Shown: positions 1 through 60,138 of the stretch, piece after piece
Layout of the letters: the number at the start of each line of letters is the position of its first letter
How positions within the stretch are numbered: position 1 is the stretch's first letter
NCBI GenBank assembly: GCA_022709565.1
Contig: JAKLIO010000002.1
Location: 1-60,138 of the forward strand
DNA: 60,138 nucleotides
From: Patescibacteria group bacterium
GTDB taxonomy: Bacteria; Patescibacteriota; Minisyncoccia; Moranbacterales; GWC2-37-73
Direction of reading: 5' to 3'
Translations under genes and position numbers: made by a program
Notes under the pieces: model-generated
What the model was told of the DNA's origin: nothing
Databases searched by the model: none
What the model saw: the letters and a program-made list of their open reading frames with translations, nothing else

Positions 1-743
1 AACAATATTTTCATTGAATTCCCGCCTATCTTCATGGCTGTTTCGATTGAATCGGCAATTCTTTCCGTATCCGGATTTTTTTTGTCTAGCACAATGCGAT
101 CGATGACCATTTCAATGTCTCCATCGGTTTTTTCATTTTCCAACAGCAAAGCTTCAGCTACTGTGATTATTTTTTCGTTCAAGCGAACCCGCGCGTAACC
201 CATTTGCTGGATATGTTTCAAAAGTTCCTTGCCGGTCGCGCTGTCTTTTGGTTTTGCCAAAATGGCAATTTGGGTGTGATGAGAAAAAGTCATAATCTCA
301 TCCAAAATTTCCCGGCTGGAACGTTTTTGCATTGATGCTCCGCAACTGGGACAGTGCAAAACTCCAATCTTTGCGAAAAGAATTCGCAGGTAATCATAAA
401 CTTCCGTCAGCGTTCCAACTGTGGAACGCGGGGATCTGGACACGCTTTTTTGATCAATGGAAATTGGCGGACTCAAGTTTTCAATCTTATCCACGTCGGG
501 TTTGACCGATGGATCCAAAAAATTGCGGGCATAGGAAGAAAGGCCTTCCATATATCGGCGATTACCTTCGGCATAAATCGTATCGAAAGCCAAAGAAGAT
601 TTCCCTGATCCGGAAAGGCCGGTCACAACAACAAATTTGTTGCGGGGAATATTAACGTCTATGTTTTTGAGATTATTAACTCGCGCGCCCTTAATGATGA
701 TATCGCTGTTTTTGTTTATAGGAGAAGATTTTTTAGAAGCCAT
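1..743 (-). CDS. uvrA: UvrA-family excinuclease ATPase, N-terminal part. The gene runs off the left window edge. This is a second uvrA-like gene.
   Basis: The minus-strand frame is open from the ATG at 743-741 to the window edge, so it is absent from the ORF track (no stop in window). My translation is [60 protein letters not shown]...[10 protein letters not shown]...HCPSCG. It parallels the N-terminus of the full UvrA at 4583-7591, including the Walker A motif and the CPxCG zinc module. Confidence 0.85.
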
Positions 744-907
744 ATTTATTAAAAAGTATTACATATTATGTAGCATGTATACTGTATCTGAGAAAAGTAA
801 GATATTCTGCATTCTTGTATTTATACTTGATATATTCTACATGATACCTGATACATGAAACTTGTATTTGCTAATGAAACATGGTATCAGAAAAATCGGG
901 AAATGTA

Positions 908-945
908 AACCCCCGTACCTGTGCATTGGTACGGGGTTGAAAATT
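908..945. terminator. GC hairpin CCCCGTACC/GGTACGGGG. Possible terminator for the 1016-1546 gene. Member of the GGGG-TTGA hairpin family.
   Basis: A 9-bp perfect stem at 911-919 and 928-936. T-rich flank on the minus strand (tttacattt). On the plus strand the hairpin is followed by GGGGTTGAAA. Confidence 0.35.
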
Positions 946-1015
946 CGGCTATTTTCTAGCTAAATTAGCTTTCATTTAGAAGCTTCTTTAGAGGCCTCTA
1001 TAGAAGCTTCTATTT

Positions 1016-1546
1016 TTATTGTAAAATCTGCTTTTTATTAAAGAAATAAAGATAAAAAGCATAGATAAAAATACCTACTTTGAGGATATTCAAGGGAAAC
1101 CAGACGTCGGACCGGCATTGATCAAGGAAATACCAGGCCAAAATTGCCGTGGTGGTCAAAACAAGACCTGCCCGCCACCTAAGCCTGTTTGTATTTTTAA
1201 AGCCGTAGGCCAGATTGAAAACCAAAAGGACCGCGTAGGCAATCATGAGAAATACCCAAACCCCTTTTGATAAATTAGGACAACGTTGAGAACCGCCGGG
1301 TGTCCGGCGAGAAACAGAAGCCGCTCCATCATCAATGCGCGGACCGTCAATATCTGAAATTTTAGAAATATCCGCATCAAGGACAATTGCTGAATAATCA
1401 GACTGTCCGGCCTGTTCTTGCAAATTCTTGGCAAAAGCCACCGGCGGAAAAAACAGCGTGAAAAGTAAAAACAGCACGAACAAAAAAGCAGGCTTTATTT
1501 TTCTTAAGCTTATTAATATTTTTCGGAATGATTCTTTTTTCTGCAT
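1016..1546 (-). CDS. Hypothetical membrane/secreted protein
   Basis: 176-aa ORF with an N-terminal signal-like hydrophobic segment (FLFVLFLLFTLFFPPVAFA) and C-terminal transmembrane-like segments. A TTGACA-16-GATAAT promoter lies at 1566-1593 on the minus strand. Confidence 0.6.
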   Translation of the reverse strand: MQKKESFRKILISLRKIKPAFLFVLFLLFTLFFPPVAFAKNLQEQAGQSDYSAIVLDADISKISDIDGPRIDDGAASVSRRTPGGSQRCPNLSKGVWVFLMIAYAVLLVFNLAYGFKNTNRLRWRAGLVLTTTAILAWYFLDQCRSDVWFPLNILKVGIFIYAFYLYFFNKKQILQ

Positions 1547-1672
1547 AAATATTGTGTATCTTGAGATTATCTCTTTATTTCGGCTATTGTCAAATAATTA
1601 AATTTTAAAAAAATTGTCATTTTCTTTGCCTAGATTTATACAAAATTGACTGTTCAAAATTTCTGCCAGTTT

Positions 1673-1819
1673 TTATTTTATAAAACATGCAAGTGAATAT
1701 AAAAAGAGCCCGAAGGGGATAATGTTTCCCCCTCGGACCACAAGAAAGGTCTTCTCAATTCCTTCCTCTTTCAGCAGAATATTTTTTATTTCCCCTTTTT
1801 TAAAGGGCTCCGCTGACAT
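1673..1819 (-). CDS. Small hypothetical ORF (48 aa), below the ORF-track size cutoff
   Basis: Strong SD: aaaGGAGGTGaaataATG. Translation MSAEPFKKGEIKNILLKEEGIEKTFLVVRGG.... It overlaps a terminator-like hairpin (CCGAGGGGGA/TCCCCTTCGG plus a T run), so it may not be a real gene. Confidence 0.3.
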   Translation of the reverse strand: MSAEPFKKGEIKNILLKEEGIEKTFLVVRGGNIIPFGLFLYSLACFIK

Positions 1820-1857
1820 TATTTCACCTCCTTTCAAAGAGTTTTTATTCTACATTT

Positions 1858-2085
1858 TCACTCACTGCCAGGCGCATCTTCCACCATAACAGTTATTTTT
1901 ACTTTTCTGTTTTCGGGTTTTTTATTAGTGTCAAAAAACTTCATGCGAAGCATGCCTGTCGGTTTTCCGTCATCATCTTCTTCGAAAGCCAGCAGGTTCA
2001 TCATTTTTTCGGCAAGATCTTTATTTTCGTGATGCTTACTGAAAAGAATTTTCGAAATCTCCCCCTTGCTTTCACTGTTTGCCAT
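1858..2085 (-). CDS. Hypothetical small protein (75 aa)
   Basis: ORF with a strong SD (aaAGGAGGcttgaattATG). Its start overlaps the upstream ORF by 14 nt, suggesting an operon. No recognisable motif. Confidence 0.55.
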   Translation of the reverse strand: MANSESKGEISKILFSKHHENKDLAEKMMNLLAFEEDDDGKPTGMLRMKFFDTNKKPENRKVKITVMVEDAPGSE

Positions 2086-2272
2086 AATTCAAGCCTCCTT
2101 TATTTATAACTGGCCCTACGTGTAAAAGTTTTGAATTTTTAGGAGCTTTCTCCTCGGCTATTTTCTCTGCAAAACTTGCCGGAGCATCGTCAGGAACCTC
2201 AAAAATCAATGAATTAATTTGATCTGGTGCTCCATTCTCGTCCTTGCCTATGTAAAAAGCCTGCTTTTCCAT
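2072..2272 (-). CDS. Hypothetical small protein (66 aa)
   Basis: ORF with an SD (gaaaGGGGGctctttaaaaATG), translationally coupled to 1858-2085. No recognisable motif. Confidence 0.55.
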   Translation of the reverse strand: MEKQAFYIGKDENGAPDQINSLIFEVPDDAPASFAEKIAEEKAPKNSKLLHVGPVINKGGLNYGKQ

Positions 2273-2320
2273 TTTTAAAGAGCCCCCTTTCTTATTTTTC
2301 TATTGACTACTATTTTTATA

Positions 2321-3643
2321 CTATTTTTGCCGCTTTGTCAATATGAAATCTTTTCGACCCAATTTGCGATGATAACCAATTGCAAACCGATGCGCTTCGT
2401 CCATAATCCGCTTTATTAAATTTTTATCATTGAAAACTTCCTTAACCTCATTTCTTGGATCATAAATCTTAAATCTTAAATCTAATTTATTGCGTTCCCT
2501 CCCTTTCGCCACTGCTCCAATATTAACTGCTAAACCTAATTCTTCGTGTAAAAGTTTTTCTGCCATATTTAGATGCCCTACTCCGCCGTCTAAAAGAATT
2601 AGGTCGGGCATAGTCCAATTGTTTCCAAATCTTCTAGCAAGCACTTCTCGCATCATACCAACATCATCACTGCCCGAAATAGTTTTGATTTTAAATTTAC
2701 GGTATTCTTTTTTGTTTGGCTCCCCGCCTTCGAAAACCACCATCGAACCAACCGCATTCGTACCGGAGATATTGGAAATATCATAGGCCTCAATTCTCGT
2801 ATTTTGTATCTCGTATTTTGTATTTAGTATTTTAGGTTCAAAATCTTTCGAAATCAATGCGATATCATGAATGTGATTTAGTGCAAAAACTTTATTTCTC
2901 AAATCCGCGGCTTTTTCAAATTCATGCTTTTTGGCCAACGCCTGCATTTCCTTTTCAAGTTTTTTTACTAAGCTTTTCTTTTTTCCTTCCAAAATCATTC
3001 TGATGCCGTGGATATTTTTTTGATAATCTTTCTCCGAAATCGCGCCGGCATATGGTCCGGGACAAAGCCCTATCTGAAAATCCAGACAGCCCTTTTCCGT
3101 TTCTTGCCTATTTGAATGAAAAGGAAAAATTTTACGGATTATTTTCAGCGCAATTTCCATTTGCTTTTTGGAAGTATAGGGACCAAAAACAGCTTTTAGG
3201 TTACCCGCCTCGCGTCGATGAGCGGTCATCTCCGCGAGTCGAGGCGGGTAGCTTTTAGCTTTTAGATTTTTAAAATCAAGATCTGTTGCCCGAAGGATTG
3301 TTATCCTCGGGAATTTTTCTTTCGTAACGACAAAGTATGAAAATGACTTATCGTCTTTAAGATCAATATTATATTTCGGCTGATGTTTTTTGATCAGATT
3401 GCTTTCCAATATCAAAGCTTCCAAAACCGAATCGGTCTGGAAAAATTTTATGTCTGCCACTTTGGGCATCATAGCTTCAATATGGTTTCTGGTTTCCGTG
3501 CCGCGAAAATATGAAGCTACCCGATTTCTGAGATTGGTCGCTTTGCCGATATACAATATTTTTCCGGCTTCATCCCTGAAAATATAGACTCCAGGCGCTG
3601 TTGGCAATTTATTCAGTTTTTCCTTAATTTTTGACATTTCCAT
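2321..3643 (-). CDS. uvrC: Excinuclease ABC subunit C. Short form that ends right after the DEAHRFAI motif, with no (HhH)2 tail. Carries two in-frame repeat insertions.
   Basis: N-terminal GIY-YIG motif (GVYIFRDEAGKILYIGKATNLRNRVASYF), a UVR motif (KHEFEKAADLRNKVFAL), an RNase-H-like region (IEAYDISNISGTNAVGSMVVF) and DEAHRFAIGYHRK near the C-terminus. Confidence 0.9.
   Translation of the reverse strand: MEMSKIKEKLNKLPTAPGVYIFRDEAGKILYIGKATNLRNRVASYFRGTETRNHIEAMMPKVADIKFFQTDSVLEALILESNLIKKHQPKYNIDLKDDKSFSYFVVTKEKFPRITILRATDLDFKNLKAKSYPPRLAEMTAHRREAGNLKAVFGPYTSKKQMEIALKIIRKIFPFHSNRQETEKGCLDFQIGLCPGPYAGAISEKDYQKNIHGIRMILEGKKKSLVKKLEKEMQALAKKHEFEKAADLRNKVFALNHIHDIALISKDFEPKILNTKYEIQNTRIEAYDISNISGTNAVGSMVVFEGGEPNKKEYRKFKIKTISGSDDVGMMREVLARRFGNNWTMPDLILLDGGVGHLNMAEKLLHEELGLAVNIGAVAKGRERNKLDLRFKIYDPRNEVKEVFNDKNLIKRIMDEAHRFAIGYHRKLGRKDFILTKRQK
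2797..2835. repeat. ATAC-periodic AT-rich repeat, in frame inside uvrC (peptide [12 protein letters not shown])
   Basis: The sequence tcgtattttgtatctcgtattttgtatttagtatt belongs to the same word family as 10207-10250, 11651-11700 and 53613-53650. Confidence 0.7.
3204..3248. mobile_element. 45-nt GC-rich palindromic element, copy inside uvrC (peptide PPRLAEMTAHRREAG)
   Basis: cccgcctcgcgtcgatgagcggtcatctccgcgagtcgaggcggg differs at 3 positions from the copy at 51864-51908. It is read in a different frame from the uvrA and uvrB copies. Confidence 0.85.
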
Positions 3644-3717
3644 ATAAACATGCTACATTTTTACTTTAGAAATTACAAGTTCACAAGTTATTTAAAAATA
3701 AAATTGGAGGAAGAATT

Positions 3718-4062
3718 ATGATCATCACGTTACCGCCTTTTTCGCAAAGAGGCACGAATGTAGTAATGAGGATAAAATTAATGATTGAGTTGGCAAATTT
3801 TTTTAAGGAACTAACAACTCAAATCGAATTTTCTGACAAGTTTTCCGATATTATTTTGTTCCATATTACTGGCAATGACAATGAAATAGACATCTGGAAT
3901 TTTGTTAAGAAGAAGAAAAATTTAATTGAAAAAAAATTAAACGGCCAGCCAGCGAAGGTTATTGCCGGCAAAAAAAGAATGATATTAAACCACCAGCAGG
4001 AGGAATACAATGGTAGCAGAAAGGAAAATACCAACACATCCTTATATAAGACCGTGTGTTGA
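3718..4062 (+). CDS. Hypothetical protein (114 aa)
   Basis: ORF with a strong SD (attGGAGGaagaattATG). It overlaps the start of the next ORF. No recognisable motif. Confidence 0.55.
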   Translation: MIITLPPFSQRGTNVVMRIKLMIELANFFKELTTQIEFSDKFSDIILFHITGNDNEIDIWNFVKKKKNLIEKKLNGQPAKVIAGKKRMILNHQQEEYNGSRKENTNTSLYKTVC

Positions 4063-4417
4063 GAACGGAAATGGAGAAGTTTTTGATTATTTATCCAAAG
4101 TTTTTGGTCGGCATAATTTGTATTATTGCAAATCGACTGCAAGCGAAAATTGCATGTTTATTTGCCCTAATAAAAATCTGCCATTTACAGTTACTGAGCC
4201 TCTCGAATTTTTTCTTGATTATGAAGGAGAAAAAAGAGATTTGCTGATGCCCGGAGATTATCGTATTGTTCAGCACGTAGCTGAAACAAATTTCCATTTA
4301 CTCATTCTGGAAAAATTTCAGGGTGAAAAATCATTGAGTGTTCTGGCGTGCTTGGCTGGTTGGAGAAATGGTTTTATGGTCGACTGGCGCGGAATTCAGC
4401 CAATCAAAAAATCCTAA
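4010..4417 (+). CDS. Hypothetical protein (135 aa)
   Basis: ORF with a strong SD (cAGGAGGaatacaATG), followed by a clean terminator at 4446-4483. No recognisable motif. Confidence 0.6.
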   Translation: MVAERKIPTHPYIRPCVENGNGEVFDYLSKVFGRHNLYYCKSTASENCMFICPNKNLPFTVTEPLEFFLDYEGEKRDLLMPGDYRIVQHVAETNFHLLILEKFQGEKSLSVLACLAGWRNGFMVDWRGIQPIKKS

Positions 4418-4445
4418 ACATAGGATGCATAATTTTCATGCATTT

Positions 4446-4483
4446 AGCGCAGCGTTTATCTAAACGCGCTGCGCTTTTTTTAT
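4446..4483 (+). terminator. Rho-independent terminator of the 3718-4417 pair
   Basis: Stem AGCGCAGCG / CGCTGCGCT followed by a T run. Confidence 0.7.
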
Positions 4484-4582
4484 TTTCAAATTATTCAAAA
4501 AATCCTTGGATACAATTTGAGACGACCGCATTTAAGTGTATCCACGAAGAATTAACTGCTGAATTTTTGTATATAATACATC

Positions 4583-7500
4583 CTACTTTCTGCCTAATAC
4601 ATCTTTTAGATATTTCGCTGTGTAGCTTTCTTTATGATATTTGATAATTTCTTCCGGCGGACCGGTCACAATGATGCGGCCGCCATTGTCTCCGCCTTCC
4701 GGGCCCATGTCAATGATCCAATCGGCGGTTTTAATCACATCCATATTGTGCTCAATCACGACCACCGTGTTGCCTGCGTCTACCAACCTATTCAGAACGT
4801 TCAATAATTTTTTAATATCGTCAAAATGCAGTCCAGTGGTCGGCTCGTCCAGAATATACAGCGTGTTACCGGTCGCCAATCTGGAAAGCTCGCTGGCCAG
4901 TTTTATTCTTTGCGCTTCTCCGCCGGACAGCGTGGTTGCGCTTTGTCCAAGTTCAATATAGCCCAAACCGACTTCTTCCAGCACTGCCAAAGGACCGTGA
5001 ATTTTTGGAAAAGCTTCAAAAAATTTCACGCCTTCAGAAACAGTCATTTTTAAAACATCATAAATATTTTTGCCTTTATATTTGACTTGCAAGGTTTCAC
5101 TGTTATATCTTTTTCCATTGCAAACATCGCAGGGCAGATAGACATCCGGCATAAATTGCATTTCAATTTTCAAAAATCCCTCCCCGTTGCAATTGTCGCA
5201 GCGTCCGCCAGGAATATTGAAAGAAAATCTGCCGGGACCATAGCCGCGCAGCTTGGCGTCTTTGGTCTGAGCAAACAATTCACGAATCGAAGTAAAAAAT
5301 CCTGTGTAAGTTGCCGGATTTGAGCGCGGTGTGCGCCCGATCGGCGATTGGTCAATCATAATTACCTTATCAATATTTTCAATCCCGACAATTTCTTTAT
5401 GCCGGCCTGGCGCATCCAAACTGCGGTGCAATTTGTTAGCCAGCGCTTTGTATAATGTTTCTTCAACCAGTGTTGATTTGCCGCTACCGGAAACTCCGGT
5501 CACACAGATAAAAACTTTGAGCGGAAATTCGGCCACAATATTTTTCAGATTATGTTCGCCCGCGCCGCGCACCACGATTCTTTTTTTCTTATTGGCATCG
5601 CGCCGAAACTTGGGAATTTCGATTTCCATTTCGCCGCGCAAATATTTTCCGGTTAAAGATTTTGGATTATTGATCACTTCGGTAGGCAATCCTTGCGCCA
5701 CGATTTCTCCGCCATGTTTGCCCGCTCCCGGTCCGATGTCCACCAGCCAATCCGCGCTGCGCATCATTTCTTCGTCATGTTCAATGACGATTAAGGTGTT
5801 GCCGATTTTTTGCAATTGGCGCAGCGCTTCCATAAGTTTTGAATTATCACGCGCGTGCAAGCCTATTGAAGGTTCGTCTAAAATATATAGGACGCCTACC
5901 AGCTGCGAACCGATCTGCGAAGCCAGGCGGATCCGCTGCGATTCTCCGCCGGACAATGAATAGGCAGCGCGTTGCAATGTCAAATATTCTAAGCCGACAT
6001 TATTGAGAAATTTTAAGCGCGCCACAATTTCTTTGAGAATCCGGCCGGCAATCATTTCCTCGCGCTGCGTCAATTGCAGTTTTTCAAAAAAATTCAAACA
6101 TTCGCGAACACTCAGCGTCGAAGCTTCGTAAATATTTTTCCCGCCGACCGTCACCAATAGCGCTTCTTTTTTGTATCTTGTTCCTTTGCAAGTCGAGCAC
6201 GGCTTTTGCGACATATATTTTTCAATGCCTTCGCGCACCGCATCTGATTCTGTTTTGAAATATCTTTCCTGCAAAAAACCGACCACACCCTGCCAAGTCA
6301 TATAAAATTTCCAATTGGTGCCGGTTTTGGTTTTGACGATGATGGGAATCTCCTCCCCGCCTCGCGTCGACGAGCGGTCGTTTCCGCGAGTCGAGACGGG
6401 CGCCTCATCTTCAGTTGCCATACTTTCATGCTCAGCTGTTCCATAGAGCAGCAAATCCATTTTCTTTTTTGACAAATCTCTAAGGCGCATATTGTCAGGA
6501 ATATTAAAATATCTGGCTGCAGACAAAATCACGCCGCCATAATAATTATTTTTCTTGAAATTCCAAGGCGCCAAGCCGCCTTCCGCCAGAGTCTTATTAT
6601 TGTCCGGCATGACTCTTTCAATATCTATTTCTTTTTTGAATCCCAATCCTTCACAGCCGCTGCAAGCACCAAACGGAGAATTAAAGGAAAATAAACGCGG
6701 TTCCAAATCGGGAAATTCAATATCGTGTATGGAACAAGACAATTTCTGATTAAAAATTTGAACCCCCTCTTTGCTTCTCCCCCTTTTCAAGGGGGAGATT
6801 GAGTGGGGGTCTTTCAGACTCACTATTTTCACTAGTCCCTCCGACATCTTCAGTGCTTTTTCCACGCCTTCAAAAATTCGGCTTAAATTTTCATCGCTAA
6901 TCTTTACTCTGTCGATTACCAAATCAATGCTATGTTTTTTGTAGCGTTCCAATTTAACGTCCTTAAAATCTTCCAATCTGCATAATTTACCGTCCACAAT
7001 CGCTTCGGAGAATCCGCGCTTCCACATATCATCCAAGAGCGCCAGATATTCCCCTTTTCTTTCGCGCACAATCGGTGAAAGAATTTCGATCTGAACACTG
7101 CGCGAAGCGCTTTCGTTTTTCCCTCTCTCCCCTTTAGGGAGAGAGTCGGTGAGAGGGTGATTAATTTCCAAAATCCGACTTACAATTTCATCTGTTGAAA
7201 GCTTGGAAATTTCCCGGCCGCAAACGGGACAATGCGGAATTCCGATCTTAGCATACAAAAGACGCAAATAGTCATGAATTTCCGTCACGGTTCCGACGGT
7301 TGAACGCGGATTGTGCGACGCCGCTTTTTGATCAATTGAAATTGCTGGCGAAAGTCCTTCAATATAATCAACATCCGGCTTATCCATCTGCCCTAAGAAT
7401 TGCCGCGCATAGCTCGACAAACTCTCCAAATATCTCCGTTGCCCCTCGGCAAAAATGGTATCAAAAGCCAGCGTAGATTTTCCTGATCCGGAAATTCCCG

Positions 7501-7591
7501 TAAAAACAATAAACTTATTGCGCGGCAGAATTAAATCGACATTTTTTAGGTTATGCTCCCTTGCGCCTTTTATGATAATTTCATCAGACAT
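4583..7591 (-). CDS. uvrA: Excinuclease ABC subunit A (1002 aa), carrying three in-frame palindromic insertions
   Basis: Two ABC ATPase modules (GISGSGKST and GVSGSGKST Walker A; LSGGE signature twice), zinc modules (CPVCG, CDVCNGKRY) and full-length UvrA architecture. Confidence 0.95.
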   Translation of the reverse strand: MSDEIIIKGAREHNLKNVDLILPRNKFIVFTGISGSGKSTLAFDTIFAEGQRRYLESLSSYARQFLGQMDKPDVDYIEGLSPAISIDQKAASHNPRSTVGTVTEIHDYLRLLYAKIGIPHCPVCGREISKLSTDEIVSRILEINHPLTDSLPKGERGKNESASRSVQIEILSPIVRERKGEYLALLDDMWKRGFSEAIVDGKLCRLEDFKDVKLERYKKHSIDLVIDRVKISDENLSRIFEGVEKALKMSEGLVKIVSLKDPHSISPLKRGRSKEGVQIFNQKLSCSIHDIEFPDLEPRLFSFNSPFGACSGCEGLGFKKEIDIERVMPDNNKTLAEGGLAPWNFKKNNYYGGVILSAARYFNIPDNMRLRDLSKKKMDLLLYGTAEHESMATEDEAPVSTRGNDRSSTRGGEEIPIIVKTKTGTNWKFYMTWQGVVGFLQERYFKTESDAVREGIEKYMSQKPCSTCKGTRYKKEALLVTVGGKNIYEASTLSVRECLNFFEKLQLTQREEMIAGRILKEIVARLKFLNNVGLEYLTLQRAAYSLSGGESQRIRLASQIGSQLVGVLYILDEPSIGLHARDNSKLMEALRQLQKIGNTLIVIEHDEEMMRSADWLVDIGPGAGKHGGEIVAQGLPTEVINNPKSLTGKYLRGEMEIEIPKFRRDANKKKRIVVRGAGEHNLKNIVAEFPLKVFICVTGVSGSGKSTLVEETLYKALANKLHRSLDAPGRHKEIVGIENIDKVIMIDQSPIGRTPRSNPATYTGFFTSIRELFAQTKDAKLRGYGPGRFSFNIPGGRCDNCNGEGFLKIEMQFMPDVYLPCDVCNGKRYNSETLQVKYKGKNIYDVLKMTVSEGVKFFEAFPKIHGPLAVLEEVGLGYIELGQSATTLSGGEAQRIKLASELSRLATGNTLYILDEPTTGLHFDDIKKLLNVLNRLVDAGNTVVVIEHNMDVIKTADWIIDMGPEGGDNGGRIIVTGPPEEIIKYHKESYTAKYLKDVLGRK
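6356..6400. mobile_element. 45-nt GC-rich palindromic element, copy inside uvrA (peptide [15 protein letters not shown])
   Basis: cccgcctcgcgtcgacgagcggtcgtttccgcgagtcgagacggg has 1 mismatch to the copy at 51864-51908. Confidence 0.9.
6763..6811. repeat. C/G-run hairpin element inside uvrA (peptide SISPLKRGRS)
   Basis: Inner perfect hairpin TCTCCCCC-ttttcaa-GGGGGAGA, flanked by CCCCCTC ... GAGTGGGGG. Same design as 7121-7157. Confidence 0.7.
7121..7157. repeat. C/G-run hairpin element inside uvrA (peptide SLPKGERG)
   Basis: CTCTCTCCC-cttta-GGGAGAGAG forms a perfect 9-bp stem, followed by a second GAGAGGG arm. Same design as 6763-6811. Confidence 0.7.
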
Positions 7592-7779
7592 ATTTTTTAA
7601 TTGCTTGCCCCGAAAGTATTCTTTTTATATATTTGTACATTTGTAAAAGATTTGTATTTTTGTAGGGATGCCAAAAACTTCCCCAAAAAGGGTACTTCAT
7701 ATACTACTACGTTCTATTCTTTTTTAGATTTCCCACGAAGGAAATCTAATTTATAATACAGGAAATTCTATAAAAAGCA

Positions 7780-7813
7780 ATAAAAAAAGACCTAGCACTT
7801 GCGCCAAGTCTTT
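7780..7813 (-). terminator. Terminator downstream of the 7835-8974 gene
   Basis: Minus-strand stem AAGACTTGGC / GCTAGGTCTT followed by TTTTTTTATT. Confidence 0.6.
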
Positions 7814-7834
7814 TTGTTCTAATTCTAAGAATTT

Positions 7835-8974
7835 TTAATTTCCGCAATTAGCTTCTGCTGAGGCTCCAGTTGTCGTTCCTTCCCCAAATCCCGGTGCTGG
7901 GGCAGTTGTAGAAAGAGTCTGCGAGCATTCTTTGGGCTGAGTATTAAATCCGGAGCAAACCAATTTAAGCAAGCTGGCTGAATCTCTTGCCGCGCCAACT
8001 TTTGTGCCATTGATAACCAGGCTTGGTGATCCTTGCACGCCGTATTTTAATACAGCTTCTTTGTCCACATCAAATGGTGGGTATGTTCCATTGCTCCATT
8101 TGCTTTTGTCAGCCAAGTTGGCTTTAACACTAAATTGTTTATCGGTCGCGGAAACACAGATGTTTACTTGCGCAACATTAACTCCGGCGGTTTTCATGCA
8201 AGCCGACTCGGTGCCCTCGCCTTTTTTCAGGAAACATTCCAGATAAGCATTAAGCTTGGTTGGTTGAGTTTTCTGAATGCAATAATCGCGCAAATTCTCA
8301 TTCACTTCTTTTTCTCCATGCATCGCATAATCAACAAACTTCAGATTGAATTTTATTTTGTTGCCCAAAAGTTTAACTACCGGCAAAATGCCTTTTTCAA
8401 TCTGCGTTCCGTATGGGCAGTAACTCATAACAAACAAATCAACTTCGGGGATGTCCATTTTCTGTTCCGGCTCTGTTTTTTCAGTCACGGCGGGCTGTTT
8501 TGCTTCTTCTTTTTTAGCATCCAGCTCGATAACCTGTTGGGTAAGCCTTTTACCATCGCGAGTCACATAAAAAGGAACTTTCTGCGGAGAACCCGCTCCC
8601 TCTGCGCTGATTTCCAAATTCACCTTGTAGAGAACTCCTTCTTTCGTGACCTCCTTTATTTCAGCTTTCACGCCAGCTGGAGCATTTTCTTTGATAAAAT
8701 TTTGGACTTTTTCTTTAATAACGTCTTGTCCGACATCCACTTTTTCTGTCCAATACTTTTTTAGCGCTAGTCCTCCCACAATCACAACAACTAAAATTAT
8801 TGCCGCCACAATCATCTTTTTATTCTTGCTCCAAACTGCGCAGCATTTTTCACCGCACTGACAATTCTTCCCGCACATTTTTTTCAGCGCTGCAACCGGA
8901 GAAACTTTTTCTTCAGTTTGCGCTTCTTTCACTTCCTCTGCTTTTTCTTCTATTGGTTTGTTTTCATTTTCCAT
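7835..8974 (-). CDS. Membrane-anchored thioredoxin-fold (DsbA-like) protein
   Basis: 379 aa. The N-terminus has a Cys-rich segment followed by a transmembrane helix (IVAAIILVVVIVGGLAL). The C-terminal domain carries FVMSYCPYG plus further conserved Cys residues, typical of secreted thiol-oxidoreductase folds. The family assignment is tentative. Confidence 0.55.
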   Translation of the reverse strand: MENENKPIEEKAEEVKEAQTEEKVSPVAALKKMCGKNCQCGEKCCAVWSKNKKMIVAAIILVVVIVGGLALKKYWTEKVDVGQDVIKEKVQNFIKENAPAGVKAEIKEVTKEGVLYKVNLEISAEGAGSPQKVPFYVTRDGKRLTQQVIELDAKKEEAKQPAVTEKTEPEQKMDIPEVDLFVMSYCPYGTQIEKGILPVVKLLGNKIKFNLKFVDYAMHGEKEVNENLRDYCIQKTQPTKLNAYLECFLKKGEGTESACMKTAGVNVAQVNICVSATDKQFSVKANLADKSKWSNGTYPPFDVDKEAVLKYGVQGSPSLVINGTKVGAARDSASLLKLVCSGFNTQPKECSQTLSTTAPAPGFGEGTTTGASAEANCGN

Positions 8975-9172
8975 AAAATTAATTTTTCCCTTATTTTCTT
9001 CTCCTGACCAAGGAGAAGGTGGTCTGTAATCAGACCGGATGAGGTTAATAAAAAATTACAAATTAAAAAGCTTTTTCAGCCTTTGTCTATTATATTATAT
9101 ACTCCAAAAACACGCAAGGAAGCTTGTACTTTTGCTTTTTCAGTAAAATTAATTTCCACTTTCTTCTTCTGC

Positions 9173-9278
9173 AAAATTCAAAATTATGTTTTGAGGTGGC
9201 TAGCGAGTGCGACGGCACGAGCTCGGAGCATTTTTTCAGTAGAAAAAATGCGTGCACCGAAAAACATAATTTTGAATT
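9173..9278. repeat. 106-nt compound palindrome: an 18-bp outer stem enclosing two GC hairpins
   Basis: aattcaaaattatgtttt (9175-9192) pairs perfectly with aaaacataattttgaatt (9261-9278). The inner hairpins are GTGC-gacg-GCAC and GCATTTTTT-cagtag-AAAAAATGC. Confidence 0.6.
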
Positions 9279-9348
9279 ATTTTTTAAAAAAAGAAAAACA
9301 CAAAATTTATAGTGTGCCGGAGAATGCAAAATACTAGATACTAAAATA

Positions 9349-11547
9349 CTACTTTATCTGCAATTTCCTAAGCTGCGAAATTTCATCGCGAATAATTGCG
9401 GCGCGTTCAAATTGAAGCGCGCGCGAAGCGTCTTTCATCTCCCTTTCCTTTTGTTTGATGTATCCGGCAATATCCTCTAGCGACTCCAATCTAGTGAAGT
9501 CCGGTGCCGGCATCGGATTAATTTCATGATCCACAATGGATTTAATATTTTTCTTGATGGTTGTCGGTGTTATGCGATGTTTTTGATTATACTGCGCCTG
9601 TATTTTCCGCCTCCTGTTTGTTTCATCGATTGCGCGCCGCATCGAACCGGTTATGCTGTCGGCATACAAAATCACGCGCCCGCTTACATTTCTGGCCGCC
9701 CGTCCGATTGTTTGAATAAGTGAAGTTTCGCTGCGGAGAAATCCTTCTTTGTCTGCGTCCAAAACAGCCACCAAGGAAACTTCCGGCAGGTCCAAACCTT
9801 CGCGCAAAAGATTGACGCCCACCAAAACATCGAACTGCCCGCGCCGAAGTCCTTCCAAAATGCGGATGCGATCCAAAGTTTCCACGTCCGAATGCACATA
9901 TTCGCATTTTATTTTGTGCTCTTTCAAAAAATCCGACAGGTCTTCCGCCATTTTTTTTGTCAGTGTCGTGATCAAAACCCTCCCGCCTGCAACGCTATGC
10001 TGCATTTCATTAGTACTTTCTTTTGTTTGTTTCTTAGAGCCAACAACTTCATTATTTTTATTCAGAAGCGTAGCATTGCGGGCAGGTTCCTTTCTTTCAA
10101 TAACTTTTTCTATTTCACTTAAAACATCTTTTACTTGCCCCTTGGCTGACTTAACAACCAGCTCCGGATCCAGCAATCCCGTTGGACGAATGATTTGCTC
10201 CACGATATTGTATTTCGTATCTCGTATTTTGTATTTCGTATTTTTTGGTTTATTTATAATTTGCGATTTATAATTTGTTTGTTGTTTGTTGTTTGTATCT
10301 TGTGATTTGTCGTATTCATACGGTCCTGGCGTCGCCGAAGTAAAAATCAGCTGCTGAATGTGCTTTTCAAATTCCGCAAATTTGAGCGGGCGATTGTCAA
10401 ACGCGCTCGGCAATCTGAATCCATTCTCTACCAATGATTCTTTACGCGCTCGGTCACCATTGTACATCGCATTTAATTGCGGCACAGTCACGTGAGACTC
10501 ATCAATCACCAACAAAAAATCTCTTCCCCCGCTTCGCGTCGAGGAGCGGTCGTTTCCGCGAGTCGAGGCGAGAAAATAATCCATGAGAGTATAGGGCATT
10601 TCGCCGCTTTTCCGTTCGGTCAAATAGCGGGAATAGTTTTCAATCCCGTTGCAATAGCCGATTTCGCGCATCATTTCCAGATCCTGCTTCGTCCGACGCC
10701 CTAACCTTTCCGCTTCCAGCAATTTATTTTTCTTTTTTAACTCGGCGACCCTTTCTCGCAGCTCTTTCTCTATCTTATCCAACGCTTCTTGCATGACCGG
10801 CTCCGGCACCACGAAATGCTTGGCCGGATAGATCAAAGTTTTTTCGAGATTGCCCAGATTTTCACCTGTCAAAAAATCATATTCCTGAATGCGATCTACC
10901 TTTCCATTTTTCATTTCGATGCGCGTCACCACTTCCCGCCCGGTCGGCATTATTTCAAAAGTGTCACCAGTCACCCGGAATTTCCCCCGACTCAACAGAT
11001 CGCTTCTTTGAAATTGCAATTCAAGAAGTTCTTTCATTTTTTCTTCTCGTTTGAATTCATCGCCCAATGCAATTTCAAAACTGATATCGCGGTAATATTC
11101 CGGCGAACCCAAACCGTAGATACAGGAAACTGACGCTACAATAATAACATCGCTGCGCGAAAGCAAGGCTGAAGTGGCCGCATGGCGTAGCCGATCAATT
11201 TCATCATTAATTTGTGCTTCCTTCTCTATATATGTATCCGATGCGGCCAAGTAGGCTTCCGGCTGATAGTAATCGTAATAGGAAACAAAATATTCCACGG
11301 CATTCTTGGGAAAAAAGGTTCTCAGTTCCTGAACCAATTGCGCTGCTAAAGTTTTGTTGGGTGCGATAACGAGCGTGGGTTTTTGCACTTTTTGAATTAC
11401 GTTGGCAATCGTGAATGTTTTGCCGGATCCGGTCACACCCAAAAGCGTCTGAAATTTTTGCCCCCTTTTTATGCCTTCAACCAACTTCTCAATCGCCTGT
11501 GGTTGATCCCCTGCCGGTTTGAATTTACTGCTTAATTTAAATTTCAT
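9349..11547 (-). CDS. uvrB: Excinuclease ABC subunit B (732 aa), carrying three in-frame insertions
   Basis: Helicase motif I (GVTGSGKTF), DESH box ([11 protein letters not shown]), motifs V and VI ([27 protein letters not shown]...QTIGRAARN) and a C-terminal UVR motif ([16 protein letters not shown]). Confidence 0.95.
9982..10086. repeat. 105-nt insertion with imperfect terminal inverted repeats, inside uvrB
   Basis: The arms CCCGCCTGCAACGCTATGC (9982-10000) and GCGTAGCATTGCGGGCAGG (10068-10086) are complementary at 15 of 19 positions. They encode an extra segment just before the conserved [13 protein letters not shown]. Confidence 0.5.
10207..10315. repeat. ATAC-periodic, low-complexity AT-rich repeat in frame inside uvrB (peptide [12 protein letters not shown] plus a Q/N/K-rich tract)
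   Basis: attgtatttcgtatctcgtattttgtatttcgta followed by ttgtttgttgtttgttgtttg. Same word family as 2797-2835 and 53613-53650. Confidence 0.65.
10528..10572. mobile_element. 45-nt GC-rich palindromic element, copy inside uvrB (peptide [15 protein letters not shown])
   Basis: cccgcttcgcgtcgaggagcggtcgtttccgcgagtcgaggcgag has 3 mismatches to the copy at 51864-51908. Same orientation and frame as the uvrA copy. Confidence 0.9.
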
Positions 11548-11572
11548 TGCTATACTTTATAGAATTAGGTTG

Positions 11573-11610
11573 GCTTGCCCCGCACCGAGCTTAGCTCTGG
11601 TGCTGGGGTC
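11573..11610. repeat. Hairpin of the GCTTGCCCCGCACC family, immediately upstream of the uvrB start
   Basis: CCCCGCACC (11578-11586) pairs with GGTGCTGGGG (11599-11608). The motif gcttgccccg also occurs at 7606 (upstream of uvrA) and at 12036. Confidence 0.55.
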
Positions 11611-11650
11611 GCCACTTGGCTTAAATTTTGAGTTTAGTTCAAATTTCATA

Positions 11651-11700
11651 ATTCGTATTTTGTATTTAGTATTCATACGAGATACCAAAGACTAGATACT
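11651..11700. repeat. Intergenic copy of the ATAC-periodic repeat family
   Basis: attcgtattttgtatttagtattcatacgagataccaaagactagatact uses the same words that are found in frame in uvrB, uvrC and tsaD. Confidence 0.6.
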
Positions 11701-11757
11701 ATATGTTACAATTCTATCTTAAATTTGTCCATTAATACAACTAAAAACTAATACCTA

Positions 11758-11786
11758 TTGACATAATTTATAAAGTTTTATATACT
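11758..11786 (+). promoter_or_regulatory. Sigma-70-like promoter with no downstream ORF; drives the candidate ncRNA
   Basis: TTGACA (11758-11763), a 17-nt spacer, then TATACT (11781-11786). Confidence 0.55.
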
Positions 11787-11792
11787 GCTCTC

Positions 11793-12030
11793 AACGCTTA
11801 GCCTCTAATGAGGCACAAAAATGTGGGCACCACAATGCTCACGGCTGGCGGCAGTCATCAGATTTTGAGGCTATAGAAAAGAGTAGCGGACAATAATCCA
11901 ATACTATTTTTCCAAACATGAGCTCAAAGAGAAGGACGGCCACGACAACCCTTGGTATGGCAGTGACAATGTTTAGGCATTGTTCACTGCCATAACCTCT
12001 CCTCTTGCAACGCTCAAGAGGTTTTTTATT
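11793..12030 (+). ncRNA. Candidate structured non-coding RNA of about 240 nt, family unknown
   Basis: Bounded by the promoter at 11758-11786 and the terminator CCTCTTG-caacgct-CAAGAGG plus a T run (12001-12027). Internal hairpins are GCCTC-taat-GAGGC and GGCAGTGACAATG...CATTGTTCACTGCC. The longest sense ORF is about 20 aa. Confidence 0.35.
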
Positions 12031-12035
12031 TTTAA

Positions 12036-12171
12036 GCTTGCCCCGCACCAATTTGGCACTTTTTATTATTTTCAGCCAATTTAATAAATTTATTTTATGT
12101 TTAAAATAATTTGATATAAAAATTCAATATTTCTTTTTGCGCCTATGGCGTAGTGTCAATTTGGTGCGGGG
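12036..12171. repeat. Long-range inverted repeat of the CCCCGCAC family, ending at the rpsF promoter
   Basis: ccccgcaccaatttg (12041-12055) and caatttggtgcgggg (12157-12171) are complementary at 14 of 15 positions. Confidence 0.55.
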
Positions 12172-12200
12172 TTGCCAAATTCCAAATTGCCTGCTATACT
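12172..12200 (+). promoter_or_regulatory. Promoter of the rpsF-ssb-rpsR operon
   Basis: GGTGCGGGG precedes TTGCCA (12172-12177), a 17-nt spacer and TATACT (12195-12200). Confidence 0.5.
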
Positions 12201-12271
12201 CTTTATACAACTTAGAAAGTCCTACTCCAACTCGCCTTTTTAGCTTAATAAAGGGATAAGTTGGTAAGCTT

Positions 12272-12314
12272 CCACTAGAAGAAGGGATTTTCTTGATTAG
12301 TGGAATTTTTTATT
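12272..12314 (+). promoter_or_regulatory. Terminator-like hairpin within the rpsF leader; possible attenuator
   Basis: CCACTAGAAGAA...TTCTTGATTAGTGG followed by AATTTTTTATT, about 80 nt upstream of the rpsF ATG. Confidence 0.35.
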
Positions 12315-12395
12315 GTTCAACTAATGAGTTCACGAGTTCACGAGTTTGAAAAAACGCGTTAGCCCGTTAACCCATTAATAAATAATAATACGTAT

Positions 12396-12917
12396 ATGCA
12401 ATACGAACTGTTCTATCTCGTAGGTGAACGCCAGGAAGCCAATCTGGAAGCGATCAAGGAAAATGTGAAATCTATTCTGGTTTCGCACCAGGCCAAATTG
12501 CTTGAACCGGAACTTTCTGAAAAAAGAAAGCTTTCCTATGAAATCAAGCACCAGAAAAAAGGAGTCTATGTGACTCGCCGTTTTGAATTGCCGGAAGTCG
12601 ATGAAGTTGCCGACAAAAAAGAATCCTTTTTTGAGGAAATGACCAAAAAATTAAACTTAACCAATGAAGTTCTCCGATTTATGATTGTTAAGACTGATGA
12701 TTTGCCCGAATTGGATTCGAAGGAAAAAAGAAAAGCGCGTGAAATGGCAGCTCAAAACCAATCTTCGCAAAGAACACAGCGCTCAGCTGAAAAACAACCA
12801 GCCTATCGCCAGCCAAAAAGACAGGAACCGCCAAAACAAAAACAAGATAACCAGCCGATAACAAAAGAGGAAACAAAAGATATCGATAAGCAACTTGATA
12901 AATTGTTAGATATATAA
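12396..12917 (+). CDS. rpsF: 30S ribosomal protein S6 with a long basic/acidic C-terminal extension
   Basis: The N-terminus MQYELFYLV...KLSYEIKHQKKGVYV matches the S6 pattern. The rpsF-ssb-rpsR order is conserved. Confidence 0.85.
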   Translation: MQYELFYLVGERQEANLEAIKENVKSILVSHQAKLLEPELSEKRKLSYEIKHQKKGVYVTRRFELPEVDEVADKKESFFEEMTKKLNLTNEVLRFMIVKTDDLPELDSKEKRKAREMAAQNQSSQRTQRSAEKQPAYRQPKRQEPPKQKQDNQPITKEETKDIDKQLDKLLDI

Positions 12918-12990
12918 ACTTGCAAATATTCGCGAATAAGACATTCGAATTAATTCGTTTGCATATTCGCAACTATTCGCACAAAATCTT

Positions 12991-13485
12991 ATGAATCTAA
13001 ACAAAGTTCAACTCATTGGCCGCTTGACCCGCGACCCCGAAGTCAGAACAACTCCTTCCGGCCAGACTGTGGCTACTGTCAGCTTGGCCACCAACCGAAC
13101 TTGGAATGACAAAAGCGGTCAAAAGCAGGAAAAATCTGAATTCCACAACATCGTTGCCTGGGGACGCCTGGCTGAAATCATCGGACAGTATATGTCCAAA
13201 GGACAAGAAGCTTATTTCGAAGGCCGAATGGAAACGCGTTCATATACCGGCAAGGATGGCATTGAAAGAAGAACAACGGAAGTGGTCGCTGAAAATATGC
13301 AGATGGGTTCCCGTCCGCAAGGATCCGGAAATTACAATCGCCCTGCCGCATCCGCCGCCACCGGAGCTGTAGCCGGCGGAGCAGCCGTAACCGCCAATCA
13401 AAATGCTCCAATTGCCGAAGAAATTCCAACCATCAATCTTGATGATGAAAAAGAGGAAGTAAAAATTGAGGATGTGCCGTTTTAA
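12991..13485 (+). CDS. ssb: Single-stranded DNA-binding protein
   Basis: OB-fold N-terminus (MNLNKVQLIGRLTRDPEVRTTPSGQTVATVSLATNR...FHNIVAWGRLAE), a Gly/Ala-rich linker and an acidic tail ending in DVPF. Confidence 0.92.
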   Translation: MNLNKVQLIGRLTRDPEVRTTPSGQTVATVSLATNRTWNDKSGQKQEKSEFHNIVAWGRLAEIIGQYMSKGQEAYFEGRMETRSYTGKDGIERRTTEVVAENMQMGSRPQGSGNYNRPAASAATGAVAGGAAVTANQNAPIAEEIPTINLDDEKEEVKIEDVPF

Positions 13486-13607
13486 AAATTATTTAAAATA
13501 ATTTTTAAAACAAGTTCATAAAGTAAAAAGTGGAAAGTTCATAAAAAGAATGCCACTCCGAACTTTATAAACTTTATAACTTTATAAACTTTATAACTAA
13601 TATAACT

Positions 13608-13814
13608 ATGGAAAGAAAGCAATGTTATTTTTGTGAACAGAAAATGGATAAAATAGACTATAAAGATGCCTATCTTATTCGCCGTTTCATGAACTCGCAA
13701 GGAAAAATCTATCCGCCAAAACGCCATGGCATCTGCACCAAACACCAGCGGACTCTGGCTCAGGCAATCAAACGCGCTCGCGTGATGGCACTTGCACCGT
13801 TTGTAGTTAAATAA
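13608..13814 (+). CDS. rpsR: 30S ribosomal protein S18
   Basis: CYFCEQKMDKIDYKDAYLIRRFMNSQGKIYPPKRHGICTKHQRTLAQAIKRAR is the classic S18 pattern. Confidence 0.92.
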   Translation: MERKQCYFCEQKMDKIDYKDAYLIRRFMNSQGKIYPPKRHGICTKHQRTLAQAIKRARVMALAPFVVK

Positions 13815-13905
13815 TAAGCGCGATACGAACTATACAAATTACATGCGAATAATACGAATTTCGTAGCATTCGTATAAATTCGTAGATTAGTATCGATTTT
13901 AAATC

Positions 13906-14463
13906 ATGTTAGGAATAACAGAAATTAAATGTGGAAAAAATATTCTTTGGGAAAATGCTCCCTATGTCGTTTTAAATGCGGAACATTCCAAAACCGGCCG
14001 TGCTGGAGCAGTGCTCAGAACCAAACTTAAAAATCTTCTAACCGGAAATGTTTTGGAAAAAACATTCAACGGATCAGACAAGGTTGATGAAGCTGACATG
14101 TCGAAAACCAAAGCGCAGTATCTCTATCCCGAACATGACGGTTTCGTTTTTATGGACACGAATTCTTATGACCAGTTTTCCCTGTCAAAAGATGTCATTG
14201 GAGAAGCCAACCTTTTCTTGCTGGAAGGCACCGAAGTCACTGTTTTGAACTTCAACGACACGCCTGTCAACATTGAACTGCCGATCAAAGTTACTTTGAC
14301 TGTAGTGGAAGCTCCGCCAGGAATTAAAGGCGACACGGCCGGCACAGGCGGCAAGGTTGTGATTATGGAAACCGGTCTTAAAGTCTCTGCTCCTCTCTTC
14401 ATCAATGAGGGAGACAAACTTATCATCAATACCGAAAAAGGAGAATACGTATCCCGCGCCTAA
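13906..14463 (+). CDS. efp: Elongation factor P
   Basis: 185 aa with the EF-P pattern (VVLNAEHSKTGRAGAVLRTKLKNLLTGNVLEKTF...VEAPPGIKGDTA). Confidence 0.9.
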   Translation: MLGITEIKCGKNILWENAPYVVLNAEHSKTGRAGAVLRTKLKNLLTGNVLEKTFNGSDKVDEADMSKTKAQYLYPEHDGFVFMDTNSYDQFSLSKDVIGEANLFLLEGTEVTVLNFNDTPVNIELPIKVTLTVVEAPPGIKGDTAGTGGKVVIMETGLKVSAPLFINEGDKLIINTEKGEYVSRA

Positions 14464-14491
14464 GCTAGCTTTTAGTTAATGATAATTTTTA

Positions 14492-14514
14492 AAACCGCCA
14501 AAAGGCGGTTTTAA
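14492..14514 (+). terminator. efp terminator
   Basis: ACCGCC-aaaa-GGCGGT followed by TTTT. Confidence 0.65.
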
Positions 14515-14573
14515 AAATATAAAAAAGTTTTTTATACTAACAGCTATCAGCTAAAAGCTACTAGTAAAACTAT

Positions 14574-14717
14574 TTAGAATAGTCCCAGTTGCCCGAAAAA
14601 TGTGAAGACCATTAAGGGAACCAGCGCCAATAGTATGGCAAGATTAAATTCCTCAACTTTCTCATCTTCCTGCGCTCTTTTGGCGCAATGGGCACATTTT
14701 TTTTGTTTTGTTTCCAT
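14574..14717 (-). CDS. Possible small membrane protein (47 aa), below the ORF-track size cutoff
   Basis: My translation METKQKKCAHCAKRAQEDEKVEEFNLAILLALVPLMVFTFFGQLGLF has one hydrophobic helix. There is no SD, as for most native genes in this window. Confidence 0.3.
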   Translation of the reverse strand: METKQKKCAHCAKRAQEDEKVEEFNLAILLALVPLMVFTFFGQLGLF

Positions 14718-14752
14718 GGTTTTTTATTTAATAAATTTATTAATAAAATAAA

Positions 14753-14785
14753 TAAAAACGGGGCTTTCGACACCCGTTTTTACCT
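14753..14785. terminator. Bidirectional hairpin; recA terminator
   Basis: ACGGGG-ctttcgaca-CCCGT flanked by an A run and a T run. Confidence 0.6.
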
Positions 14786-14837
14786 TATAGATTCATTATA
14801 CACCATTCGAAGGCAAAAGTCAAATGCCGGGATATTA

Positions 14838-15878
14838 TTAGACTGTTTGAATTTTAGCTTTCGCTGAAATTTCCTTGAAAATTTTATCCGCCACTTTCGG
14901 ATTTTCCTTGAGAAAAGCTTTGGCGGCTTCTCTGCCGGCTCCCAACTTCTCTTCTCCAAATGAAAGTGCATTACCTGATTTTTTGACAACTTCATATTTA
15001 ACACCCGTATCCAGAAGATCGCCAGGAAGAGAAATGCCTTCATTATACATAATATCAAATTCGGCTGTTTTGAACGGAGCCGCTACTTTGTTTTTAACAA
15101 TTTTTACTTTTGTCCTGTTGCCCACTATTTCTTCGCCCTTTTTAATCTGCGCGCTTCTTCTGACTTCTATGCGCACTGAGGAATAAAATTTCAAAGCCTG
15201 CCCTCCGGTTGTCGTTTCCGGATTGCCGAACATCACCCCGATTTTCATGCGGATCTGATTAATGAAAATGACAGTCGCATTAGACCGCGCAATGATAGCC
15301 GTTAGTTTCCGAAGAGCCTGCGACATGAGCCGAGCTTGACGGCCCACATGCTGATCGCCCATCTCGCCTTCTATTTCCGCTCTAGGCACCAAAGCAGCCA
15401 CTGAATCCACGACAATCATATCCACTACTCCGCTACGCACCAGCGTTTCCACAATATCCAAAGCCTGCTCGCCGGTATCCGGTTGCGACACTAAAAGATC
15501 TTTAATATTCACGCCGATCTTTTTGGCATATTCCGGATCAAGCGCATGCTCCGCATCCACAAAAGCCGCAGTGCCGCCCAATTTTTGCGAATTAGCAATG
15601 ATATGCAAAGTCAGGGTTGTCTTGCCTGAAGATTCCGGTCCATAAACCTCAATAATTCTGCCTCTTGGCACGCCGCCATTGCCAATGGCAATGTCCAGAG
15701 AAATAGAACCGGTCGGAATTGATTCTACATCCACGTGCCGCACGTCGCCCAGCTTCATTATCATGCCCTCGCCAAATTTTTCCTGAATATCTTCAACCAG
15801 CTTGTCGACTTCTTTTTTTTCTGCGTTCCTTACTTTTTCAACCAGCTCCTTGGGAGCTTTCTTAGTCTTATTAATCAT
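14838..15878 (-). CDS. recA: Recombinase RecA
   Basis: Walker A ([10 protein letters not shown]), Walker B (IVVDSVAAL) and full-length RecA similarity. Confidence 0.97.
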
Positions 15879-15934
15879 ATTTTTTTATTTACTTTTTTTA
15901 TTTTTTATATTAATTACTCTTTGCTAGTTACTAG

Positions 15935-16951
15935 TTACTGATTACTGGTTACTTTCCCATTCGCATTATATTGCACATCTCTCACTACTCCCGGATCACT
16001 GCTGACTAATCCCATATCTTTGCCATTTATTTTCACAAACGTTTCATTGCCTTTGCCGGAAGTTATGCTTATGACTTCTTTGGCTTCAAAATTTTGGACC
16101 GATTGTGGCAGGAGCACTCCGCTGTATACTAAATTATCATCTGCTTTAACTGATAGCCAAGTCGGATTAGGATTGACATAAACTTGAGCAGATATTGCCG
16201 TGGCATTTTCAGTCTTGTCTGCAACTGTTGCCTGATCTGGGATATTCATATCCCCGCCTGTTTGTTCAGAAGCATCTTGGAAATTAGCATTGACTGTTAT
16301 GGACTGCGTCGTTTCCTTGTCGAATTTGCTTTTGACCCTGACTGTTATTGTGTTTGACCCCTGTTTCAAGCCAACATCTTCGCCGAATTCTCCATTTTCA
16401 CTGACCATCACCGGCTGATCATTAATGAAAACAAGCGCGTCTTTTTCGGCAATGCCGACCACATGGGAAGAGTTGCCTTCAATTGTTTCTCCTGCCATTG
16501 GCTTCATTATTGACAAACGTGGTTTGGAAATAAAATTATTGACTTCAATATAGAGATATAAGAAGCTGCCCAGAATCAGAATTGCCAAACCGCTGGCAAT
16601 AATCACCTTTGGAGTAACTACGAAACTGGAAAATTTTATGGGCGTTCCGGGATTGTCAGTATCAACAATTTTTTTAATGTTTTTTTGAATGCCTTTTTCT
16701 CTTTCATATTGTTTAATCAGCATTTTTTCGTTTAGCCCCATGAACACAGCGTAGCTGCGAAGAAAACCCCTGACATAAACATCCGCCGGCAGTTTCATGT
16801 ATTCCCCTTGCTCGATATATTCGAGATACTTGGCCTGGATTTTGGTGCTTTTGGAAATTTCCGCCAAACTCAACCGGCGTTCATCGCGGATTTTTTTCAT
16901 CCGTTCGCCCAAAGTCAGTGAATCAATTTTTTTGGTAGTGAATCGAACCAT
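15935..16951 (-). CDS. RodZ-like cytoskeleton/HTH membrane protein
   Basis: N-terminal XRE-type HTH (LTLGERMKKIRDERRLSLAEISKSTKIQAKYLEYIEQGEY), a central transmembrane helix and a C-terminal beta-rich domain, matching the RodZ layout. Confidence 0.7.
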   Translation of the reverse strand: MVRFTTKKIDSLTLGERMKKIRDERRLSLAEISKSTKIQAKYLEYIEQGEYMKLPADVYVRGFLRSYAVFMGLNEKMLIKQYEREKGIQKNIKKIVDTDNPGTPIKFSSFVVTPKVIIASGLAILILGSFLYLYIEVNNFISKPRLSIMKPMAGETIEGNSSHVVGIAEKDALVFINDQPVMVSENGEFGEDVGLKQGSNTITVRVKSKFDKETTQSITVNANFQDASEQTGGDMNIPDQATVADKTENATAISAQVYVNPNPTWLSVKADDNLVYSGVLLPQSVQNFEAKEVISITSGKGNETFVKINGKDMGLVSSDPGVVRDVQYNANGKVTSNQ

Positions 16952-17077
16952 ACAGAAGTTACAAGTTTATAAAGTAAAAAGTTACAAAGTAAAATTTGTG
17001 TTTTTGTTTTTATGTTTTAAGCCCAACTTTATGAACCTTAAAAACTTGATAAACTTTTGACTTGCGCTTCTGGCGCA

Positions 17078-19441
17078 TTACATCTGCCATTTATCACGGA
17101 CAACCTGATCTTCTATCGGACTTTCATAGGCTGGATCATTTTCTCCGGCAATCAGGACTTCACGCGGCTTGGCGCCATCCGATGGGCCAATCACTCCGCG
17201 ATCCTCTAGAATATCTATTAATCTGGCTGCTCGTGAATATCCAATCCGCATGCGTCTTTGAAGCAGTGAAGAAGAAGCTTTGCCGGCTTGCAATATTATT
17301 TCCTTGGCTTCTTCATAACGCTCGTCTTCCATATCATTATTGTTTTCCGGAATTGAAGCAAAATCAATTTTTCCGCCGGGCGTATAGGTTGTGGTGACTT
17401 CTCCGTTTTTATGTCCCAGAGATTTTTTGTCTTCCGCGACAATATCATCACTTAAATCATCTTCTATTTTTTCAAATTTTTGATCCTTAATGAATTTGAC
17501 GACGCGCTTTATTTCTTCTTCGGAAACAAAAGCTCCCTGCACGCGTTTGAGGTCAACAGCTTCAGCCGCTGAATAGAGCATGTCGCCATTACCCAGCAAT
17601 TTTTCAGCTCCGCTGGCATCCAAGATCGTGCGCGAATCCATCAGCGCCGGAACCCGGAAAGCAATGCGAGTCGGAATGTTGGATTTGATAAGTCCCGTTA
17701 TAACGGTCACTGTCGGTTTCTGCGTGCTGAGTATCAGATGAATGCCAACTGCGCGGGACATTTGCGCTAAGCGAATGACAGCGCCTTCAACTTCTTTGCC
17801 ATGCGAAGCCATGAGATCGGCCAATTCGTCAACCACAATAACAATATATGGAATTTTTTGCACTGTTTCTTCTATAATTTCCCCGGAATTTTCATTCAAA
17901 CGCTGGAATGTTTCACCGCTCTTAGCTTTCGCATTAAAAGAAGCGATATCTTTAGACCCAACTTCCTGAAGCAATTTGTATCGGCGTTCCATTTCACCGA
18001 TTGCCCATTTCAGAGCGCTCAGCACTTTTCCGTTGTCCACTACCACGTCAGCCAAAAGATGCGGAATACCGTTGTACGGAGTCAGTTCAACCCTCTTAGG
18101 ATCAACCAAGATGAGCTTCAAATCCTCCGGAGAATTCTGATAAAGCATAGAAAGTAGAATTGTGTTTATGCAAACGCTCTTTCCACTGCCAGTCGATCCG
18201 GCAATCAAGAGGTGCGGCATTTTTTTGAGATCGCTACAAATATAATTTCCATTTACATCTTTTCCTAATGCTAACAAAAGATTTGATTTGCGATTTTCAA
18301 ATTCCAAAGAGCGCAAAAGTTCCGGCAACCTGATTATGGCAGTTTTCTTGTTTGGAACTTCTATGCCAACCAAAGATTTGCCTGGAATCGGAGCTTCGAT
18401 TCTTACTTGTCTGGCTGCGAGCCGAAGAGCCAAGTCGCTGCTAAGGTTCGTTATTCGACTAAGCTTCACACCAACCGCTGGACGAAAACTATACTGGGTA
18501 ACTGTCGGTCCGGTCACTATTTCTCCGAGTTCTACTTCAATGCCGAAATTGCGCAAAGTATCCTGAATAATTTTGGCGTTCTTGTCGACATCTCCAGCTT
18601 GAGCCTTTTCAACAGTATCGTCCAGCAAATCAACCGGCGGCAATTCCCAAGCGACATGTTGCCCGGGCGCATCGTCTTCCTTTTTGTTTTTTGGCGTCCA
18701 AGCGGCTGCTTTTTTGAGAATAGATTTCATGCGGCTTTCCTTTTCATCTTCTTCGCCTTCATTAGGATCTTGCACAAATTCTGTTTTCGGATCTTCTTTG
18801 TCTTCCCCCTCTTCCTCTTGCTCCTTATTTTTCATTTCTTCATCAGTTGCTCCTTCTTCACTTTCAGATTCATCTTCATTTTCATCGATTTTTTTGCGGA
18901 TGAATTTTTCAATTAACATTGCTAATGAAAAATTAAAAGCAAAGATAATTCCAATCAGGAACAAAGCCACAAAAATGATTGCGCCGCCTACTGTACCGGC
19001 GAGTTTCAGAAAAAGATACGCAAAAGCATAGCCCAAAAATCCTCCGCCCCCGCCAATTTTAGCCACAGCTAACATTTCGTTGGGCTCGTAGGAAAGAATA
19101 TGAATGAAACTTAAAACGCTGATAAAAGCTATTGTTATCCCCAAAATTTTAGAGATATAGAAAAGCGTCTCTTTGCGGAAAAGCAAAATTATACCGGCAA
19201 TAACTAAGATTAGAGGAGAAGCATATTTGCCAACGCCAAACAGCATGCCGGCAGTTGAATTCAAAAAATCTCCCAAAATTCCGGCTTCAACAATTTTAGC
19301 TTCAGACAAAAAACCAAGCACAAAAAGAATCGCTAAAGCGAAAAGGAAAATGGCCGCTGCGCTGCGCTTTGCGTCACCGTGGATGATCGGCTTTGACTCA
19401 GATTCTTCAGCTTTCTCTTGATTCTTTTTTCTTCTTCCCAT
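17078..19441 (-). CDS. ftsK: DNA translocase FtsK/SpoIIIE
   Basis: N-terminal transmembrane segments, an acidic linker, the motor domain (Walker A GSTGSGKS; VVDELADLM) and a C-terminal gamma wHTH (LLQRRMRIGYSRAARLIDILE). The first ATG is at 19441; the track start at 19447 is TTG. Confidence 0.93.
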   Translation of the reverse strand: MGRRKKNQEKAEESESKPIIHGDAKRSAAAIFLFALAILFVLGFLSEAKIVEAGILGDFLNSTAGMLFGVGKYASPLILVIAGIILLFRKETLFYISKILGITIAFISVLSFIHILSYEPNEMLAVAKIGGGGGFLGYAFAYLFLKLAGTVGGAIIFVALFLIGIIFAFNFSLAMLIEKFIRKKIDENEDESESEEGATDEEMKNKEQEEEGEDKEDPKTEFVQDPNEGEEDEKESRMKSILKKAAAWTPKNKKEDDAPGQHVAWELPPVDLLDDTVEKAQAGDVDKNAKIIQDTLRNFGIEVELGEIVTGPTVTQYSFRPAVGVKLSRITNLSSDLALRLAARQVRIEAPIPGKSLVGIEVPNKKTAIIRLPELLRSLEFENRKSNLLLALGKDVNGNYICSDLKKMPHLLIAGSTGSGKSVCINTILLSMLYQNSPEDLKLILVDPKRVELTPYNGIPHLLADVVVDNGKVLSALKWAIGEMERRYKLLQEVGSKDIASFNAKAKSGETFQRLNENSGEIIEETVQKIPYIVIVVDELADLMASHGKEVEGAVIRLAQMSRAVGIHLILSTQKPTVTVITGLIKSNIPTRIAFRVPALMDSRTILDASGAEKLLGNGDMLYSAAEAVDLKRVQGAFVSEEEIKRVVKFIKDQKFEKIEDDLSDDIVAEDKKSLGHKNGEVTTTYTPGGKIDFASIPENNNDMEDERYEEAKEIILQAGKASSSLLQRRMRIGYSRAARLIDILEDRGVIGPSDGAKPREVLIAGENDPAYESPIEDQVVRDKWQM

Positions 19442-19519
19442 AGCCAAATTTTAGAAAATGGTTAATAGTTCTGTTTAACTTATTTTAACACATATTTTCT
19501 CTACTCCAAAGCCCTTGCA

Positions 19520-19846
19520 TTAGGCAGTAAAAATCGCCGTCCGACTCTGGTTAAGAGAGTTATTTTTTAAGGAACATTTTTTCATTCTTAATATATTTTC
19601 GAGAATCAATTTCTGCGTCTCTTCAATATCCAGAATTTTACGGCGATAGTCTTCCTTAATCCTGTAGCTCTTGATGTGCATAACCGCTTCGCTTATCCGC
19701 GGATTTTCCAGCGCTTTTATTTCTTTGCTCATCATTTTATAGAGTTCATTCATGCGCCATTCGCAGATCCAAACGGAAGCCACGCCCACACAAAAAGCGG
19801 CAACTATCAATAATGCAATGTAAATAAAAGTGGTTATGATTATCAT
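19520..19846 (-). CDS. Hypothetical small membrane protein
   Basis: 108 aa with an N-terminal transmembrane helix (IIITTFIYIALLIVAAFCVGVASVWI). No recognisable motif. Confidence 0.5.
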   Translation of the reverse strand: MIIITTFIYIALLIVAAFCVGVASVWICEWRMNELYKMMSKEIKALENPRISEAVMHIKSYRIKEDYRRKILDIEETQKLILENILRMKKCSLKNNSLNQSRTAIFTA

Positions 19847-19863
19847 AAATTATTTTTTTATTT

Positions 19864-20532
19864 TTAGAGGCTTATAAATTTCACCGGCAGGACGCGACGA
19901 AAAATTCCCGCGATAAAAATAACATCGGCTTCCGACAAATAGATCGGGTGATGCGCGTCATTGGTAGAATGCGGGAAAAGTCCAATCACGCCTTTGCCCA
20001 TATTTTTATAACGCTTGATAGTGGCCATACCATTAATAACCGCCACCACAACTTTTCCCTCCAAATCAGCTTGCCCTTCAACTTTTTCAAAAATCGCATA
20101 ATCTCCGTCATTGATTCCGTCTTTATTCATCGAGTCTCCGAGCGCTTTGACCGCAAACATTTTTTCCGGTTGCGTTTTGCCAAACAGACTTTTGGAAAGT
20201 TGGAGAAAGTCATCCGCCGGATTGTCTTCGGCATACGCCAGCGCTTCTCCGCAAGAAGCCAGACCGTAGAGCGGAATGGAAAAAACATTTTGCGCGTCGC
20301 CGTAATTTTCATTTTCTACCAGGTATATTTTTTTATTCTCATCACGCGTGATTAGATCTTTCTTTTCCAGCGCTTCGATCACTTGCATGACTGATTTCAT
20401 GCTGTCGCTGCCACCCTTGGAAACCAAGTATTTATGCAAGCGATAGCTGGTTGGCTTCTCGCCGTTTTGCATTGTGATTTCCCGAATGTATTCGAGAATG
20501 TTTTTTTGTTTAGCAGTTAGTTTTTGTTCCAT
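19864..20532 (-). CDS. lexA: LexA-family repressor (S24 peptidase)
   Basis: N-terminal wHTH (LTAKQKNILEYIRE...) and a C-terminal S24 domain with GDSM and a downstream Lys (VVVAVINGMATIKRY). Confidence 0.85.
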   Translation of the reverse strand: MEQKLTAKQKNILEYIREITMQNGEKPTSYRLHKYLVSKGGSDSMKSVMQVIEALEKKDLITRDENKKIYLVENENYGDAQNVFSIPLYGLASCGEALAYAEDNPADDFLQLSKSLFGKTQPEKMFAVKALGDSMNKDGINDGDYAIFEKVEGQADLEGKVVVAVINGMATIKRYKNMGKGVIGLFPHSTNDAHHPIYLSEADVIFIAGIFRRVLPVKFISL

Positions 20533-20550
20533 ATTTTTTTATTTTAAATT

Positions 20551-20579
20551 ATTATAGTGTTATTTTATCACTACTTCAA
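20551..20579 (-). promoter_or_regulatory. lexA promoter with an embedded palindrome (candidate operator)
   Basis: Minus strand reads TTGAAG, a 17-nt spacer, then TATAAT. The spacer contains TAGTG-N9-CACTA (20555-20573). Confidence 0.45.
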
Positions 20580-20673
20580 TATCACTGCAATACCACCCTG
20601 TGGATAACTTTATGTTTCAGCTCTCCAAAAAACCGACAAATCTGAAAGACTCAAAAAATGGCTTTCTAGAGAC

Positions 20674-20709
20674 AAAAAAATGCCGGATTCCAAGTTGAAG
20701 GAAACCGGC
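20674..20709 (-). terminator. Terminator of the 20729-21070 gene
   Basis: Minus-strand CCGGTTTCC...GGAATCCGG followed by CATTTTTTTG. Confidence 0.55.
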
Positions 20710-20728
20710 TATAACTTTTTTCCATAAA

Positions 20729-21070
20729 CTAGTGTTTAAATGAAAAAAATGCAAGGCTCTCATCTACTATACTGCTACTTTCTTGCACGAAAATCTCAAG
20801 CATTCTTTGAGCATGTCTGCCCATAAGATACTTGTATGCGTTGAAATTACTTCTTTCGTCTAATTTTAATCCCCTTTGTAGAATTTTTCCGCCCTGTTTG
20901 TAGATCTCCCAAACCTGCAAATCATCGACTGCAATGATTCGGCTTTCTACATCTTCCGACTCTTGTTTGTAAGAAAATTTACTAATTGTGACATTGGGAA
21001 CTCCCATTTCTTCTAGAAAATCAGTCTCTTTTTTGCTGACCCTGTCCAGCGTCTTAAAAAATGCAAACAT
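20729..21070 (-). CDS. Hypothetical protein (113 aa)
   Basis: Strong SD (ggaaAGGAGGctccgcATG). The palindrome GAGTCAA-t-TTGACTC lies just upstream of the SD. No recognisable motif. Confidence 0.6.
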   Translation of the reverse strand: MFAFFKTLDRVSKKETDFLEEMGVPNVTISKFSYKQESEDVESRIIAVDDLQVWEIYKQGGKILQRGLKLDERSNFNAYKYLMGRHAQRMLEIFVQESSSIVDESLAFFSFKH

Positions 21071-21239
21071 GCGGAGCCTCCTTTCCGAGTCAAATTGACT
21101 CTGATTATGAATATTTGAATGTTAAAAAAACTATTGCTATCTACTTAATTATTACCGCTGAAATCGCCGGCTATTTCAAAATAAAAAAAGCGATTATTTT
21201 TAAAAACCGCTCTTTTATGCAAGATCTGGAAATGAATTA

Positions 21240-21280
21240 AAAAAACTAAAGGCCAGTCTGCTCTTTGAGCGACCGGCCTT
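21240..21280 (-). terminator. Terminator after the small ORF at 21292-21429
   Basis: Minus-strand AAGGCCGGTC...GACTGGCCTT followed by a T-rich tail. Confidence 0.55.
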
Positions 21281-21291
21281 GCGTGCGATTT

Positions 21292-21429
21292 TCACTTAAT
21301 TTTGTTTTTTTTCGAACTACGCTGATGTCTCCTGTGAGCCCTTTCTTTGAATTCAAGTTTTTTTAAACTTTCAGAAAAAGCCGACGACCTTTTAAGGTCA
21401 AAAAAATCCATTATCCTTTCCACAAACAT
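21292..21429 (-). CDS. Small basic hypothetical protein (45 aa), below the ORF-track size cutoff
   Basis: Strong SD (GGAAGGGGAGGGGctgaagtATG). My translation is MFVERIMDFFDLKRSSAFSESLKKLEFKERAHRRHQRSSKKNKIK. It has its own terminator. Confidence 0.4.
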   Translation of the reverse strand: MFVERIMDFFDLKRSSAFSESLKKLEFKERAHRRHQRSSKKNKIK

Positions 21430-21559
21430 ACTTCAGCCCCTCCCCTTCCTCTTTGTTTAATTTAATGAAAAATTGATATTAAGATCTATATTACACCTAA
21501 ACCAAAAATATGCAAGCACGGGTGATTATTCACTTTTCCGAAAGGCTGTTTTGTAGGTC

Positions 21560-21597
21560 TTGACATTTTTGGTTCTTTCAATTATCATTGATAATTG
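21560..21597 (+). promoter_or_regulatory. Promoter of the L,D-transpeptidase gene, overlapped by a perfect 19-bp palindrome
   Basis: TTGACA (21560-21565), a 17-nt spacer, then TATCAT (21583-21588). The palindrome CAATTATCA-T-TGATAATTG spans 21579-21597. Confidence 0.5.
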
Positions 21598-21640
21598 CAT
21601 GAATAGCTGTTTAAAAACTACAAGGAGAGGGAGGATTATT

Positions 21641-22270
21641 ATGAAGATTAGAAGTCTTGTTTTTTTTGTTTGCATTATTTGTTCTTTTTTAGTGGGAACA
21701 GCTTTTGCCCAAGATGTTCCGGAAGGTTTTGTCACGTACAAAGTCAAGCGGGGAGATTCTTTGGGTAAAATCGCTCCAGATGATCATCATGAATTAATAA
21801 TGAAGATCAACAAATTTGACAGGCGACATCTACCGATCGGGAAAGAAATATTAATTCCAGTAGATTTCGAAAAGGCTAGTGAATTCACGCCGGTTCCGAC
21901 ATATTGCGAAGAAACAAGCGATAGTGAACGATCCGTGCATGTTTTTCTGGGCACCCAATACTTTGGTGCCTATGAAAAAGGCCAACTGGTTTTCTGGGGA
22001 CCGATTTCATCTGGCAAAGGAAGAAAAGGAACTCGCCCCGGAAACTTTAAAGCAGCAAAGAAAGAACCCTTGCATCTGTCTAAACTCTATGGGAGAGCTC
22101 CGATGCCGTTTTCGGTAAATTTGTCCAGAACTCATTATTTCCTCCACCAGGGGGATTTGCCGGGCTATCCTGCTTCTCATGGTTGCACCCGCCTGCTGCG
22201 CGAGGATGCTAAAAAAATATATGACTGGATCAAAATAAATGATCCGGTCATAATCAGTCGCAATAACTAG
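21641..22270 (+). CDS. LysM-domain L,D-transpeptidase (YkuD family), secreted
   Basis: SD aAGGAGAGGGAGGattattATG. Signal peptide MKIRSLVFFVCIICSFLVGTAFA, LysM segment (YKVKRGDSLGKIAP) and catalytic SHGCTRL. The track start at 21560 is probably a 5' over-extension. Confidence 0.8.
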   Translation: MKIRSLVFFVCIICSFLVGTAFAQDVPEGFVTYKVKRGDSLGKIAPDDHHELIMKINKFDRRHLPIGKEILIPVDFEKASEFTPVPTYCEETSDSERSVHVFLGTQYFGAYEKGQLVFWGPISSGKGRKGTRPGNFKAAKKEPLHLSKLYGRAPMPFSVNLSRTHYFLHQGDLPGYPASHGCTRLLREDAKKIYDWIKINDPVIISRNN

Positions 22271-22277
22271 ATAGAAT

Positions 22278-22320
22278 GACGCCGCATGAGCTCAACAAGC
22301 TCGTGCGGCGTTTTCTTTTT
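22278..22320 (+). terminator. Terminator of the L,D-transpeptidase gene
   Basis: GACGCCGCATGAGC...GCTCGTGCGGCGT followed by TTTTCTTTTTT. Confidence 0.7.
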
Positions 22321-22348
22321 TCTGTAAAAACAGCCTCTTCTTTATTTT

Positions 22349-22379
22349 CTCGCCACGGATTTGGGGAAATAAAAAAACC
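22349..22379 (-). repeat. Island junction module 1, copy F
   Basis: Minus strand reads GGTTTTTTTATTTCCCCAAATCCGTGGCGAGA, directly after a terminator stem (CCACCC...GGGTGG). Confidence 0.7.
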
Positions 22380-22435
22380 ACCCCGATACTATTCTATCTG
22401 CTGGGTGGTTATTAACTAATAGGGCGAACAATTTT

Positions 22436-22696
22436 CTACCAACGCATCGCGAGGACTTGTTCGATGACAATCTTATATTGTATTCTGTCTTCATAGTTTA
22501 ATATTTTTTTCTCTCTTGAATAAATAAACTCTTCTTCTTGTCTTAGCATCCAACTGATCAAAGGTGCTTTGTTCGACAAGAAATATGTTTCATTTAAGAA
22601 AGATAAAAAAACATCAATCTCTTCATTTAAAAAATTTTCTTCCCGTAACACCTTTATCCAGCCCCCCATATCGTCGTCGGGAATTTTAATTACCAT
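22436..22696 (-). CDS. Hypothetical protein (86 aa)
   Basis: SD taGGGGGAGaattataATG at the internal Met of the track ORF. No recognisable motif. Confidence 0.5.
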   Translation of the reverse strand: MVIKIPDDDMGGWIKVLREENFLNEEIDVFLSFLNETYFLSNKAPLISWMLRQEEEFIYSREKKILNYEDRIQYKIVIEQVLAMRW

Positions 22697-22777
22697 TATA
22701 ATTCTCCCCCTAGAATCGAATTTTGTTGTTATTATTAAGGTAAACCAAAAAAATAACAATAAACTATTATTGACAAT

Positions 22778-23182
22778 TTAAATCCGAAAAACATCTTGCT
22801 TGTTTACTCTGAACCCCAGAAAATTGTATTTTTCTGCTACCGATTCTAAGGCATCAAGCGCTGCAGCACACTCTGGAAATTTTTCCCTGGCTTCCTCGCA
22901 AAGATACAATTTGCACGATAGAGATTTTGTTGCGCATCCAGTTTTCAGTAGATGACAACAACCGCCGCAACAATCCCACTGCATTCCCGTAAAACACTTT
23001 CCCTTTTTGAAAACGCAAGGTTTATATTTAGAAAGCACCCTGCGAGCTGCGCTGTAGAGCACGTCGTACAATTTAGATTTTATATTAAATTCCGTCTTCG
23101 ACATTTTCTTCTCTCTCATTTGTGCGCCTGTTTTAAATTCAGATAATGCCTTTGAAAGATTGACATTTTTACCATGTGGCAT
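22778..23182 (-). CDS. Cys-rich hypothetical protein (134 aa), possibly metal/Fe-S binding
   Basis: SD aaaGGGGGAAAGaatcATG. Cys cluster KPCVFKKGKCFTGMQWDCCGGCCHLLKTGCATKSLSCKLYLCEE, which loosely resembles the CxxCxxCC zinc/iron-chelating family. Confidence 0.5.
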   Translation of the reverse strand: MPHGKNVNLSKALSEFKTGAQMREKKMSKTEFNIKSKLYDVLYSAARRVLSKYKPCVFKKGKCFTGMQWDCCGGCCHLLKTGCATKSLSCKLYLCEEAREKFPECAAALDALESVAEKYNFLGFRVNKQDVFRI

Positions 23183-23263
23183 GATTCTTTCCCCCTTTAT
23201 ATATGAATTTGTAAAATAACCGATTTTAAATATTACTTCATTGTTGATCAAAAGTCAAGTCAG

Positions 23264-23299
23264 CCAAATCCCGCCGCGGATTTGGGGAATAAAAAAACC
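23264..23299 (-). repeat. Island junction module 1, copy E
   Basis: Minus strand reads GGTTTTTTTATTCCCCAAATCCGCGGCGGGATTTGG, with a CCAAATCC/GGATTTGG hairpin. Confidence 0.75.
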
Positions 23300-23325
23300 G
23301 CTGAGACCATGTTGAGTCTCAGCGG
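23291..23325 (-). terminator. Helicase gene terminator
   Basis: Minus-strand CCGCTGAGAC-tcaacatg-GTCTCAGCGG followed by TTTTTTT. Confidence 0.8.
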
Positions 23326-23333
23326 CGCTAATT

Positions 23334-25211
23334 CTACTTGTCTGTTTTTCTATTTTTAAAAAATTCATTGAGTCTTTCAAAGAAACTATATTCGTCGCAA
23401 TCATAAAATGAGTTTGGAAAAGGTGGCAACATCGGATCAACCTTCCTAGCAACACAGTAATAGCTCTTCCAGCTGTATGCATTGGCTTTTAAGGCTGCCT
23501 CTAAACATTCTTGTTCCGTAGCGTAATATTTTTTTCTCCTTTCTGCTGCTTTGTTCTTTCTAATTTCTTTTGTTTTTTCTTCCGCTTTACAGATACATTC
23601 TGGACAAATAACTTTTTCATCTAGTATTGTAAAAAGATATTCTTCATAATCCCTCTTACATTTAGAACAATTCCATAAGAATTTATCCAGAAAATTTTTT
23701 GTTACTGTAACTTCTTTTAATGGTATTGGGTTGCTAGCAGAGTATTTTGCAGCCAGTGTAGTATTTGCATTTACCAAATATTCTGAAGGTTTTGGTACCT
23801 TGCCAGCGCAAGCAGGACATCCTGTTTTTTGAATCAGGCGACTTTGACCTTGTGCCCACCATTCATGGGAACATTTTGAACATTTCCAAAGATACTTCCT
23901 ATGTGATCCTGCAGCTGCCTGCTCTGGTGGTAAAATATTTTCATTAGAATATTCCGCCAGAAGATTAGGAAAATCAGCCACAAAACGACACTCAATTCTT
24001 TTTATAATTTCTAGTATATCAATTTGATCGTCGCTAAAACAAAAGTCGAACGCTGAACCACTAACATGAAGCGATTCTTTGTTTAGAATAAAATTATTTC
24101 CGGCAAATTCTTTCACTCGATGAGCCATTTCTTTAACCATAGCTAATCTTTCACAATTAGCCACGAAATCAAGAACAATAACTTTTTCTTTGCCGAAAAT
24201 TTTTCGGAGACCCCTACCTAGTTGCTGAAAGAAAATCGTTTTGGAATCAGTACACCGCAAGAATACAATCAATTCTGCATCTGGAACATCAATGCCTTCA
24301 TTAAATTTATTAACTGCCAGAATATATTGCAGTGATCCTTCGCGAAAAGCATCCAGCCTTTTCCGATTTTCTTTTCTTCCACCTTTCACTTTGGAGTGAT
24401 AAGTTAGCGAACCCGGAAGATGTGACTGGAAGTTTTCTGCATGTTCAATTTTTTCACAGAATATAATCGCTTTTTTGCTTGAACTGGCATACTCCTGAAT
24501 CGTTCGAGCAATTTCTTCGTCACGTTTCTCGATGAAGATGCTTTCATTAATCTGCTTTACTGAAACACACTGGCCTTCTTCCAGTATACCCCTAATAATT
24601 TTCTTAAGCTTCCAGTGGTTCAAATTATCATTGAGAATACGATATTCAACCTGTGTCAGCCAACCCTTAGCAATCGCCTCTTCCAATGGATAATTTACAA
24701 CTTCTTTTCCGAATATTTCTCTAATGTCTTTCATATCCTCCCGATTAGGGGTGGCCGTGATACCGAGAAGTTTTTTTGGTTTGAAATACTGAATCACTTC
24801 TTTGAAAGTTGGAGCTTGACCGTGGTGCGATTCATCGACAATGATAAAATCAAATTCATCTTCGAAAAAAGCATTCTTCCAATTAGCATAGGTTTGGAAT
24901 GAAGCAAAGACTATATCTGATTTATCGGCGTCAAAATCTTTATCATTTCCAAAAAAGGAACACAATTTAGCCTTATCGCCCATGACCTTTCTAAACTCTT
25001 CCGTGGCTTGTTCCAGAATGCCATTATCATGGCAGAGAAACAATCCTTTACGTTTTTTCTTAAGTTCACTCTTCGCCCAAAATGCAGCTACGATGGTTTT
25101 GCCAAGGCCAGTGGCCATAACAACTAATGCTTTATTCTTTGTTTCGAAAGCTTTCATTATTAAATTGAGAGCTTCCCCTTGATAACCAAATAAATCAGAT
25201 GCTGTGATCAT
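23334..25211 (-). CDS. SF2 (ResIII/DEAH-type) helicase with C-terminal tandem zinc ribbons
   Basis: Motif I VMATGLGKT, motif II IIVDESHH, motif III ITATPNR, motif VI QQLGRGLR. The C-terminus has WKCSKCSHEWW...GCPACAGK and WNCSKCKRDY...CPECICK. SD ttGGAGGatataaaATG. Confidence 0.8.
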   Translation of the reverse strand: MITASDLFGYQGEALNLIMKAFETKNKALVVMATGLGKTIVAAFWAKSELKKKRKGLFLCHDNGILEQATEEFRKVMGDKAKLCSFFGNDKDFDADKSDIVFASFQTYANWKNAFFEDEFDFIIVDESHHGQAPTFKEVIQYFKPKKLLGITATPNREDMKDIREIFGKEVVNYPLEEAIAKGWLTQVEYRILNDNLNHWKLKKIIRGILEEGQCVSVKQINESIFIEKRDEEIARTIQEYASSSKKAIIFCEKIEHAENFQSHLPGSLTYHSKVKGGRKENRKRLDAFREGSLQYILAVNKFNEGIDVPDAELIVFLRCTDSKTIFFQQLGRGLRKIFGKEKVIVLDFVANCERLAMVKEMAHRVKEFAGNNFILNKESLHVSGSAFDFCFSDDQIDILEIIKRIECRFVADFPNLLAEYSNENILPPEQAAAGSHRKYLWKCSKCSHEWWAQGQSRLIQKTGCPACAGKVPKPSEYLVNANTTLAAKYSASNPIPLKEVTVTKNFLDKFLWNCSKCKRDYEEYLFTILDEKVICPECICKAEEKTKEIRKNKAAERRKKYYATEQECLEAALKANAYSWKSYYCVARKVDPMLPPFPNSFYDCDEYSFFERLNEFFKNRKTDK

Positions 25212-25269
25212 TTTATATCCTCCAATTCATATTTTATTGTTAAAATTGCTATCCAAAATCTGACAGATG

Positions 25270-25298
25270 ATAATAGCACAAAGATAGCATAGCGTCAA
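25270..25298 (-). promoter_or_regulatory. Helicase gene promoter
   Basis: Minus strand reads TTGACG, a 17-nt spacer, then TATTAT preceded by TGc (extended -10 type). Confidence 0.55.
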
Positions 25299-25329
25299 TG
25301 CCTAATATCGGCTCGAAATAAAGAACTTT

Positions 25330-25370
25330 CACCCAATCTCCAGCCGTGGATTTATGGGAATAAAAAAACC
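25330..25370 (-). repeat. Island junction module 1, copy D
   Basis: Minus strand reads GGTTTTTTTATTCCCATAAATCCACGGCTGGAGATTGGGTG. Confidence 0.7.
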
Positions 25371-25399
25371 ATCCTTTTGGAAGCTGCTTTTGTAGCGCG

Positions 25400-26569
25400 C
25401 TATTTTCTTGGTTCTATAAAAATTTCTTTTTCAACTACTGCCGGCAAAAACTTTTCCATCGATTTCCTGATTTCTTTCATTCTCTTTGCATAATCTTCTC
25501 CCGGATTCATCAGATTGATTCCTTTATCTTTCATTTCACATAGTAATGAGACAAGATATTGGACTTCATCTGTTTCAAAATTATCCCTCAAATAGGAAGC
25601 TTCCTTGATAAAAGATACTATTTCCTCTTTGGACATCTGCTCAAATTTTTCTCCAAATATTTTTCTTTCCTCATTAAAGGCTAGCATTTTTTCTCTGTCT
25701 TCATCTTTCATTTTCTTTAGCTTTATTTTCCCTCTCATTTCATTCGGCAAGTGTTTTTTTAGAAATTCTTCAACTGGGATAATTCCCAAGGCTACCTGAA
25801 AATGGAGCTTTCCCTCTTCCCTAAATCTTTTCATCTGTTCTTTGCCAATCTGTCCATCCTTGTCCATTAGTTGCCACCAAGTCGAAAAATGATCAAGCGA
25901 ATCAGTTTTTTCCACAATTTTAAATCCAATCCTATCGGCAATTTTTTGGTGATCCAAAATCCATGATCGCCCAATAACAAATTGGGTTTCCGGATATTTT
26001 TCTACAATATCTTGAGCCAACTTTTCAAAAGATTCTCTCAGTTTCATATGACCGACTCCGCCTTCTTGACGATAAGCTTCACCAAAATGAATTTCAATAT
26101 ATGGTTCCATAATTCCTATCCCAAATTTTTCAAAATCCTGATTACCCTTATCCAGATTGTATTTTATCATCCCCGCCCTGTTGGATTTTTCAGATGAATG
26201 ATCCATATTGATCGGACCAAGTGCATCAACTTTCTTCGCTGTCAAATTTGAAATTTCTTCTTCCCAATTGTCCGCTTTTTGTTCATGAATATTTTTTATT
26301 TCTTCAGAAAGCAAAGCCCAGAATTCTTCAAGATCTTTTTTCTTATCAGGATATCGTGCTTCATATTCTCTTTTAACATTATCCTTCCCGATGGGAGTGT
26401 ATTTTTCAAGAATATCTAAAAAATCGCACTCGCCATTTTTTTCTTTCTCTTCCAAAAATTTGCTGTCCGCAAAAGAAAGCTGAATGATTTGCAGTCTTTT
26501 TCTTAATTCTTTCGCATGCTGATCAATGCTTTCAGCCTCAATTGGCCTCGCGTGTTCCGGATTAAACAT
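25400..26569 (-). CDS. Hypothetical protein (389 aa from the ATG at 26569)
   Basis: Long ORF with no motif I can name. The track start at 26617 lies inside the promoter module, so MFNPEHARP is the more likely start. No SD. Confidence 0.6.
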   Translation of the reverse strand: MFNPEHARPIEAESIDQHAKELRKRLQIIQLSFADSKFLEEKEKNGECDFLDILEKYTPIGKDNVKREYEARYPDKKKDLEEFWALLSEEIKNIHEQKADNWEEEISNLTAKKVDALGPINMDHSSEKSNRAGMIKYNLDKGNQDFEKFGIGIMEPYIEIHFGEAYRQEGGVGHMKLRESFEKLAQDIVEKYPETQFVIGRSWILDHQKIADRIGFKIVEKTDSLDHFSTWWQLMDKDGQIGKEQMKRFREEGKLHFQVALGIIPVEEFLKKHLPNEMRGKIKLKKMKDEDREKMLAFNEERKIFGEKFEQMSKEEIVSFIKEASYLRDNFETDEVQYLVSLLCEMKDKGINLMNPGEDYAKRMKEIRKSMEKFLPAVVEKEIFIEPRK

Positions 26570-26596
26570 AAAAAATAATATATTAGATATATCTTT

Positions 26597-26644
26597 AGTA
26601 TAACACAATTCCCGCACACAAAAACCAGCCCCGGAAAGAGCTGG
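26597..26644 (-). repeat. Island junction module 2, copy C (terminator hairpin plus promoter)
   Basis: Minus strand reads CCAGCTCTTTCCGGGGCTGG-TTTTTGTGTGCGGGAATTGTGTTATACT. Confidence 0.65.
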
Positions 26645-26655
26645 TAAAACAATTT

Positions 26656-27324
26656 TTATTGCAAACTTTCAATTTCTCTTTTTATATTATTTCGTGCCTT
26701 AACTTCAGATTTTTTAAACATTTCTTCAGTAAAATATATTCTATCCTTTTTGAGAAAATTTTCCATAACCTCTTTTCTTCTTTCCTTATAAACATCATCT
26801 GGAACCCAAGCGTATTCTCGACGTATGGCTTTAGTATATGAATCATATTTATCATTGTCTTCAGACAAAATGGCCAAATCACCATCAAGAAAAATTGAGC
26901 AATCATTGTCACCGTCAATATTTTCGTGCTTCCATGTTGCCCTTATTAACTTTTCAACTTTTACAATAATATCTTTTTGAATTCCTAATTCTTCAAGTTT
27001 TTTTCTAGCAAAAATTGCGCTTTGCTCTTCATTATCTTTAGCCTGCGTATCATATATAACATCGTGAAACCAAGTTGCTAAACATACCGCATCAAAATTC
27101 TCGATTTCATCTTTTTTTCCTTCAATAAATTTTAAAAGTTTTTCAACATGTTTTCTGTTGTGATAAAATCTTTTTTCAGAATCATACATCCTGACGATTT
27201 TATTGAATATTTCTTCGCCTTTCTTTGGATCTACGCCAAAATTTTCAATCGCAGATTTCCATTCTTTCTCTGCTTCAAATTCTTTCTCTATTCTCATTAA
27301 TGTTGATTCTTTTATTTCTGCCAT
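26656..27324 (-). CDS. HD-domain metal-dependent phosphohydrolase
   Basis: YHNRKHVEKL ... ATWFHDVIYD ... FLDGDLAIL ... IRREYAWVP form an HD-superfamily His/Asp pattern. Confidence 0.75.
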   Translation of the reverse strand: MAEIKESTLMRIEKEFEAEKEWKSAIENFGVDPKKGEEIFNKIVRMYDSEKRFYHNRKHVEKLLKFIEGKKDEIENFDAVCLATWFHDVIYDTQAKDNEEQSAIFARKKLEELGIQKDIIVKVEKLIRATWKHENIDGDNDCSIFLDGDLAILSEDNDKYDSYTKAIRREYAWVPDDVYKERRKEVMENFLKKDRIYFTEEMFKKSEVKARNNIKREIESLQ

Positions 27325-27349
27325 AAAGATGTTTTTTTAATTTATTCTA

Positions 27350-27408
27350 CCCCCATTATACCAACCCCCGCACACAAAAACCAGCCGCAGATTTGGGAAA
27401 TAAAAATA
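27350..27408 (-). repeat. Island junction modules 1 and 2, copy B
   Basis: Minus strand reads TTTTTATTTCCCAAATCTGCGGCTGG-TTTTTGTGTGCGGGGGTTGGTATAATGGGGG. Confidence 0.7.
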
Positions 27409-27429
27409 TAAGACAACAAGGCTTGCATT

Positions 27430-27939
27430 TTACTTGCCAAGAAGAATGTCGCTGTAGGAATTTTTTATTTTTGTATATTTCTCAAGTTCTAACATCTTAT
27501 AAACTTCCGCATATTCAGTTTGAAACTTTTCAAGCTTTCCCTTTACAACAGTTTCCAATTCTAAAAAAGATCCGGCTTTTTTAACTTTATCTAAATGAAT
27601 CCGCGTATTTTTCAAAATCCATATTTCCCTTTCTTTTTCCACGATCACTTTTTCTCCGAAAGCTTGGCTCAAAAAAAGTTTTGTTTCTTTTAATTTCTTT
27701 TTATCAATCTTCAAAACATTATACTCTGACACCTTGTTTTCTTCGTGGTTTGGTCGAATATAAAATATAATCTCGGATTTATTCTCATTTATCTCGCGTA
27801 ATTTTAGCCGTCCGTTCTTGCAATTATAATATGTGTCTACTTGATGAAATATTCCCCCGCGCTTAGCACCGTTGGATTTCAAAATGGAAACAATTTTCTT
27901 AAAATTTCCAATTTTCACCTTAACTTCAATGTTTTTCAT
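27430..27939 (-). CDS. CYTH-domain protein (class IV adenylate cyclase / CyaB-like triphosphate tunnel enzyme)
   Basis: 169 aa with an N-terminal IEVKVKI (ExExK-like) motif, QVDTYYN, RLKLREIN, IHLDKVKKAGSFLELE, and a size typical of CyaB/CYTH proteins. Confidence 0.7.
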   Translation of the reverse strand: MKNIEVKVKIGNFKKIVSILKSNGAKRGGIFHQVDTYYNCKNGRLKLREINENKSEIIFYIRPNHEENKVSEYNVLKIDKKKLKETKLFLSQAFGEKVIVEKEREIWILKNTRIHLDKVKKAGSFLELETVVKGKLEKFQTEYAEVYKMLELEKYTKIKNSYSDILLGK

Positions 27940-27963
27940 ATATTTTTATTTATACCTTGTCTA

Positions 27964-28036
27964 CATTATACCAACCCCTCCCCACAAAAACCAGCTTCTC
28001 GCCCAATCTCCCGCTGCGGATTTGGGGAAAAACAAC
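27964..28036 (-). repeat. Island junction modules 1 and 2, copy A
   Basis: Minus strand reads GGTTGTTTTTCCCCAAATCCGCAGCGGGAGATTGGGCGAGAAGCTGG-TTTTTGTGGGGAGGGGTTGGTATAATG. Confidence 0.75.
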
Positions 28037-28075
28037 CATACTTTCCCCAATAATTTAAAAAAGGCTTATATAAAA

Positions 28076-28152
28076 GCAAAAAACACCCTGCCTGGGTGCT
28101 TTTTGCCTTCCATACCCTGTACCAAATCCTCTTTTAGCGGATTGGTACAGGG
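28076..28152 (-). terminator. rpoC terminator region (two hairpins)
   Basis: Minus-strand CCCTGTACCAATCC...GGATTTGGTACAGGG, then GCACCC-aggca-GGGTG followed by TTTTTTGC. Confidence 0.7.
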
Positions 28153-28216
28153 CAAGCCGCTCAAGTATTAGTATATTTGTATTTCCTAAGAAGCTAATAA
28201 GCTAAAGCCTGATAAG

Positions 28217-31200
28217 CTACTTCTTGAACTCTCGGTATCCTGTTCCAGCTGGGATCAGGCGGCCGATGATCACGTTTTCTTTAAGGCCTCTGAGACGATC
28301 ATCTTTTCCGGTCACGGCGGCGTTAATCAAAACGCGGGCTGTTTCCTGGAAGGATGCGGCTGACAGGAACGATTCAGTTGAAAGAGCAACCTTGGTAATT
28401 CCCATAATCAGCTGCTCGCCAGTGGCTGGATCTTTCTTAGCTTTATGCGCGTCATCATTTTCTTCACGGAATTGATCCTTTTCAACAATGTCGCCCGGCA
28501 GAAGATCTGTGTCGCCGGCTTCCAAAACTTTGATGCGGCTCAGCATTTGGCGAATGATAACTTCAACATGTTTGTCATTGATGCCTTCGCCCTGCGCTGC
28601 GTAAATTTCCTGAATCTCGTTGATGATATATCTTTGGATTGCTTCTTGTCCCATGGTGGCATAAAGCTTCTTAAGATCAATATGTCCTTCGTTCAGCTGG
28701 GTGCCTTTGCCAATAAGCTGTCCTTTAGCAACAACAATGGTTGATTCGCTTGGAACTTGATATTCCACCATGTCTTTACCAGTGGTTTCAACTTTGATTG
28801 TAGTTGTTTTTTTATTCTCATTGACGATTTCCATAACCTTTCCGTCAACTTCAGAAATGACTGCTTCGCCTTTCGGTGGGCGAGCTTCAAAAATTTCTTC
28901 CACACGCGGCAGACCTTGGGTGATGTCTGTTCCCGCGACACCTCCAGTATGGAAGGTACGCATCGTCAGCTGTGTTCCCGGTTCACCGATAGCTTGCGCA
29001 GCCACAATTCCGACTGCTTGACCAATATTGACCAAGTTGCTGCGACCAAGGTCAGCGCCATAACAAGCGCGACAGATTCCTCTTTGGCTTTTGCAAGTGA
29101 TGACATTTCTGATTTTAACTTGTTTTACGCCCGCTTTGTCGACAGCTTGTCCGTCTTCCTTGGAAGCTAATGTGCCTTTTTTAACAATGACTTTTTTGGT
29201 CTTCGGATCAACAACATCTTCAACCAGGACGCGGCCTTCAACTCTGGCTGCAAAACTTAGTCCGATTCTTTCTGAATCTTCTTTGTAGATAAATCCCCCT
29301 TCAGTATCGCCGCAATCTTCTTCGCGAACAATAATGTCTTGAGCCACGTCAACGAGGCGGCGAGTCAGATATCCGGCAGTCGCGGTTCGAAGAGCGGTGT
29401 CAGCCATACCTTTTCTGGCTCCGTGAGTTGAAATGAAATATTCCAAAACATTGAAACCCTCTTTGAATGAGCTTTTTACTGGCAGTTCAATCGTTTCTCC
29501 AGTTGGTCCGGCCACGAGTCCTTTCATACCTTCCATCTGCACCACCACTGATTCTGAACCTCTGGCTTTGGAGTGCACCATAGTATAAACGCTGCCTTCA
29601 TGATCCAAGGAACTTTTCACGGCATCCGCAATAATGTTTTTTGTGCGATTCCAAATATCAATCACGCGGTTCTTTCTTTCTTCTTCAGTCAGGAGACCCA
29701 TCAGATATTGCTGGTTGATAGTCGCAACTTCTTCTCCGGCTTTTTTCATAGCTGGTGCTTTTTCCGGCGGAACTTGCAGATCATCCATACCCCAACTGAT
29801 TCCGCTGCAGCCAGCCATTTTGAATCCGAGCTGCTTGATGCGGTCGATGAACTGCGCAGTTTCTTCCTGTCCTTTTGTCATCAGAATGCGCGCTACCAGA
29901 TGTTTGATTTCTTTCTGAGTAAATTCTTCATTTATAAATCTGAATTCAGGCAGCAAGATATTATTAAGCATGATGCGCCCTACCGATGTTTCCAAAATTT
30001 CTTTTCCGATCTGAACTCTTATTTTTGCGTTCACAGCCACGTAATCCAATTGATGGGCCAAAATAGCTTCTTCAGGAGTCGCGAAAATTTTCCCTTCACC
30101 TTTAACTCCGTCTTTGATGTGAGTGATATAATAAATTCCCAACACAATATCTTTTGATGGAACAACGATCGGTTCTCCGGAAGCCGGTTTCAAAAGATTT
30201 TTGGAAGAAAGCATGATGTTGGCGCTTTCTTCGCGAGCTTGATCAGTCAGCGGCACATGCACAGCCATCTGGTCTCCATCGAAGTCAGCGTTGAAGGCAG
30301 TACAAACCATAGGATGAACCTGAATAGCTTTTCCTTCGATCAGCACCGGTTGGAAAGCCTGAATAGACAAGCGGTGCAGGGTCGGAGCGCGGTTCAAAAG
30401 AACATAGTGATGTTCGATGATTTCATCCAAAATTTCATAAGCTTCTTCGGCTTCCGCGTCCACCATTCGGCCGGCAGTTCTCACATTGTGCGCGAATTCT
30501 TTTTCAATAATTTTATTAATGATAAACGGTTTGAAAAGTTCGAGCGCCATTTTCTTCGGCAGTCCCGCTTGATGCAATTTCAGCTGCGGACCAACCACGA
30601 TCACGGAACGTCCGGAATAGTCAACGCGTTTTCCCAAAAGGTTTTGTCTGAATCTCCCCTGTTTGCCTTTGAGCGCGTCTGCGAGTGAGCGCAGCGGTCG
30701 TCTTTGTCCAGTGGAAGCGGCCACGGATGACTGACCTTTGCGGGCGCTGTTGTCAAACAAAGCGTCCACGGCTTCTTGCAGCATTCTTTTTTCATTTCTT
30801 GTAATAACTTCCGGCGCGCCTAAATCAATCAGTTTTTTCAAACGATTATTTCTGTTGATAATTCTGCGATACAAGTCATTGAGATCAGAAGTCGCAAAAC
30901 GTCCTCCGTCCAAAGCTACCATAGGACGCAGATCCGGCGGGATAACTGGAATCGCAGTCGGTAGCATCCATTCAAGTTGCAATCCGGCTTTTTTGAAACC
31001 CTGAAAAAGTTTCATGCGTTTGAAAAGTTTTTTCTTGTCGGATGTTTCCTCGTCTTCCAATTCTTTCTTAATCTTCTTGATCATCTTATCGATATTCATT
31101 TCGGAAAGCACATCGCGCACAGCTTCAGCACCAATACCGGCTGAAAATACTTGTCCGAAACGGGAAGACAGATTGAAATATTCCAATTCTGAAAGAACCT

Positions 31201-31801
31201 GCATCGGTTTCAGACTTTTGATTTCATCTCTGACTGCTTTGTATTGATCGTGCAATTCTCCGAGCATTGTGTCAGCGCCACGTTCATTTTCAGTACTGCC
31301 GGATTTGATTTCTTTCTGCTTGGCTTTGTATTCCTGTTCCAATTGATTTACAACACGGTCTCTCACTTCTTCATTGACGCTTTTAATAATGTAAGCGGAA
31401 AAATAGATAACTTTTTCCAAGTCCTGCACGCCAATGCCCAAAGCTAAACCGATTTTTGACGGCACACCGCGCAGAAACCAGATATGTGAAACCGGCACAG
31501 CCAATTTGATGTGTCCCATTCTTTCGCGACGCACGATTGAACGAGTCACTTCGACTCCGCATTTGTCGCAAACGATGCCTTTATATCTGATACGTTTATA
31601 TTTTCCGCAGTAACATTCCCAGTCTTTGGAAGGCCCAAAGATTTTCTCGCAGAAGAGTCCGTCTTTTTCGTACCGCTGGGTGCGATAGTTGATTGTTTCC
31701 GGTTTGGTGATTTCGCCGTGAGACCAATTCATTATGCTTTCCGGGCTGGCTAGCCTGAGTCGGACGCTATTGAAATCGCTCACTTTAGTAATATTTTCCA
31801 T
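28217..31801 (-). CDS. rpoC: DNA-directed RNA polymerase subunit beta'
   Basis: 1194 aa with the NADFDGDQM catalytic motif, a zinc-binding CxCGK..C..C segment near the N-terminus and full-length similarity. Confidence 0.98.
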   Translation of the reverse strand: MENITKVSDFNSVRLRLASPESIMNWSHGEITKPETINYRTQRYEKDGLFCEKIFGPSKDWECYCGKYKRIRYKGIVCDKCGVEVTRSIVRRERMGHIKLAVPVSHIWFLRGVPSKIGLALGIGVQDLEKVIYFSAYIIKSVNEEVRDRVVNQLEQEYKAKQKEIKSGSTENERGADTMLGELHDQYKAVRDEIKSLKPMQVLSELEYFNLSSRFGQVFSAGIGAEAVRDVLSEMNIDKMIKKIKKELEDEETSDKKKLFKRMKLFQGFKKAGLQLEWMLPTAIPVIPPDLRPMVALDGGRFATSDLNDLYRRIINRNNRLKKLIDLGAPEVITRNEKRMLQEAVDALFDNSARKGQSSVAASTGQRRPLRSLADALKGKQGRFRQNLLGKRVDYSGRSVIVVGPQLKLHQAGLPKKMALELFKPFIINKIIEKEFAHNVRTAGRMVDAEAEEAYEILDEIIEHHYVLLNRAPTLHRLSIQAFQPVLIEGKAIQVHPMVCTAFNADFDGDQMAVHVPLTDQAREESANIMLSSKNLLKPASGEPIVVPSKDIVLGIYYITHIKDGVKGEGKIFATPEEAILAHQLDYVAVNAKIRVQIGKEILETSVGRIMLNNILLPEFRFINEEFTQKEIKHLVARILMTKGQEETAQFIDRIKQLGFKMAGCSGISWGMDDLQVPPEKAPAMKKAGEEVATINQQYLMGLLTEEERKNRVIDIWNRTKNIIADAVKSSLDHEGSVYTMVHSKARGSESVVVQMEGMKGLVAGPTGETIELPVKSSFKEGFNVLEYFISTHGARKGMADTALRTATAGYLTRRLVDVAQDIIVREEDCGDTEGGFIYKEDSERIGLSFAARVEGRVLVEDVVDPKTKKVIVKKGTLASKEDGQAVDKAGVKQVKIRNVITCKSQRGICRACYGADLGRSNLVNIGQAVGIVAAQAIGEPGTQLTMRTFHTGGVAGTDITQGLPRVEEIFEARPPKGEAVISEVDGKVMEIVNENKKTTTIKVETTGKDMVEYQVPSESTIVVAKGQLIGKGTQLNEGHIDLKKLYATMGQEAIQRYIINEIQEIYAAQGEGINDKHVEVIIRQMLSRIKVLEAGDTDLLPGDIVEKDQFREENDDAHKAKKDPATGEQLIMGITKVALSTESFLSAASFQETARVLINAAVTGKDDRLRGLKENVIIGRLIPAGTGYREFKK

Positions 31802-31838
31802 AAGATTTTTTATATAAGAAGTTTATTACGAAAGTTAA

Positions 31839-34800
31839 TTAAATTTGATCAACGTCTTCCCCAGTCTTTTCGTAGGCGGGTTCATCTTCCAGACCATCGT
31901 CTTCGTTGAGTTTCGAATCAATGAGTTCGACATCTAAACATAGACCCTTGAGTTCGTTCACTAACACATGGAACGAAGCCGGGATGTTTGGACTCTTGAT
32001 TTTTTCGCCCTTGATTATTGATTCATAAGCTTTAGATCGGCCGAGCACATCGTCGGATTTGATCGTCAGCATTTCTTGCAATGTATAAGCTGATCCATAT
32101 CCTTCCAAAGCCCACACTTCCATTTCTCCGAATCTCTGTCCGCCGAATTGCGCTTTGCCTCCCAATGGTTGCTGAGTGATTAATGAATATGGTCCGATGG
32201 AACGCATGTGCAGTTTGTCTTCCACTAAGTGGTTCAGCTTCATGACATACATCACACCGACAGTTGTTTCATTGTCAAAATATTCGCCGGTTTTTCCATC
32301 GATAAGTCTTATCTTTCCATTTTCCGGAAGCCCAGCTTTTCTCAGTTCGCCTTTGATGTCTTCTTCCGTGATTCCATCAAGTGCCGGCGTCGCGGCTTTG
32401 TATCCAAGTTTAAGAGCAGCCCAGCCAAGATGAGTTTCCAAAATCTGTCCGATGTTCATACGGGAAACAACGCCCAATGGATTAAGAATCACATCGATCG
32501 GAGTTCCGTCCGGCAAATATGGCATATCTTCCACCGGCGCAATGCGGGAAATGACACCTTTGTTTCCATGGCGTCCGGCCAATTTGTCGCCGACTGAAAC
32601 TTTGCGAAGCTGCGCGACGGAAACCTGAATTTGTTTGATGACTCCGGTTGAAAGTTTGTCGCCTTGTTCTCGAGAAAGAATTTTAATGTCAACCACTTTT
32701 CCGTGTTCACCGTGCGGCAAATAGAGTGAAGAATCTTTCACATCTTTTGATTTCTCGCCGAAGATCGCACGTAAGAGTCTTTCTTCCGGTGTCAGATCGC
32801 CTTCGCCTTTCGGTGTGATTTTTCCAATCAGAATATCACCGGAAGAAACTTCAGCACCGATGCGGATTATGCCGGTTTCGTCCAAATTCTTTAATCTTTC
32901 TTCACCAATGTTTGGAATGTCCCTAGTCACAACTTCCGGTCCAAGCTTAGTGTCGCGCACATCGATTGAAAAATCTTCAATATGAATTGAGCTGTACCAA
33001 TCATCTCTCAGCAATCTTTCGGAAAGAATAATAGCGTCTTCAAAGTTGTAGCCGTCCCAAGGAATGAAAGCCACCAATGGATTTTGTCCCAGTGCCAGTT
33101 CTCCATTTTCCGTAGCAGCGCCATCAGCCAAAAGTTGCCCCTTTTTCACCACTTGTCCTTTTTCGACGCGCGGCAATTGACTCATGCTGGTGAAAGCGTT
33201 GGATTTTTGGAAGGATTGCAATCTGTATTCGCGTTTGAAATTGTCTTTTTTGGCTCCAACCGGTGCGGCTTCTTTAATAACAATGTGCGCGGCATCAACT
33301 TCAACCACTTCTCCGTCATTGACGGCGTTAACAACTTGTCCCGAATCAGAAGCGGCCTTGTCTTCAATGCCGGTTCCCACAAACGGAGCTTGCGGCACGA
33401 TGCAGGGCACAGCTTGACGTTGCATGTTTGAACCCATGAGGGCGCGGTTAGCATCATCATGTTCCAAAAATGGAATAAGCGATGTCGCAATCGAGATGCA
33501 TTGCTTCGCGGAAACATCGATATAATCAAGTTTGTCGGATTCAATCATTTCCGGATTGCCTTTCACACGGGCTTCCACGATGTCTTCCACAATATTGCGA
33601 TTATCATCAGTCTCCACGCGCGCGTGCGTGATGATGCAACGATCTTCAACGGTCGCGTTCAAATATTCAATGTCATCGGAAATATATGGTTTGATTTTGA
33701 TAGTCTTTTTTCCGGATTTGGCGATTTTCTTAGCCATTTCCTCGGTAATTTTTTCTCCAGATTTTCCAACACCGCTGATGTTTTCATTTAAAACACGATT
33801 TACCAGATTTTCAGACTTAACATCCATCTCTTTATACAGTTTGATATAGGGAGTTTCCAAAAATCCGAAATCATTGATTCTGGCATAAGAAGCCATGTGG
33901 CCTACCAAGCCGATGTTTGGACCTTCCGGAGTTTCAATCGGACAGATGCGGCCGTAGTGAGAATGATGCACATCGCGAACTTCGAATCCGGCGCGCTCGC
34001 GGGTAAGTCCTCCCGGGCCCATCGCTGACAAACGTCTTTTGTGTTCCAGCTCGGCTAATGGATTTACTTGATCCATGAATTGTGAAAGCTGGGAACTTGA
34101 GAAAAATTCTTTAATAGCGGCAGCTACCGGACGGGAATTGATAAGTTGTCCCGGCACGACAGTTTCAATATCGCAGGTACTCATTCTGTCTTTGATGTTT
34201 CTCGCCATGCGAGCCATACCGATGCGCAATTTATTTTGCACCAATTCGCCCACGCCTCTCACACGTCTGTTGCCAAGATGATCGATATCATCGGCAATCG
34301 CGTGCGGATCATTATTAAGGCGAATGATTTCTTTGATAATCAAAAGCAGATCTTCCATCAGCAAAATTCTGTTTTCTTCGTTGTCTGGTCTTTCCACGCT
34401 AAGTCTCTGGTTCAGACGATAACGGCCAACGCTGCCAAAATCATATTTATCAAAATTGAAGAACATCGAATTCACCAATTGTTTGGCATTTTCCGCTGTT
34501 GCCAAATCTCCCGGCCTGATTCTTTTATATATTTCTTTGTATCCTTCAGCCTGACTCTTGGTTATGTCTTTAGCTAAAGTTTCCGCAATAAATTTCGTTT
34601 CACCTTTATCAGAGTCTTTGAATGTCTTGAGGATTTCTTCATCCTTTTCCATGCCGAAAGCTTTGAGCAGCGAAGTTACCGGAATTTTGCGTTTGCGATC
34701 AATGCGGACATTCAAAACGCCGTCGAGTCCGGTTTCAATTTCGAGCCAGGCGCCGCGGTTAGGAATAAGTTTAGCTCCAAAAAGCTTCTTGCCTTTCTGA

Positions 34801-35276
34801 TATTCCATAGTAAAAAACACACCACTTGATCTGATGAGTTGGCTGACAACCACGCGCTCTACTCCGTTAATAATGAAGGTTCCGCGATCAGTCATGACCG
34901 GAAAATCACCCAGATAGATTTCCTGTTCTTTGATTTCCCCGTTTTTCTTAATAACTAAACGCGCCTTAGCTCTAAGAGGCGCTTCATAGGAAATATTTTT
35001 ATTCTTAGCGGTGAGCTCGTCAGTTTTGGGCTCATCCAAATAATAGTCAGTGAGCGAGAGTTCAAGATCCTTGCCGGTGAAATCATTGATCGGATTGATT
35101 TCATCGAATAATTCGCGAAGTCCTTTTTCCAAAAACCATTGATAGGCATCTTTCTGCGCTTCGATTAGGTTCGGAAGCGATACGACCAATTGTTTGTGGA
35201 AAAACTTTCTCCTGGAAAGTGAAGAAGCTGCTCCGTAAAATTCCTTCACTTTTAACACTTTGTTTTCTTTGACCAT
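31839..35276 (-). CDS. rpoB: DNA-directed RNA polymerase subunit beta
   Basis: About 1145 aa with conserved beta-subunit segments (GRHGNKGVIS, FGEMEVWALE). The first ATG is at 35276; the track start at 35291 is an alternative codon. Confidence 0.98.
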   Translation of the reverse strand: MVKENKVLKVKEFYGAASSLSRRKFFHKQLVVSLPNLIEAQKDAYQWFLEKGLRELFDEINPINDFTGKDLELSLTDYYLDEPKTDELTAKNKNISYEAPLRAKARLVIKKNGEIKEQEIYLGDFPVMTDRGTFIINGVERVVVSQLIRSSGVFFTMEYQKGKKLFGAKLIPNRGAWLEIETGLDGVLNVRIDRKRKIPVTSLLKAFGMEKDEEILKTFKDSDKGETKFIAETLAKDITKSQAEGYKEIYKRIRPGDLATAENAKQLVNSMFFNFDKYDFGSVGRYRLNQRLSVERPDNEENRILLMEDLLLIIKEIIRLNNDPHAIADDIDHLGNRRVRGVGELVQNKLRIGMARMARNIKDRMSTCDIETVVPGQLINSRPVAAAIKEFFSSSQLSQFMDQVNPLAELEHKRRLSAMGPGGLTRERAGFEVRDVHHSHYGRICPIETPEGPNIGLVGHMASYARINDFGFLETPYIKLYKEMDVKSENLVNRVLNENISGVGKSGEKITEEMAKKIAKSGKKTIKIKPYISDDIEYLNATVEDRCIITHARVETDDNRNIVEDIVEARVKGNPEMIESDKLDYIDVSAKQCISIATSLIPFLEHDDANRALMGSNMQRQAVPCIVPQAPFVGTGIEDKAASDSGQVVNAVNDGEVVEVDAAHIVIKEAAPVGAKKDNFKREYRLQSFQKSNAFTSMSQLPRVEKGQVVKKGQLLADGAATENGELALGQNPLVAFIPWDGYNFEDAIILSERLLRDDWYSSIHIEDFSIDVRDTKLGPEVVTRDIPNIGEERLKNLDETGIIRIGAEVSSGDILIGKITPKGEGDLTPEERLLRAIFGEKSKDVKDSSLYLPHGEHGKVVDIKILSREQGDKLSTGVIKQIQVSVAQLRKVSVGDKLAGRHGNKGVISRIAPVEDMPYLPDGTPIDVILNPLGVVSRMNIGQILETHLGWAALKLGYKAATPALDGITEEDIKGELRKAGLPENGKIRLIDGKTGEYFDNETTVGVMYVMKLNHLVEDKLHMRSIGPYSLITQQPLGGKAQFGGQRFGEMEVWALEGYGSAYTLQEMLTIKSDDVLGRSKAYESIIKGEKIKSPNIPASFHVLVNELKGLCLDVELIDSKLNEDDGLEDEPAYEKTGEDVDQI

Positions 35277-35519
35277 AAAAACAACTCTCACCAGTTCTCT
35301 TGGGCTTCGATAAGTATCTAAGAAGCTAAGAGCTCAGTAGCGAGTTTTAAGTTAAGGCTATTAAATTATTCGATTGTGTTTGTCATTCTCATTCCCCTAT
35401 TGAGAATAGTGTCAAATAAGCTTTTTTATGGCTGACTTGACAAAAAGATTGTGCACTGTTTTCACCCAAAAACAATGCAAAAAGTAGAAGTTCTTTCCTA
35501 AATCATGTGTGTACTAATT

Positions 35520-35556
35520 AAATTATCACATATGCGAAAAGTTGTCAACCCCGCCC
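35520..35556 (-). promoter_or_regulatory. rpoBC promoter
   Basis: Minus strand reads GGGCGGGG-TTGACA-acttttcgcatatgt-GATAAT, about 230 nt upstream of rpoB. Confidence 0.5.
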
Positions 35557-35630
35557 TTTTGGATATGAAAAAATACTATTTCTTTGCCAAAAGAGCGAGA
35601 TCAATCCCCTCCATTCTTGATACAAGAATA

Positions 35631-35653
35631 GCAAAAACCGCTCTTGCGAGCGG
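35631..35653 (-). terminator. Terminator of the 35687-36265 pair
   Basis: Minus-strand CCGCTC-gcaa-GAGCGG followed by TTTTTGC. Confidence 0.6.
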
Positions 35654-35686
35654 CCTCTGATAAAAAATCGTAGAAAAATTTTTCTA

Positions 35687-35941
35687 TTATTTCTTTTTCT
35701 TGGAAACGGCAACTATAACACCGGTAACTGCGGCACCAATGGCAGCGCCAATAGCGGCTGAAATGACAGCGGCTTTTTCAGGATTCTTTTTGACATAACT
35801 TTCAACTTTTTTAGCGGCAATGTCCATTTCCTTTTTGATCTTGACATACTCTTTGACGGCAATTTTTTTGAAATCAGCACCTTTTTCTCCGGCAATCTTA
35901 ACGTTTTTCTTAATTGCTCTTTTGATTTGTTTTTTGTCCAT
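35687..35941 (-). CDS. Tail-anchored membrane protein (ElaB/YqjD, DUF883-like)
   Basis: 84 aa with a Lys-rich helical N-terminus and a C-terminal transmembrane helix (AAVISAAIGAAIGAAVTGVIVAV). It is paired with a YqjE-like neighbour. Confidence 0.55.
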   Translation of the reverse strand: MDKKQIKRAIKKNVKIAGEKGADFKKIAVKEYVKIKKEMDIAAKKVESYVKKNPEKAAVISAAIGAAIGAAVTGVIVAVSKKKK

Positions 35942-35965
35942 TTTATTTATATTAAATTGATTAAC

Positions 35966-36265
35966 TTACTCTTGAGACTTATTATTGCCCACTAAATATC
36001 CAATAAGCACCGCCAGGACTCCGACCGTAATATATCCCAGTCCCGGAACAAATTTTCCCAAAACCGAATTCAGATAGACGGATGCTCCGATCAAAAGATA
36101 GAAAAGGCCGAAAATCATCAAAAGTGCGCCGATTGTCTTGCGCTTGAGCATTTTTACCCAAGCTTGCACTTTTTGGGAAACATTGTCGCCAATACGCTCA
36201 ACCATGTTGGCTACAAATCCCTGCACTAGACTTTTCCAATCATTTTTGTTTTGTGTTTTTTCCAT
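35966..36265 (-). CDS. Small two-TM membrane protein (YqjE / holin-X-like)
   Basis: 99 aa with two transmembrane helices (IGALLMIFGLFYLLIGASVYL and GLGYITVGVLAVLIGYLV). Confidence 0.5.
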   Translation of the reverse strand: MEKTQNKNDWKSLVQGFVANMVERIGDNVSQKVQAWVKMLKRKTIGALLMIFGLFYLLIGASVYLNSVLGKFVPGLGYITVGVLAVLIGYLVGNNKSQE

Positions 36266-36447
36266 ACAATTAATACATTGTTTTTAAATTTTTATTCGCT
36301 ATTTTCCCTTAAAATAAGAAAAAGACGGGCAAATCACCCATCTCTTATTCGCATATATCAATTATAGCACTTTTTGAGATAAAAATCAATAGCTACTGTT
36401 TCTTTGCATTTTGTATTTCCTAAAAGCTAGAAGCTAGCAGCTATAAG

Positions 36448-36705
36448 CTACCCCATGTTCCATGCTTTGGCGACAGTTTGGACAATGCGGGAAGATGTCA
36501 CTCCGGAAGTTTGGCTTATTTCAGGAGTCACTTTTTTAATTTCACTTTTATCTATATTATTTTTTCTCAGCAGTTCATTGATTTTAGGCAGCAGCTGCTC
36601 ACTCAAAGAATACTCGCCAAGCCACTCCGAACTATCAACGACTTTATTGCCGTTTTTTAAAGTTAATCTTATATCGTTACCATTTAAAAATATTTGTAGA
36701 ATCAT
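36448..36705 (-). CDS. Small protein with weak resemblance to the TsaB N-terminal region
   Basis: 85 aa from the internal Met. LSEQLLPKINELLRKNNIDKSEIKKV...TSGVTSSRIVQTVAKAW loosely parallels the TsaB pattern (LLP.i..LL....l....dl..iav..GPGSFTGLRIG...AKGL). Confidence 0.35.
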   Translation of the reverse strand: MILQIFLNGNDIRLTLKNGNKVVDSSEWLGEYSLSEQLLPKINELLRKNNIDKSEIKKVTPEISQTSGVTSSRIVQTVAKAWNMG

Positions 36706-36816
36706 AATGTAAATTTCTAATTTATAATTTTTAATTTCTAAACAATTTCCAATGAACAAATTTCAAAATTCAAAAATTTAAGCATTGTTTGAAAATTAGA
36801 AATTGAAAATTGAAAA

Positions 36817-37611
36817 TTATTTTTGGACGTTAGTCCAATTAATATTCCACGGATCTGTTTTTCTGCCTGGCGCAATGTCTTTGTGTCCTAAAATATATTT
36901 TATAGAATATCTGTTTTTAAGCGTGACGATCAAACTATTAAGTGCGCTATATTGCTCGCTGGTAAACTTTCCATCTTCAGTATTCATCATTTCAATGCCG
37001 ATGGAAAACGCGTTCACACCGGTTCTGCCATCCGGAACTTTGCTCTCTCCCGCATGATAGGCGATATTTTTGTCCGCGACCAGCTGATATATTTTTCCTT
37101 CCCGATCAATCAGATAGTGCGTCGCTACTCCGTATTGTTTGTACTCATTAAGCAATCCGCTGACACTGAATGGCTCACTGCCCAAGGCATCATAAGAAGA
37201 ATGCACAATAATCGTATCAATTTTTCGGCCGGAAGATTTTTCAAATCCCCAAGACACAAATCTTTCGATAATTTTCGCAGTGTTTTTTATTTCCGACTGC
37301 TCGTCGTTTGTCTCCGTATCTTCTTTTTCCTGATCACTATTCACTGCATCTTGTTCGCTGTCTGCTGCTTGTTGTTCCTTGTCTGCTGGATTTTGTATGC
37401 TGTCTACTTTCTGTTGACTGCTGTATTCTGCCTGCTGGCTGTTGTCTACTGTTTCTTGTTCATTGTTCACTGATCCCTGTTCGCTGTTAACAATACTAAC
37501 GGTTTTTTTCTCAGAAAAAAAAGCACAGCCGGAAAAAACCGCCACAAACAAAACAATAAAACTAATAATAATTATTTTCTTCTTATCCATGATGTAACTA
37601 TTGTAACTCAC
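36817..37611 (-). CDS. N-acetylmuramoyl-L-alanine amidase (Amidase_2/PGRP fold), lipoprotein
   Basis: Lipobox FSGC, a low-complexity Q/E/D linker, then IDTIIVHSSYD...THYLIDREGKIYQLV...AYHAG...FSIGIEMMN...LGHKDIAPGRKTDPW. Confidence 0.8.
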   Translation of the reverse strand: MSYNSYIMDKKKIIIISFIVLFVAVFSGCAFFSEKKTVSIVNSEQGSVNNEQETVDNSQQAEYSSQQKVDSIQNPADKEQQAADSEQDAVNSDQEKEDTETNDEQSEIKNTAKIIERFVSWGFEKSSGRKIDTIIVHSSYDALGSEPFSVSGLLNEYKQYGVATHYLIDREGKIYQLVADKNIAYHAGESKVPDGRTGVNAFSIGIEMMNTEDGKFTSEQYSALNSLIVTLKNRYSIKYILGHKDIAPGRKTDPWNINWTNVQK

Positions 37612-37669
37612 AACTTAAAATAAAGTAAATAAAAATTGAGCTTGTTTAGAAACTAAACAAGCTCGATAA

Positions 37670-38059
37670 TTAATATTTTACCCCGTGCCTAATGTCCCAT
37701 TCGGTAACATAGGGCGTAAAAGTTTTTCCCATGACTGATTTTGGCCCCAAACCCACATGCTTAGCATATATTTCAGGTAAAGGACAATCTTTTTTACATC
37801 CTACTCTTTCACTTTTAACCATTGTTACTCCCGGCATTCCACATATTAAATTCGTGCAAGGAGAACAATTTTTGGCAAAAATCTTTTTAAGGTGTTTGAA
37901 CATTTTTTCGCATTTTCTGCCACATAAATTAAGGTTCGTCCCCTTAAGATATTCGCCACAATCTTTACAGGGAGCTGTATTTTGATTAATCTTCCATGGT
38001 GGCATCCCTTTTTCTGGCTTTTCCAATTTCCAGTTCTCCTTTCCGCAGCATTGCTGCAA
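37670..38059 (-). CDS. Cys-rich hypothetical protein. Start uncertain: the track start is TTG.
   Basis: 129-aa ORF with many CxxC-type pairs (PCKDCGEY, CGRKCEK, CSPCTNLICG, GCKKDCP). No recognisable family. Confidence 0.45.
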   Translation of the reverse strand: MQQCCGKENWKLEKPEKGMPPWKINQNTAPCKDCGEYLKGTNLNLCGRKCEKMFKHLKKIFAKNCSPCTNLICGMPGVTMVKSERVGCKKDCPLPEIYAKHVGLGPKSVMGKTFTPYVTEWDIRHGVKY

Positions 38060-38147
38060 AATTTATTTGTTTTTATAGCTTATAGCAACCTTATTATTTT
38101 GTCCAATAAAAATGGATTAGGCATTATCAAATCATTTTATAAAAATT

Positions 38148-40337
38148 TTAATTCTCGAGTTTTTGATTGTCAGGATTATTGAGCTGTCCTGCCCATTGCT
38201 TATACAACGGATCATTGGCGTTAGGCATGGCAATGCTCATAGCTCCAGCCACCTGCCCTTTGCTGGTTTCGGGAGCAGGAACATATTCCACCCGCTTTTC
38301 CACTTTTTTCGGATCAGCCTTGCTGGCTTTTTCTTCGGATATTTTTTTGCCATTTCTGTAATAAGTTACTTTGGCGATCATATTTGTCGAAGCGCCGGCT
38401 AGCTGAACATCTTTTTTATCATCTCCTTTATAAGTATCATAGGCTATGAATGTTTCGTTCGGCTTGCTGGCCAGCACTTGTTGCATAAAATCATTCCAGA
38501 TCGGCGCCGCCACAAACACACCGTCCGCGCCGGCTTTCATCGGATGATTGTCGCTGTTGCCCGCCCAGACACCCACTGCGATTGAAGGAGTGTAACCGAC
38601 CGTCCACGCGTCGCGAAATTCGGAAGTAGTTCCGGTTTTAGCTGCCACTGTTTTGCCCACACTTTCCAAAGTCAAAGGACTCCGCGCTCCGAAAATCGGC
38701 GTGCGCGCTTTGTTGTCGGAAAGAATTGAATTTATTTTCCGCGCTACCTGCACATCCAAAACTCTTTCGGGAGAAATATTTTCCTGAAACAAAACATTGC
38801 CCCGGGAATCAACCATTTTTATGATTGGCTGATATGGAACCCGCAAACCTTCATTGGCGAAAACCGAAAAAGCGCTCGCCATATCCAAGAGTTTAACTTC
38901 GCCGCCGCCAAGCACCAATGACAAGCCGTAGCGTTTGCGATCATTAAGCGTGGTTATTCCCATTTTGTGCGCCAGATCAATTGCGCTGTCTATGCCAACT
39001 AAATAAAGAGTTTTGACGGCCGGCACATTGAGCGACATTGCCAAAGTGCTGCGCATCGGCAGAAGGCCGTGAAACTTTCCGTCATAATTTCTTGGAATAT
39101 ACGGACGGCCTGATCCATCCGGACCGAAATTAGTGCGCGCGTCCAAAATTTTTGTTTCCGGCTGGTATCCTTTAATAAAAGCGGTAGCATAGACAAAAGG
39201 TTTGAAGGCCGAACCCGGCTGGCGCGGACTCACTGTCACGTTGACTTGCCCGTCGATCGATTCATCATAAAAATCCTTGCTGCCGACCATCGCCAAAATA
39301 TTTCCATCTTTAGGATTCACCGCAACCAACGCGGCATTGGTGGCTCCGCGGGCAATATTTTTTTGCGCTCCGCGAGTAACAACATCTTCCGCGATTTTCT
39401 GCATATCATAATTGAGTGAAGTGTAAATTTTGAGTCCCTCCGTTTCAATAAATTCTTTTCCATATTCCTGTTCCAATTTTCCGAGCACAAAAAACACAAA
39501 ATGCGGAGCTTCAATCGGCTGATTAAGCGGTTTAACTTTGGCAAAAGTTTTTTCATTCAAAGCCATCTGCACTTCAGTTTCGGAAGCTAGTTTCAATTCT
39601 GCAATTCTTTTCAAAATAGCTTGCTGTCTCTGGACCAGCGCCTTGGAGTTTCCTCCGTACGGCGAATAATAGGAAGGCGCCTTTGGCAACGCCGCCAAAA
39701 AAGCCGCTTCATCCAATGTCAGATCGACGGCCTTTTTTCCAAAATAAGTTTCACTGGCAGTTTCCACGCCATAAGCATTGGCGCCATAAGGAACTTCATT
39801 GAGATATTGATCCAAGATTTCATCTTTCGTGTAGTGCCGTTCGATTTTCAGAGCAAAAACGGCTTCCAAAATTTTACGATGCATGGTTCTTTCCCTGGTC
39901 AGAAAAGCGTTGCGCGCCAATTGCTGAGTTATAGTCGAACCGCCTTGCATGATTTTATTGTTTTCCAAATTCACCTTGAGCGCCCGAACGATTGCGAGCG
40001 GATCTATGCCGATATGCTGGTAAAAATTTCCGTCCTCGGCAGCAATAGTTGCGACCCTGATGGAATCAGCAATTTCTTTGTGAGAAATAATCTTTCGATT
40101 TTCTTCTCCGTGCAGTTCATAAAGAACATGCTCTCCACTGCTGTCATAAACCGTGGACGTCTCCGCAATTTTGCGGTTAGCAATCTGGCTGGCCGCCGGC
40201 GTGGCGCTGTAATATAGCCAAAGCCCGGCGCAGACTGTCAAAAAACAGATGAGTAGTCCCGCGTCGAAAAGACCCAAAAAAATTTGTTTACCATAGAAAA
40301 AAGCATTTTTAGTTTTTTTTCGGCTTCTTTTCTCCAT
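38148..40337 (-). CDS. Class A penicillin-binding protein (glycosyltransferase plus transpeptidase)
   Basis: GT51 motifs (IAAEDGNFYQHIGID, GGSTITQQLARN, RKILEA) and transpeptidase motifs (SAFKPF, KTGTT). ATG at 40337. Confidence 0.9.
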   Translation of the reverse strand: MEKRSRKKTKNAFFYGKQIFLGLFDAGLLICFLTVCAGLWLYYSATPAASQIANRKIAETSTVYDSSGEHVLYELHGEENRKIISHKEIADSIRVATIAAEDGNFYQHIGIDPLAIVRALKVNLENNKIMQGGSTITQQLARNAFLTRERTMHRKILEAVFALKIERHYTKDEILDQYLNEVPYGANAYGVETASETYFGKKAVDLTLDEAAFLAALPKAPSYYSPYGGNSKALVQRQQAILKRIAELKLASETEVQMALNEKTFAKVKPLNQPIEAPHFVFFVLGKLEQEYGKEFIETEGLKIYTSLNYDMQKIAEDVVTRGAQKNIARGATNAALVAVNPKDGNILAMVGSKDFYDESIDGQVNVTVSPRQPGSAFKPFVYATAFIKGYQPETKILDARTNFGPDGSGRPYIPRNYDGKFHGLLPMRSTLAMSLNVPAVKTLYLVGIDSAIDLAHKMGITTLNDRKRYGLSLVLGGGEVKLLDMASAFSVFANEGLRVPYQPIIKMVDSRGNVLFQENISPERVLDVQVARKINSILSDNKARTPIFGARSPLTLESVGKTVAAKTGTTSEFRDAWTVGYTPSIAVGVWAGNSDNHPMKAGADGVFVAAPIWNDFMQQVLASKPNETFIAYDTYKGDDKKDVQLAGASTNMIAKVTYYRNGKKISEEKASKADPKKVEKRVEYVPAPETSKGQVAGAMSIAMPNANDPLYKQWAGQLNNPDNQKLEN

Positions 40338-40472
40338 AAAAGTTTCATAAAGCTTATGTACCAACTAATACAGCTGATTGTCCGATTTATTCGCCATTTT
40401 TGAGTCTTTTTTAAAAAAATCTTTCCTGAAATAGGAAAGATTTTTACATTCTAAACTATCTCCAAAGAGAAT

Positions 40473-41009
40473 TTATTTTATAGCCACCAGTTCCACATCA
40501 AAAATCAAAGTTGAATTGGCCGGAATTGAACCAACAGCTCTGGCGCCATATCCCATTTCAGCCGGAATAGTTAGTGTTCTTTTTTCTCCGACTTTCGCGC
40601 CTAAAAATCCCTGTTCCCAACCTTGGATAACCATGCCCTGCCCAACCGTAAATTCAAAAGGCACGCCCCGATCCACACTGGAATCAAATTTTGTGCCATC
40701 TGTCAGCTTGCCGGTATAGTGCACGCTGATTGTGTCTCCAGTTTTAACTTGTCTTTCGCCTGTTCCTTCTTGTGTTGTTTTAATTTCCAATCCCATAGTT
40801 TTATTATTGTTAGTATTATTTATTTTTTGCGCCTGGCCGGACTGGTCTGGATTTTTCTCTGAACTTTTATCAGCTACTGTTTCACTTTTTTCCGGTTGGA
40901 TGCTAATTTGATTTGTATCTACCGGAGCGCTGATGTCTTTTTGCAATAAAACAAAAACCAAGATCACGGCGGCTATTATTGCTACCAAAATAAGAATTCT
41001 TTTTTGCAT
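40473..41009 (-). CDS. FKBP-type peptidyl-prolyl cis-trans isomerase, membrane-anchored or secreted
   Basis: VHYTGKLTDGTKFDSSVDRGVPFEFTVGQGMVIQGWEQGFLGAKVGEKRTLTIPAEMGYG. Confidence 0.9.
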   Translation of the reverse strand: MQKRILILVAIIAAVILVFVLLQKDISAPVDTNQISIQPEKSETVADKSSEKNPDQSGQAQKINNTNNNKTMGLEIKTTQEGTGERQVKTGDTISVHYTGKLTDGTKFDSSVDRGVPFEFTVGQGMVIQGWEQGFLGAKVGEKRTLTIPAEMGYGARAVGSIPANSTLIFDVELVAIK

Positions 41010-41036
41010 TTGATTTTTTTTAAAAGTTACAAAAAA

Positions 41037-41477
41037 CTATTTAGCCTGCGTCGGCTGACTCGCATCTCCTTCCATTCTTATCGAATGCGCCAAGATTTTT
41101 CCTTCAGCATCTCTGAATCCCCTCGCGACAACTTTGTTGCCAACGGCAAAATTATCCAGCGTTTCGTTTTTCTTGCCGATATTGGTTTCCGGAGAAATCA
41201 AAACTTTCGTTTCGGCGCCGTCGGCATTTTTGACCACTATCTTATATTTATCTATCAGCACTATTTCTCCGGTCAAAGTTTCGGTTGTTTTATTTACCGG
41301 AACAAAACACACATCGTTGTCATTTTTTAGTATTCCAAATCTTCCCAGCTTGTTTTTTTCATACATAGCTCCGGCATAAAAAAAAGCCCCCGCGACTATC
41401 AGCATTAAAATTGTAGCAATCAAATATTTTTTATTATAACCGCAAACCAAACAATCCCCTTTTTCTTCGTTTGGCAT
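41037..41477 (-). CDS. Hypothetical membrane-anchored protein
   Basis: 146-aa ORF with one N-terminal transmembrane helix (LIATILMLIVAGAFFYAGA). Confidence 0.5.
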   Translation of the reverse strand: MPNEEKGDCLVCGYNKKYLIATILMLIVAGAFFYAGAMYEKNKLGRFGILKNDNDVCFVPVNKTTETLTGEIVLIDKYKIVVKNADGAETKVLISPETNIGKKNETLDNFAVGNKVVARGFRDAEGKILAHSIRMEGDASQPTQAK

Positions 41478-41478
41478 T

Positions 41479-41634
41479 TACCCTGTTAAATAAGATTTGA
41501 ATCTCCTTGCAAAGAGCCTCAGTCTTACTGTGAAAAAAGTTAATTTTTTATAAAATGTTTTTCCCTGTGATTTAAAAAATATCCAAATCTTAATTTCAAA
41601 TTTTTATAAAAATTTGAAATTATTTAACAGGGTG
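41479..41634. repeat. Nested intergenic palindrome
   Basis: The outer arms ACCCTGTTAAATAA and TTATTTAACAGGGT enclose the perfect palindrome AATTTCAAATTTTTATAAAAATTTGAAATT. Confidence 0.6.
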
Positions 41635-41704
41635 AATTTCATAAAAAATAATTATTAAACTCCTTAATGATTATACCCTGCTAATTTGCAAAGAGTCAAT
41701 TTTG

Positions 41705-41757
41705 AAAAATAAAAAAGGGCCGCATCTATTCATACAATAAAAATATGATATAGATGC
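41705..41757 (-). terminator. Terminator of the 41773-42087 gene
   Basis: Minus-strand GCATCTATA...TAGATGC followed by GGCCCTTTTTTATTTTT. Confidence 0.55.
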
Positions 41758-41772
41758 AACCCTCTGCGTCTT

Positions 41773-42087
41773 TTAATAAAGACTTACGTGAAGCTCCCAT
41801 ACGCCCTGAAAATCGGACGGTTTTGAGGAAGCTTCAAGTTTTTTTCCCTTAAAAATTTTTAAATCGTGGAACATCCCTTTCAAAATGACTCTTTCATTTT
41901 TCTCATCAACCAGCATTGTACTCCCCTGAGGGCTGTCGACACTGGGTCCGAACACCTTTACATCTTCGAGCGTTCCCCTGAATACATTCTCGTCTTCCGC
42001 TTTCACTTCTAATGCTACTACAGCGATAAGAAAAGAAACGAGAACAACAATTACCGATACAATAAAAATACGTTTTCCTTTATTCAT
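41773..42087 (-). CDS. Hypothetical secreted protein (104 aa)
   Basis: SD aaaGGGGGAAAatcaaaATG and an N-terminal signal/transmembrane segment (IFIVSVIVVLVSFLIAVVALEV). Confidence 0.55.
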   Translation of the reverse strand: MNKGKRIFIVSVIVVLVSFLIAVVALEVKAEDENVFRGTLEDVKVFGPSVDSPQGSTMLVDEKNERVILKGMFHDLKIFKGKKLEASSKPSDFQGVWELHVSLY

Positions 42088-42153
42088 TTTGATTTTCCCC
42101 CTTTGAATTTTATTTTGGCGTTAACCAAAAATACTACTCCTAAAATTAACTTT

Positions 42154-42226
42154 TGTCAACCCCGCACTAACTTTAGGCAAGTGCGTAGCACTAATTGCCT
42201 TCAGCAAGCCTAAAGTTAGTGCGGGG
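42154..42226 (-). promoter_or_regulatory. Perfect 19-bp inverted repeat abutting a TTGACA promoter
   Basis: CCCCGCACTAACTTTAGGC (42160-42178) pairs with GCCTAAAGTTAGTGCGGGG (42208-42226). The minus strand then reads GTGCGGGG-TTGACA, a 17-nt spacer and TAGTAT. Confidence 0.55.
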
Positions 42227-42269
42227 TCAATCCCCACCCAAAAACAGCCTTTTCTTGGGCTGTTTTAAA

Positions 42270-42324
42270 ACATGAGCGAGAAACGGGCCCGCCAAAGGCG
42301 GGTAAAAATCGAACTTGTAACCTG
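42270..42324 (-). pseudogene. Decayed tRNA 3'-half-like remnant directly downstream of tRNA-Gly(CCC)
   Basis: Minus strand reads ACAAGTTCGATTTTTACC-CGCCTTTGGCGGG-CCCGTTTCTCGCTCA. It repeats the T-loop (GTTCGATT) and acceptor-end (CTCGCT) words of the adjacent tRNA. Confidence 0.35.
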
Positions 42325-42395
42325 AGCGAGTGAGGAGAATCGAACTCCCGTCTAAACCTTGGGAAGGTCTCATTCTACCATTGAACTACACTCGC
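42325..42395 (-). tRNA. tRNA-Gly (anticodon CCC)
   Basis: Hand-folded cloverleaf: acceptor GCGAGTG/CACTCGC, anticodon stem AGACC/GGTTT with loop TTCCCAA, T arm GGGAG-TTCGATT-CTCCT. Confidence 0.85.
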
Positions 42396-42581
42396 TAAAC
42401 TGAAGGGATGGCTGCCACTATATTTATCCTGTTGCAAGCTTGCTTTGCTTCAGGGCTATTCTCGCATAAATATATTCTATCAAACAAAAAGCCACTATTC
42501 AATTACTCGCTTGCCAAATAACTTTTTTAGCGTTAATATCTCTTAACACAAAAACCAATAAATAAATACGGGAGGATTATA

Positions 42582-43670
42582 ATGAAAGATCTTAGTTTTT
42601 TAAAAAGTCAAATAGATCCATCAAAACCGGGGCCCTTGAATCATCTGGCTTTCCGGAGTGAAATGAGCAAGGGAAGAAAATGGCCAAAAGAAAAAGATGA
42701 AGATGGTTGGATGTTTGATCTTTTTGATCCTTTTGTCATAGATCGACATAAGATTGAATTTTCAAAAGCTTTGCGCAGACTGGACAACAAAACACAAGTT
42801 TTTTCTCTGCAAAACAACAACCACGTCCGCGATCGATTAACTCATACTACTGAAGTTGCCGGCTTGGCGGCTATAATTGCCAGGGCATTAGGATTGAATG
42901 TTGATCTATGCGTTGATCAGTCCGAAGGTCACGATGTCGGACATGTTCCATTTGGACATGTTGGGGAAATTTTTATCGCAGAAAAAACGCAAAAGGATTT
43001 TAAGCATGCTAAATATGGTGCAATCCTGCTGCAAGAAATGGAGCGCAAGGGCTTGGCCAATTTTTCTTTTGAAGTTTTGGAGGGCATATCTTTACACTCT
43101 TCCAAATTTATACCCGAAAATAAACCTCAGGAATACAAGGTAACTAAGCTATCTGACAAGATTGCCTTTGTGCTCCATGACATCAATGATGCCATTCGCA
43201 TGAGAATATTATCCGAAAATATCACGGAGTTAAAATTGCTGGGGCAAAATCACCGGGAAAGACTCGGGAATTGCATAACTGCCCTGTTGTCAGAGAGCAT
43301 CGGGCGCGGATTTGTTTCTTTCGAGATTTCCGACACTGCAAAATGTTTTTGGTCAATGTACGAATGGATGTATAATAATGTCTACAATAAAATTGATACA
43401 AGGCCATGGATTGCAATTTTAGAAACGACTTACGGAGTATTGACACATGAAAGCCAGAATCCAAATTCGTTTTTTTTCAAGCATGATCCCGTCATAATGC
43501 TCAGTCTAATGAACGATTTGGAATGTTCCAACCTTTATAAAAAAGTGACTACTTTTCAGGATCACCAGGATGTTCTAAAAAATCTGACAATGAATGAAAT
43601 CCTGCCCTCTCTCCAGGGCCGGGAAATAAACTGGGAAAACCCCGACTTTAGTTGGGCGGAAAAGAAGTAA
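42582..43670 (+). CDS. dGTPase-like HD-domain triphosphohydrolase
   Basis: SD acGGGAGGattataATG. FSKALRRLDNKTQVF...VRDRLTHTTEVAGLAAIIARALG...GHDVGHVPFGHVGE matches the Dgt/HD pattern. Confidence 0.75.
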   Translation: MKDLSFLKSQIDPSKPGPLNHLAFRSEMSKGRKWPKEKDEDGWMFDLFDPFVIDRHKIEFSKALRRLDNKTQVFSLQNNNHVRDRLTHTTEVAGLAAIIARALGLNVDLCVDQSEGHDVGHVPFGHVGEIFIAEKTQKDFKHAKYGAILLQEMERKGLANFSFEVLEGISLHSSKFIPENKPQEYKVTKLSDKIAFVLHDINDAIRMRILSENITELKLLGQNHRERLGNCITALLSESIGRGFVSFEISDTAKCFWSMYEWMYNNVYNKIDTRPWIAILETTYGVLTHESQNPNSFFFKHDPVIMLSLMNDLECSNLYKKVTTFQDHQDVLKNLTMNEILPSLQGREINWENPDFSWAEKK

Positions 43671-43699
43671 TAAACAAAAAACGGAGAATATCCGACAAA

Positions 43700-43735
43700 A
43701 ACCTTAAGCGAAAAGCTTAGGGTTTTTTATTTTTT
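43700..43735 (+). terminator. Terminator of the dGTPase-like gene
   Basis: CCTTAAGC-gaaaa-GCTTAGGG followed by TTTTTTATTTTTT. Confidence 0.7.
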
Positions 43736-43776
43736 ATAGAACTGCCTAGTTAATGCCATGGGAACTGGATTTATAC

Positions 43777-44042
43777 AAAAATGCTTTATTCAAGCCATAT
43801 CAAATTCTTCGACAAATGTAGCCCTGCGCTATATTAGCCAATATAAGCCATTTATTTTTCCGTCCCAAAATTTGATTTTAGTGATTTTTGTCAAAAAATT
43901 GGCCGAAAAATTTCAGAAAATCGCAAAATAAAAAAAGTCCTTCGACTTTTTCGGGTAGAAATCTCCGGACAGATGCAAAACTGGGTATGAAATACTATTT
44001 TGCTTTATTTAAGCCTTTTCAAATTCTGAGGCAAATGTAGCC
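43777..44042 (+). repeat. Non-coding repeat of about 266 bp, copy 1
   Basis: Aligns along its whole length with 50322-50587, including a 61-nt identical run (43892-43952). An internal unit of about 45 nt ending in caaatgtagcc lies at both ends, with a third partial unit at 44043-44090. Confidence 0.85.
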
Positions 44043-44248
44043 TTGCCTAGAAGGCCTTATTCAAGCCACGCTGCTCAAATGAATTTCTGGCTGGTTTTAG
44101 CAAAAAATGCTTTTCTCAATATATAAGCAGAAAAAGCTTTGACTAATGCCTGAAAGTGTGCTAATCTTGTAATGTTAAACTTATTTTAGAAAAATAGTCG
44201 AGCTTCGTAAAATATTCAATTTTACAAATCTAACAATTACAAAAAACT

Positions 44249-44446
44249 ATGAATGGTTCAATAAAAAAGAAAACTGACAAAGGTTTCGGATTTATCACTT
44301 CTCCAGAATTGGAAAAGGATTTATTCTTCCACAGCAATTCTTTGGTTGACGTCACTTTTGACGAACTCCAAGAAGGAGACGCTGTTTCCTTTGATTCGGA
44401 AAATTCTCCAAAAGGAATGAATGCGATCAATGTTAAGCGAGCTTAA
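44249..44446 (+). CDS. Cold-shock domain protein
   Basis: 65 aa: GSIKKKTDKGFGFITSPELEKDLFFHSNSL...GDAVSFDSENSPKGMNAINV, with RNP1-like KGFGFI. Confidence 0.9.
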   Translation: MNGSIKKKTDKGFGFITSPELEKDLFFHSNSLVDVTFDELQEGDAVSFDSENSPKGMNAINVKRA

Positions 44447-44463
44447 TATATTGCCTTTTAAAA

Positions 44464-44491
44464 ACTCCCCCGCTTCGGCGGGGGAGTTTTT
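44464..44491 (+). terminator. csp terminator
   Basis: ACTCCCCCGC-ttcg-GCGGGGGAGT followed by TTTT. Confidence 0.8.
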
Positions 44492-44591
44492 GTTATCTAG
44501 AAAATTGAATTGGATAGGGCTAGAATTAGATTTGTGAAGAAATGCTTTTATTTAAGGATCATGAAATGTTTATCGTTGGAATCAGTTTAAT

Positions 44592-44981
44592 CTAACAACC
44601 GGTATTAGCAAAATTAGAATAAGTACAAGGACAATGCTCCCCAGATGCACAGCTTTTTTTGCATTCTTTGTATTCATTAATTATCTTTTCCTCTGCCTTT
44701 TCATCCTTGTAATTATCGTATTTTAAATAACTAAATACGGCCACAGTAACCAAAAATGATATTAACAAGACCATATTTAATTTGCCTCTGTATATTTTTT
44801 TCTTCCTTATGCTTTTAATAATAACTACGATTAAAACTATTACTAAAACGGGAAGAAGAAGATAAAATTCAATGCTTATTAAAATAATTTCCTTGATGTC
44901 GATACAAGCTGTGGCAATATTAGGAACCATTAAAGCTACCAGTGCGCCTATTAAAATTTCGGATTTTATTTTTTTATGCAT
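44592..44981 (-). CDS. Hypothetical membrane protein with a Cys-rich C-terminus
   Basis: 129 aa with three hydrophobic helices. C-terminus is CKKSCASGEHCPCTYSNFANTGC. Confidence 0.5.
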   Translation of the reverse strand: MHKKIKSEILIGALVALMVPNIATACIDIKEIILISIEFYLLLPVLVIVLIVVIIKSIRKKKIYRGKLNMVLLISFLVTVAVFSYLKYDNYKDEKAEEKIINEYKECKKSCASGEHCPCTYSNFANTGC

Positions 44982-45022
44982 ATTTTATTTTATCAATTTA
45001 TATTTTTATTATACCACAGACA

Positions 45023-45134
45023 GGGGGAATCTCACGCGCTCGCTTTCGCTCGCTTTTCAAACCCCTCGGTTTGAATAATTCCGCCACGGGAAAACCTAGG
45101 TTTTCCCGACCCCTTTCCTCGTTCGATTTCTCCC
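45023..45134 (-). repeat. tRNA-linked conserved element, copy 1, downstream of tRNA-Gly(UCC). Its distal end repeats GATTCCCCCT from the tRNA T arm.
   Basis: Shares the core GGAAAGGGGTCGGGAAAACCTAGGTTTTCCCG..GG.GGAA.TATT.AAACCG...GGTTT.AAAAGCGA with 51357-51477 and 59718-59800. A 33-nt run is identical to copy 2. Confidence 0.8.
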
Positions 45135-45181
45135 ACCCAAAAAATAAAAACTCTCCTTCTGGGAGAGTTTTTATTTTTTTG

Positions 45182-45253
45182 AGCGGGTAGGGGGAATCGA
45201 ACCCCCATCTCAACCTTGGAAGGGTCGCATAAGAGCCATTATACTATACCCGC
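45182..45253 (-). tRNA. tRNA-Gly (anticodon UCC)
   Basis: Hand-folded cloverleaf: acceptor GCGGGTA/TACCCGC, anticodon stem CGACC/GGTTG with loop CTTCCAA, T arm GGGGG-TTCGATT-CCCCC. Confidence 0.85.
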
Positions 45254-45258
45254 TTTTA

Positions 45259-45930
45259 TTAAATTTGATCTAATGAACTTTCTATCCAACCCATAATTCT
45301 ACGATGCAATTTTACTCCAAAATTAGAATTGCCCTTGCAAACAGCAGAAATGTGAGCAGTTCCGAACGGCAATTTTTTTCTATTTTTAGTAGCTTTATTT
45401 TTTCTCAAATCTACCTGTGTCTTTCTGAAATTTTCGACTGATAATTTTGTGACTTTACGCCAATATGATTCGCACTTTTTCACATCACAATCTGGATACA
45501 CATGAATCATAACAGTTAAATTTTCATTTTTCAACCCACAGCAATCTTTAAACCATTTAATTGCCAACTTTATTATTTTCGGATCAGAGTTTATAACTCT
45601 AACAATATCATGCGTTTTGGATCCTTCGCCCATATACAATCCGAGTCCGATCATCCATAAATCTTTTTTATTTAGCACCCCTAATTCTTCTTTAGCTTCT
45701 TTTTTTATTTGAGCTATATCCTTGACTCTTTTGTTATGCTTGATTCTGCCTGATTTCAGAGGTCCAGTTTTTATTCTTTCCCAAACCTTTTCATTTGGTT
45801 CAAAAGGAACTTCCTTGAGCCACGAACTTAATGTACTTTTGCTGATTTTTATCTGCTTCAATATCAAACCATAGGAATATCCCCTTTTTCTCAAACTCAT
45901 GGCCTTATTTTTTATATGCATATCCTTCAT
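45259..45930 (-). CDS. HTH plus LAGLIDADG-like (homing-endonuclease-like) protein
   Basis: 223 aa with an N-terminal resolvase-type HTH (LRKRGYSYGLILKQIKISKSTLSSWLK) and an LWMIGLGLYMGEGSK motif resembling LAGLIDADG. Its stop codon lies 5 nt upstream of the tRNA-Gly 5' end. Confidence 0.45.
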   Translation of the reverse strand: MKDMHIKNKAMSLRKRGYSYGLILKQIKISKSTLSSWLKEVPFEPNEKVWERIKTGPLKSGRIKHNKRVKDIAQIKKEAKEELGVLNKKDLWMIGLGLYMGEGSKTHDIVRVINSDPKIIKLAIKWFKDCCGLKNENLTVMIHVYPDCDVKKCESYWRKVTKLSVENFRKTQVDLRKNKATKNRKKLPFGTAHISAVCKGNSNFGVKLHRRIMGWIESSLDQI

Positions 45931-46198
45931 ATATTCATTGTAGCATATAATATAGGTCAGTACAATTTTTCAAAAAGCTATTTTTTGACATTTTTAAACT
46001 CTCCCTATTATACCCAAAAATACTTTATTGTCCAGTCTTGAATTGCGTTTGCGCGTTTGAAAACCGTCGAAACCCAATCCCTGTTTAATCCCCGCTAAGC
46101 TATTGACAAAAATTTGATTTGGGTATATGGTACCCGGTCATGGAAAATATGACAAATCGGGTTAAAAATCCGGTTTTAATAATTTTTTAATTAACCAT

Positions 46199-46723
46199 AT
46201 GCGAAAAATCAAGTTTTTATTCCTGGCTTTGTTTCTTTTGCTGCCGTTTTCTTCTGCAGACGCCTGCAGTGTGCGCCAGCCGGCCAAATCTTATATAAAC
46301 AGAATCCATAAGATTATTGGCGGCGAAAAACCGAAGCTTGTGATTGAAAGCGGAAAGGATAAAGAAATAGCCGCTTTCTATGACGGAAAGGCTATCCATA
46401 TTTATAAGGGAGACTACAAAGGCAGCTGCGGCAATGAAACCCCCTACCTAAAATCGGTTATTGCTCATGAATACGCCCATCATGCTGAAAAAAAGTTTAA
46501 AAGTGTCGCAAAGCTTAAGGGTGAAAAATTAGCCTATGTTGCGGAGCATGCCATTGGAGATTCCATTTTCGGAGATGATATCGAATATGACAATGATAAG
46601 GATCTCAAGCATCCGAAAGCCTATGAAGCCATAACAAAAATGATATTCAAAAAGCAAAGTAAGAAAAATGACTTCGCCAAAAATAATACTTTATATTTCA
46701 AAAAACACCGAAGCAACAAATAA
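46199..46723 (+). CDS. Secreted HExxH metalloprotease-like protein
   Basis: Signal peptide (FLFLALFLLLPFSSADA) and a zinc motif (VIAHEYAHH). Confidence 0.55.
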   Translation: MRKIKFLFLALFLLLPFSSADACSVRQPAKSYINRIHKIIGGEKPKLVIESGKDKEIAAFYDGKAIHIYKGDYKGSCGNETPYLKSVIAHEYAHHAEKKFKSVAKLKGEKLAYVAEHAIGDSIFGDDIEYDNDKDLKHPKAYEAITKMIFKKQSKKNDFAKNNTLYFKKHRSNK

Positions 46724-46733
46724 TTCATAAAAG

Positions 46734-46763
46734 AACCGCCTCGATACTTGAGGCGGTTTTTTT
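46734..46763. terminator. Bidirectional terminator
   Basis: AACCGCCTC-gatactt-GAGGCGGTT followed by TTTTTT. Confidence 0.75.
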
Positions 46764-46776
46764 ATGCAAAATTTTT

Positions 46777-47310
46777 TCAATAAGATAGCGTAAACCGCCA
46801 AAGGTATTCTTTGCAATGCTTGGCATAATCAATACCGATTCGCCTGCCCACCACAATAGATTTCTTTGAAATTTTTTGGGCGGGCTTCTCGATGTATAAA
46901 TTTCCTTTTTTTGTTATGTCTTTCCCATTCAGTTTCCGATCTATTTTCAAAACTTTGCAAAGCTTCCCTGGACCATTGGTTTTTTTATAATCAATGCCTT
47001 CTATTTTTACCGCCCTGATTAATACAGCGGCCGGAAAATCTTTTTTCTCCGTCACAATATTAAGACAATGATACATGCCATAAATCATATAGATATAGGC
47101 ACGTCCCGCGACGCCAAACATAAGTTCCGTTCGCGGCGTTCTGCCTTTGGATGCATGCGAAGCTAAATCATCTTCGCCCATATAGGCTTCCGTTTCGGTG
47201 ATCATGGCTTTTATTGTTCTGCTCCCGATTTTTCTGATCAAAAAACAGCCAAGCAAATCCTTGGCAACATTCAATGTATTTCGATTGTAAAAACCGCGTT
47301 TTAAAATCAT
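46777..47310 (-). CDS. DNA-3-methyladenine glycosylase (MPG/AAG family)
   Basis: LNVAKDLLGCFLIRK...ITETEAYMGEDDLASHASKGRTPRTELMFGVAGRAYIYMIYGMYHCLNIV. Confidence 0.85.
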   Translation of the reverse strand: MILKRGFYNRNTLNVAKDLLGCFLIRKIGSRTIKAMITETEAYMGEDDLASHASKGRTPRTELMFGVAGRAYIYMIYGMYHCLNIVTEKKDFPAAVLIRAVKIEGIDYKKTNGPGKLCKVLKIDRKLNGKDITKKGNLYIEKPAQKISKKSIVVGRRIGIDYAKHCKEYLWRFTLSY

Positions 47311-48467
47311 ATTATTTGTTTTTTATGCTCTATCGCCTCCGCATAAACCGCCAGCATTTTTTCCGCTGAGGCGGAAGCAGTATATTTTTCCCGAGCAATT
47401 CTCGATGATTCAGCCGACATTTTCTGGCGCAGCGCTGCGTCATCCAAAAGTTTTTGCACAGCTTCTATAAATTTATTTTTTTCTTCCGCAGTCAAAAATC
47501 CATTCACATTTTCCTCCACTAAACTTTCAATACCGGTCGCTTTGACTGCCACAATTGGAAGACCGGAATACATAGCTTCAGTTATGATCATACCTTGCGT
47601 TTCCGATTTGGATGCATAGACAAAAATATCGCCGGCCGCATAATAATTCTTGATTTCCTCTGCTTCGACCAAACCGACGAAAATTATTTGCTGGTCTAAA
47701 TTTCTTTTTTGAGCTTCTTTTTCGAGTTCTGCCTTGAGATATCCATCGCCGACCAGCACGAATTTTGTTTTGGGATTTTTTTGCAAAACATCCGCCACCG
47801 ATTCAAAAAGAAAACTGATATTTTTTTCTTCCGTCAGGCGCGAAACCAACAGCAGCACAGTTTCATCATCTTTTATTTGATATTTTTCGCGGATTTTTTT
47901 TCGGTTTGAGCCGGAAAAACATTTTTCATCAATGCCGGTTGCCACCGGAAAAATTTTATTAACCACGCCCCAGTTTTTAAGGATTGGTTCAATTGACTGC
48001 GTCGGCACAATCACACTGTCAGCCTGATTGGCATATTTGACAGCTTTTTTAATTATCCAACCAGCTGTTAATTTGGACGGTAAAAATGGCACGAAATTGG
48101 TATATTTGTCATACAGCGTATGCCAAGTAAAGATCAAAGGGATATTTTTTTTCTTAGCCCATTTCATGGCGGCTGATCCCAGGAGATTCGGATGGTGCGA
48201 ATGAATAATGTCTAAATCAAGTTTTTCAATAATCCTATCCATTTTGCGTGAATATGGAATGCCCAACGGCAAACGGAATTTTATTTCAATATCCACTGAG
48301 AGATAACGAAAAACGTTTTTATTCGTATCTTGATAGTCGGAATAATTCGGAGCGAAAACAAAAACCGTGTGGCCACGTTTTTCAAATTCTTTGCGAAAAG
48401 TTTCCACCGACATCGGCACCCCATAGATATTCGGCAGATAATTATTGGTGAAAAAAGCAATACGCAT
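47307..48467 (-). CDS. Glycosyltransferase family 4 (GT-B)
   Basis: MRIAFFTNNYLPNIYGV start. The C-terminus has the EX7E-type region (SKSETQGMIITEAMYSGLPIVA). An alternative start lies at 48488. Confidence 0.8.
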   Translation of the reverse strand: MRIAFFTNNYLPNIYGVPMSVETFRKEFEKRGHTVFVFAPNYSDYQDTNKNVFRYLSVDIEIKFRLPLGIPYSRKMDRIIEKLDLDIIHSHHPNLLGSAAMKWAKKKNIPLIFTWHTLYDKYTNFVPFLPSKLTAGWIIKKAVKYANQADSVIVPTQSIEPILKNWGVVNKIFPVATGIDEKCFSGSNRKKIREKYQIKDDETVLLLVSRLTEEKNISFLFESVADVLQKNPKTKFVLVGDGYLKAELEKEAQKRNLDQQIIFVGLVEAEEIKNYYAAGDIFVYASKSETQGMIITEAMYSGLPIVAVKATGIESLVEENVNGFLTAEEKNKFIEAVQKLLDDAALRQKMSAESSRIAREKYTASASAEKMLAVYAEAIEHKKQII

Positions 48468-48469
48468 AC

Positions 48470-48600
48470 TAGAAATGACAAATTTCAAATTTCCAATGAC
48501 AAATCAATTTCAAAATCCAAAGTTCAAATTTTTGACATTTAGTCATTTGGATTTGATTAGAAATTCGTCATTTGTCATTTGAAATTACAAAAAATACTTA
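48470..48600. repeat. AT-rich imperfect palindrome of the CAAATGAC / TTCCAATGAC word family
   Basis: gaaatgacaaatttcaaatttccaatgacaaatcaatttcaaaatccaaag faces tttgacatttagtcatttggatttgattagaaattcgtcatttgtcatttgaaatt. Related words occur at 36745-36790 and inside tsaD (53295-53325 and 53555-53610). Confidence 0.6.
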
Positions 48601-48616
48601 AATAAAAAAACACCTG

Positions 48617-49450
48617 TTACTTAATTTCTTTCAGAAATTCTAATATGTCCGTAAAAACGTGTTCATTTTTAATATCCGAAATAAATGTATGGTAGGCTCT
48701 GTTTATATATTTCTTCTTTTTTATATCTGAGCTGATTTTTTCATATATCTTATCCATGCTTCCATGTGAAACAACATGATCCTGTTTGGATTGAATCAAA
48801 AAACAAGGCTGTTTTATTTCCGCAAATTTTTCTCTGACTGCTTTTACTAGCTTTAAGACTTCCAAAGCGCTTCTGGTGGAATATTTTTGGTAGGCAATAA
48901 CGCGGGTAATTGTGGTGGTGGCGCCAAATGTCGGCGGATAGAATTTCTTGTTATATTTTTTGAACGGCAAAATTAATTTTCCCCACATTTCCAATATGCT
49001 TTCGAGTTTGATTTTGTACGGAGTTGCCATCAGCACCAATCCTTTTGTTTGCGGTCTTTGGAGTGCCAAAAGAATTGCCAAACTGGCGCCGATCGATGTC
49101 CCGCCAATGTAAACTTCCCCGCATTCTTTCTGCAGCTCGTCATAAGCTTTCAGCAAATCAGCCAGCCAGTCCTGATAGGTCACATTCTCCAAATCTTCCG
49201 GCTGAGTACCATGGCCTCTCAGCATTGGTCCGGAAACCGTGAAGCCTTCTTCACTCAGATATTTTCCCAATCTTCTCACTTCATAAGCGGTGGATGTCCA
49301 GCCATGAACCAGCAGCACCCCTTTGCCGTTATTGCCTTGGAAATAGAAAGGTTGATTAACTAAATCTTTTTCATCTTTAAAAATCAGCTCCGGATCGGCA
49401 AAAATAATGTTCTTAGCTTTATTGATAAATTTTACAATTTTTGGAGTCAT
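48617..49450 (-). CDS. Alpha/beta hydrolase (esterase/lipase-like)
   Basis: HGWTS, the nucleophile elbow GTSIG, and D/H residues near the C-terminus (QDHVV, AYHTF). Confidence 0.75.
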   Translation of the reverse strand: MTPKIVKFINKAKNIIFADPELIFKDEKDLVNQPFYFQGNNGKGVLLVHGWTSTAYEVRRLGKYLSEEGFTVSGPMLRGHGTQPEDLENVTYQDWLADLLKAYDELQKECGEVYIGGTSIGASLAILLALQRPQTKGLVLMATPYKIKLESILEMWGKLILPFKKYNKKFYPPTFGATTTITRVIAYQKYSTRSALEVLKLVKAVREKFAEIKQPCFLIQSKQDHVVSHGSMDKIYEKISSDIKKKKYINRAYHTFISDIKNEHVFTDILEFLKEIK

Positions 49451-49554
49451 TGCTTAATAACTTTAATAACCGATATGCCTTAATCTTAGTCTTTCCCCTG
49501 TTTTTTGCAAGAAAAAAACTGCCCTAATCGCAGTCTTTAAAAATGTCTTAATTT

Positions 49555-50163
49555 TTAATTGGAATTATTATTCTCCCGCAAAAGTTGCCTGGACTGGTAT
49601 TTTTTATAAAGCGTAATGCCCATAAAAGAAGCGACAGCCACAGCAGTAATAATCCAGCCCGCCCAGCTGATATATTCTTTCATGCTTTTCCAAAGATAGC
49701 CATAGAAATAGCCCATGGCCACTAATGATCCGCTCCAAACAATTCCGCCCAAAAAAGAATATTTCAGAAATTTTTTAAAATCCATTTTCACAATTCCGGC
49801 CGCCGTGAATGTCGCCCAGCAAAGACCGACTGTTGATTTTACGGCAAAAATAGTTTTACCGCCGTGTCTTGTGAAATATTTTTCCATTCGGAGCACCAAC
49901 GATTCGGTGATGCCGATATGCTTTCCGATTTTTCTCACAAAATGCATGCCGTATTTGTAGCCTATCCAATAGAGAATAACGTCTCCAAGCATATCCCCCA
50001 GAACCGAAAGCACAAAAACCCAAGGCCAAAAAAATGCGCCCATGGAAGCCAGCATGGCTGAAATCAAAGTCACTACCGGCCCTTCGAGAGTCATCAGTGG
50101 CAGCATGGCAAAGTAGCCATAATGCCGAAGGAATTCAAAGATGTGTTGTCCAGCCTGATCCAT
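49555..50163 (-). CDS. DedA-family membrane protein
   Basis: Multi-pass membrane protein with the DedA pattern (G..A.....E.P.... and LGD.....IGYK.G). ATG at 50163. Confidence 0.7.
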   Translation of the reverse strand: MDQAGQHIFEFLRHYGYFAMLPLMTLEGPVVTLISAMLASMGAFFWPWVFVLSVLGDMLGDVILYWIGYKYGMHFVRKIGKHIGITESLVLRMEKYFTRHGGKTIFAVKSTVGLCWATFTAAGIVKMDFKKFLKYSFLGGIVWSGSLVAMGYFYGYLWKSMKEYISWAGWIITAVAVASFMGITLYKKYQSRQLLRENNNSN

Positions 50164-50321
50164 AGGCTTATTATAACGCAAAAACAACAAAAAATAAACA
50201 CTCTGACTGTGAGCTTCTTCGCTTGTTTTATTTAGCAGACTAAATGCTCACCGGATGGAACCAGCTCATGAAAAAATAAAGGGATATTTTGGCTTTGCTA
50301 CATAAAGAGGGCCAGAATAGG

Positions 50322-50587
50322 AAAAATGCTTAATATAAGCCCTTTCAAATTCTTCAACAAATGTAGCCCTATGCCATATTGCCCAATTTAAGCCATTTAT
50401 TTTTCCGTCCAAAAAGTTGATTTTGGAGATTTTTGCCAAAAAATTGGCCGAAAAATTTCAGAAAATCGCAAAATAAAAAAAGTCCTTCGACTTTTTCAGG
50501 TGAAAATCTTCGGACGAGTGCAAAACTGGCCACACAATACCGTTTTGCTTTATTTAAGCCTTTTCAAATTCTTCGACAAATGTAGCC
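50322..50587 (+). repeat. Non-coding repeat of about 266 bp, copy 2
   Basis: Collinear with 43777-44042 and in the same orientation. Confidence 0.85.
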
Positions 50588-50642
50588 TCCTCTTTTTTGC
50601 CTAATTTAAAGCTTTTCCATATCTCGGGAAAAAGCCACTCAA

Positions 50643-50906
50643 CTACTTCGTAAATAGCCCGCAATAGCATTTTCCGTCTTTCGCAATCTCTTCTTTATGG
50701 AAAGCACAGGGGCAGATTTTTTTCGCATCTTCTTCCTGATTTCCGCTTATCCGCCGGCAAGGGCAATATTTTTGGCCTGTTTTCTCCTCATTTCTCAATA
50801 ATCCGTCCAATACCCTTTCAACAGTCTTTTTGTCCGGATTTAGCTGAAATCCGTTTTCTTTGGCGTATTCCAAATATTTTTCAATCATTTCTTCTTTTTT
50901 ATCCAT
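50643..50906 (-). CDS. Ferredoxin:thioredoxin-reductase catalytic-subunit-like protein
   Basis: QKYCPCRRISGNQEEDAKKICPCAFHKEEIAKDGKCYCGLF (the CPC...CPC...CYC pattern). ATG at 50906; the track ORF is 5'-extended. Confidence 0.7.
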   Translation of the reverse strand: MDKKEEMIEKYLEYAKENGFQLNPDKKTVERVLDGLLRNEEKTGQKYCPCRRISGNQEEDAKKICPCAFHKEEIAKDGKCYCGLFTK

Positions 50907-50937
50907 ATATTTTTGTAATTGAGATTTTAATAGTTGG

Positions 50938-51255
50938 CTAAATATTTTTTTCCAGCCATTCTTTGATTTCAAGTTCAGGCTTAAATCCAGTGAAGGAATC
51001 GACCGGCTCGCCATTTTTGAAGAGCACTACCATTGGGATACGATCAACTTTAAATTTCTGGGCATTCAGCTGATTATCATCAACATTAGCTTTCAGCAAA
51101 ACAATTTTTTCTTCGAATTCCTTTTCTATTTTTTCCAAAACCGGCGCCAGCATTGAGCAGGGTTCGCACCAAGTCGCGTAAAAATCAACCAAAGACAGCT
51201 TTTCTGTTTTTTGAATTTCTTTTTCAAAATTATCGTCAGTTAAAATAATAGACAT
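50938..51255 (-). CDS. trxA: Thioredoxin
   Basis: 105 aa with active site WCEPC and the thioredoxin-fold pattern (VDFYATWCEPCSMLAPVLE...DRIPMVVLFKNG). Confidence 0.9.
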   Translation of the reverse strand: MSIILTDDNFEKEIQKTEKLSLVDFYATWCEPCSMLAPVLEKIEKEFEEKIVLLKANVDDNQLNAQKFKVDRIPMVVLFKNGEPVDSFTGFKPELEIKEWLEKNI

Positions 51256-51356
51256 ATTTTTGTTCTTTATTAATTTATATTTTTATTATACATTGTATGC
51301 CAATGTATTTCCAGAAGTATTAAAAAAAGAGTCTTATAAAAAACTCGTTTTGATGC

Positions 51357-51477
51357 TGGTACCGCTACGGGGAAATCTCACGCACTCACTGTGTTCGCTT
51401 TTGAAACCTCTCGGTTTCAATACTTCCACCCCGGGAAAACCTAGGTTTTCCCGACCCCTTTCCTTGTTCGATTTTCC
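51357..51477 (-). repeat. tRNA-linked conserved element, copy 2, downstream of tRNA-Glu. Its distal 17 nt (51357-51373) duplicate the tRNA-Glu 3' end including CCA.
   Basis: tggtaccgctacgggga at 51357-51373 is identical to 51524-51540. The core is as in copies 1 and 3. Confidence 0.85.
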
Positions 51478-51523
51478 TTAGCATAAAATTAAAAAATCCC
51501 CATGCTGAGAATTTTTAATTTTT

Positions 51524-51598
51524 TGGTACCGCTACGGGGAATCGAACCCCGGTTTACAGGATGAAAACCTGCTGTCCTAACCACTAGACGATAGCGGC
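51524..51598 (-). tRNA. tRNA-Glu (anticodon UUC), CCA encoded
   Basis: Hand-folded cloverleaf: acceptor GCCGCTA/TAGCGGT, anticodon stem GCAGG/CCTGT with loop TTTTCAT, T arm CGGGG-TTCGATT-CCCCG, 3' ACCA. Confidence 0.88.
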
Positions 51599-51606
51599 AA
51601 ATTATT

Positions 51607-51852
51607 CTATTTTAACATTTCTTTTATTTTCTTTCTTCCAGAGGAAGATTTCCAATATTTTTCAGCTTCCCTGGCAAGTTTTATGTGAATACATTTCTCA
51701 ATTATTTGCCAACTAAAATTTCCGAAGTTCTTTGTTGTTTTTACTTCTCCATGCGAATGCTCTTTTATCCTCCTTTCTAAATTATCAGAAAAACCGACGT
51801 AAGTTTTTGTTTTATTTTCATTAATCAGCAAATATACATAATAATATTGCAT
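51607..51852 (-). CDS. GIY-YIG nuclease-family small protein
   Basis: YYVYLLINENKTKTYVGFSDNLERRIKEHSHG...LAREAEKYWK matches the GIY-YIG/URI pattern. Its ATG abuts a tRNA-Glu 5' fragment and its stop lies 8 nt upstream of the intact tRNA-Glu. Confidence 0.8.
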   Translation of the reverse strand: MQYYYVYLLINENKTKTYVGFSDNLERRIKEHSHGEVKTTKNFGNFSWQIIEKCIHIKLAREAEKYWKSSSGRKKIKEMLK

Positions 51853-51931
51853 AACCTGCTGTCCCCGCCTCGCGTCGACGAGCGGTCGTTTCCGCGAGTC
51901 GAGGCGGGCTAACCACTAGACGATAGCGGCA
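51853..51931 (-). pseudogene. Duplicated 5' half of tRNA-Glu (nt 1-33), interrupted by the 45-nt palindromic element
   Basis: 51853-51863 plus 51909-51931 are identical to 51566-51599. A 45-nt insert lies between them. Confidence 0.85.
51864..51908. mobile_element. 45-nt GC-rich palindromic element, reference copy with base-exact boundaries
   Basis: cccgcctcgcgtcgacgagcggtcgtttccgcgagtcgaggcggg has terminal 9-bp inverted repeats CCCGCCTCG/CGAGGCGGG, G/C at 34 of 45 positions, and no stop codon in any of the six frames. Confidence 0.9.
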
Positions 51932-52058
51932 TTTATAAAACGCCTGAAACAATAACAGTGGAAAGCTTAACACGAAAAAAATAAATAGTCAAAGGTCTTA
52001 TAAAAAAGGCTCTGCAAGCAACAAATTAGTTCAAAAATACTCCTCGGCTGGAGTATTT

Positions 52059-52811
52059 TTAGCGATTGTTTTTAATGCCTTGCTGTTTGGCGATTTTCAG
52101 AAGTTTTTTCTTGGCCCGATTGATCAGCGTTCCAATTGTGTTGATCGGTTTTTTCAAAATATCTCCGATTTCTTCATAGGAATATTCCTGAAAATATCTG
52201 AGTTTTAAAACTTGTTTGTACTTGGGCGGAAGCTTTGCCAGCGCTTCATCGATTTCTCTGACAATTTCCATATGTTCCCATTTTTCTTCTGGAATTTCTT
52301 CGTTAGTAGCCGTGTCCAACTTGTCTTTTGTTGTCGATATATCTTCCCAGGAAACGGTATAGCGCTTGTTCCTGCGTTTTAAAAAATTTACGGATTCATT
52401 ATGCGCGATGCGATAGATCCAGGAAGAAAATTTCCGGGAAACGTCAAATTTATCCAGATTTTTATAGGTTTTGGAAAAAACATTCTGCAATATGTCTTCG
52501 GTTTCGCTCTTGTCGCCTACAAAATGAAAAATGTAAGTAAAAAGCTTTTTTGAATAACGCTCTGTGAGATTATAGTAGGCCTCTTTATTTTTCTTTTGAA
52601 TTTGAATCAAAGTAATAAGCTCCGCATCGCTGAGGTCTTTGCAACAAACGTTTTTTTTAGAAGTTAGCCGGCAAGATTGGCTAGCTGGGCATTTTGCTTC
52701 CTGATTCAACAAAATACTCTTACGCTTTGAAGGTTTTTTCTTTGTGACGCCTTTCCTCACGGAAATACGTGGGGCTAGCGCCTTAGGCTGACTTTTCTTT
52801 TTCCGTACCAT
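52059..52811 (-). CDS. ECF-type sigma-70 family factor with a basic N-terminal extension
   Basis: Region 2 (ILQNVFSKTYKNLDKFDVSRKFSSWIYRIAHNESVNFLKRR) and region 4 (LPPKYKQVLKLRYFQEYSYEEIGDILKKPINTIGTLINRAKKKL). Confidence 0.8.
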   Translation of the reverse strand: MVRKKKSQPKALAPRISVRKGVTKKKPSKRKSILLNQEAKCPASQSCRLTSKKNVCCKDLSDAELITLIQIQKKNKEAYYNLTERYSKKLFTYIFHFVGDKSETEDILQNVFSKTYKNLDKFDVSRKFSSWIYRIAHNESVNFLKRRNKRYTVSWEDISTTKDKLDTATNEEIPEEKWEHMEIVREIDEALAKLPPKYKQVLKLRYFQEYSYEEIGDILKKPINTIGTLINRAKKKLLKIAKQQGIKNNR

Positions 52812-52910
52812 ATGATATTATCGTTTAACGATTGCATATGAGAACAGGCCAGAAATATGCCTACAACGCTTCTTTCAAGGGGAACTATATATTATAATAA
52901 TATCACACTT

Positions 52911-54098
52911 ATGTCAAATATACTAATCCTCGCTGTGGAAACATCTTGCGATGAAACCGCTGTTTCTGTCTTGCAATTTCAAGGCAATGATTTAACCATT
53001 CTCGCCAATGAGGTTTCTTCACAGGTAAAGCTGCATGCCAAATGGGGCGGTGTTGTGCCAAATTTGGCCGCACGGGAACATGTGAAAAATATTGTGCCTA
53101 TTTTTAAGCTGGCTTTAAAAAATGCCGGGGTTTCAATGCAAGATATTGATTTTATTGCGGTCACGGAAGGGCCTGGGCTTATTCCCGCTCTCATGGTTGG
53201 CAACAATTTCGCCAAAACACTGGCTTACCTTTGGGGAAAACCGCTGATTGGAATTCATCATATTGAAGGACACATCTACGCGAACTTTGTTCGCGAAATG
53301 ACAAATGATAAATTTCAAATGACAAAAGCTAAGAAGCTAATGACGCTGAAAGCTAATGAAGCTATTTTTCCTGTTTTGTGTTTGGTAGTTTCCGGTGGTC
53401 ATACGCAATTAGTCTTGATGAAAGACCATTTAAAATATGAAATTATCGGCCAAACATTGGATGACGCAGTCGGCGAAGCCTTTGATAAAGTGGCCAGAAT
53501 TTTAGGAATCGGCTATCCCGGAGGACCAGTCGTTGCCCAAAGAGCAATGGAATTTCCAATGACCAATGACCAATTTCCAAACAAATCACAAAAATCAAAT
53601 TCAAAATCTAAAGAATACGAAATACAAGATACAAGATACGAGATACAATTCCCGAGGCCTATGTTAAATAAGCAGGGATTTAATTTTTCTTTTTCCGGGC
53701 TGAAAACGGCAGTTTTGTATGAAACCAAAAAACACCCTGAATTATTAAGTGATAAAAAATATATTGCCGCTGTCTGTCATGAATTTCAGCAAGCCACAAT
53801 TGATGTTTTGATTGCCAAAACCTTGAAAGCTGCGGAAAAATTCAAGCCAAAAACGATTATGCTAGCCGGTGGTGTCAGCGCCAATAAAGAATTGCGAGAA
53901 CAAATGGGCGCAGCTATCTCAAAATCCATACCAAATACTAAATACTGTATACCAGATACTAGTCTGACCGGCGACAACGCCGCCATGATAGCTGCTGCTG
54001 CCGCTTTCCGCTGGCAAAAGATGAACGAATCTCAAAAGAAAAAAGCTCTGAATGGTTGGGAAAATCTCCAGCCATATGCGAATTTGAAATTAAAGTAA
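52911..54098 (+). CDS. tsaD: tRNA N6-adenosine threonylcarbamoyltransferase TsaD (Kae1/Gcp), with two in-frame insertions made of repeat sequence
   Basis: ILAVETSCDETAVSV, HAKWGGVVPNLAAREH, IAVTEGPGLIPALMVG, GIHHIEGH, LVVSGGHTQL, DDAVGEAFDKVARILG, FSFSGLKTAV, LAGGVSANKELR, TGDNAAMIA. ATG at 52911. Confidence 0.9.
   Translation: MSNILILAVETSCDETAVSVLQFQGNDLTILANEVSSQVKLHAKWGGVVPNLAAREHVKNIVPIFKLALKNAGVSMQDIDFIAVTEGPGLIPALMVGNNFAKTLAYLWGKPLIGIHHIEGHIYANFVREMTNDKFQMTKAKKLMTLKANEAIFPVLCLVVSGGHTQLVLMKDHLKYEIIGQTLDDAVGEAFDKVARILGIGYPGGPVVAQRAMEFPMTNDQFPNKSQKSNSKSKEYEIQDTRYEIQFPRPMLNKQGFNFSFSGLKTAVLYETKKHPELLSDKKYIAAVCHEFQQATIDVLIAKTLKAAEKFKPKTIMLAGGVSANKELREQMGAAISKSIPNTKYCIPDTSLTGDNAAMIAAAAAFRWQKMNESQKKKALNGWENLQPYANLKLK
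53291..53365 (+). repeat. tsaD insertion 1 (peptide REMTNDKFQMTKAKKLMTLKANEA)
   Basis: gaaatgacaaatgataaatttcaaatgacaaaagctaagaagctaatgacgctgaaagctaatgaagc combines CAAATGAC words (as at 48470-48600) with AAGCTAA words (as in the intergenic trailers at 28181-28216 and 36419-36447). Confidence 0.6.
53555..53650 (+). repeat. tsaD insertion 2 (peptide PMTNDQFPNKSQKSNSKSKEYEIQDTRYEIQ)
   Basis: ttccaatgaccaatgaccaatttccaaacaaatcacaaaaatcaaattcaaaatctaaag resembles 48490-48530. It is followed by the ATAC-periodic unit gaatacgaaatacaagatacaagatacgagatacaa. Confidence 0.65.
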
Positions 54099-54143
54099 TT
54101 TTTTCTTGAAATAATGCCCTCAAACTGATATTATAAGGATACT

Positions 54144-56834
54144 ATGGAAAAAGAACTGCCTAAAATTTACGACCCCAAAGCAGTCGAAGATAAGATATAC
54201 AAACGCTGGGAAGAAAGCGGGTTTTTTCAGCCTGAAAATTTAAAAGATACAAAAGGAGTTTATTGTGATGTTTTGCCTCCGCCAAATTCCAATGGCGAAC
54301 TCCATGTCGGCCATGCCAGTGGTTATACTGTTATGGATATTTTTGGCCGCTATAACCGCATGAACAACAAGAAGACACTTCTCTTGCCTGGCAAGGATCA
54401 CGCCGGCATCCAAACCCAAGTTGTGTTTGAAAAAATATTAGAGAATGAACGCGGAACTTCTCGCCACGAATTAGGCCGAGAAAAATTTTACAAAGAGTCC
54501 TACGATTTTTGCATTGATCGCGCGAACTATATGCGCTCGCAGGAAAAAAAGATTGGACTAAGTGCAGATTGGTCACGCGAAAAATTCACGCTTGATCCGG
54601 ATGTTTTAAAAATAGCGTTGGAAACGTTCGTAAAAATGGAAAAGGATGGTTTGATTTACAAAGGCAAAAGAATTGTTAATTGGTGTCCTCGCTGCGCGAC
54701 TGCTTTGGCTGATGTTGAACTACTTCACAAAGAAACTCCCGGAAAACTTTTCTACATAAAATATCCGCTGGAAAACAGTCCTGAATTTGTCACAGTTGCG
54801 ACTACTCGTCCGGAAACAATGTTGGGCGACAGTGCTGTGGCCGTCAATCCAGAGGATGAAAGATACGAATCGCTAGTTGGAAAAAATATTATTTTGCCTC
54901 TGCAAAACAGGATTATACCAATCATAAAAGACAGGCGTGTTGATAAAATATTTGGCACCGGTGCTGTAAAAATTACACCAACCCATGATCCGCTCGACTG
55001 GCAGATCGGAAAAGATCATAATCTTGAAGAAATTCAAGTGATTGATGAAAAAGCAACCATTACTGATCTGGGTGGAGCTTATGCGGGACTTAGTGTCAGT
55101 GAAGCACGAGAACAAATTATTAAAGATTTGGAAAAACTGAACCTGCTTGAAAAAACGGAAGACATGACTCATTCTGTTACTATTTGTGAGCGCTGCAAAA
55201 CAGTCATAGAACCCTTAACATCTGACCAATGGTTTATTAATGTTGATGCAGAAAAATTTTCATTAAAGAAAAAAGCTATTGCAGCGATTGAAAAAGGTGA
55301 AATTGAAATTTTTCCGGAAAACTTTAAAAAAATTCTGATAAGTTGGTTTGAAAATTTGCATGACTGGTGCATTAGCCGACAAATTTGGTGGGGACCGCAA
55401 TTTCCGGTTTGGTATTGCAAAAATTGCGGCGAAGAAAAGTATATTGTTTCCTTGGAAAAACCTGCTCAATGCCCACATTGCCAAGGAACAGAACTAACCC
55501 AAGATGAAAATACTTTTGATACTTGGTTCACATCCGGACAATGGGTCCACACCACTCTAAAATCACACGGCAATGATTTTGATACATTCTACCCTTCAAC
55601 AATGATGGTTACGGGTCGCGATCTCCTGTTTTTCTGGGCTTCCCGCATGATTATGATGAGCTTATATGCTACCGGCAAAGTGCCATTTGAAAATTTATTT
55701 TTTACCGGCTTAGTTCGTGACAAAGACGGACACAAATTTTCCAAATCGAGAGGCAATGGAATTGATCCATTGCTGGCGATTAATAAATTCGGGGCTGATG
55801 CTTTGCGAATGAGCTTGATTATGGATAGCGCCCCTGGACAAGATTCGAGACTTTCGGAAGAAAAAATAGAAACATTCAGAAACTTCACCAACAAACTCTG
55901 GAATATTTCACGTTATTGTTTGTCACAAGAAAATTTTAAGTTGGAAGAAAAAATAGTCAAAAAAGATATAAAAACTATCACGGATGAATGGATAGTACAG
56001 CGCGTTGATGAAACAAACCAAGAAATTAATAATCTTTTTGAAACCAAACAAATTTCCCTTGCAGCTGATACGCTTAAAGCTTTTACTTGGAATGAATTTG
56101 CTGATTGGTATGTTGAAACGAACAAGATTGAAAAAAATCAAAAAGTTCTTGGATATGTTTTAGATAAAATTTTAAAAATGTGGCATCCATTCATGCCTTT
56201 TGTAACCGAACACATTTGGACATTAGTAAATGAAAAGAATCTGCTCATGATTTCAAAATGGCCTCAGCATGAAAAATATTCGCACATAAATTCATCTTCA
56301 AAGGGACCTGAAAAATTTAAATTAATACAAGAAATTGTAACAAACATACGTGATGCAAGCTTTGCTGGCACAAACAAACCAAAAAAGGAAGTTACTATAG
56401 ATATAGCGAATCAAAAACAATACGAGAATACTGAAATGGAAAAACTCTTGAAAGAGCAGGAGCACTTAATTAAAAACCTTCGTACTGGTGTCGAAACCTT
56501 AAAAATAGTTTCTACTGGAAAAATAATAAAAGACGCTATGCATAGAGTTGTTCGAGATATAAATATTTATGTTGCACCAGCAACAGGTGACTTTACTGGC
56601 GGAACTTTTCAGATAGCTGATGGTATTGTATCGCAAAAAGTAATAGACATAGTTAAGGCCGAAAAAGAAATCGCAAATGTAGAAAAATATTTGGCTGGGC
56701 TTAATGCGCGCCTTGAAAATAAGGAATTTATGAGTAAAGCATCCAAAGATTTCATATCTAAAATAGAGAAATCAAAAAGACATAATGATGCCAAGCTTGT
56801 AGAACTTAAAAAGCATCTCTCTTCACTTAAATAA
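54144..56834 (+). CDS. valS: Valine--tRNA ligase
   Basis: 896 aa, class I synthetase with HIGH (PNSNGELHVGHA) and KMSKS (KFSKSRGN) motifs, an editing domain and a C-terminal coiled coil. Confidence 0.95.
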   Translation: MEKELPKIYDPKAVEDKIYKRWEESGFFQPENLKDTKGVYCDVLPPPNSNGELHVGHASGYTVMDIFGRYNRMNNKKTLLLPGKDHAGIQTQVVFEKILENERGTSRHELGREKFYKESYDFCIDRANYMRSQEKKIGLSADWSREKFTLDPDVLKIALETFVKMEKDGLIYKGKRIVNWCPRCATALADVELLHKETPGKLFYIKYPLENSPEFVTVATTRPETMLGDSAVAVNPEDERYESLVGKNIILPLQNRIIPIIKDRRVDKIFGTGAVKITPTHDPLDWQIGKDHNLEEIQVIDEKATITDLGGAYAGLSVSEAREQIIKDLEKLNLLEKTEDMTHSVTICERCKTVIEPLTSDQWFINVDAEKFSLKKKAIAAIEKGEIEIFPENFKKILISWFENLHDWCISRQIWWGPQFPVWYCKNCGEEKYIVSLEKPAQCPHCQGTELTQDENTFDTWFTSGQWVHTTLKSHGNDFDTFYPSTMMVTGRDLLFFWASRMIMMSLYATGKVPFENLFFTGLVRDKDGHKFSKSRGNGIDPLLAINKFGADALRMSLIMDSAPGQDSRLSEEKIETFRNFTNKLWNISRYCLSQENFKLEEKIVKKDIKTITDEWIVQRVDETNQEINNLFETKQISLAADTLKAFTWNEFADWYVETNKIEKNQKVLGYVLDKILKMWHPFMPFVTEHIWTLVNEKNLLMISKWPQHEKYSHINSSSKGPEKFKLIQEIVTNIRDASFAGTNKPKKEVTIDIANQKQYENTEMEKLLKEQEHLIKNLRTGVETLKIVSTGKIIKDAMHRVVRDINIYVAPATGDFTGGTFQIADGIVSQKVIDIVKAEKEIANVEKYLAGLNARLENKEFMSKASKDFISKIEKSKRHNDAKLVELKKHLSSLK

Positions 56835-56836
56835 AC

Positions 56837-57415
56837 ATGAAAAACGCATTTGAATCTTTTTTATGGGGAATAATTGCGGCTTTTGGCGCCTTGATTGTAG
56901 AAATCATAGTCTTTTTAGGCATTTCTGCTTACAAAAATATTGAATTTTCTTTTGATATTTTTTTTGCGGTTCCTTTATTTTTCTTGATTTCTGCCTGCAT
57001 TGAGGAGTTTTTCAAATATATTATTATTTCCAAAAAGGTTGAATCTTTTTCTTTGGAAAAATCCTACATTGTAAATTCTATGTTGGTTGGTTTGGGATTT
57101 TTCGGGGTTGAATTGGGATTTATTTATATGTCCTCAAGCTTATTACCGGCTTGGAACTTATTAACAGAGATCGGAATCTTGCATATAGGTACTGCCGGAC
57201 TGATTGGCTATATTGTCGCCATCAGAAATCCAGGCAAGTTTTCAACTTTTTTGTCTGCTTTTTCGATTGCCGTGATCTTCCATGCCGCCTATAACCTTTT
57301 AGCTATGAACAGGGAGTTTTTGCAGAACTACCTGGTTTTTGCCCTGCTTGGACTTTTAGTTTTGATAAATATCATAAATCTTCTGCGCATCAGCAGTAAA
57401 ATAAACCAGGATTAA
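56837..57415 (+). CDS. PrsW-like intramembrane protease-family membrane protein
   Basis: Multi-pass membrane protein with EEFFK and HAAYN motifs (the E-E-x-x-K ... H-x-x-x-N pattern). Confidence 0.5.
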   Translation: MKNAFESFLWGIIAAFGALIVEIIVFLGISAYKNIEFSFDIFFAVPLFFLISACIEEFFKYIIISKKVESFSLEKSYIVNSMLVGLGFFGVELGFIYMSSSLLPAWNLLTEIGILHIGTAGLIGYIVAIRNPGKFSTFLSAFSIAVIFHAAYNLLAMNREFLQNYLVFALLGLLVLINIINLLRISSKINQD

Positions 57416-57552
57416 AGGTGACTTGCAAAAGACTAGAAATCGTCATATAATATTTATGTAAGAAAAGTATCAAATAATTCTTAACTTAGGGGAAATTAGT
57501 GGCCTTTTTGCTGCTTTTGAGCAACTTTCGGCCAGTGATCCACAATTATACT

Positions 57553-58059
57553 ATGTTAAAGACAAAAAAATCATTTTTTGAACGCGTAACAGGCGCCACT
57601 TCAGTCAACCGACCTGGCGATCGTGAAGATTCTAGGCCTGTTTTTTCCGAAGAAGAAGAAACTGAGATGATCATGAATTCCGAACCGAGAAATATTTTTG
57701 TTGAAGATGAAGGCTATGCCGGCAATGCTGAAGGCCAGCTTACGATAGACGTCTACCAGACTGACAACGAAATTGTCATTAAGTCTACGATTGCGGGAGT
57801 AAAACCTGAAGATTTAGATGTTGCTATCAACAATGACATGGTAACAATCAAGGGGGAAAGGAAAAATGAAGAGGTGGTAAACGCTGAAAATTACTATTAT
57901 CAGGAATGCTATTGGGGCGGGTTCTCGCGTTCAGTAGTTCTGCCAGTGGATATTCTTTCCGAAAAATCTGAAGCATCCCTTAAAAACGGAATTTTAACCA
58001 TTCGCCTGCCTAAAGCAGATACTACCAAAATCAAGAAGATTCAGGTTAGAGGATTCTAA
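57553..58059 (+). CDS. Hsp20/alpha-crystallin small heat-shock protein
   Basis: QLTIDVYQTDNEIVIKSTIAGVKPEDLDVAINNDMVTIKGERK...GFSRSVVLPVDILSEKSEASLKNGILTIRLPK. ATG at 57553. Confidence 0.88.
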   Translation: MLKTKKSFFERVTGATSVNRPGDREDSRPVFSEEEETEMIMNSEPRNIFVEDEGYAGNAEGQLTIDVYQTDNEIVIKSTIAGVKPEDLDVAINNDMVTIKGERKNEEVVNAENYYYQECYWGGFSRSVVLPVDILSEKSEASLKNGILTIRLPKADTTKIKKIQVRGF

Positions 58060-58096
58060 AAACAGCTTGTCAGGCTGCAGCTTTTCAGCTTATTAG

Positions 58097-58127
58097 GAAA
58101 CTTCAATCGAAAGATTGAAGTTTTTTT
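58097..58127 (+). terminator. hsp20 terminator
   Basis: GAAACTTCAATC-gaaa-GATTGAAGTTT followed by TTTT. Confidence 0.75.
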
Positions 58128-58220
58128 CTCCAAGGTTGTAAGCTGCCATCAGAGTCCAATTGAGACTACAAATCAATCGGAATCCTTGTTATTGATTAAA
58201 AAATACAGTATTCTTAAAGC

Positions 58221-59498
58221 ATGGTTAAAAACTATTTTTTATTACTTTTATTGTTGTCCGCTCTTTTGCCGTTCTCCGTATCGGCCGAAGAAGTTTTAGA
58301 CAAAAAATCTACTTCCGGAGAGAAAGCTGCTCTTGTTTTAAATATTGGTCAACATACGGAAACTGTATCAGAAAGCACTTTGGCTGGGTGGACGCAACAT
58401 TCTAATATTTTTACATTATCATCTTCCAAGCGATCAGAGTTTGAAAATATTTATTATTGTCCGGTAAATAATATTTTTTGCGCATTAACGCTAACTGAAA
58501 TGCAGAGGCATCATATTCGGCTTTTGCCTGAAAAAAATATTAACGTTGATAAGATAAGGTTGCATGTTGATGATATTGCCCGAAATGTTAACAGGGATCC
58601 CATTGACGCAAAATTCCAAATCGAAGATGGAAAAGTAACCACGTTTTCAGAACCACAAAATGGCCTCACTCTAAATACTGAAAAGAGTGTTGAACTGATC
58701 ATGTCTGCGCTTCAAACGAATCAGGAAAAATATCCTCAGACGCTCAATTTGCCTTTTGATGTAAAAGAACCGGCAATAGGTTATGAAAATGTTAATAGTC
58801 TTGGAATAAATTCGCTCATAGGAGAAGGCGTTTCCAATTTTAAAGGTTCCACCAAAAGCAGAATCCATAATGTAACTGTCGGCGCCAGCCGATTTAACGG
58901 AGTGCTTATAAAGCCCGGCGAAGAATTTTCCTTTGTGAAAAATCTTGGCGAGGTTGACGCTGAACATGGATATTTGCCGGAGCTGGTCATTAAACACGAT
59001 AAAACTGAACCGGAATTTGGTGGAGGCATTTGCCAAGTTTCCACAACAGCCTTCAGAGCAGCAATTTACTCAGGCTTAAAAATTACAGCCAGACGCAATC
59101 ATGCCTATCCTGTTTCTTATTATAATCCGCAAGGCATGGATTCAACCGTCTATATTCCCAACCCAGACTTGCGTTTTATTAATAATACTCCAGGGCACAT
59201 CCTTATCCAGACAAGCATAGAAGGCACAATTTTAAAATTTCAATTCTATGGCACGGATGACGGCCGAAAGACAACTATTGATGGCCCCAAGGTGCTTGAA
59301 AAAAATCCGGATGGTTCAATGAAGACGACTTTTACTCAGCATGTTTTTGATAAGAACGGTGATGAAATAATTAAAGATGTTTTCAACAGCTCCTACAATT
59401 CTCCAGACAAATATCCCCATCCAGGTGAAGAAATATTTACCACTAAACCCGACGATTGGTCAAAAAAACAGTGGGAGGAATATAAAAAATCTCGCTAA
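58221..59498 (+). CDS. VanW-family protein, secreted
   Basis: Signal peptide, then FSFVKNLGEVDAEHGY...GGGICQVSTTAFRAAIYSGLKITARRNH, the VanW core pattern. Confidence 0.8.
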   Translation: MVKNYFLLLLLLSALLPFSVSAEEVLDKKSTSGEKAALVLNIGQHTETVSESTLAGWTQHSNIFTLSSSKRSEFENIYYCPVNNIFCALTLTEMQRHHIRLLPEKNINVDKIRLHVDDIARNVNRDPIDAKFQIEDGKVTTFSEPQNGLTLNTEKSVELIMSALQTNQEKYPQTLNLPFDVKEPAIGYENVNSLGINSLIGEGVSNFKGSTKSRIHNVTVGASRFNGVLIKPGEEFSFVKNLGEVDAEHGYLPELVIKHDKTEPEFGGGICQVSTTAFRAAIYSGLKITARRNHAYPVSYYNPQGMDSTVYIPNPDLRFINNTPGHILIQTSIEGTILKFQFYGTDDGRKTTIDGPKVLEKNPDGSMKTTFTQHVFDKNGDEIIKDVFNSSYNSPDKYPHPGEEIFTTKPDDWSKKQWEEYKKSR

Positions 59499-59548
59499 TA
59501 AATCGTTAAAAACAAATAAAATACTGATTTATAGGCATTTATTCTCCA

Positions 59549-59577
59549 TTGACTAATTGGGTGTCTTTTGATATAAT
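59549..59577 (+). promoter_or_regulatory. Promoter of the tRNA-Lys/tRNA-Arg unit
   Basis: TTGACT (59549-59554), a 17-nt spacer, then TATAAT (59572-59577), 22 nt upstream of the tRNA-Lys 5' end. Confidence 0.6.
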
Positions 59578-59598
59578 AGTTTAGTTGTTGAAAAATTA

Positions 59599-59671
59599 GC
59601 GTCGTTAGCTCAGTTGGTAGAGCAGATCCCTCTTAAGGATATGGTCGGGGGTTCAAATCCCTCACGACGCA
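59599..59671 (+). tRNA. tRNA-Lys (anticodon CUU)
   Basis: Hand-folded cloverleaf: acceptor GCGTCGT/ACGACGC, D arm GCTC-AGTTGGTA-GAGC, anticodon loop CTCTTAA, T arm GGGGG-TTCAAAT-CCCTC. Confidence 0.85.
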
Positions 59672-59717
59672 CATTTTTATCTCATAACCACAATAAATTT
59701 CAATTGAAAATTGAAAT

Positions 59718-59800
59718 GGGAAAGGGGTCGGGAAAACGGGAGTTTTCCCGGGGTGGAAATATTAAAACCGCAAGGTTTTAAGGAGGAGCAAAGCGACGAC
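59718..59800 (+). repeat. tRNA-linked conserved element, copy 3, between tRNA-Lys and tRNA-Arg
   Basis: gggaaaggggtcgggaaaacgggagttttcccggggtggaaatattaaaaccgcaaggtttta...aaagcga matches the cores of copies 1 and 2. It is in the same orientation relative to its upstream tRNA and directly abuts the tRNA-Arg 5' end. Confidence 0.75.
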
Positions 59801-59872
59801 GCCCTCATAGTTCAATGGATAGAACACCAGCCTTCTAAGCTGGTTATGTAGGTTCGATTCCTACTGAGGGTA
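59801..59872 (+). tRNA. tRNA-Arg (anticodon UCU)
   Basis: Hand-folded cloverleaf: acceptor GCCCTCA/TGAGGGT, D arm GTTC-AATGGATA-GAAC, anticodon stem CCAGC/GCTGG with loop CTTCTAA, T arm GTAGG-TTCGATT-CCTAC. Confidence 0.85.
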
Positions 59873-59959
59873 CAAAAGTGACTTATTATTGGTTTGTGGA
59901 TGTTTTTCAGAAACCGGACTATTGACATGCTCTATTTTTTACATTATACTTATTGGCAT

Positions 59960-60138
59960 ATGCCTCAAGTAAACTGTAAAATATGCAAAAAAGAATTCTA
60001 TGCTAAGCCCAGCTGGATAAAAAATGGGCTGGGTAAATATTGTTCTAAAGGTTGCATGCAAAAAGGATTGCTAAGGGGTGAGATGAAAAGATGCTTTATT
60101 TGCAATGCAGAGGTTTATAAATCAAGAAAAGCGTTGCT
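59960..60138 (+). CDS. Zinc-ribbon protein, 3' end cut by the window edge; possibly the N-terminus of an HNH-type endonuclease-like protein
   Basis: My translation is MPQVNCKICKKEFYAKPSWIKNGLGKYCSKGCMQKGLLRGEMKRCFICNAEVYKSRKAL. The CxxC...CxxxC repeats are the only evidence for function. Confidence 0.35.
   Translation, partial: MPQVNCKICKKEFYAKPSWIKNGLGKYCSKGCMQKGLLRGEMKRCFICNAEVYKSRKAL

Follow-up and report, generated by a model that had tools for sequence, protein, structure and literature searches.

The question raised by this locus is how the same short hairpin came to lie within all three excinuclease genes, uvrC, uvrA and uvrB, of a single Moranbacteria contig. The hairpin, a 45-nt GC-rich repeat named E here, occurs four times in the window (the whole 60,138-nt stretch that was analysed) as near-identical copies, all in the same orientation on the + strand, with extents of 3202-3249, 6354-6401, 10526-10573 and 51862-51909 in a repeat search; a 44-nt E pattern with <=3 mismatches gives 0.00 expected chance matches (100 shuffles). 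The original prediction, made from the letters alone, had placed 45-nt copies in the three uvr genes, with 3, 1 and 3 substitutions in uvrC, uvrA and uvrB, respectively, relative to the copy at 51864-51908, and direct reading of the sequences returns the same coordinates and the same counts. Its description of E as a palindrome is correct for the ends, which form a perfect 9-bp terminal inverted repeat (CCCGCCTCG/CGAGGCGGG), but the palindrome is imperfect, the core being only partly self-complementary. Similarly, the fourth copy does lie at a tRNA-derived site, as had been stated, but this is no working tRNA, being the duplicated 5' part of tRNA-Glu(UUC), 33 nt long.

Table 1. Features of the window bearing on element E (coordinates are those of the window).
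Feature	Position	Strand	Description
uvrC	2321..3643	-	440 aa; GIY-YIG and RNase H-like endonuclease domains; host of E copy 1
E copy 1	3204..3248	. (motif CCCGCCTCGCG... on +)	In uvrC, read as PPRLAEMTAHRREAG; surrounded by (TAGCTTT)n heptamer repeats
uvrA	4583..7591	-	1002 aa; host of E copy 2; further small lineage-specific inserts
E copy 2	6356..6400	.	In uvrA, UvrA residues about 398-412; read as 15 aa
uvrB	9349..11547	-	732 aa vs 652-aa lineage core; host of E copy 3 and of two more in-frame inserts
105-nt element, not E	9982..10086	-	Imperfect 19-nt terminal inverted repeats; 35 aa (PARNA...SVAGG) in UvrB
Heptamer-repeat-derived insert	10210..10303	-	30 aa (DTNNKQQ...KYKIRDTKY) in UvrB
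E copy 3	10528..10572	.	In uvrB, UvrB residues 326-340, 15 aa; between a helix and the DESH-bearing strand
Intact tRNA-Glu(UUC)	51524..51598	-	Downstream of the cassette
GIY-YIG ORF	51607..51852	-	81 aa, catalytic domain alone; Pfam PF01541, E = 1.9e-13
tRNA-Glu 5' fragment, positions 23-33	51853..51863	-	GACAGCAGGTT; abuts the ATG of the GIY-YIG ORF
E copy 4	51864..51908	.	Splits the duplicated tRNA-Glu(UUC) 5' fragment at tRNA positions 22/23 (D-loop/D-stem junction)
tRNA-Glu 5' fragment, positions 1-22	51909..51930	-	GCCGCTATCGTCTAGTGGTTAG; sequence match

The uvr copies are exact 45-nt insertions, each adding 15 codons and leaving the host ORF open, as had been predicted. In L137, a syntenic relative with 96% identical UvrB and 95% identical UvrA, no E copy is present across 12.7 kb; its uvrA and uvrB are short by exactly 45 nt at the E sites, and in its uvrC the same linker is filled by an equally long, unrelated heptamer-repeat sequence. 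The uvrB copy is likewise absent from the UvrB of L005 and L018, and in alignments with the solved UvrB and UvrA structures the E segments appear as exact gaps, so that the 15-aa segments are not ancestral but lineage-specific insertions, polymorphic for presence and absence among close relatives. Of the 120 closest UvrB homologues, only 10 carry an insert of some kind at the window's UvrB E site, and the uvrA site is also filled in L096 and L002. The three uvr copies arose recently and separately, all within 7.4 kb, as a local burst in the clustered uvrC-uvrA-uvrB locus. For the fourth copy, the intact tRNA-Glu(UUC) located 265 nt downstream of the split fragment supplies an empty site, from which the filled one differs by exactly 45 nt with no target duplication; once E is removed, the fragment matches positions 1-33 of the tRNA at 100%. 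Boundaries are equally exact at four other E sites, where removal of the element leaves flanks that align gap-free to the window's empty sites. No target-site duplication beyond chance was seen at E sites, nor any target motif or duplication pointing to a known transposition chemistry, and the analysis turned up no transposase or other mobilising enzyme for E.

Beyond the window, public scans returned 132 further copies, from about 30 Moranbacteria genomes and from metagenomes, all of the sequence data being metagenome assemblies. Searched with the 21-nt core pattern of E alone, species-representative genomes give 59 loci and metagenomes 72, nearly all of them Moranbacteria or Parcubacteria by label, and the viral contigs scanned give none. 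The resulting total of 136 copies falls into about 71 site groups, treated as independent sites, of which about 52 lie within unrelated genes and 16 in the D-arm of tRNA 5' fragments. The hosts include UvrA/B/C, RecG, PriA, RecJ, Ogt, HolB, AtpA/G, FtsH, PheT, Trp/TyrRS, the CCA enzyme, TsaE, Pth and radical SAM proteins, among others. Each of the variant subfamilies A3, T3 and A11 is found at several sites unrelated to one another, size variants retain the termini, and nested copies exist. Insertion is also recurrent: in UvrB, positions 453 and 454 were struck 4 nt apart in opposite orientations. E is a previously undescribed repeat family of Candidatus Moranbacteria (CPR), present within many genes and beside tRNA genes.

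The tRNA habitat has a recurrent layout. In the window, E copy 4 and the split fragment stand upstream of the 81-aa GIY-YIG ORF, and the same cassette (an E-bearing tRNA fragment with a GIY-YIG gene) recurs in 12 of the 14 contexts among the loci compared and in all three loci found through protein homology alone. This constant tie of E to tRNA fragments and minimal GIY-YIG genes is, together with the excess in NER genes described below, the new part of the finding. A candidate for the trans-acting mobiliser of E is the co-located minimal GIY-YIG nuclease.

The reading that we prefer, with a probability of about 0.72, is that E is a new selfish hairpin element, similar in kind to RPEs or GC clusters (see below), which is retained where a disordered loop is tolerated. 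E would be one family of small hairpin repeats, GC-rich and non-coding, which multiply as DNA in the genomes of Candidatus Moranbacteria (CPR/Patescibacteria), probably by transposition through an enzyme acting in trans. Insertion would deliver the exact 45-bp unit in either orientation and without target-site duplication, making loose demands on the target (a T-rich flank); tRNA D-arm DNA and certain genic sites are marked hot spots. The insert would remain in the mRNA and be translated, after which selection would retain mostly those copies that give a harmless, hydrophilic, disordered loop, mainly in the frame PASTRGxDRSSTRGG and at inter-domain or loop positions. The UvrB copy fits such a description in an AlphaFold2 model, where the insert is predicted to occupy a disordered loop; placed by the original prediction just before the DESH box, it is flanked by helix 321-328 and by strand 345-349, with pLDDT < 50 for residues 331-341. 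Values below 50 were also obtained for the PARNA-type insert (residues 488-521) and the heptamer-derived insert (residues 419-445).

The fate of E inside genes can be judged from its reading frame. The favoured frame is used at 36 of the 52 genic sites, the six frames counting 36, 3, 4, 2, 3 and 4 sites (chi-square P = 8e-21), and flank preference alone predicts 45% in the favoured phase. Orientation is 43:9 in genes vs 7:9 in tRNA fragments, where both are about equally common (Fisher P = 0.004). The frame bias argues that genic copies are probably translated, and, since E is 15 codons long and its consensus contains no stop in any of the six frames, a genic insertion never truncates its host. 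If E were instead removed from the RNA like an intron, or bypassed by the ribosome as in the precedents of T4 gene 60 and the yeast mitochondrial "byp" elements, a stable hairpin within coding sequence and a copy inside tRNA-derived sequence would be explained, but the frame would be left unconstrained, and neither the stop-free consensus nor the lengths of E and its size variants (42, 33 and 21 nt), always multiples of three, would be expected; with an intact tRNA near every E-bearing tRNA sequence studied in detail, such a mechanism is scarcely credible. The same one-frame bias could indicate that the peptide itself is a functional module, serving for instance as a tag or as a site of modification or interaction, which is spread among proteins. 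This is very unlikely, as the favoured frame shows no synonymous excess (17 synonymous to 31 non-synonymous changes observed vs 23:49 possible), the residue at the centre is free to vary (N/D/G/E), the model shows the segment as disordered, and conservation is at the nucleotide and not at the amino-acid level; moreover, the five other frames are used too, also in the window, where the uvrC copy is read in a frame different from that of uvrA and uvrB, in agreement with the earlier translations.

More weight has to be given to the idea that the repair genes are hit for a reason, although we still consider it unlikely. E might be targeted to uvr, recG, priA and tRNA genes, for instance into single-stranded DNA exposed by their heavy transcription after damage, or hits in NER genes might be favoured, weakened or altered NER helping hairpin DNA to survive or move. 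The uvrA/B/C genes account for 8 of the 52 genic sites, at differing positions (P = 1e-6 to 1e-9), and repair or replication genes for about a third; three recent insertions fall in one uvr cluster, and the other hot spot, tRNA genes, is highly transcribed. Within UvrB, the site between DYF and P has received E-family inserts of 45, 45, 42, 33 and 21 nt in five lineages, in both orientations and two phases, all within 1 nt of one another, which resembles a DNA-level hot spot. Yet inserts in 120 UvrB homologues concentrate at three positions of the 652-aa core (325, 401 and 442) common to several different repeat families, and the acceptance of heptamer arrays and the PARNA-type element at these sites indicates host tolerance; the Uvr cores are highly conserved (about 250 invariant columns across the 120 UvrB sequences), so NER is not being degraded, and in other lineages the uvr genes are unclustered. 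Of the causes originally offered, namely chance, a target preference or tolerance, chance is ruled out by the 8/52 NER sites, and there is evidence for both of the others, which are not fully separable. Tolerance is most likely the main cause of the excess, these being large modular proteins with a few very permissive loops that would also be insertion hot spots. Simple random insertion plus tolerance, for its part, does not predict either the NER excess or the strict link to tRNA fragments and GIY-YIG genes. Somewhat less probable again is that E is a host-useful nucleic-acid signal kept by selection, acting in the DNA as a cruciform or as a site for protein binding, or in the mRNA as a hairpin (about -27 kcal/mol) by which DNA-repair and other genes are co-regulated or their translation is paced. 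Besides the over-representation of repair genes, it would account for the arms of E being 3-4 times more conserved than the flanking coding DNA in same-site comparisons (0.06-0.08 differences/site between same-site copies in diverged genomes vs 0.22 in their coding flanks), which is unexpected for pure junk unless the copies are hot-spot re-insertions or are corrected against other copies. Variation is central (positions 11, 16 and 25-27), and 16 and 25-27 line a weakly supported inner stem. In this stem a single pair may be compensatory, T16 occurring together with A25 in 4/5 cases, and the observed number of double changes is reached in 35 of 500 shuffles. Against a host signal, outer-stem changes are mismatches only, none compensatory; there are also the differences in presence among close relatives, L137 lacking all three uvr copies, the arbitrary positions in functionally unrelated hosts with both orientations and six frames in use, and the lack of a matching Rfam family; repeated independent insertion at the same site, demonstrated here, can alone make "orthologous" copies look young.

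Among known systems, the original prediction had likened E to the Rickettsia RPEs, which holds for the way E works and not for membership, E being three times shorter and from an unrelated phylum. Both are palindromic selfish repeats whose many copies lie within unrelated protein genes, in a genome that is small and AT-rich; both are always in frame, encode a conserved peptide and are presumably placed where folding can accommodate them. RPEs, of about 100-150 bp and ten families, are confined to Rickettsia (Alphaproteobacteria) (review PMC10969869). Unlike them, E is a 45-nt GC-rich unit of CPR Moranbacteria, open in six frames, whose other main habitat is tRNA 5' fragments beside GIY-YIG genes; relatedness in sequence is not expected. 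The GC clusters of yeast mitochondria (e.g., GC42) are, like E, mobile GC-rich hairpins of roughly 42-45 nt in an AT-rich genome, whose loops collect substitutions while the stems are conserved and whose copies merge or nest; they are mitochondrial and mostly intergenic, and their insertion duplicates an AG target (PMC4478555). E differs in being bacterial, mostly intragenic, probably translated and free of target duplication. Like bacterial MITEs and REP/BIME-type palindromic repeats, E is short, non-coding and multi-copy, has terminal inverted repeats and can form a hairpin, and mobilisation in trans is presumed for all of them. Classical MITEs have target-site duplications and ends in common with an identifiable IS, neither of which was found for E; REPs are extragenic, with a 5' GTAG recognised by RAYT transposases, unlike E, which is mainly genic and has no GTAG-type tetranucleotide. 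As to the cassette, the free-standing GIY-YIG enzyme SegB of phage T4 recognises a tRNA-gene sequence and drives the inheritance of its own locus (PMC2330249), and in both cases the GIY-YIG gene stands among or beside tRNA genes. The Moranbacteria ORFs, for which cleavage and homing are putative, differ in encoding only 81-90 aa, a catalytic domain that lacks any DNA-binding domain, and in that their flanking tRNA 5' fragment always bears an E-type hairpin.

The 45-nt GC-rich hairpin repeat, hereafter E, was recovered by repeat finding as one four-member family, with all copies in the same orientation on the plus strand of the window, three of them in the excision-repair (NER) genes uvrC, uvrA and uvrB and the fourth in a duplicated 5' fragment of tRNA-Glu(UUC) (see the table); for a 44-nt pattern search, 0.00 matches are expected by chance. 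Direct comparison gave 3, 1 and 3 substitutions for the uvrC, uvrA and uvrB copies relative to the tRNA-site copy, in agreement with the original prediction, and the peptides and the length of 15 codons reported there for the uvr copies were also correct. E is an imperfect palindrome that begins with CCCGCC and carries a perfect 9-bp terminal inverted repeat (CCCGCCTCG/CGAGGCGGG); within the core, one stem of 3-4 bp and another of 5 bp (GACGA-NNNN-TCGTC) can form. The predicted folding energy of the consensus is –27 to –28 kcal/mol as RNA, for either strand, and –16 kcal/mol as DNA. The G + C content of E is about 71%, against 33-46% for the window, and the consensus is free of stop codons in all six frames. 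Size variants of 42, 38, 33 and 21 nt retain the termini, nested copies are present in six loci from public genomes and metagenomes (L029, L050, L076, L112, L036 and L013), and subfamilies with A at position 3, T at 3 or A at 11 each recur at several unrelated sites, which is what master-copy lineages would produce.

Comparison with solved structures identified the minus-strand ORFs that hold the three genic copies as UvrC, UvrA and UvrB (E-values of 0 to 1e-240 for UvrA and UvrB; matches to the GIY-YIG and RNase H-like endonuclease domains for UvrC). In UvrB, where the insert had been placed close to the DESH box, the 15 residues are an exact gap with respect to the solved protein, immediately before the DESH-carrying strand, and in UvrA they fall in an unaligned stretch between two matched blocks. 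L137, a close relative with the syntenic order uvrB, a 379-aa gene, uvrA and uvrC (96% identity in UvrB and 95% in UvrA), lacks exactly 45 nt in uvrB (gattatttc|ggaagagat) and in uvrA (gatgaggcc|caagaagtt); the same linker of its uvrC is filled by unrelated heptamer repeats of equal length, and no E copy is present anywhere in the 12.7 kb of this locus. A second relative, L096, which is about 92% identical in nucleotides, has the uvrA copy in common with the window. Given the gaps against solved structures and the exact 45-nt absences in L137, the uvr segments are recent and, as had been proposed, lineage-specific insertions.

In the 120 closest homologues, the UvrB core measures 652 aa, and the window protein reaches 732 aa because it contains three inserts, namely E, a 30-aa segment derived from heptamers and a 35-aa segment that stems from another inverted-repeat element, 105 nt long. 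Of these, the last two are also found in the closest homologue (717 aa), which lacks E. In an AlphaFold2 model built from the 120-homologue alignment (mean pLDDT 71, pTM 0.72), the low-confidence segments are the three inserts, and E is placed after helix 321-328 and before strand 345-349. A second in-frame repeat family, with imperfect terminal inverted repeats (CCTGCCCGCAATGC.../...GCGTTGCAGGCGGG) and the reading PARNA...SVAGG, was also observed in the window, in the UvrA of L097 and L110 and in several UvrB homologues, in lengths from 12 to 35 aa and at the same UvrB hot spots as E. Two small purine/pyrimidine palindromes in uvrA coincide with UvrA segments missing from L137 and from solved UvrA and may be further mini-insertions. 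Downstream of its uvrC, at a distance of a few kb, L137 encodes another UvrA-like gene.

The census, to which the original prediction had looked for further copies, was carried out in three collections with a 21-nt core pattern (GAGCGGTCNNNTCCGCGAGTCGAG) and returned 59 loci in bacterial and archaeal contigs sampled at one genome per species and 72 in metagenome contigs, for a total of 136 copies; the 59 belong to about 30 MAGs, which with few exceptions bear the label Candidatus Moranbacteria/Moraniibacteriota or Parcubacteria; the genic and tRNA shares and the frames were counted. A profile search of all 942 kb of locus DNA added only about 20 more divergent copies, among them nested ones and 42-nt variants in which 3 nt of the loop are deleted. 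Near an ascertained copy there is about one extra copy per 40 kb, and genome-wide about two per MAG; the window holds four in 60 kb, with three of these in a 7.4-kb stretch. Grouped by their flanks, the copies correspond to about 71 independent sites, of which some 52 (about 73%) lie within long ORFs of about 35 unrelated protein families. Among the hosts are UvrA, UvrB, UvrC, RecG, PriA, RecJ, Ogt, DNA polymerase III delta', an XerC-like recombinase, TatD and a NUDIX protein; FtsH and the alpha and gamma subunits of ATP synthase; PheT, TsaE, Pth, the CCA-adding enzyme and Trp/Tyr-tRNA synthetase; and, with others, rubrerythrin, a P-type ATPase, radical-SAM proteins and glycosyl hydrolases and transferases. 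A 45-aa tandem peptide query of a 5.8-billion-protein database gave one candidate and no match.

The use of reading frames is extremely skewed, with 36, 3, 4, 2, 3 and 4 of the 52 genic sites in the six frames (chi-square P = 8e-21). Genic sites are divided 43:9 between the two orientations with respect to the gene, compared with 7:9 for those in tRNA fragments (Fisher P = 0.004). The favoured frame encodes PASTRG[D/N/G/E]DRSSTRGG, which is rich in Gly, Ser, Thr, Pro, Asp and Arg and has a low net charge, whereas the rarely used frames are strongly basic. Target preference could in principle generate such a bias, but a weight matrix of the flanks, itself skewed toward phase 0 by the phase-0 sites, predicts just 45% of insertions in the favoured phase, against 84% observed. 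The only route that we see to so extreme a bias is that ribosomes read the insert and selection filters the peptide, which would show, indirectly and from sequence, that the inserts are translated. In the favoured frame, synonymous and non-synonymous changes stand at 17:31, compared with 23:49 possible; there is no synonymous excess, and the filter would therefore act for a harmless loop and not for a specific peptide function.

Insertion leaves no target duplication in the exact filled/empty pairs of tRNA-Glu, uvrA and uvrB, nor at four other sites whose empty allele is supplied by the window, and flank repeats of 2-6 nt around E are no more frequent than by chance. The flanks show a weak TTT[G/C]|[C/T] bias that is not common to the tRNA sites. 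Insertions recur at the same places: at UvrB positions 453 and 454 they lie 4 nt apart in opposite orientations (L005 and L018), and at the site of the window's uvrB copy (DYF|P) five lineages carry E-family inserts, which demonstrates recurrent re-insertion there. Dozens of period-7 tandem arrays with many different units were noticed across the window, several of them in frame within genes (uvrC, uvrB and tsaD); the heptamer arrays turn over fast, as seen in the uvrC linker of L137, where different heptamers make up the same total length, and in other loci (L033, L049 and L105) E often sits exactly between two heptamer units.

Eight of the approximately 52 independent genic sites are in uvrA, uvrB or uvrC, at different positions. 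With a share of about 0.65% of 1 Mb for these genes, which is an estimate and not a measurement, the excess has P = 2e-9, and P = 8e-7 when the window's own three sites are left out (6/49). Among the three explanations initially considered for the NER hits, namely chance, target preference and tolerance of loops, chance is excluded by these values. Tolerance as a factor is supported; in the 120 UvrB sequences, inserts from several unrelated repeat families occupy just three positions, and about 250 core columns are invariant. Hot spots combined with local spread are supported too; the insertions at the DYF site lie within 1 nt of each other, and the window genome has three recent insertions in one gene cluster. 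As a rival and less probable explanation, E may be directly linked to NER function.

In minus-strand order, the region of the fourth copy consists of GCCGCTATCGTCTAGTGGTTAG, E, GACAGCAGGTT, the ATG of an 81-aa ORF, 8 nt and an intact tRNA-Glu(UUC). The 22 and 11 nt on either side of this copy are an exact duplicate of tRNA positions 1-33, so that the intact tRNA-Glu represents the empty site; compared with it, E adds exactly 45 nt, inserted after position 22 and before position 23. The 81-aa ORF matches the GIY-YIG family (PF01541, E-value 1.9e-13) and is nothing but a catalytic domain (residues 3-75 of 81); its similarity to the group I intron endonuclease family TIGR01453 is weak and below cut-off. 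The GIY-YIG/tRNA cassette recalls that of T4 SegB (PMC2330249), but a separate DNA-binding domain is absent from the window ORF. A scan for promoter and terminator consensus sequences around the cassette gave no more sites than shuffled sequence.

This arrangement is not confined to the window. tRNA 5' sequences (Glu-UUC, Glu-CUC, Leu-GAG, Leu-UAG, Leu-CAG and Thr-CGU) account for 16 of the 71 site groups, against a tRNA share of DNA of about 0.3%, estimated from about 45 tRNA genes in about 1 Mb (P = 1e-24). E always lies in the D-arm, at positions 10-13 or 19-26 and in either orientation, and the tRNA sequences that bear it are fragments or dead duplicates, with an intact tRNA close by wherever the neighbourhood was examined in detail; the one full-length example, a tRNA-Glu(CUC) in L013, has an intact twin 2.3 kb away. 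The order of a tRNA 5' fragment split by E, a GIY-YIG ORF and an intact tRNA is found in 12 of 14 distinct GIY-YIG contexts among the loci collected. In all three loci found solely through homology of the GIY-YIG protein, a tRNA-Glu 5' fragment contains E-type palindromes, 38-42 nt in length; L136 has two. The minimal GIY-YIG nuclease is the sole recurrent neighbour of E and a candidate mobilising enzyme. The presence of E in the upstream fragment could equally mean that insertions favour the D-arm as a hot spot and do no harm in dead fragments, or that splitting of the direct repeat stabilises the cassette against deletion. A bolder proposal, to which we give little credence, is that E and the 81-90-aa GIY-YIG ORFs are two halves of one new mobile system, a tRNA-gene cassette with a structure-specific nuclease whose leftover tRNA 5' fragment always bears an E-type palindrome. 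The nuclease would nick hairpin or D-arm-like DNA and move 45-nt hairpins in trans without target duplication, and heavily transcribed or damage-induced genes (NER, recG, priA and tRNA) would be the preferred sinks; if true, prokaryotic repeats would be moved here by a chemistry of transposition that is not known for them. Additional, different small palindromes were seen in dead tRNA-Glu copies of L132, around the E copy of L003 and upstream of E in L035, for example CGCCCTAACGGGCGACCACCCGTGAGGGTGGC in the anticodon loop and the 20-nt CCTGCCTGCCGGCAGGTAAG at position 12|13; tRNA pseudo-fragments therefore seem to gather several hairpin families.

Several other identities were considered for E. 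A phage-borne element is contradicted by 0 matches to the core pattern in viral contigs (IMG/VR), where nine matches to the 16-nt left arm are chance hits in GC-rich contigs with no palindrome, and a CRISPR repeat by the lack of arrays, since each locus has one copy or scattered copies in different genes. An archaeal-type or other intron, removed from mRNA and tRNA alike, does not fit a CPR bacterium with strongly skewed frame use, nor the intact tRNA found near every E-bearing tRNA sequence examined in detail; an SOS-box-like operator within genes sits poorly with arbitrary positions, both orientations and absence from close relatives. As to RNA, Rfam contained nothing relevant at permissive E-value thresholds over the uvrC copy and the tRNA/GIY-YIG locus. 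Formal pair counting found no compensatory change in the outer stem and weak support in the inner stem (T16/A25; only two pairs with double changes, the observed count being reached in 35 of 500 shuffles), so that covariation does not back a selected RNA structure, E being too invariant for such a test. Between same-site copies of diverged genomes, E differs by 0.06-0.08 per site, measured on the 24 positions outside the fixed ones of the search pattern, against 0.22 in 60 flanking bases and 0.18 in the loop. A similar pattern was reported for GC42 of yeast mitochondria (PMC4478555). The hairpin may be under selection, copies may be corrected, or hot spots may be filled repeatedly by new insertions, and as re-insertion is demonstrated at the DYF site, the conservation is no proof of a host function.

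The Rickettsia palindromic elements (RPEs), of which ten families of about 100-150 bp are described, are likewise palindromic, present in many copies and inserted in frame in unrelated genes with a conserved peptide, but E, with 45 nt and Candidatus Moranbacteria as host, is set apart from them by described size and host (PMC10969869); the suggested resemblance is accordingly borne out in the way E works and not as membership. In yeast mitochondria, the GC42 cluster shows loop-biased variation, merged copies and a duplicated AG target (PMC4478555). E is of similar size, forms a GC-rich hairpin, merges and varies mostly at positions 11, 16 and 25-27, but is bacterial and lacks the target duplication. 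E belongs neither to the RPEs nor to the GC clusters, the differences being in size, host, target duplication and habitat. MITEs are also small, with terminal inverted repeats and no transposase gene of their own, and differ in target-site duplication; no transposase was found among the window ORFs examined. The REP elements of REP/RAYT systems are extragenic with a conserved 5' GTAG, whereas E is mostly genic and its flanks lack GTAG; E is a textbook case of neither MITEs nor REPs. Hairpin elements of the IS200/IS605 type (PATEs) insert without target duplication, 3' of a fixed 4-5-nt target on one strand; for comparison, around E no duplication was seen, and the flanks show just the weak bias, which does not extend to the tRNA sites. 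The full-text literature searched contains no description of such elements in CPR bacteria, and E is a new family of in-frame palindromic selfish repeats in a phylum without prior description there.

CPR genomes are streamlined, with almost no intergenic space. The evidence supports the interpretation of E as a mobile in-frame palindrome, and its family, boundaries, polymorphism, recurrence and loop placement are established, and its translation indirectly so, whereas a DNA-level copy mechanism and its enzyme are inferred. In the reading that we favour, E is a selfish DNA hairpin mobilised in trans and inserted as an exact 45-bp unit without target duplication; it is then translated into a disordered loop, with frame and position filtered by selection, and decays by substitutions and in-frame internal deletions, surviving within genes because of its 15 stop-free codons. 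Such an element would offer proliferating selfish DNA a route in CPR genomes, as extra disordered loops in essential genes, and would explain a large part of the odd differences in length among CPR proteins. It is also a natural experiment in protein insertion tolerance, in which recurrently hit loops of UvrA, UvrB, UvrC, RecG and other proteins map permissive sites, a lineage marker for Moranbacteria, and a caution for gene callers and alignment pipelines. The points most worth following up are the extreme frame selection on a 15-codon unit open in six frames, the significant excision-repair excess and the invariable association of E with tRNA 5' fragments and minimal GIY-YIG genes, the last two being starting points on how hairpins move, RPEs and mitochondrial GC clusters included.

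Coordinates of E and of other features in the window, in related loci and in the Uvr proteins
Feature	Positions	Strand	Remarks
E in uvrC	3202-3249	+
E in uvrA	6354-6401	+
E in uvrB	10526-10573	+
E in tRNA-Glu fragment	51862-51909	+
E sites in NER proteins	UvrA 151, 408, 472; UvrB 325, 453, 454; UvrC 134 and C-terminal site		residues
E-family inserts at DYF|P			45 nt (window), 45 nt (L138), 42 nt, opposite orientation (L140), 33 nt, one-base shift (L139), 21 nt (L141)
UvrB low-confidence segments	331-341, 419-445, 488-521		residues
Second in-frame family	9982-10086	-
uvrA palindrome	6776-6798		TCTCCCCCTT/AAGGGGGAGA
uvrA palindrome	7121-7157		CTCTCTCCC/GGGAGAGAG
Period-7 arrays (examples)	2795-2833, 3249-3270, 10210-10303, 36420-36818, 48479-48581, 53296-53648
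About 100-nt element	45030-45135	-	directly downstream of tRNA-Gly(UCC)
About 100-nt element	51375-51478	-	directly downstream of tRNA-Glu(UUC)
About 100-nt element	59706-59805	+	between tRNA-Lys and tRNA-Arg
Duplicate of tRNA 3' end	~51355-51371
223-aa ORF	45259-45930	-	immediately upstream of tRNA-Gly(UCC)
GC skew sign change	~52000
sigma-70-family gene	52059-52811
288-nt direct repeat	43777-44064, 50322-50609		85% identity, 6.5 kb apart
Second UvrA-like gene	L137 11301-12712
Dead tRNA-Glu with extra palindromes	L132 1759-1890

Other features of the window are also linked to tRNA genes. A conserved element of about 100 nt, with two conserved hairpins and a few compensatory changes, occurs three times; after the copy at tRNA-Glu comes a repeat of the 3' end of that tRNA. 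Rfam gave no match to the element, which may therefore be either a small RNA of unknown type or a second mobile element that targets tRNAs. The 223-aa ORF is placed at tRNA-Gly(UCC) in the same way as the GIY-YIG ORF at tRNA-Glu. Neither Pfam nor NCBIfam gave a match to it, but a LAGLIDADG-like motif (GLGLYMGEGSK) was recognized by eye, so that this ORF may be another tRNA-associated gene of the homing-endonuclease type. Where the GC skew changes sign, genes also switch from minus-strand to plus-strand orientation; the tRNA-Glu/GIY-YIG/E locus and the sigma-70-family gene lie right beside this point, which may be a replication origin or terminus. Each copy of the 288-nt direct repeat is located slightly more than 1 kb from a tRNA gene, on the far (downstream) side of the tRNA.

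Follow-up and report, generated by a model that had tools for sequence, protein, structure and literature searches.

The DNA analysed here (the window, 60,138 nucleotides) is assigned to an uncultured member of Candidatus Moranbacteria (Patescibacteria/CPR), since the best named homologues of the RpoC encoded by its 1194-aa rpoC ORF are RpoC proteins of this group. The 5.7 kb between rpoC (positions 28217-31801, minus strand), which forms the conserved upstream flank, and ykuD/lexA are this lineage's filling of a hypervariable slot for accessory genes. The sequence following rpoC (28078-28153, minus strand) comprises a 3' hairpin (28115-28153), the GTATGGAAG motif, and a predicted intrinsic terminator (28078-28098). 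The GTATGGA(A/G) motif and the rpoC terminator are also present in the related contigs L091, L095, L096, and L118, where the hairpin sequence differs, and this stretch is best read as backbone common to the relatives. The downstream flank (19864-22270, genes on both strands) consists of ykuD, encoding an L,D-transpeptidase (21560-22270, plus strand, convergent to the array; Pfam YkuD), a 113-aa ORF (20729-21070, minus strand), and lexA (19864-20532, minus strand; Pfam Peptidase_S24 and LexA_DNA_bind), which is the conserved right flank in relatives. The window also contains recA (14838-15878).

The island contains six ORFs, all real and all located on the minus strand. A reading made from the sequence alone (the sequence-only reading) had described them as six unrelated single-gene units. 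The six ORFs were confirmed, and the units are five in number since no junction module separates the genes for a Cys-rich 134-aa protein and an 86-aa protein (unit 5, 22436-23182). Unit 1 (27430-27939) encodes a 169-aa CYTH-domain protein (Pfam CYTH, E = 1e-16), which also gave a weak match to cyaB, under the cutoff. Unit 2 (26656-27324) encodes a 222-aa HD-type phosphohydrolase matching phrog_19425 phosphohydrolase (E = 2.9e-31); it has no Pfam match, and its homologues carry the name 'HD superfamily phosphohydrolase'. The 389-aa product of unit 3 (25400-26569) matched no family and has only 8 clusters among 5.8 billion proteins. Its AlphaFold2 model (pLDDT 85) displays a weak GNAT-like core, as the top fold matches were all GNAT acetyltransferases, yet with E values of 0.02 or weaker. 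Unit 4 (23334-25211) encodes a 625-aa SF2 helicase (Pfam ResIII, Helicase_C, and two DUF4379 zinc fingers) with a core similar to the helicase domains of type IV and type I restriction systems. Assignment of the island to a defence system was rejected, as the only PADLOC match was to the generic core of this SF2 helicase.

Two modules recur at the junctions

Module 1 (M1) is a conserved motif of approximately 25 nt fused to the T-run of a putative terminator, with the consensus TTTTTATTCCCCAAATCCGCGG^C. Its constant part consists of the T-run followed by ATTCCCCAAATCCGCGG(C), and the sequence downstream differs from copy to copy. Five copies are present in the island (22349-22379, 23264-23299, 25326-25370, 27386-27410, and 27996-28037), all on the minus strand. 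The copy at junction J5 (27996-28037), which forms the left boundary of the array, is of the full form, with right arm GGGAGATTGGGCGAGAA. At J4 (27386-27410), only the left half is present, fused straight onto module 2. The copy at J2 (25326-25370) is again of the full form with a right arm. At J1 (23264-23326), a strong predicted terminator (23291-23326) is followed by an M1 copy containing a perfect 8-6-8 palindrome, CCAAATCC GCGGCG GGATTTGG. At J0 (22349-22408), the right boundary of the array, an M1 copy lies behind a predicted terminator (22371-22408) and faces ykuD, which is convergent to the array.

Module 2 (M2) is a promoter-like module with the extended -10 element TGGTATAAT, and three units start with it. 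Its three copies (26597-26629, 27354-27385, and 27964-27995) are also on the minus strand. The J5 copy, with its TGGTATAAT element, precedes the CYTH gene, and the J4 copy precedes the HD gene. At J3 (26597-26645), upstream from the gene for the 389-aa protein, a terminator-like sequence, ACCAGC..GGCTGGTTTTT, overlaps an M2 copy with the variant -10 TTATACT. Every unit contains a promoter-like sequence, which is either M2 with TGGTATAAT or of the form TTGACx-17-TAxxAT; a promoter scan attributed to the SF2 helicase gene its own TTGACG-17-TATTAT at 25270-25298. The three genes preceded by M2 have short AT-rich leaders devoid of a Shine-Dalgarno sequence. Promoter and terminator activities of the modules are predicted from sequence. 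Extended -10 elements also occur at other likely promoters of the window.

The sequence-only reading placed a hairpin-forming M1 behind each terminator stem, a description that was only partially correct. In four of the five units, the terminal T-run indeed runs at a fixed spacing into M1, with a clear stem before M1 in two of these four. The HD unit ends with the J3 terminator and a mere M1 remnant, and clear terminator stems were observed only at J1, J0, and J3. Hairpin formation is within the capacity of three or four M1 copies at most. The fold z-score was -2.15 for the J5 copy and ranged from -0.7 to +0.8 for the five other copies analyzed, and the proposed stem was paired at 64.8% versus 63.7% in shuffled sequences, with no covariation. 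M1 was accordingly rejected as a conserved hairpin.

Comparison of 11 M1 copies from four genomes revealed a constant left half, a constant short central segment, and a variable right half. In all 11 copies, the switch is abrupt, occurs at the same few nucleotides, and the motif has the same orientation as the genes. The right arm is absent from most copies. The distance from M1 to the upstream T-run is fixed and the distance to the next promoter is variable. The left half of the junction goes with the upstream gene, and whatever follows the core on its right side is part of the unit that comes next.

The modules are confined to the island

The eight module copies lie where they had been reported and far exceed chance expectation: the 19-nt M1 core with up to three mismatches gave 3 matches versus 0.01 expected from shuffled sequences, and the 31-nt M2 gave 2 matches versus 0.00 expected. 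A profile search of the whole window detected M1 and M2 in the island only, with no copies in the remaining 54 kb, which include about 55 other intergenic regions. The only other match, a weak M1 match at 2891-2912 (E = 0.0065), lies within coding sequence of uvrC and was dismissed as due to chance. The strict M1 pattern, applied to a relative's contig of 214 kb, matched solely inside the same hot spot. The possibility that the modules are consensus terminators and promoters of the genome at large, which the sequence-only reading regarded, in combination with an invariant syntenic interval, as fatal to its own proposal, is at odds with this distribution.

The strict M1 pattern gave no match in IMG/VR, looser M1 and M2 patterns gave only chance matches within coding sequences in viral, phage, and plasmid collections, and the island DNA had no match in phage or plasmid collections. 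A phage or plasmid origin was rejected on the basis of these searches. A known RNA family was likewise discarded, as Rfam searches (E up to 5) returned only noise between 21 and 29 kb and only tRNAs in the whole window. M1 is not a tRNA-derived att remnant, as it shows no similarity to the five tRNAs of the window. Finally, M1 was rejected as a LexA operator on two grounds: the conserved region upstream from lexA contains different repeats, and M1 is absent upstream from recA, uvrA, uvrB, and uvrC.

Genome differences map to the modules

Breakpoints were determined by alignment to L107, the closest variant. Alignment of J4 and J3 to L107 delineated a presence/absence unit of 756 bp (26611-27366, minus strand) comprising the remainder of the promoter, the HD gene, the terminator, and the right copy of a repeat. 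This unit is absent from L107. Its limits are defined by a perfect 20-bp direct repeat within M2, namely two copies of GGCTGGTTTTTGTGTGCGGG (left copy at 27367-27386) spaced by 756 nt. Downstream from the gene for the 389-aa protein, homology between the window and L107 stops inside M1, at J2. The comparison with L107 is a mosaic, with 94.4% identity at the 3' end of the CYTH gene, 94.7% around lexA, and 74.9% in the 389-aa cassette, and the other L107 slot genes are unrelated to those of the window. A cassette with 75% identity within flanks that are 94-95% identical does not result from deletion alone.

Junctions are also shared between genomes. A block composed of a terminator, M1, and a promoter, M3, is common to L105 and L107, where it lies between unrelated ORF pairs. 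L091 contains a J0-related terminator after an 86-aa ORF unrelated to that of the window. Together, the HD unit, the end of homology after the 389-aa gene, and the junction common to L105 and L107 show that genes are gained or lost at module boundaries, as the sequence-only reading had anticipated.

The slot is hypervariable in relatives

Synteny was traced by using RpoC homologues and their contigs. A scan of genome contigs with the RpoC C-terminus retrieved nothing closer than 62% identity. The interval, for which that reading had called for a comparison among related genomes, was found to be neither syntenic nor invariant: among seven relatives with RpoC 88-92% identical, the rpoC-lexA interval is hypervariable. 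It is empty in L093, and L091, L095, L096, L101, L103, and the P0002-carrying contig each contain different slot genes. Products of the L091 slot include a Schlafen/AlbA_2-like protein, and those of the L095 slot AcrVA2-like and DUF3800 proteins. In L118, whose RpoC is 99% identical, synteny is lost 110 nt past the rpoC stop codon, which could be due to a rearrangement or to an assembly chimera.

Homologues of the 389-aa protein (60% and 51% identical) occupy the same slot beside different neighbours. A homologue of the HD protein (65% identical) is most likely located in the slot of the P0002-carrying contig. Another one, in L111 (59% identical), was set aside as it lies in another genomic context devoid of the modules.

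The distribution of M1 is patchy with respect to the RpoC phylogeny: the motif occurs at 71% and 90% RpoC identity, and five lineages at 88-92% lack it. Conservation of M1 at 71% RpoC identity, together with its absence from closer relatives, suggests selection on the motif or transfer. Comparison of L095 with L096 revealed the replacement of 2.46 kb by 233 bp, starting at the rpoC stop codon, between flanks that are 96.6% and 94% identical. Neither M1 nor M2 is present, indicating that the modules are not required for variation of the hot spot. Repeated junction modules are not a general property of the slot, since L095, L101, and L103 are devoid of them.

Nearly all ORFs of at least 100 aa in the window were scanned against Pfam, and no recombinase domain was detected, in agreement with the earlier observation that the window encodes no integrase. 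No xer gene was found in the 60-kb window, no transposase or integrase family in its island or in the islands of relatives, and no recombinase in the gene lists of the relatives examined, up to 10 kb from rpoC (downstream flank of 3-10 kb, depending on the contig).

Discussion

The explanation that we favour, to which we assign a probability of about 0.5, is that the locus is a hot spot flanked by core genes, resembling the minimal mobile elements of Neisseria, in which the repeated junction modules recombine with one another and thereby reshuffle the cassettes. Units would be lost, gained, and re-paired through recombination between directly repeated modules. DNA between two module copies would be deleted or excised, and an excised circle or incoming DNA would enter at a module copy by Campbell-type insertion, through the action of the general recombination and replication machinery rather than that of a dedicated integrase. 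The whole interval may also be swapped between co-existing strains, by DNA uptake followed by homologous recombination in the conserved flanks. Competence and pilus genes are common in Patescibacteria (PMC12455944). The L095/L096 replacement, with its conserved flanks, fits flank-mediated replacement, and both this replacement and the L107 mosaic are consistent with homologous recombination in the flanking genes. The modules, their confinement to this slot, its variability, and the breakpoints within the modules are observed, and the enzymology and the direction of the events (insertion versus deletion) are inferred.

General recombination does not readily account for all the data. Most module copies share no more than short tracts of identity (9-15 nt) with one another, and only the HD unit is bordered by a 20-nt perfect repeat, itself marginal for RecA-dependent exchange. 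General recombination also leaves unexplained the presence of the same post-terminator motif on about ten unrelated ORFs. The retention of M1 at 71% RpoC identity in spite of its absence from closer relatives likewise speaks against it. The constant left half of M1, the sharp switch, and the uniform direction are typical of site-specific att sites. A tentative alternative is that a dedicated site-specific recombinase encoded in trans, Xer-like or of a new type, uses M1 as its attachment site. Cassettes would be excised as circles with one M1 each and would integrate into another M1 copy, the crossover taking place at ...TCCGCGG^C(T/G)GG. The island would then be a genuine system of the integron or dif-module kind in a CPR bacterium. 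A single crossover point is compatible with all observed breakpoints, and a constant left and central part joined to a variable right half in 11 copies is expected of hybrid att sites. The 8-6-8 palindrome of J1 has the layout of a recombinase core site, and the M1 copies are direct and fixed to cassette 3' ends, as are attC sites. Confinement of M1 to one locus and its patchiness relative to the RpoC phylogeny point in the same direction. Against this proposal, no recombinase is encoded by the 60-kb window or by the 3-10 kb downstream flank in relatives, most M1 copies lack the right arm, conservation extends to neither hairpin nor palindrome, lineages devoid of M1 vary at the slot as well, and viral, phage, and plasmid collections contain no copy. 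In its most specific form, which we regard as rather unlikely, M1 would be the site of a new CPR cassette system, in which promoter-bearing single-gene units are tagged with a post-terminator site of about 25 nt and are excised and re-inserted at one chromosomal slot downstream from rpoC, by means of an enzyme encoded elsewhere or a repurposed Xer-type enzyme.

The modules might also be pure expression signals, namely a shared terminator, a shared promoter (M2), and, in the case of M1, a binding site for one regulator. Selection, or duplication of a regulatory unit that proved successful, would account for their similarity, and strain differences would result from ordinary deletions that happen to involve the repeats. 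M2 does contain a perfect extended -10 element, as do other likely promoters of the window, the three genes that it would drive have leaders of the same type, M1 often lies just upstream from a -35 hexamer (J1, L105/L107b), and the loss of 756 bp between repeats of 20 bp can proceed without a specialised enzyme. We nevertheless consider this improbable because the spacing of M1 is fixed to the T-run and variable to the next promoter, the J0 copy faces a convergent gene and has no promoter to serve, and M1 is upstream from no other gene in 60 kb. In addition, the same junction separates unrelated ORF pairs in different genomes, and the divergent 389-aa cassette within nearly identical flanks is impossible by deletion alone. 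That M1 and M2 are generic terminator and promoter consensus sequences, or chance matches, in an island of ordinary vertically inherited DNA can hardly be maintained. Extended -10 elements and T-runs are generic in this genome, and this is outweighed by the shuffle expectation of 0.00-0.01 matches, by the lack of copies in about 55 other intergenic regions, by the restriction of the pattern to the same slot of the 214-kb contig, and by an interval that differs in every relative examined.

CPR/Patescibacteria genomes are about 1 Mb in size, and the acquisition and turnover of accessory genes in these bacteria are, to our knowledge, poorly understood. Here, the small set of genes in one intergenic slot beside an essential gene changes from each close relative to the next. 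Within one sub-clade, these genes come as standard units (promoter, ORF, terminator, and tag) that appear to be exchanged at the tags. Should a dedicated enzyme take part, the island would represent a novel system of cassette capture and a natural setting in which to study the origin of cassette-associated sites; the origin of integron attC sites is, as far as we know, still open. The new CPR cassette system, if true, would be analogous to integrons but of independent origin, and housed in ultra-small genomes. If general recombination alone is responsible, short reused regulatory modules would be sufficient for integron-like modularity in the absence of an integrase. The contents of the slot (the restriction-like SF2 helicase, the CYTH and HD proteins, and the L091 and L095 proteins) tentatively suggest an island of the conflict or defence type.

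Comparison with known systems

The sequence-only reading proposed an outcome resembling an integron cassette array, and the comparison of genomes supports this description. As in chromosomal integrons, Vibrio-type superintegrons, and CALINs, the island is a co-oriented array of small, functionally unrelated units, behind each of which lies a copy of a similar repeat that remains linked to the ORF upstream, and differences in gene content map to the repeats. attC sites are imperfect palindromes of at least 57 nt that have paired boxes (R''/L'' and L'/R') and form a conserved hairpin. M1 (about 25-40 nt, of which about 25 nt are conserved, with no conserved hairpin) fails on both size and hairpin, confirming that the modules are unlike canonical attC sites. 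The island also differs from integrons by the lack of IntI, attI, and Pc, and by its location between core genes of a CPR genome. The absence of a nearby integrase is shared with CALINs, which are clusters of attC sites lacking an integron-integrase (PMC4889954). Integron 'cassettes rarely contain promoters' (PMC4889954), whereas each unit of the island has its own promoter-like sequence.

The dif modules of Acinetobacter, bounded at both ends by pdif sites that consist of a XerC arm, a 6-nt centre, and a XerD arm, are likewise small, comprise one or a few functionally unrelated genes, and have short conserved boundary sites, and a recombinase acting on the island, if any, would also act in trans. 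pdif sites alternate in orientation around modules, whereas M1 copies are all direct. The 28 bp of a pdif site (11-6-11) include both arms (PMC6449649). J1, the only two-armed M1 copy, has such an arm-6 nt-arm layout. M1 copies are otherwise mostly one-armed, have different right arms, and do not resemble dif; dif modules are also plasmid-borne. REP/BIME sequences, the Correia elements and NIMEs of Neisseria, and MITEs include members that have promoter or terminator activity and serve as recombination substrates. Like M1, they are short repeats found right after terminators, but they have tens to hundreds of copies genome-wide, whereas M1 and M2 are restricted to one locus.

A further parallel is provided by integration hot spots flanked by core genes and by the minimal mobile elements of Neisseria (Saunders and Snyder 2002), the latter defined as variable genes between conserved flanks without mobility genes (definition quoted in PMC3787668). 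The slot has the same flanks and a variable content in the closest relatives, no mobility genes were found in it, and the clean replacement distinguishing L095 from L096 occurred between conserved flanks. Reuse of internal junction modules is no part of the definition of minimal mobile elements, whereas single units change at repeated modules in the island.

The rpoC-lexA interval is hypervariable

The interval between rpoC and lexA, both core genes, is a hypervariable slot. In the window, rpoC (28217-31801, minus strand) is followed on the same strand by six ORFs encoding a CYTH protein (27430-27939), a 222-aa HD-type phosphohydrolase (26656-27324), a 389-aa protein (25400-26569), an SF2 helicase containing ResIII, Helicase_C and two DUF4379 zinc-finger domains (23334-25211), a 134-aa Cys-rich protein (22778-23182), and an 86-aa protein (22436-22696). 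A convergent L,D-transpeptidase gene, a 113-aa ORF, and lexA lie beyond them, in that order. The G+C content of the island is 0.32-0.37, versus 0.395 for the whole window. The HD-type protein matched phrog_19425 (E 3e-31) and no Pfam family. The 389-aa protein had no family match and is rare (8 clusters among 5.8 billion proteins); its AlphaFold2 model is confident (pLDDT 85), and its fold matches, all to GNAT acetyltransferases, are weak. Exact copies of the CYTH protein were found on 17 contigs from several metagenomes, with the same gene order around it, to the limit of each contig, at the places listed (10 listed, 6 similar ones collapsed). Thus, misassembly does not account for the array.

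Among the named RpoC homologues, the best are from Candidatus Moranbacteria, and the closest RpoC in the species-level genome collection is 62% identical. Among relatives with 88-92% identical RpoC, the slot was filled differently in each. It contained no gene in L093 (432 bp); genes for a 146-aa protein, YkuD, and a 150-aa protein in L096; genes for DUF3800, 127-aa, and AcrVA2-like proteins followed by the L096 set in L095; ORFs of 170, 598 (weak Schlafen/AlbA_2 match), 283, 86, and 55 aa in L091; and ORFs of 138, 158, and 443 aa (FecR) in L103. In L101, rpoC is followed by ORFs of 157 and 143 aa and a biotin carboxylase gene, the contig ending before any lexA. In the contig carrying P0002, whose gene list included no recognisable lexA, rpoC is followed by IMP cyclohydrolase and radical SAM genes and many small ORFs. 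L095 and L096 differ by replacement of 2.46 kb versus 233 bp, starting at the rpoC stop codon and involving no modules. Homologues of the 389-aa protein (60% and 51% identical) occupy the same slot with other neighbours. One HD homologue (65%) most likely lies on the P0002-carrying contig; another (59%) is located elsewhere in its genome, without modules.

In L118, RpoC is 99% identical (96% for DNA), and similarity to the window stops 110 nt past the rpoC stop codon (L118 7274-7400), to be followed by T4SS-pilin genes, nusA, an H+-pyrophosphatase gene, and tig. The break may stem from chimeric assembly or from a rearrangement at the hot spot.

Two observations concern the edges of the slot. 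The stretch following the rpoC stop codon (window 28100-28153; also L091, L095, L096, and L118) ends with GTATGGA(A/G) in relatives, L093 among them, that otherwise differ downstream; the preceding hairpin is the same in the window and L118 and has a different sequence in L091 and L096. This stretch may be a conserved 3'-UTR element. At the other edge, strains of the same species differ in an ORF6N-domain gene just upstream of lexA, which some of them carry (L005 7700-8236, L006 8207-8743, L107 3408-3944) and the window lacks (~20555); this second small difference in gene presence lies outside the module array.

Two modules are reused at the island junctions

Two junction modules recur in the island, M1 (a motif of ~25 nt fused to the T-run of a terminator) and M2 (a promoter-like module with an extended -10), and all copies reported by the sequence-only reading do exist. 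Naming the junctions from J0, facing ykuD, to J5, next to rpoC, M1 is present on the minus strand at J0 (22349-22379), J1 (23264-23299), J2 (25326-25370), J4 (27386-27410), and J5 (27996-28037), and M2, on the same strand, at J3 (26597-26629), J4 (27354-27385), and J5 (27964-27995). Shuffled sequences gave a chance expectation of 0.00-0.01 matches, and a profile search of the window detected no further copy, except for one chance match inside uvrC.

Alignment of 11 M1 copies from four genomes showed that the terminator T-run leads straight into ATT(T)CCCCAAA(A)TCCGCGG(C). This conserved part is followed by M2 (J4 and L107a), by a GGGAGATTGGGYGARAG arm (J5, J2, and L107c), by a perfect palindrome (J1), or, in the remaining copies, by unrelated sequence. 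M1 had been described as hairpin-forming, but the hairpin is not conserved among copies: pairing was 64.8% versus 63.7% in shuffles, covariation was not detected, and fold z-scores were mostly insignificant. M2 starts with GCTGGTTTTT, which at J3 corresponds to the 3' half of the terminator stem and its T-run, and continues with a G-rich spacer and the extended -10. The TGNTATAAT element, with 7 sites, is a general feature of this genome; the remainder of M2 is not.

Six single-gene units had been proposed. The six ORFs are confirmed, but no module separates the Cys-rich and 86-aa genes, so that the island comprises five units. The M2-driven genes have short AT-rich leaders devoid of a clear Shine-Dalgarno sequence (CYTH, 27940-27963; HD, 27325-27353; 389-aa, 26570-26596), whereas strong GGAGG-type sites and predicted promoters of the ordinary -35/-10 type precede the helicase, Cys-rich, and 86-aa genes. 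This contrast indicates that the island contains two classes of units.

Distribution of the modules in other genomes

M1-like copies were found in three other genomes, directly behind the T-run that follows hot-spot genes: two good copies and one degenerate M1-M2 composite in L091, three copies in L107, and one in L105, immediately past the rpoC terminator. The RpoC of L105 is only 71% identical to that of the window, and neither M1, M2, nor any repeated junction module was found in the closer relatives L093, L095, L096, L101, and L103, indicating that the distribution of M1 is patchy with respect to phylogeny. A strict M1 pattern matched a single organism of the metagenome collection, that of L091, whose 214-kb contig was matched only in the hot spot; the pattern had 0 matches in viral contigs. 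Looser module patterns returned chance matches only, and the island DNA matched no phage or plasmid record.

In L091, each of two M1 copies is followed by a 38-nt perfect palindrome (GAAAACTATTCTGGTATTCTCGAGAATACCAGAATAGTT; 16740-16781 and 17832-17871). A compensatory double change (G..C to C..G) distinguishes the two palindromes without breaking the symmetry, and M1 plus palindrome form ~80-nt direct repeats bracketing the 283-aa gene.

Breakpoints fall within the modules

Breakpoint information came from three strain pairs, one of them close and two more distant. L107-L110 come from a variant closely related to the window strain (94.4% identity at the CYTH 3' end and 94.7% in the lexA region), in which the 389-aa cassette is just 74.9% identical and the remaining island genes are unrelated. 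The 389-aa homologue of L107 directly follows the CYTH gene, and the junction consists of window J4 (left) and J3 (right) joined within GGCTGGTTTTTGTGTGCGGG. Thus, the window and L107 differ by the presence or absence of exactly 756 bp, the HD unit, with a perfect direct repeat of 20 bp at its boundaries (27367-27386 and 26611-26630). On the 3' side of the 389-aa gene, similarity covers the terminator and M1, ending at ...CGGC(T/G)GG. Three of the four window-L107 block boundaries therefore lie inside modules, which account for ~4% of the interval (hand estimate), in agreement with the proposed gain and loss of cassettes at module boundaries.

L105 and L107 have in common a terminator, M1, and a further module, M3 (CTTGCTTTTT..TTTAGTGCTTAAAT..AAACTAAGTTTTTT), with a putative promoter (TTGCTT, 17 nt, TGCTTAAAT; L105 6470-6540, L107 1505-1560). 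The shared junction is flanked by rpoC and a 131-aa ORF in L105 and by the 387-aa gene and a 112-aa ORF in L107, the two downstream ORFs being unrelated. Likewise, a related terminator lies behind each of the unrelated 86-aa ORFs of the window and L091.

Other repeats and signals in the window

A 48-nt near-perfect palindrome (TCCCCGCCTCGCGTCGACGAGCGGTCGTTTCCGCGAGTCGAGGCGGGC) is present at 3202-3249, 6354-6401, 10526-10573, and 51862-51909 (copies 88-100% identical). Three copies lie within uvrC, uvrA, and uvrB without interrupting their reading frames, encoding 16 extra residues and recalling the in-frame palindromic elements of Rickettsia; the fourth is intergenic, near tRNA-Glu. A second short repeat (GTATTTTGTATCTCGTATTTTGTATTTAGTATTTT; 2799-2847, 10210-10258, and 11641-11675) is embedded in the uvrC and uvrB frames (coding-strand translation ..NTKY(K/E)I(R/Q)..), its third copy being just upstream of uvrB. 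Two long direct repeats, both spaced by ~6.5 kb (43777-44064 versus 50322-50609, 288 nt, 85% identity; 45050-45205 versus 51395-51550, 156 nt, 79% identity, abutting tRNA-Gly(tcc) and tRNA-Glu), may have arisen by duplication of a segment or may mark the ends of an insertion.

As would be expected close to a replication origin, genes change from the minus to the plus strand at ~52.0-52.9 kb, where cumulative GC skew is also at its lowest; the window ORFs scanned included no dnaA. The only perfect DnaA-box sequence of the window (TTATCCACA; 20599-20607, minus strand) is upstream of lexA, a position kept in L091, L093, L096, and L107. It adjoins repeated AGTGATA / CACTAT motifs that may be a LexA operator.

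Origin of the array and comparison with known systems

In one set of lineages, genes are packaged as predicted promoter, ORF, predicted terminator, and M1, and units are joined and exchanged at module cores. Together with the hypervariability of the slot, this exchange supports the view of a cassette array built by recombination and integron-like in outcome. The absence of an integrase also holds, since no recombinase is encoded in the 60-kb window; none was found in the islands of the seven relatives. With a probability of about 0.5, we propose that the general recombination machinery would act on the repeated modules. This reading is in line with the location of recA 7 kb away, the perfect 20-bp repeat at the HD unit, the lack of a recombinase in the window and in the relatives' islands, and the variation of the slot without modules, as between L095 and L096. 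Recombination at modules would be overlaid on flank-mediated allelic replacement in the style of the minimal mobile elements of Neisseria (PMC3787668). Competence genes have been described in Patescibacteria (PMC12455944).

General recombination leaves unexplained the same tag on unrelated ORFs. A dedicated site-specific recombinase acting in trans is a serious rival, if a less probable one. The left half of M1 is constant and its right half varies, all copies have the same orientation, the motif is restricted to one locus and conserved down to 71% RpoC identity, and a single crossover point is compatible with all breakpoints; these features resemble the behaviour of att sites.

We also compared the island with known systems. 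Membership of the integron/CALIN class, judged by published criteria (PMC4889954), was rejected because the island lacks IntI, its sites are too short and have no conserved fold, and its units carry putative promoters. A dispersed repeat family of the REP or MITE type was also rejected. The sites of dif modules alternate in orientation. With a length of 28 bp and two arms as further distinguishing properties of dif sites (PMC6449649), a dif-module system was likewise rejected. The island fits the minimal mobile element as descriptively defined, to which it adds reused internal junction modules.

Follow-up and report, generated by a model that had tools for sequence, protein, structure and literature searches.

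An ORF-less element with a predicted RNA core at the ends of tRNA and other housekeeping genes in Patescibacteria

The stretch of DNA analyzed here (hereafter designated the window) comprises 60,138 nucleotides of a Patescibacteria group bacterium (GCA_022709565.1, JAKLIO010000002.1:1-60138). An initial annotation, made from the sequence of the window alone, pointed out a conserved element of about 110 nt that occurs three times just downstream of a tRNA gene, and is followed in two of the three cases by a displaced remnant of the tRNA 3' end. The locus raises the question of whether something was inserted into the 3' part of the tRNA gene in such a way that the tRNA was regenerated and, if so, whether it is a tRNA-targeting miniature element, a relic att region or a co-transcribed structured RNA, the three candidates put forward initially.

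Three copies in the window

The 32-nt core pattern GGAAAGGGGTCGGGAAAACNNNNGTTTTCCCG matched the window exactly three times, at 45087-45118 (-), 51432-51463 (-) and 59719-59750 (+), and did not match any of 100 shuffled versions of the window. The covariance model built from relatives detected the same three sites at 89-99 bits and no fourth copy, confirming the three-copy element. The details given in the initial annotation were likewise found in place: the 33-nt run identical in copies 1 and 2, the 17-nt identity between 51357-51373 and 51524-51540 (lengthened by one extra T to GATT(T)CCCCGTAGCGGTACCA), and the segment from the tRNA-Gly T arm at the end of copy 1 (GATTCCCCCT). The inverted 5' arms of copies 1 and 2 had not been noticed.

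Across the family described below, the usual order of the parts is gene body, S1 (gene end), linker, S', core, S2 (second gene end) and original flank, where S' repeats the first 8-20 nt of S in inverted orientation. The corresponding parts of the three copies are listed in Table 1, in which the tRNA genes were placed by ARAGORN and Rfam.

Table 1. Positions of the three element copies, their parts and the adjacent features in the window.
Feature	Position	Strand	Remark
Element copy 1	45022-45138	-	downstream of tRNA-Gly-UCC
tRNA-Gly-UCC, host gene of copy 1	45181-45253	-	ARAGORN, Rfam
S1 of copy 1	45181-45202	-	tRNA-Gly 3' part from T loop
Linker of copy 1	45139-45180	-	A/T-flanked terminator-like hairpin, tRNA-Gly to 5' arm
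5' arm (S') of copy 1	45121-45138	-	GGGTGGGAGAAATCGAAC
Core of copy 1	45036-45120	-	J1/2, P2, J2/3, P3, P4
J1/2 of copy 1 core		-	GGAAAGGGGU
Helices of copy 1 core	P2 45087-45108, P3 45056-45075, P4 45036-45053	-	
Tertiary contacts of copy 1	C45083-G45064; U45078 with C45073-G45058		pair; triple
3' arm of copy 1	45022-45035	-	decayed S2, GTGAGATTCCCCCT
Element copy 2	51357-51484	-	downstream of tRNA-Glu-UUC
tRNA-Glu-UUC, host gene of copy 2	51524-51598	-	encoded CCA; ARAGORN, Rfam
S1 of copy 2	51524-51547	-	
Linker hairpin of copy 2	51485-51523	-	terminator-like
5' arm (S') of copy 2	51466-51484	-	ATGCTAAGGAAAATCGAAC
Core of copy 2	51382-51465	-	
Helices of copy 2 core	P2 51432-51453, P3 51401-51420, P4 51382-51398	-	P4 degenerate
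Tertiary contacts of copy 2	U51428-A51409; G51423 with G51418-C51403		pair; triple
3' arm (S2) of copy 2	51357-51381	-	GTGA + GATTTCCCCGTAGCGGTACCA
Promoter-like site	59549-59577	+	TTGACT-17-TGnTATAAT, start of operon holding copy 3
tRNA-Lys-CUU	59599-59672	+	first in copy 3 operon; ARAGORN, Rfam
Small hairpin	59695-59717	+	immediately 5' of copy 3 core
Element copy 3	59719-59800	+	armless (type B), between tRNA-Lys-CUU and tRNA-Arg-UCU
Helices of copy 3	P2 59729-59750, P3 59762-59781	+	
Tail of copy 3			GGAGGAGCAAAGCGACGAC, contains P4 mini-hairpin
Tertiary pair of copy 3	U59754-A59773		
tRNA-Arg-UCU	59801-59873	+	ARAGORN, Rfam

In copy 2, S' is a degenerate complement of the tRNA-Glu 3' end, and S2 repeats this end through CCA, with 13/13 matches over the T stem, acceptor strand and discriminator. 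In copy 1, S' corresponds in reverse complement to the T loop, T stem and acceptor 3' strand of tRNA-Gly, from which it has diverged; S2 has been reduced to its T-loop and T-stem part (7/13 matches), and this 3' arm now overlaps a promoter-like site of the downstream gene, TGnTATAAT, ending at 45008. The linker of copy 1 has an orthologous counterpart in the relative L026. Copy 3 takes the form of a spacer between tRNA-Lys and tRNA-Arg and abuts the latter, as noted initially (last base 59800, first base of tRNA-Arg 59801); since the element directly precedes position +1 of tRNA-Arg, its 3' end would be set by RNase P cleavage. The hairpin initially said to separate every copy from its tRNA is present as a terminator-like linker in copies 1 and 2, but the hairpin of copy 3 abuts the core and is not comparable; in armless copies, such a 5' hairpin often replaces the 5' arm. 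The tRNA remnant was indeed seen in two copies, and copy 3 carries none because it is another configuration of the same core. We best read copy 2 as an intact example of the module, copy 1 as an old one with its remnant decayed into a promoter, and copy 3 as an operon-spacer form.

A widespread family with a covarying core

Pattern scans detected about 200 more copies in the genomes of Parcubacteria-type Patescibacteria and in metagenome contigs, with 81 element loci in the genome set and at least 116 in the metagenome set, and a scan with covariance model R1 recovered additional divergent copies of unchanged layout. Altogether, the best reading is a large, hitherto undescribed family of tiny protein-less elements in Patescibacteria that are located at the ends of tRNA and other housekeeping genes. 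In agreement with the initial annotation, the element matched no known RNA family: Rfam 15 (including tmRNA, RNase P, SRP, 6S and the HDV, hammerhead, hairpin and twister ribozymes) placed tRNAs alone above the gathering threshold in the window, and at E values up to 10 copies 1 and 2 yielded low-scoring chance matches only, on the terminator hairpin or the tRNA.

The core is approximately 85-100 nt long and contains two conserved hairpins, P2 and P3, both of which were predicted independently by RNAalifold, and a variable third hairpin, P4. Compensatory changes were found in the two conserved hairpins (genome set: pair 25-39, AU 68 and GC 11; pair 57-72, GC 39, AU 25 and CG 15), and a closing pair covaries as well. 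The covariation extends to tertiary contacts, namely a long-range Watson-Crick pair 47-66 between loop and junction (CG 44, UA 35, other 1) and a base triple in which column 52 tracks pair 57-72 in 80/80 copies, both replicated in 92 distinct metagenome copies. G-U pairs were confined to the tRNA-sense strand and no A-C pair was observed. The core is best modelled as a putative four-way junction with conserved P2 and P3 and a variable P4 closed by tandem G.A pairs. The order P3, AAG or AAA, GA, P4 stem, GA fits the pattern of a k-turn or k-junction at the level of sequence.

Arms, gene-end repeats and target genes

About 70% of the copies touch a tRNA on the same strand and none touches one on the opposite strand; all tRNAs within 100 nt upstream of a copy are co-oriented with it. 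At tRNAs, S usually begins in the T loop, at position 53 or 57, and extends about 2 nt beyond the discriminator, and the junction initially placed in the T loop indeed falls at positions 53-57. Among tRNA-downstream copies, 41/52 in the genome set (at least 11 of 13 positions matching) and 36/44 in the metagenome set carry in their 3' flank a repeat of the adjacent tRNA from the T stem through the acceptor strand to the discriminator, a level reached by 2% of pairs when tRNAs and flanks were shuffled. The median length of the longest flank repeat is 17 nt versus 8 nt in the control. These repeats support the initial proposal that an insertion took place in the 3' part of the tRNA gene and that the tRNA was regenerated. 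Repeat lengths range from about 13 to 105 nt. Although S itself is identical, the linker next to S1 bears no relation to that next to S2, which favours a gene end brought by the element.

S' and the start of S2 form a helix, P1, which closes the core and is visible in individual folds. The arms of a given copy pair better with each other than with those of another copy (-16.8 vs -13.2 and -18.2 vs -12.9 kcal/mol), P1 carries a compensating change between orthologues L040 and L068, and the 3' arm follows changes in the tRNA acceptor stem between orthologues. Of the two arms, the 3' one reproduces the gene end exactly, whereas the 5' one does so imperfectly, and certain mismatches recur in the resulting hairpin.

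The adjacency to tRNAs holds for most copies and not for all. The same geometry was found with S at the 3' ends of rpsI (used as a target twice), rpoD and secA and at the 5' ends of fusA and rnhA, the elements at the last two being antisense. The duplicates at the rpoD, secA, fusA and rnhA ends are exact and span 53-105 nt (84 nt at rpoD), and S' pairs with the start of S at the tRNA, rpoD, secA, rpsI and fusA sites. The working fusA starts with MARKYPLEK and has a new ribosome-binding-site region, and the displaced original, MRKYPLEK, remains beside rpsG. As the two ends differ, the insert carried its own copy; judged from these sequences, the case fits att/Campbell-type integration rather than simple target duplication. 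Likewise, the tRNA-proximal gene end is probably a copy brought by the element. Neither the non-tRNA targets nor this probable origin of the proximal end had been recognized initially.

A proposed integrative module and its alternatives

We lean towards regarding the copies as an ORF-less integrative module of about 150-250 bp with a structured-RNA core, widespread in Parcubacteria-type Patescibacteria. Of the initial candidates, the tRNA-targeting miniature element and the co-transcribed structured RNA each find support in the comparative data. The module would carry its own copy of a gene end, together with a terminator or with a start codon and ribosome-binding site, and recombine with the host gene either inside S or at the core|S boundary, by a catalyst presumably acting in trans; the remnant would be the displaced original end of a host gene that is itself left intact. 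Once the module has settled, S2 and the gene body may serve as homology arms, through which ordinary recombination following DNA transfer could carry it into naive alleles. The core would be transcribed along with the host gene and, in armless copies within tRNA-tRNA spacers such as copy 3, be freed by tRNA-processing enzymes.

The insertion reading is supported by the close relative L026, which differs from the window by precisely one inserted S-bounded unit; this unit is a sister element that has a different core, follows the same arm logic and includes a terminator of its own. Units were also found in tandem or in partial form, several subfamilies are restricted to single genomes but lie there at different tRNAs, and one orthologous locus shows different arrangements in four genomes. 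On the other hand, copy 2 was present in all of seven near-identical strains, and where distant genomes carry a copy at the same tRNA, the host gene could simply have been inherited vertically. Neither a recombinase, a circular form nor an empty-versus-filled pair was seen for this core itself. The element contains no ORF, and its neighbourhoods share no recurrent protein family (maximum 6/84). A scan of 38 of the 43 window ORFs, which did not cover five ORFs of at least 110 aa including the two largest (28217-31801 and 31839-35291), yielded no integrase, transposase or reverse transcriptase. Two further points count against an integrative module: the recurrent T-loop changes in the 3' arm (TC to GA, A58 to C), and the gain of a new S with a matching S' by a lineage, which lies outside its account.

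Bacterial MITEs and transcribed repeats (Correia, ERIC, RUP, BOX) are similarly small, ORF-less, multi-copy, intergenic, co-transcribed and capable of RNA structure. They differ in having constant terminal inverted repeats and short duplications of fixed length, whereas here the arms are target-derived, the repeats span 17-105 nt, and in place of a palindrome the core forms a multi-helix junction whose tertiary contacts covary. We rejected assignment to MITEs, as the arms follow the local tRNA or gene with own-arm pairing stronger than cross-copy pairing, the repeat length is not fixed, and the inner fusA copy is not the host's own sequence.

The alternative of a family of host small-RNA genes appears somewhat unlikely to us. 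Under this reading, the cell would use the core as a non-coding RNA, for example as the RNA component of a ribonucleoprotein, with P3-AAG-GA-P4 as a k-turn-like module. Expression would be from tRNA units, followed by trimming by RNase P and 3' tRNA-processing enzymes, and the arms and repeats would either have arisen as a side effect of local duplication or have no function other than to close and protect the RNA. Its main support comes from the type B copies, about 20% of the total (15 in the genome set and 21 in the metagenome set), which possess neither arms nor repeat. Their cores are among the best conserved, they fill tRNA-tRNA spacers exactly, their 3' ends lie exactly at tRNA +1 in 15/15, and several start 2-7 nt after the upstream tRNA, so that their sequences are consistent with ends made by RNase P and tRNA 3' processing. 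These features resemble the outcome of selection for an RNA product more than an insertion in decay, which argues against an integrative module. A strong promoter-like site before copy 3, a core that is nearly invariant over many lineages with tertiary covariation, the absence of a mobility gene nearby, and the same haplotype at the same tRNA across genomes (type B before tRNA-Met in L013, L074 and L077; downstream of tRNA-Glu in L006 and L007) favour a host RNA as well. E. coli 3'ETS-leuZ and spacer RNAs and plant dicistronic tRNA-snoRNA genes resemble type B in residing in tRNA operons and ending at processing sites, but they are single-locus and unrepeated, with neither duplicated gene ends nor a conserved multi-helix core. 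Moreover, the exact 53-105-nt duplicates of protein-gene ends would serve no RNA gene, and the element-borne fusA end unlike the displaced one, the tandem partial units, the genome-specific subfamilies at different tRNAs and the sister core polymorphic between relatives all speak against a host RNA.

We also considered a guide-type RNA or folded single-stranded DNA site, in which the core is a scaffold and S' and the start of S, being complementary to the two strands of the host gene end, base-pair to set the action site of a recombinase encoded elsewhere; this seems distinctly unlikely. The order of site, short loop, inverted site, body and site is that expected from integration of a small circle with a hairpin site, the hairpin is imperfect with recurring mismatches, and a target-matching segment of 17-20 nt lies at the scaffold 3' end. 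The CTX-phage attP hairpin and integron attC offer a parallel, since there, too, the target site can be restored as a duplex from an imperfect inverted repeat, the parts are ordered as after single-strand circle integration and tandem arrays occur; the sites here, read from sequence, vary from copy to copy and are not dif or attI. The IS110 bridge RNA and IS200/IS605 omega RNA share a structured scaffold with target-matching flanks and the matching segment at its 3' end, but both arms here match one target segment on opposite strands, insertion duplicates the target and there is no adjacent recombinase or nuclease gene. No TnpB, IscB or IS110 (DEDD recombinase) gene was found next to any copy or among the 38/43 window ORFs scanned, and membership in the omega or bridge RNAs was rejected on this ground. 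Type B has no arms, the exact copy is the 3' arm and the imperfect one the 5' arm, and an active nuclease guided in this way would cut the neighbouring intact tRNA gene. In an unlikely extension, the core would be a self-targeting guide scaffold (RNA or folded ssDNA) with arms complementary to the two strands of a conserved gene end, directing a trans-encoded recombinase or stimulating host RecA, so that a circle of about 200 nt with a spare gene end integrates. If true, this would be a programmable, protein-less 'gene-end-capping' mobile element, and the T-loop sequence shared among tRNAs would permit hops between them. Separately, a diversity-generating retroelement, the template and variable repeats of which differ at adenines, was rejected, since the repeats here are identical or one base apart, and no reverse transcriptase was found beside the copies or among the 38/43 ORFs.

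A cis-acting switch on tRNA maturation, in which the 5' arm pairs with the tRNA 3' end or with a decoy 3' arm and the state of the core decides tRNA folding, is very improbable. Two mutually exclusive helices (S1 with S', or S' with S2) are possible and the 3' arm tracks the acceptor stem as described above, but the geometry recurs at protein-gene ends, even antisense to fusA and rnhA, a terminator-like hairpin often separates tRNA and element, and type B lacks such helices.

Relic attachment sites of large tRNA-integrating islands or prophages are barely credible despite direct tRNA 3'-end repeats that start in the T loop, the classic attL/attR signature: the inter-repeat segment is only about 130-170 nt, is itself the conserved part across the whole group and covaries as a folded strand across about 200 copies, the pattern has 0 matches in viral contigs, and no integrase lies inside or beside the element. 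The integrative module nevertheless resembles known tRNA 3'-end integrative elements (P4-type integrase islands, prophages and integrase-less CIME derivatives) in its insertion between the T loop and the 3' end, in an element-borne 3' part that regenerates the tRNA with the displaced end as a direct repeat, and in tandem accretion at one tRNA, here in L026. It differs in measuring 150-250 bp versus kilobases with neither integrase nor ORF, in its folded-RNA core with an inverted site copy beside it, and in its occurrence at protein-gene ends, including 5' ends.

Copies of the element in the window and their conserved fold

The AT-rich window has five tRNA genes, and Pfam scans showed it to contain housekeeping genes, including those for UvrABC, RecA, FtsK, SSB, EF-P and a penicillin-binding protein. 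The 32-nt pattern GGAAAGGGGTCGGGAAAACNNNNGTTTTCCCG occurs three times, with no occurrence expected by chance, and every occurrence lies on the 3' side of a co-oriented tRNA gene, as the initial annotation had claimed. A covariance model built from 80 copies of the element recovered the same three sites in the window and no fourth; elsewhere, it added about 10 more divergent copies within the loci already recognized, all with an identical layout. In agreement with the earlier impression that the segment resembles no familiar RNA, Rfam returned nothing but tRNAs, whether the window was searched at the gathering threshold or copies 1 and 2 at E up to 10.

Positions of the element copies and of the other features discussed
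Feature	Sequence	Position	Strand	Remark
Copy 1	window	45022-45138	-	older; remnant decayed to 7/13 matches
32-nt core pattern, copy 1	window	45087-45118	-	downstream of co-oriented tRNA-Gly-UCC
Copy 2	window	51357-51484	-	complete armed unit, exact remnant
32-nt core pattern, copy 2	window	51432-51463	-	downstream of co-oriented tRNA-Glu-UUC
Copy 3	window	59719-59800	+	operon-spacer form (type B)
32-nt core pattern, copy 3	window	59719-59750	+	downstream of co-oriented tRNA-Lys-CUU
VanW-domain gene	window	58221-59498
Sister element	L026	987-1199		several hairpins, own terminator, same arm logic as the window-type element
tRNA-like gene	L044	~4823-4900		directly after type B element
tRNA-like gene	L071	~604-680		directly after type B element
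Two largest ORFs	window	28217-31801; 31839-35291		left out of the Pfam scan
tRNA-Gly-CCC	window	42324-42395
Downstream flank of tRNA-Gly-CCC	window	42150-42323	-
268-nt repeat	window	43777-44043; 50322-50588		88% identity
48-nt palindromic repeat	window	3202-3249; 6354-6401; 10526-10573; 51862-51909		88-98% identity
Intergenic motif	window	22326-22383; 23247-23304; 25343-25374; 27987-28035

In an armed copy, the core of about 85-100 nt (hairpins P2, P3 and a variable P4) is enclosed by a 5' arm (S') and a 3' arm (S2). S2 is a second, displaced copy of a gene end S, of which the first copy (S1) adjoins the gene body, and S' is an inverted copy of the start of S. The sequence after copy 2, GATT(T)CCCCGTAGCGGTACCA, is the duplicated tRNA-Glu 3' end including CCA, while GATTCCCCCT is the only part of the remnant surviving in copy 1; both had been recognized correctly in the initial annotation. 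The decayed remnant of copy 1 overlaps an extended -10 promoter-like site of the downstream gene, and the copy differs at one core position from its orthologue at L026, a locus in a close relative of the window. Copy 3 is preceded by a near-consensus promoter-like site (TTGACT-17-TGnTATAAT) and ends one base ahead of tRNA-Arg-UCU.

P2 and P3 were predicted independently by RNAalifold, and compensatory changes were found in both of these hairpins, which had first been drawn from the three copies. In the 80-sequence alignment, a pair in P2 (columns 25-39) is AU in 68 and GC in 11 sequences, and the closing pair of P3 (columns 57-72) is GC in 39, AU in 25 and CG in 15. Furthermore, a junction base covaries with the last base of the P3 tetraloop (columns 47-66; CG 44, UA 35, other 1), and another junction base, column 52, tracks the P3 closing pair in 80/80 sequences and thus behaves as a member of a base triple or an alternative pair. 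The covarying columns are outside the positions fixed in the search pattern (column 52 is inside the pattern, but as N), and both tertiary features were seen again in 92 distinct metagenome copies among the matches listed. There were 14 G-U pairs and no A-C pair; the tRNA-sense strand is therefore the folded strand, and it is this strand that is conserved, with tertiary covariation. P4 varies in size, the smallest form being a GCGAAGC mini-hairpin and the largest having a stem of about 30 nt. Its sides are complementary within each copy (e.g., GCAC/GTGC, CAGC/GCTG and CGC/GCG), and it is flanked by GA...GA able to form tandem G.A pairs. Judged from its sequence, the combination of P3, AAG and the GA-bracketed P4 resembles a k-turn or k-junction. 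Hairpin, hammerhead and HDV-like ribozymes were dismissed, as their topology, compared by eye and through Rfam, does not match.

Distribution and layouts of the family

We scanned one genome per prokaryotic species with the pattern GGAAAGGGGTC N18-30 GGNGGAANTATT, in which only two unpaired stretches are fixed. Among the 81 loci found, one (L062) was a chance match and all the others belong to Patescibacteria MAGs, namely those of Moraniibacteriota, Jorgensen-, Harrison-, Sungii- and Colwellbacteria, Paceibacteria and the 'Parcubacteria group'; several genomes possess 3 or 4 loci. The metagenome collection contributed at least 116 additional loci. Viral contigs gave no match to the same pattern, and a viral origin was rejected on this result. 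Full-text literature searches retrieved no description of the element, and TIGR-Tas, the paper on which was compared, is unrelated to it.

Three layouts were observed. Approximately half of all copies, including copies 1 and 2, are armed and follow a tRNA gene in the order of tRNA, a linker of 0-80 nt (often a terminator-like hairpin), 5' arm, core and 3' arm. Type B copies, about 20% of the total and including copy 3, are armless: the core starts 2-7 nt past one tRNA, or past a small hairpin, and its end ...GAC abuts position +1 of the next tRNA in 15/15 cases. The third layout has no tRNA nearby, so that the proposed association with tRNA genes does not extend to every copy; its directional part holds, since every tRNA found up to 100 nt upstream of a copy shares its orientation, and no opposite-strand tRNA adjoins a copy in the genome set or the metagenome set (among the matches listed). 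Co-orientation with tRNAs is strict. The tRNA-like genes (GCCGGGTTAGCTCAGTGGTAGAGCAGAGGACTGATTTTCGG...) at L044 and L071, two loci with type B elements, were not called by ARAGORN and are apparently interrupted in the anticodon loop, suggesting an intron-containing tRNA.

The element has no ORF of its own. All-against-all clustering of the ORFs within 3 kb found no protein family recurring beside more than 6 of 84 copies, and Pfam detected housekeeping genes only, and no integrase, transposase or reverse transcriptase, in 38 of the 43 window ORFs of at least 110 aa (the two largest are among the five left out). An adjacent mobility or partner protein was rejected on these two results. Template and variable repeats of a DGR were likewise rejected, as the repeats are identical and a reverse transcriptase was not found.

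Duplicated gene ends at tRNA and protein-coding genes

In 41 of the 52 tRNA-downstream copies, the 3' flank matches the T-stem 3' strand, acceptor 3' strand and discriminator of the local tRNA at 11 or more of 13 positions, and 37 of the 41 remnants are exact. Scores this high were reached by only 2% of shuffled tRNA/flank pairs, and the same type of remnant was present in 36/44 metagenome copies (among the matches listed). The remnants suspected from the window are thus systematic in the family. The repeat begins in the T loop, where the junction had been placed initially, and usually ends about 2 nt past the discriminator, or past CCA where this is encoded; in 7 copies it continues past this point, either across the terminator or into a partial second unit. 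The T-loop part of the 3' arm reads GTTYR... or GTGA followed by R57, which always agrees with the local tRNA, and A58-to-C changes are recurrent. The 5' arm is complementary to the local T loop in its genuine form, to the T stem and to 3-6 acceptor positions, and pairs with the 3' arm as the closing helix P1 more strongly than do arms taken from different copies. The tRNA acceptor strands of the orthologous loci L040 and L068 show two differences; both reappear in the 3' arm, and for one of them the 5' arm has a compensating change. The closing helix is built from an inverted copy of the site.

Three roles or origins of the arms were rejected. The 5' arm is not an antisense guide to the tRNA, because the exact copy is the 3' arm and the imperfect one the 5' arm. 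P1 usually spans only 3-6 of the 7 acceptor positions, at odds with a faithful acceptor/T-stem minihelix mimic for RNase P or aminoacyl-tRNA synthetases. Retrocopying of mature tRNA does not agree with 3' arms that carry no systematic CCA where the tRNA gene encodes none.

Copies without a nearby tRNA have the same geometry (S1, linker, S', core and S2), S' being the inverted first 8-20 nt of S. At a sigma-70 (rpoD-like) gene (L019), S is an exact repeat of the final 84 nt of the ORF, stop codon included, with ATGCGCTCGCG as S'; at SecA (L014) it comprises the final 66 nt of the ORF together with 3' UTR in 1.5 tandem units, and at ribosomal protein S9 (rpsI; L036 and L022) the 3' end of the gene. 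S derives from codons 3-20 of EF-G (fusA) at L158, where the element, in antisense orientation, occupies the interval between rpsG and fusA, and from the 5' end of the RNase H gene (rnhA) at L118, in tandem units. In all these cases, the gene body is on the 5' side of the element and the original flank past S2. The geometry at gene ends is fixed, and the rule is general rather than tRNA-specific. Three further copies (L050, L053 and L060) have arms apparently from the rpsI 3' end (GCATTGGGCCAAAAAAG) after unrelated genes in two genomes, with no flanking repeat; it seems that the whole unit including the arms was relocated or that the context was rearranged.

Simple duplication of the target site, by a staggered cut or target-primed, fits the variable length of the repeats but is contradicted at fusA, because the inner copy has a different codon 2 and 5' UTR, and by the linkers to either side of the element, because they are unrelated. 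The working fusA gene starts MARKYPLEK with a new upstream region adjoining S', the displaced fragment beside rpsG starts MRKYPLEK with the original upstream region kept, and identity between the two ends is confined to the 53-nt S. At tRNA copies, the S1-side and S2-side terminators are unrelated despite identical S. There is at least one clear case of a gene end borne by the element.

At L026, a different core of about 120 nt lies between tRNA-Gly-UCC and the window-type element, with a 5' arm GGTAAGCGGAATCGAACCCGAC and a 3' arm ...GACGCGATAAAATT followed by the exact tRNA-Gly 3' end. This sister element is exactly one unit bounded by tRNA 3'-end repeats, which are increasingly degenerate with distance from the tRNA. 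It is missing from the orthologous site of the window, in which its 16-nt end motif has no match; the polymorphism of the sister element is thus unit-wise. Tandem and partial units are present in the family. Downstream of the VanW-domain gene, the order is Lys-E-Arg in the window (E, element), E-Arg-E-Lys-His at L016, Arg-E-remnant-Lys at L023 and E-(12-nt tRNA remnant)-E-Arg at L010. Genome-specific subfamilies occupy three different tRNAs in MFKJ (L001, L045 and L078), and other copies are closest to those that occupy the corresponding tRNA (Met, Glu, Val-UAC and Arg-UCU) in different genomes. Copy 2 showed no presence/absence polymorphism among near-identical strains, being kept in 7/7 contigs. 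Metagenome contigs with the thioredoxin gene of the window (L084, L086, L087 and L088) frequently terminate inside copy 2 or a short distance upstream of it, and assemblers seem to break at this repeat.

Proposed mode of movement and retention of the RNA

We propose that a unit of S, linker, S' and core would integrate by recombination at the boundary between the core and S or within S. Such att/Campbell-type integration is favoured because of the fusA ends, the unrelated tRNA-side terminators and the L026 unit, with which host-sequence duplication at a staggered cut does not fit. Once flanked by the gene body and S2, an insertion would share homology with the uninterrupted allele, and we infer that it could spread by ordinary homologous recombination after DNA transfer; the window includes a RecA gene. 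The T-loop sequence common to tRNAs may ease jumps between them. The core would be transcribed together with the host gene, and type B RNAs would presumably be released by RNase P and 3' tRNA processing.

The main rival is a host small-RNA family, for which the conservation of type B copies despite the absence of arms speaks. This conservation points to selection on the RNA itself, which may be of use to the host or provide the family with an expressed source or a cofactor. A mobile module and a host small RNA are not mutually exclusive readings.

Among known systems, tRNA-targeting integrative elements are the closest in working, as they likewise regenerate the gene and displace its original end, and folded-hairpin sites (CTX-phage attP and integron attC) are the closest in topology, but no integrase was found here and the sites are variable. 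Unlike MITEs, the element has neither constant terminal repeats nor a fixed short duplication, and, unlike guide-RNA elements, no adjacent effector gene was found. We rate the family as a putative new kind of element, its mechanism being deduced from sequence comparison. If so, a sizeable share of the tRNA genes in the very small genomes of Patescibacteria, as well as core housekeeping genes, would carry an undescribed element, a folded RNA of about 100 nt that has no gene of its own, brings a spare host gene end and leaves duplicated ends. It would offer a testable system for how elements without an ORF can move and be maintained in minimal genomes, for the role of a strongly conserved new RNA fold, and for tRNA operon processing in uncultured Patescibacteria. 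The family merits an entry in RNA family libraries. Apart from apparently breaking metagenome assemblies at tRNA loci, its duplicated ends can mislead annotation into spurious tRNA fragments or truncated copies of rpoD, secA or fusA.

The window contains other repeats. Copies 1 and 2 are each followed, about 1 kb downstream, by the non-coding 268-nt repeat, and within both of its occurrences a stretch of about 42-49 nt (GGCTACATTTGTCGAAGAATTTGAAAAGGCTTAAATAAAGC) is directly repeated at a spacing of about 219 nt; it has short ORFs only and no Rfam match. The flank of tRNA-Gly-CCC comprises a T-loop-like GTTCGATT with a small hairpin, the tRNA 3' end repeated in degenerate form (TTTCTCGCTCA), and a terminator followed by a long inverted repeat (GGGGATTGACCCCGCACTAACTTTAGGC...), and may be another decayed tRNA-end insertion of a different family. 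One copy of the GC-rich 48-nt palindrome (TCCCCGCCTCGCGTCGACGAGCGGTCGTTTCCGCGAGTCGAGGCGGGC) is just upstream of a small GIY-YIG ORF beside tRNA-Glu. Finally, the intergenic motif GCC(A/G)CGGATTTGGGGAA(A)TAAAAAAACC is found in 3-4 copies amid genes without assigned function.
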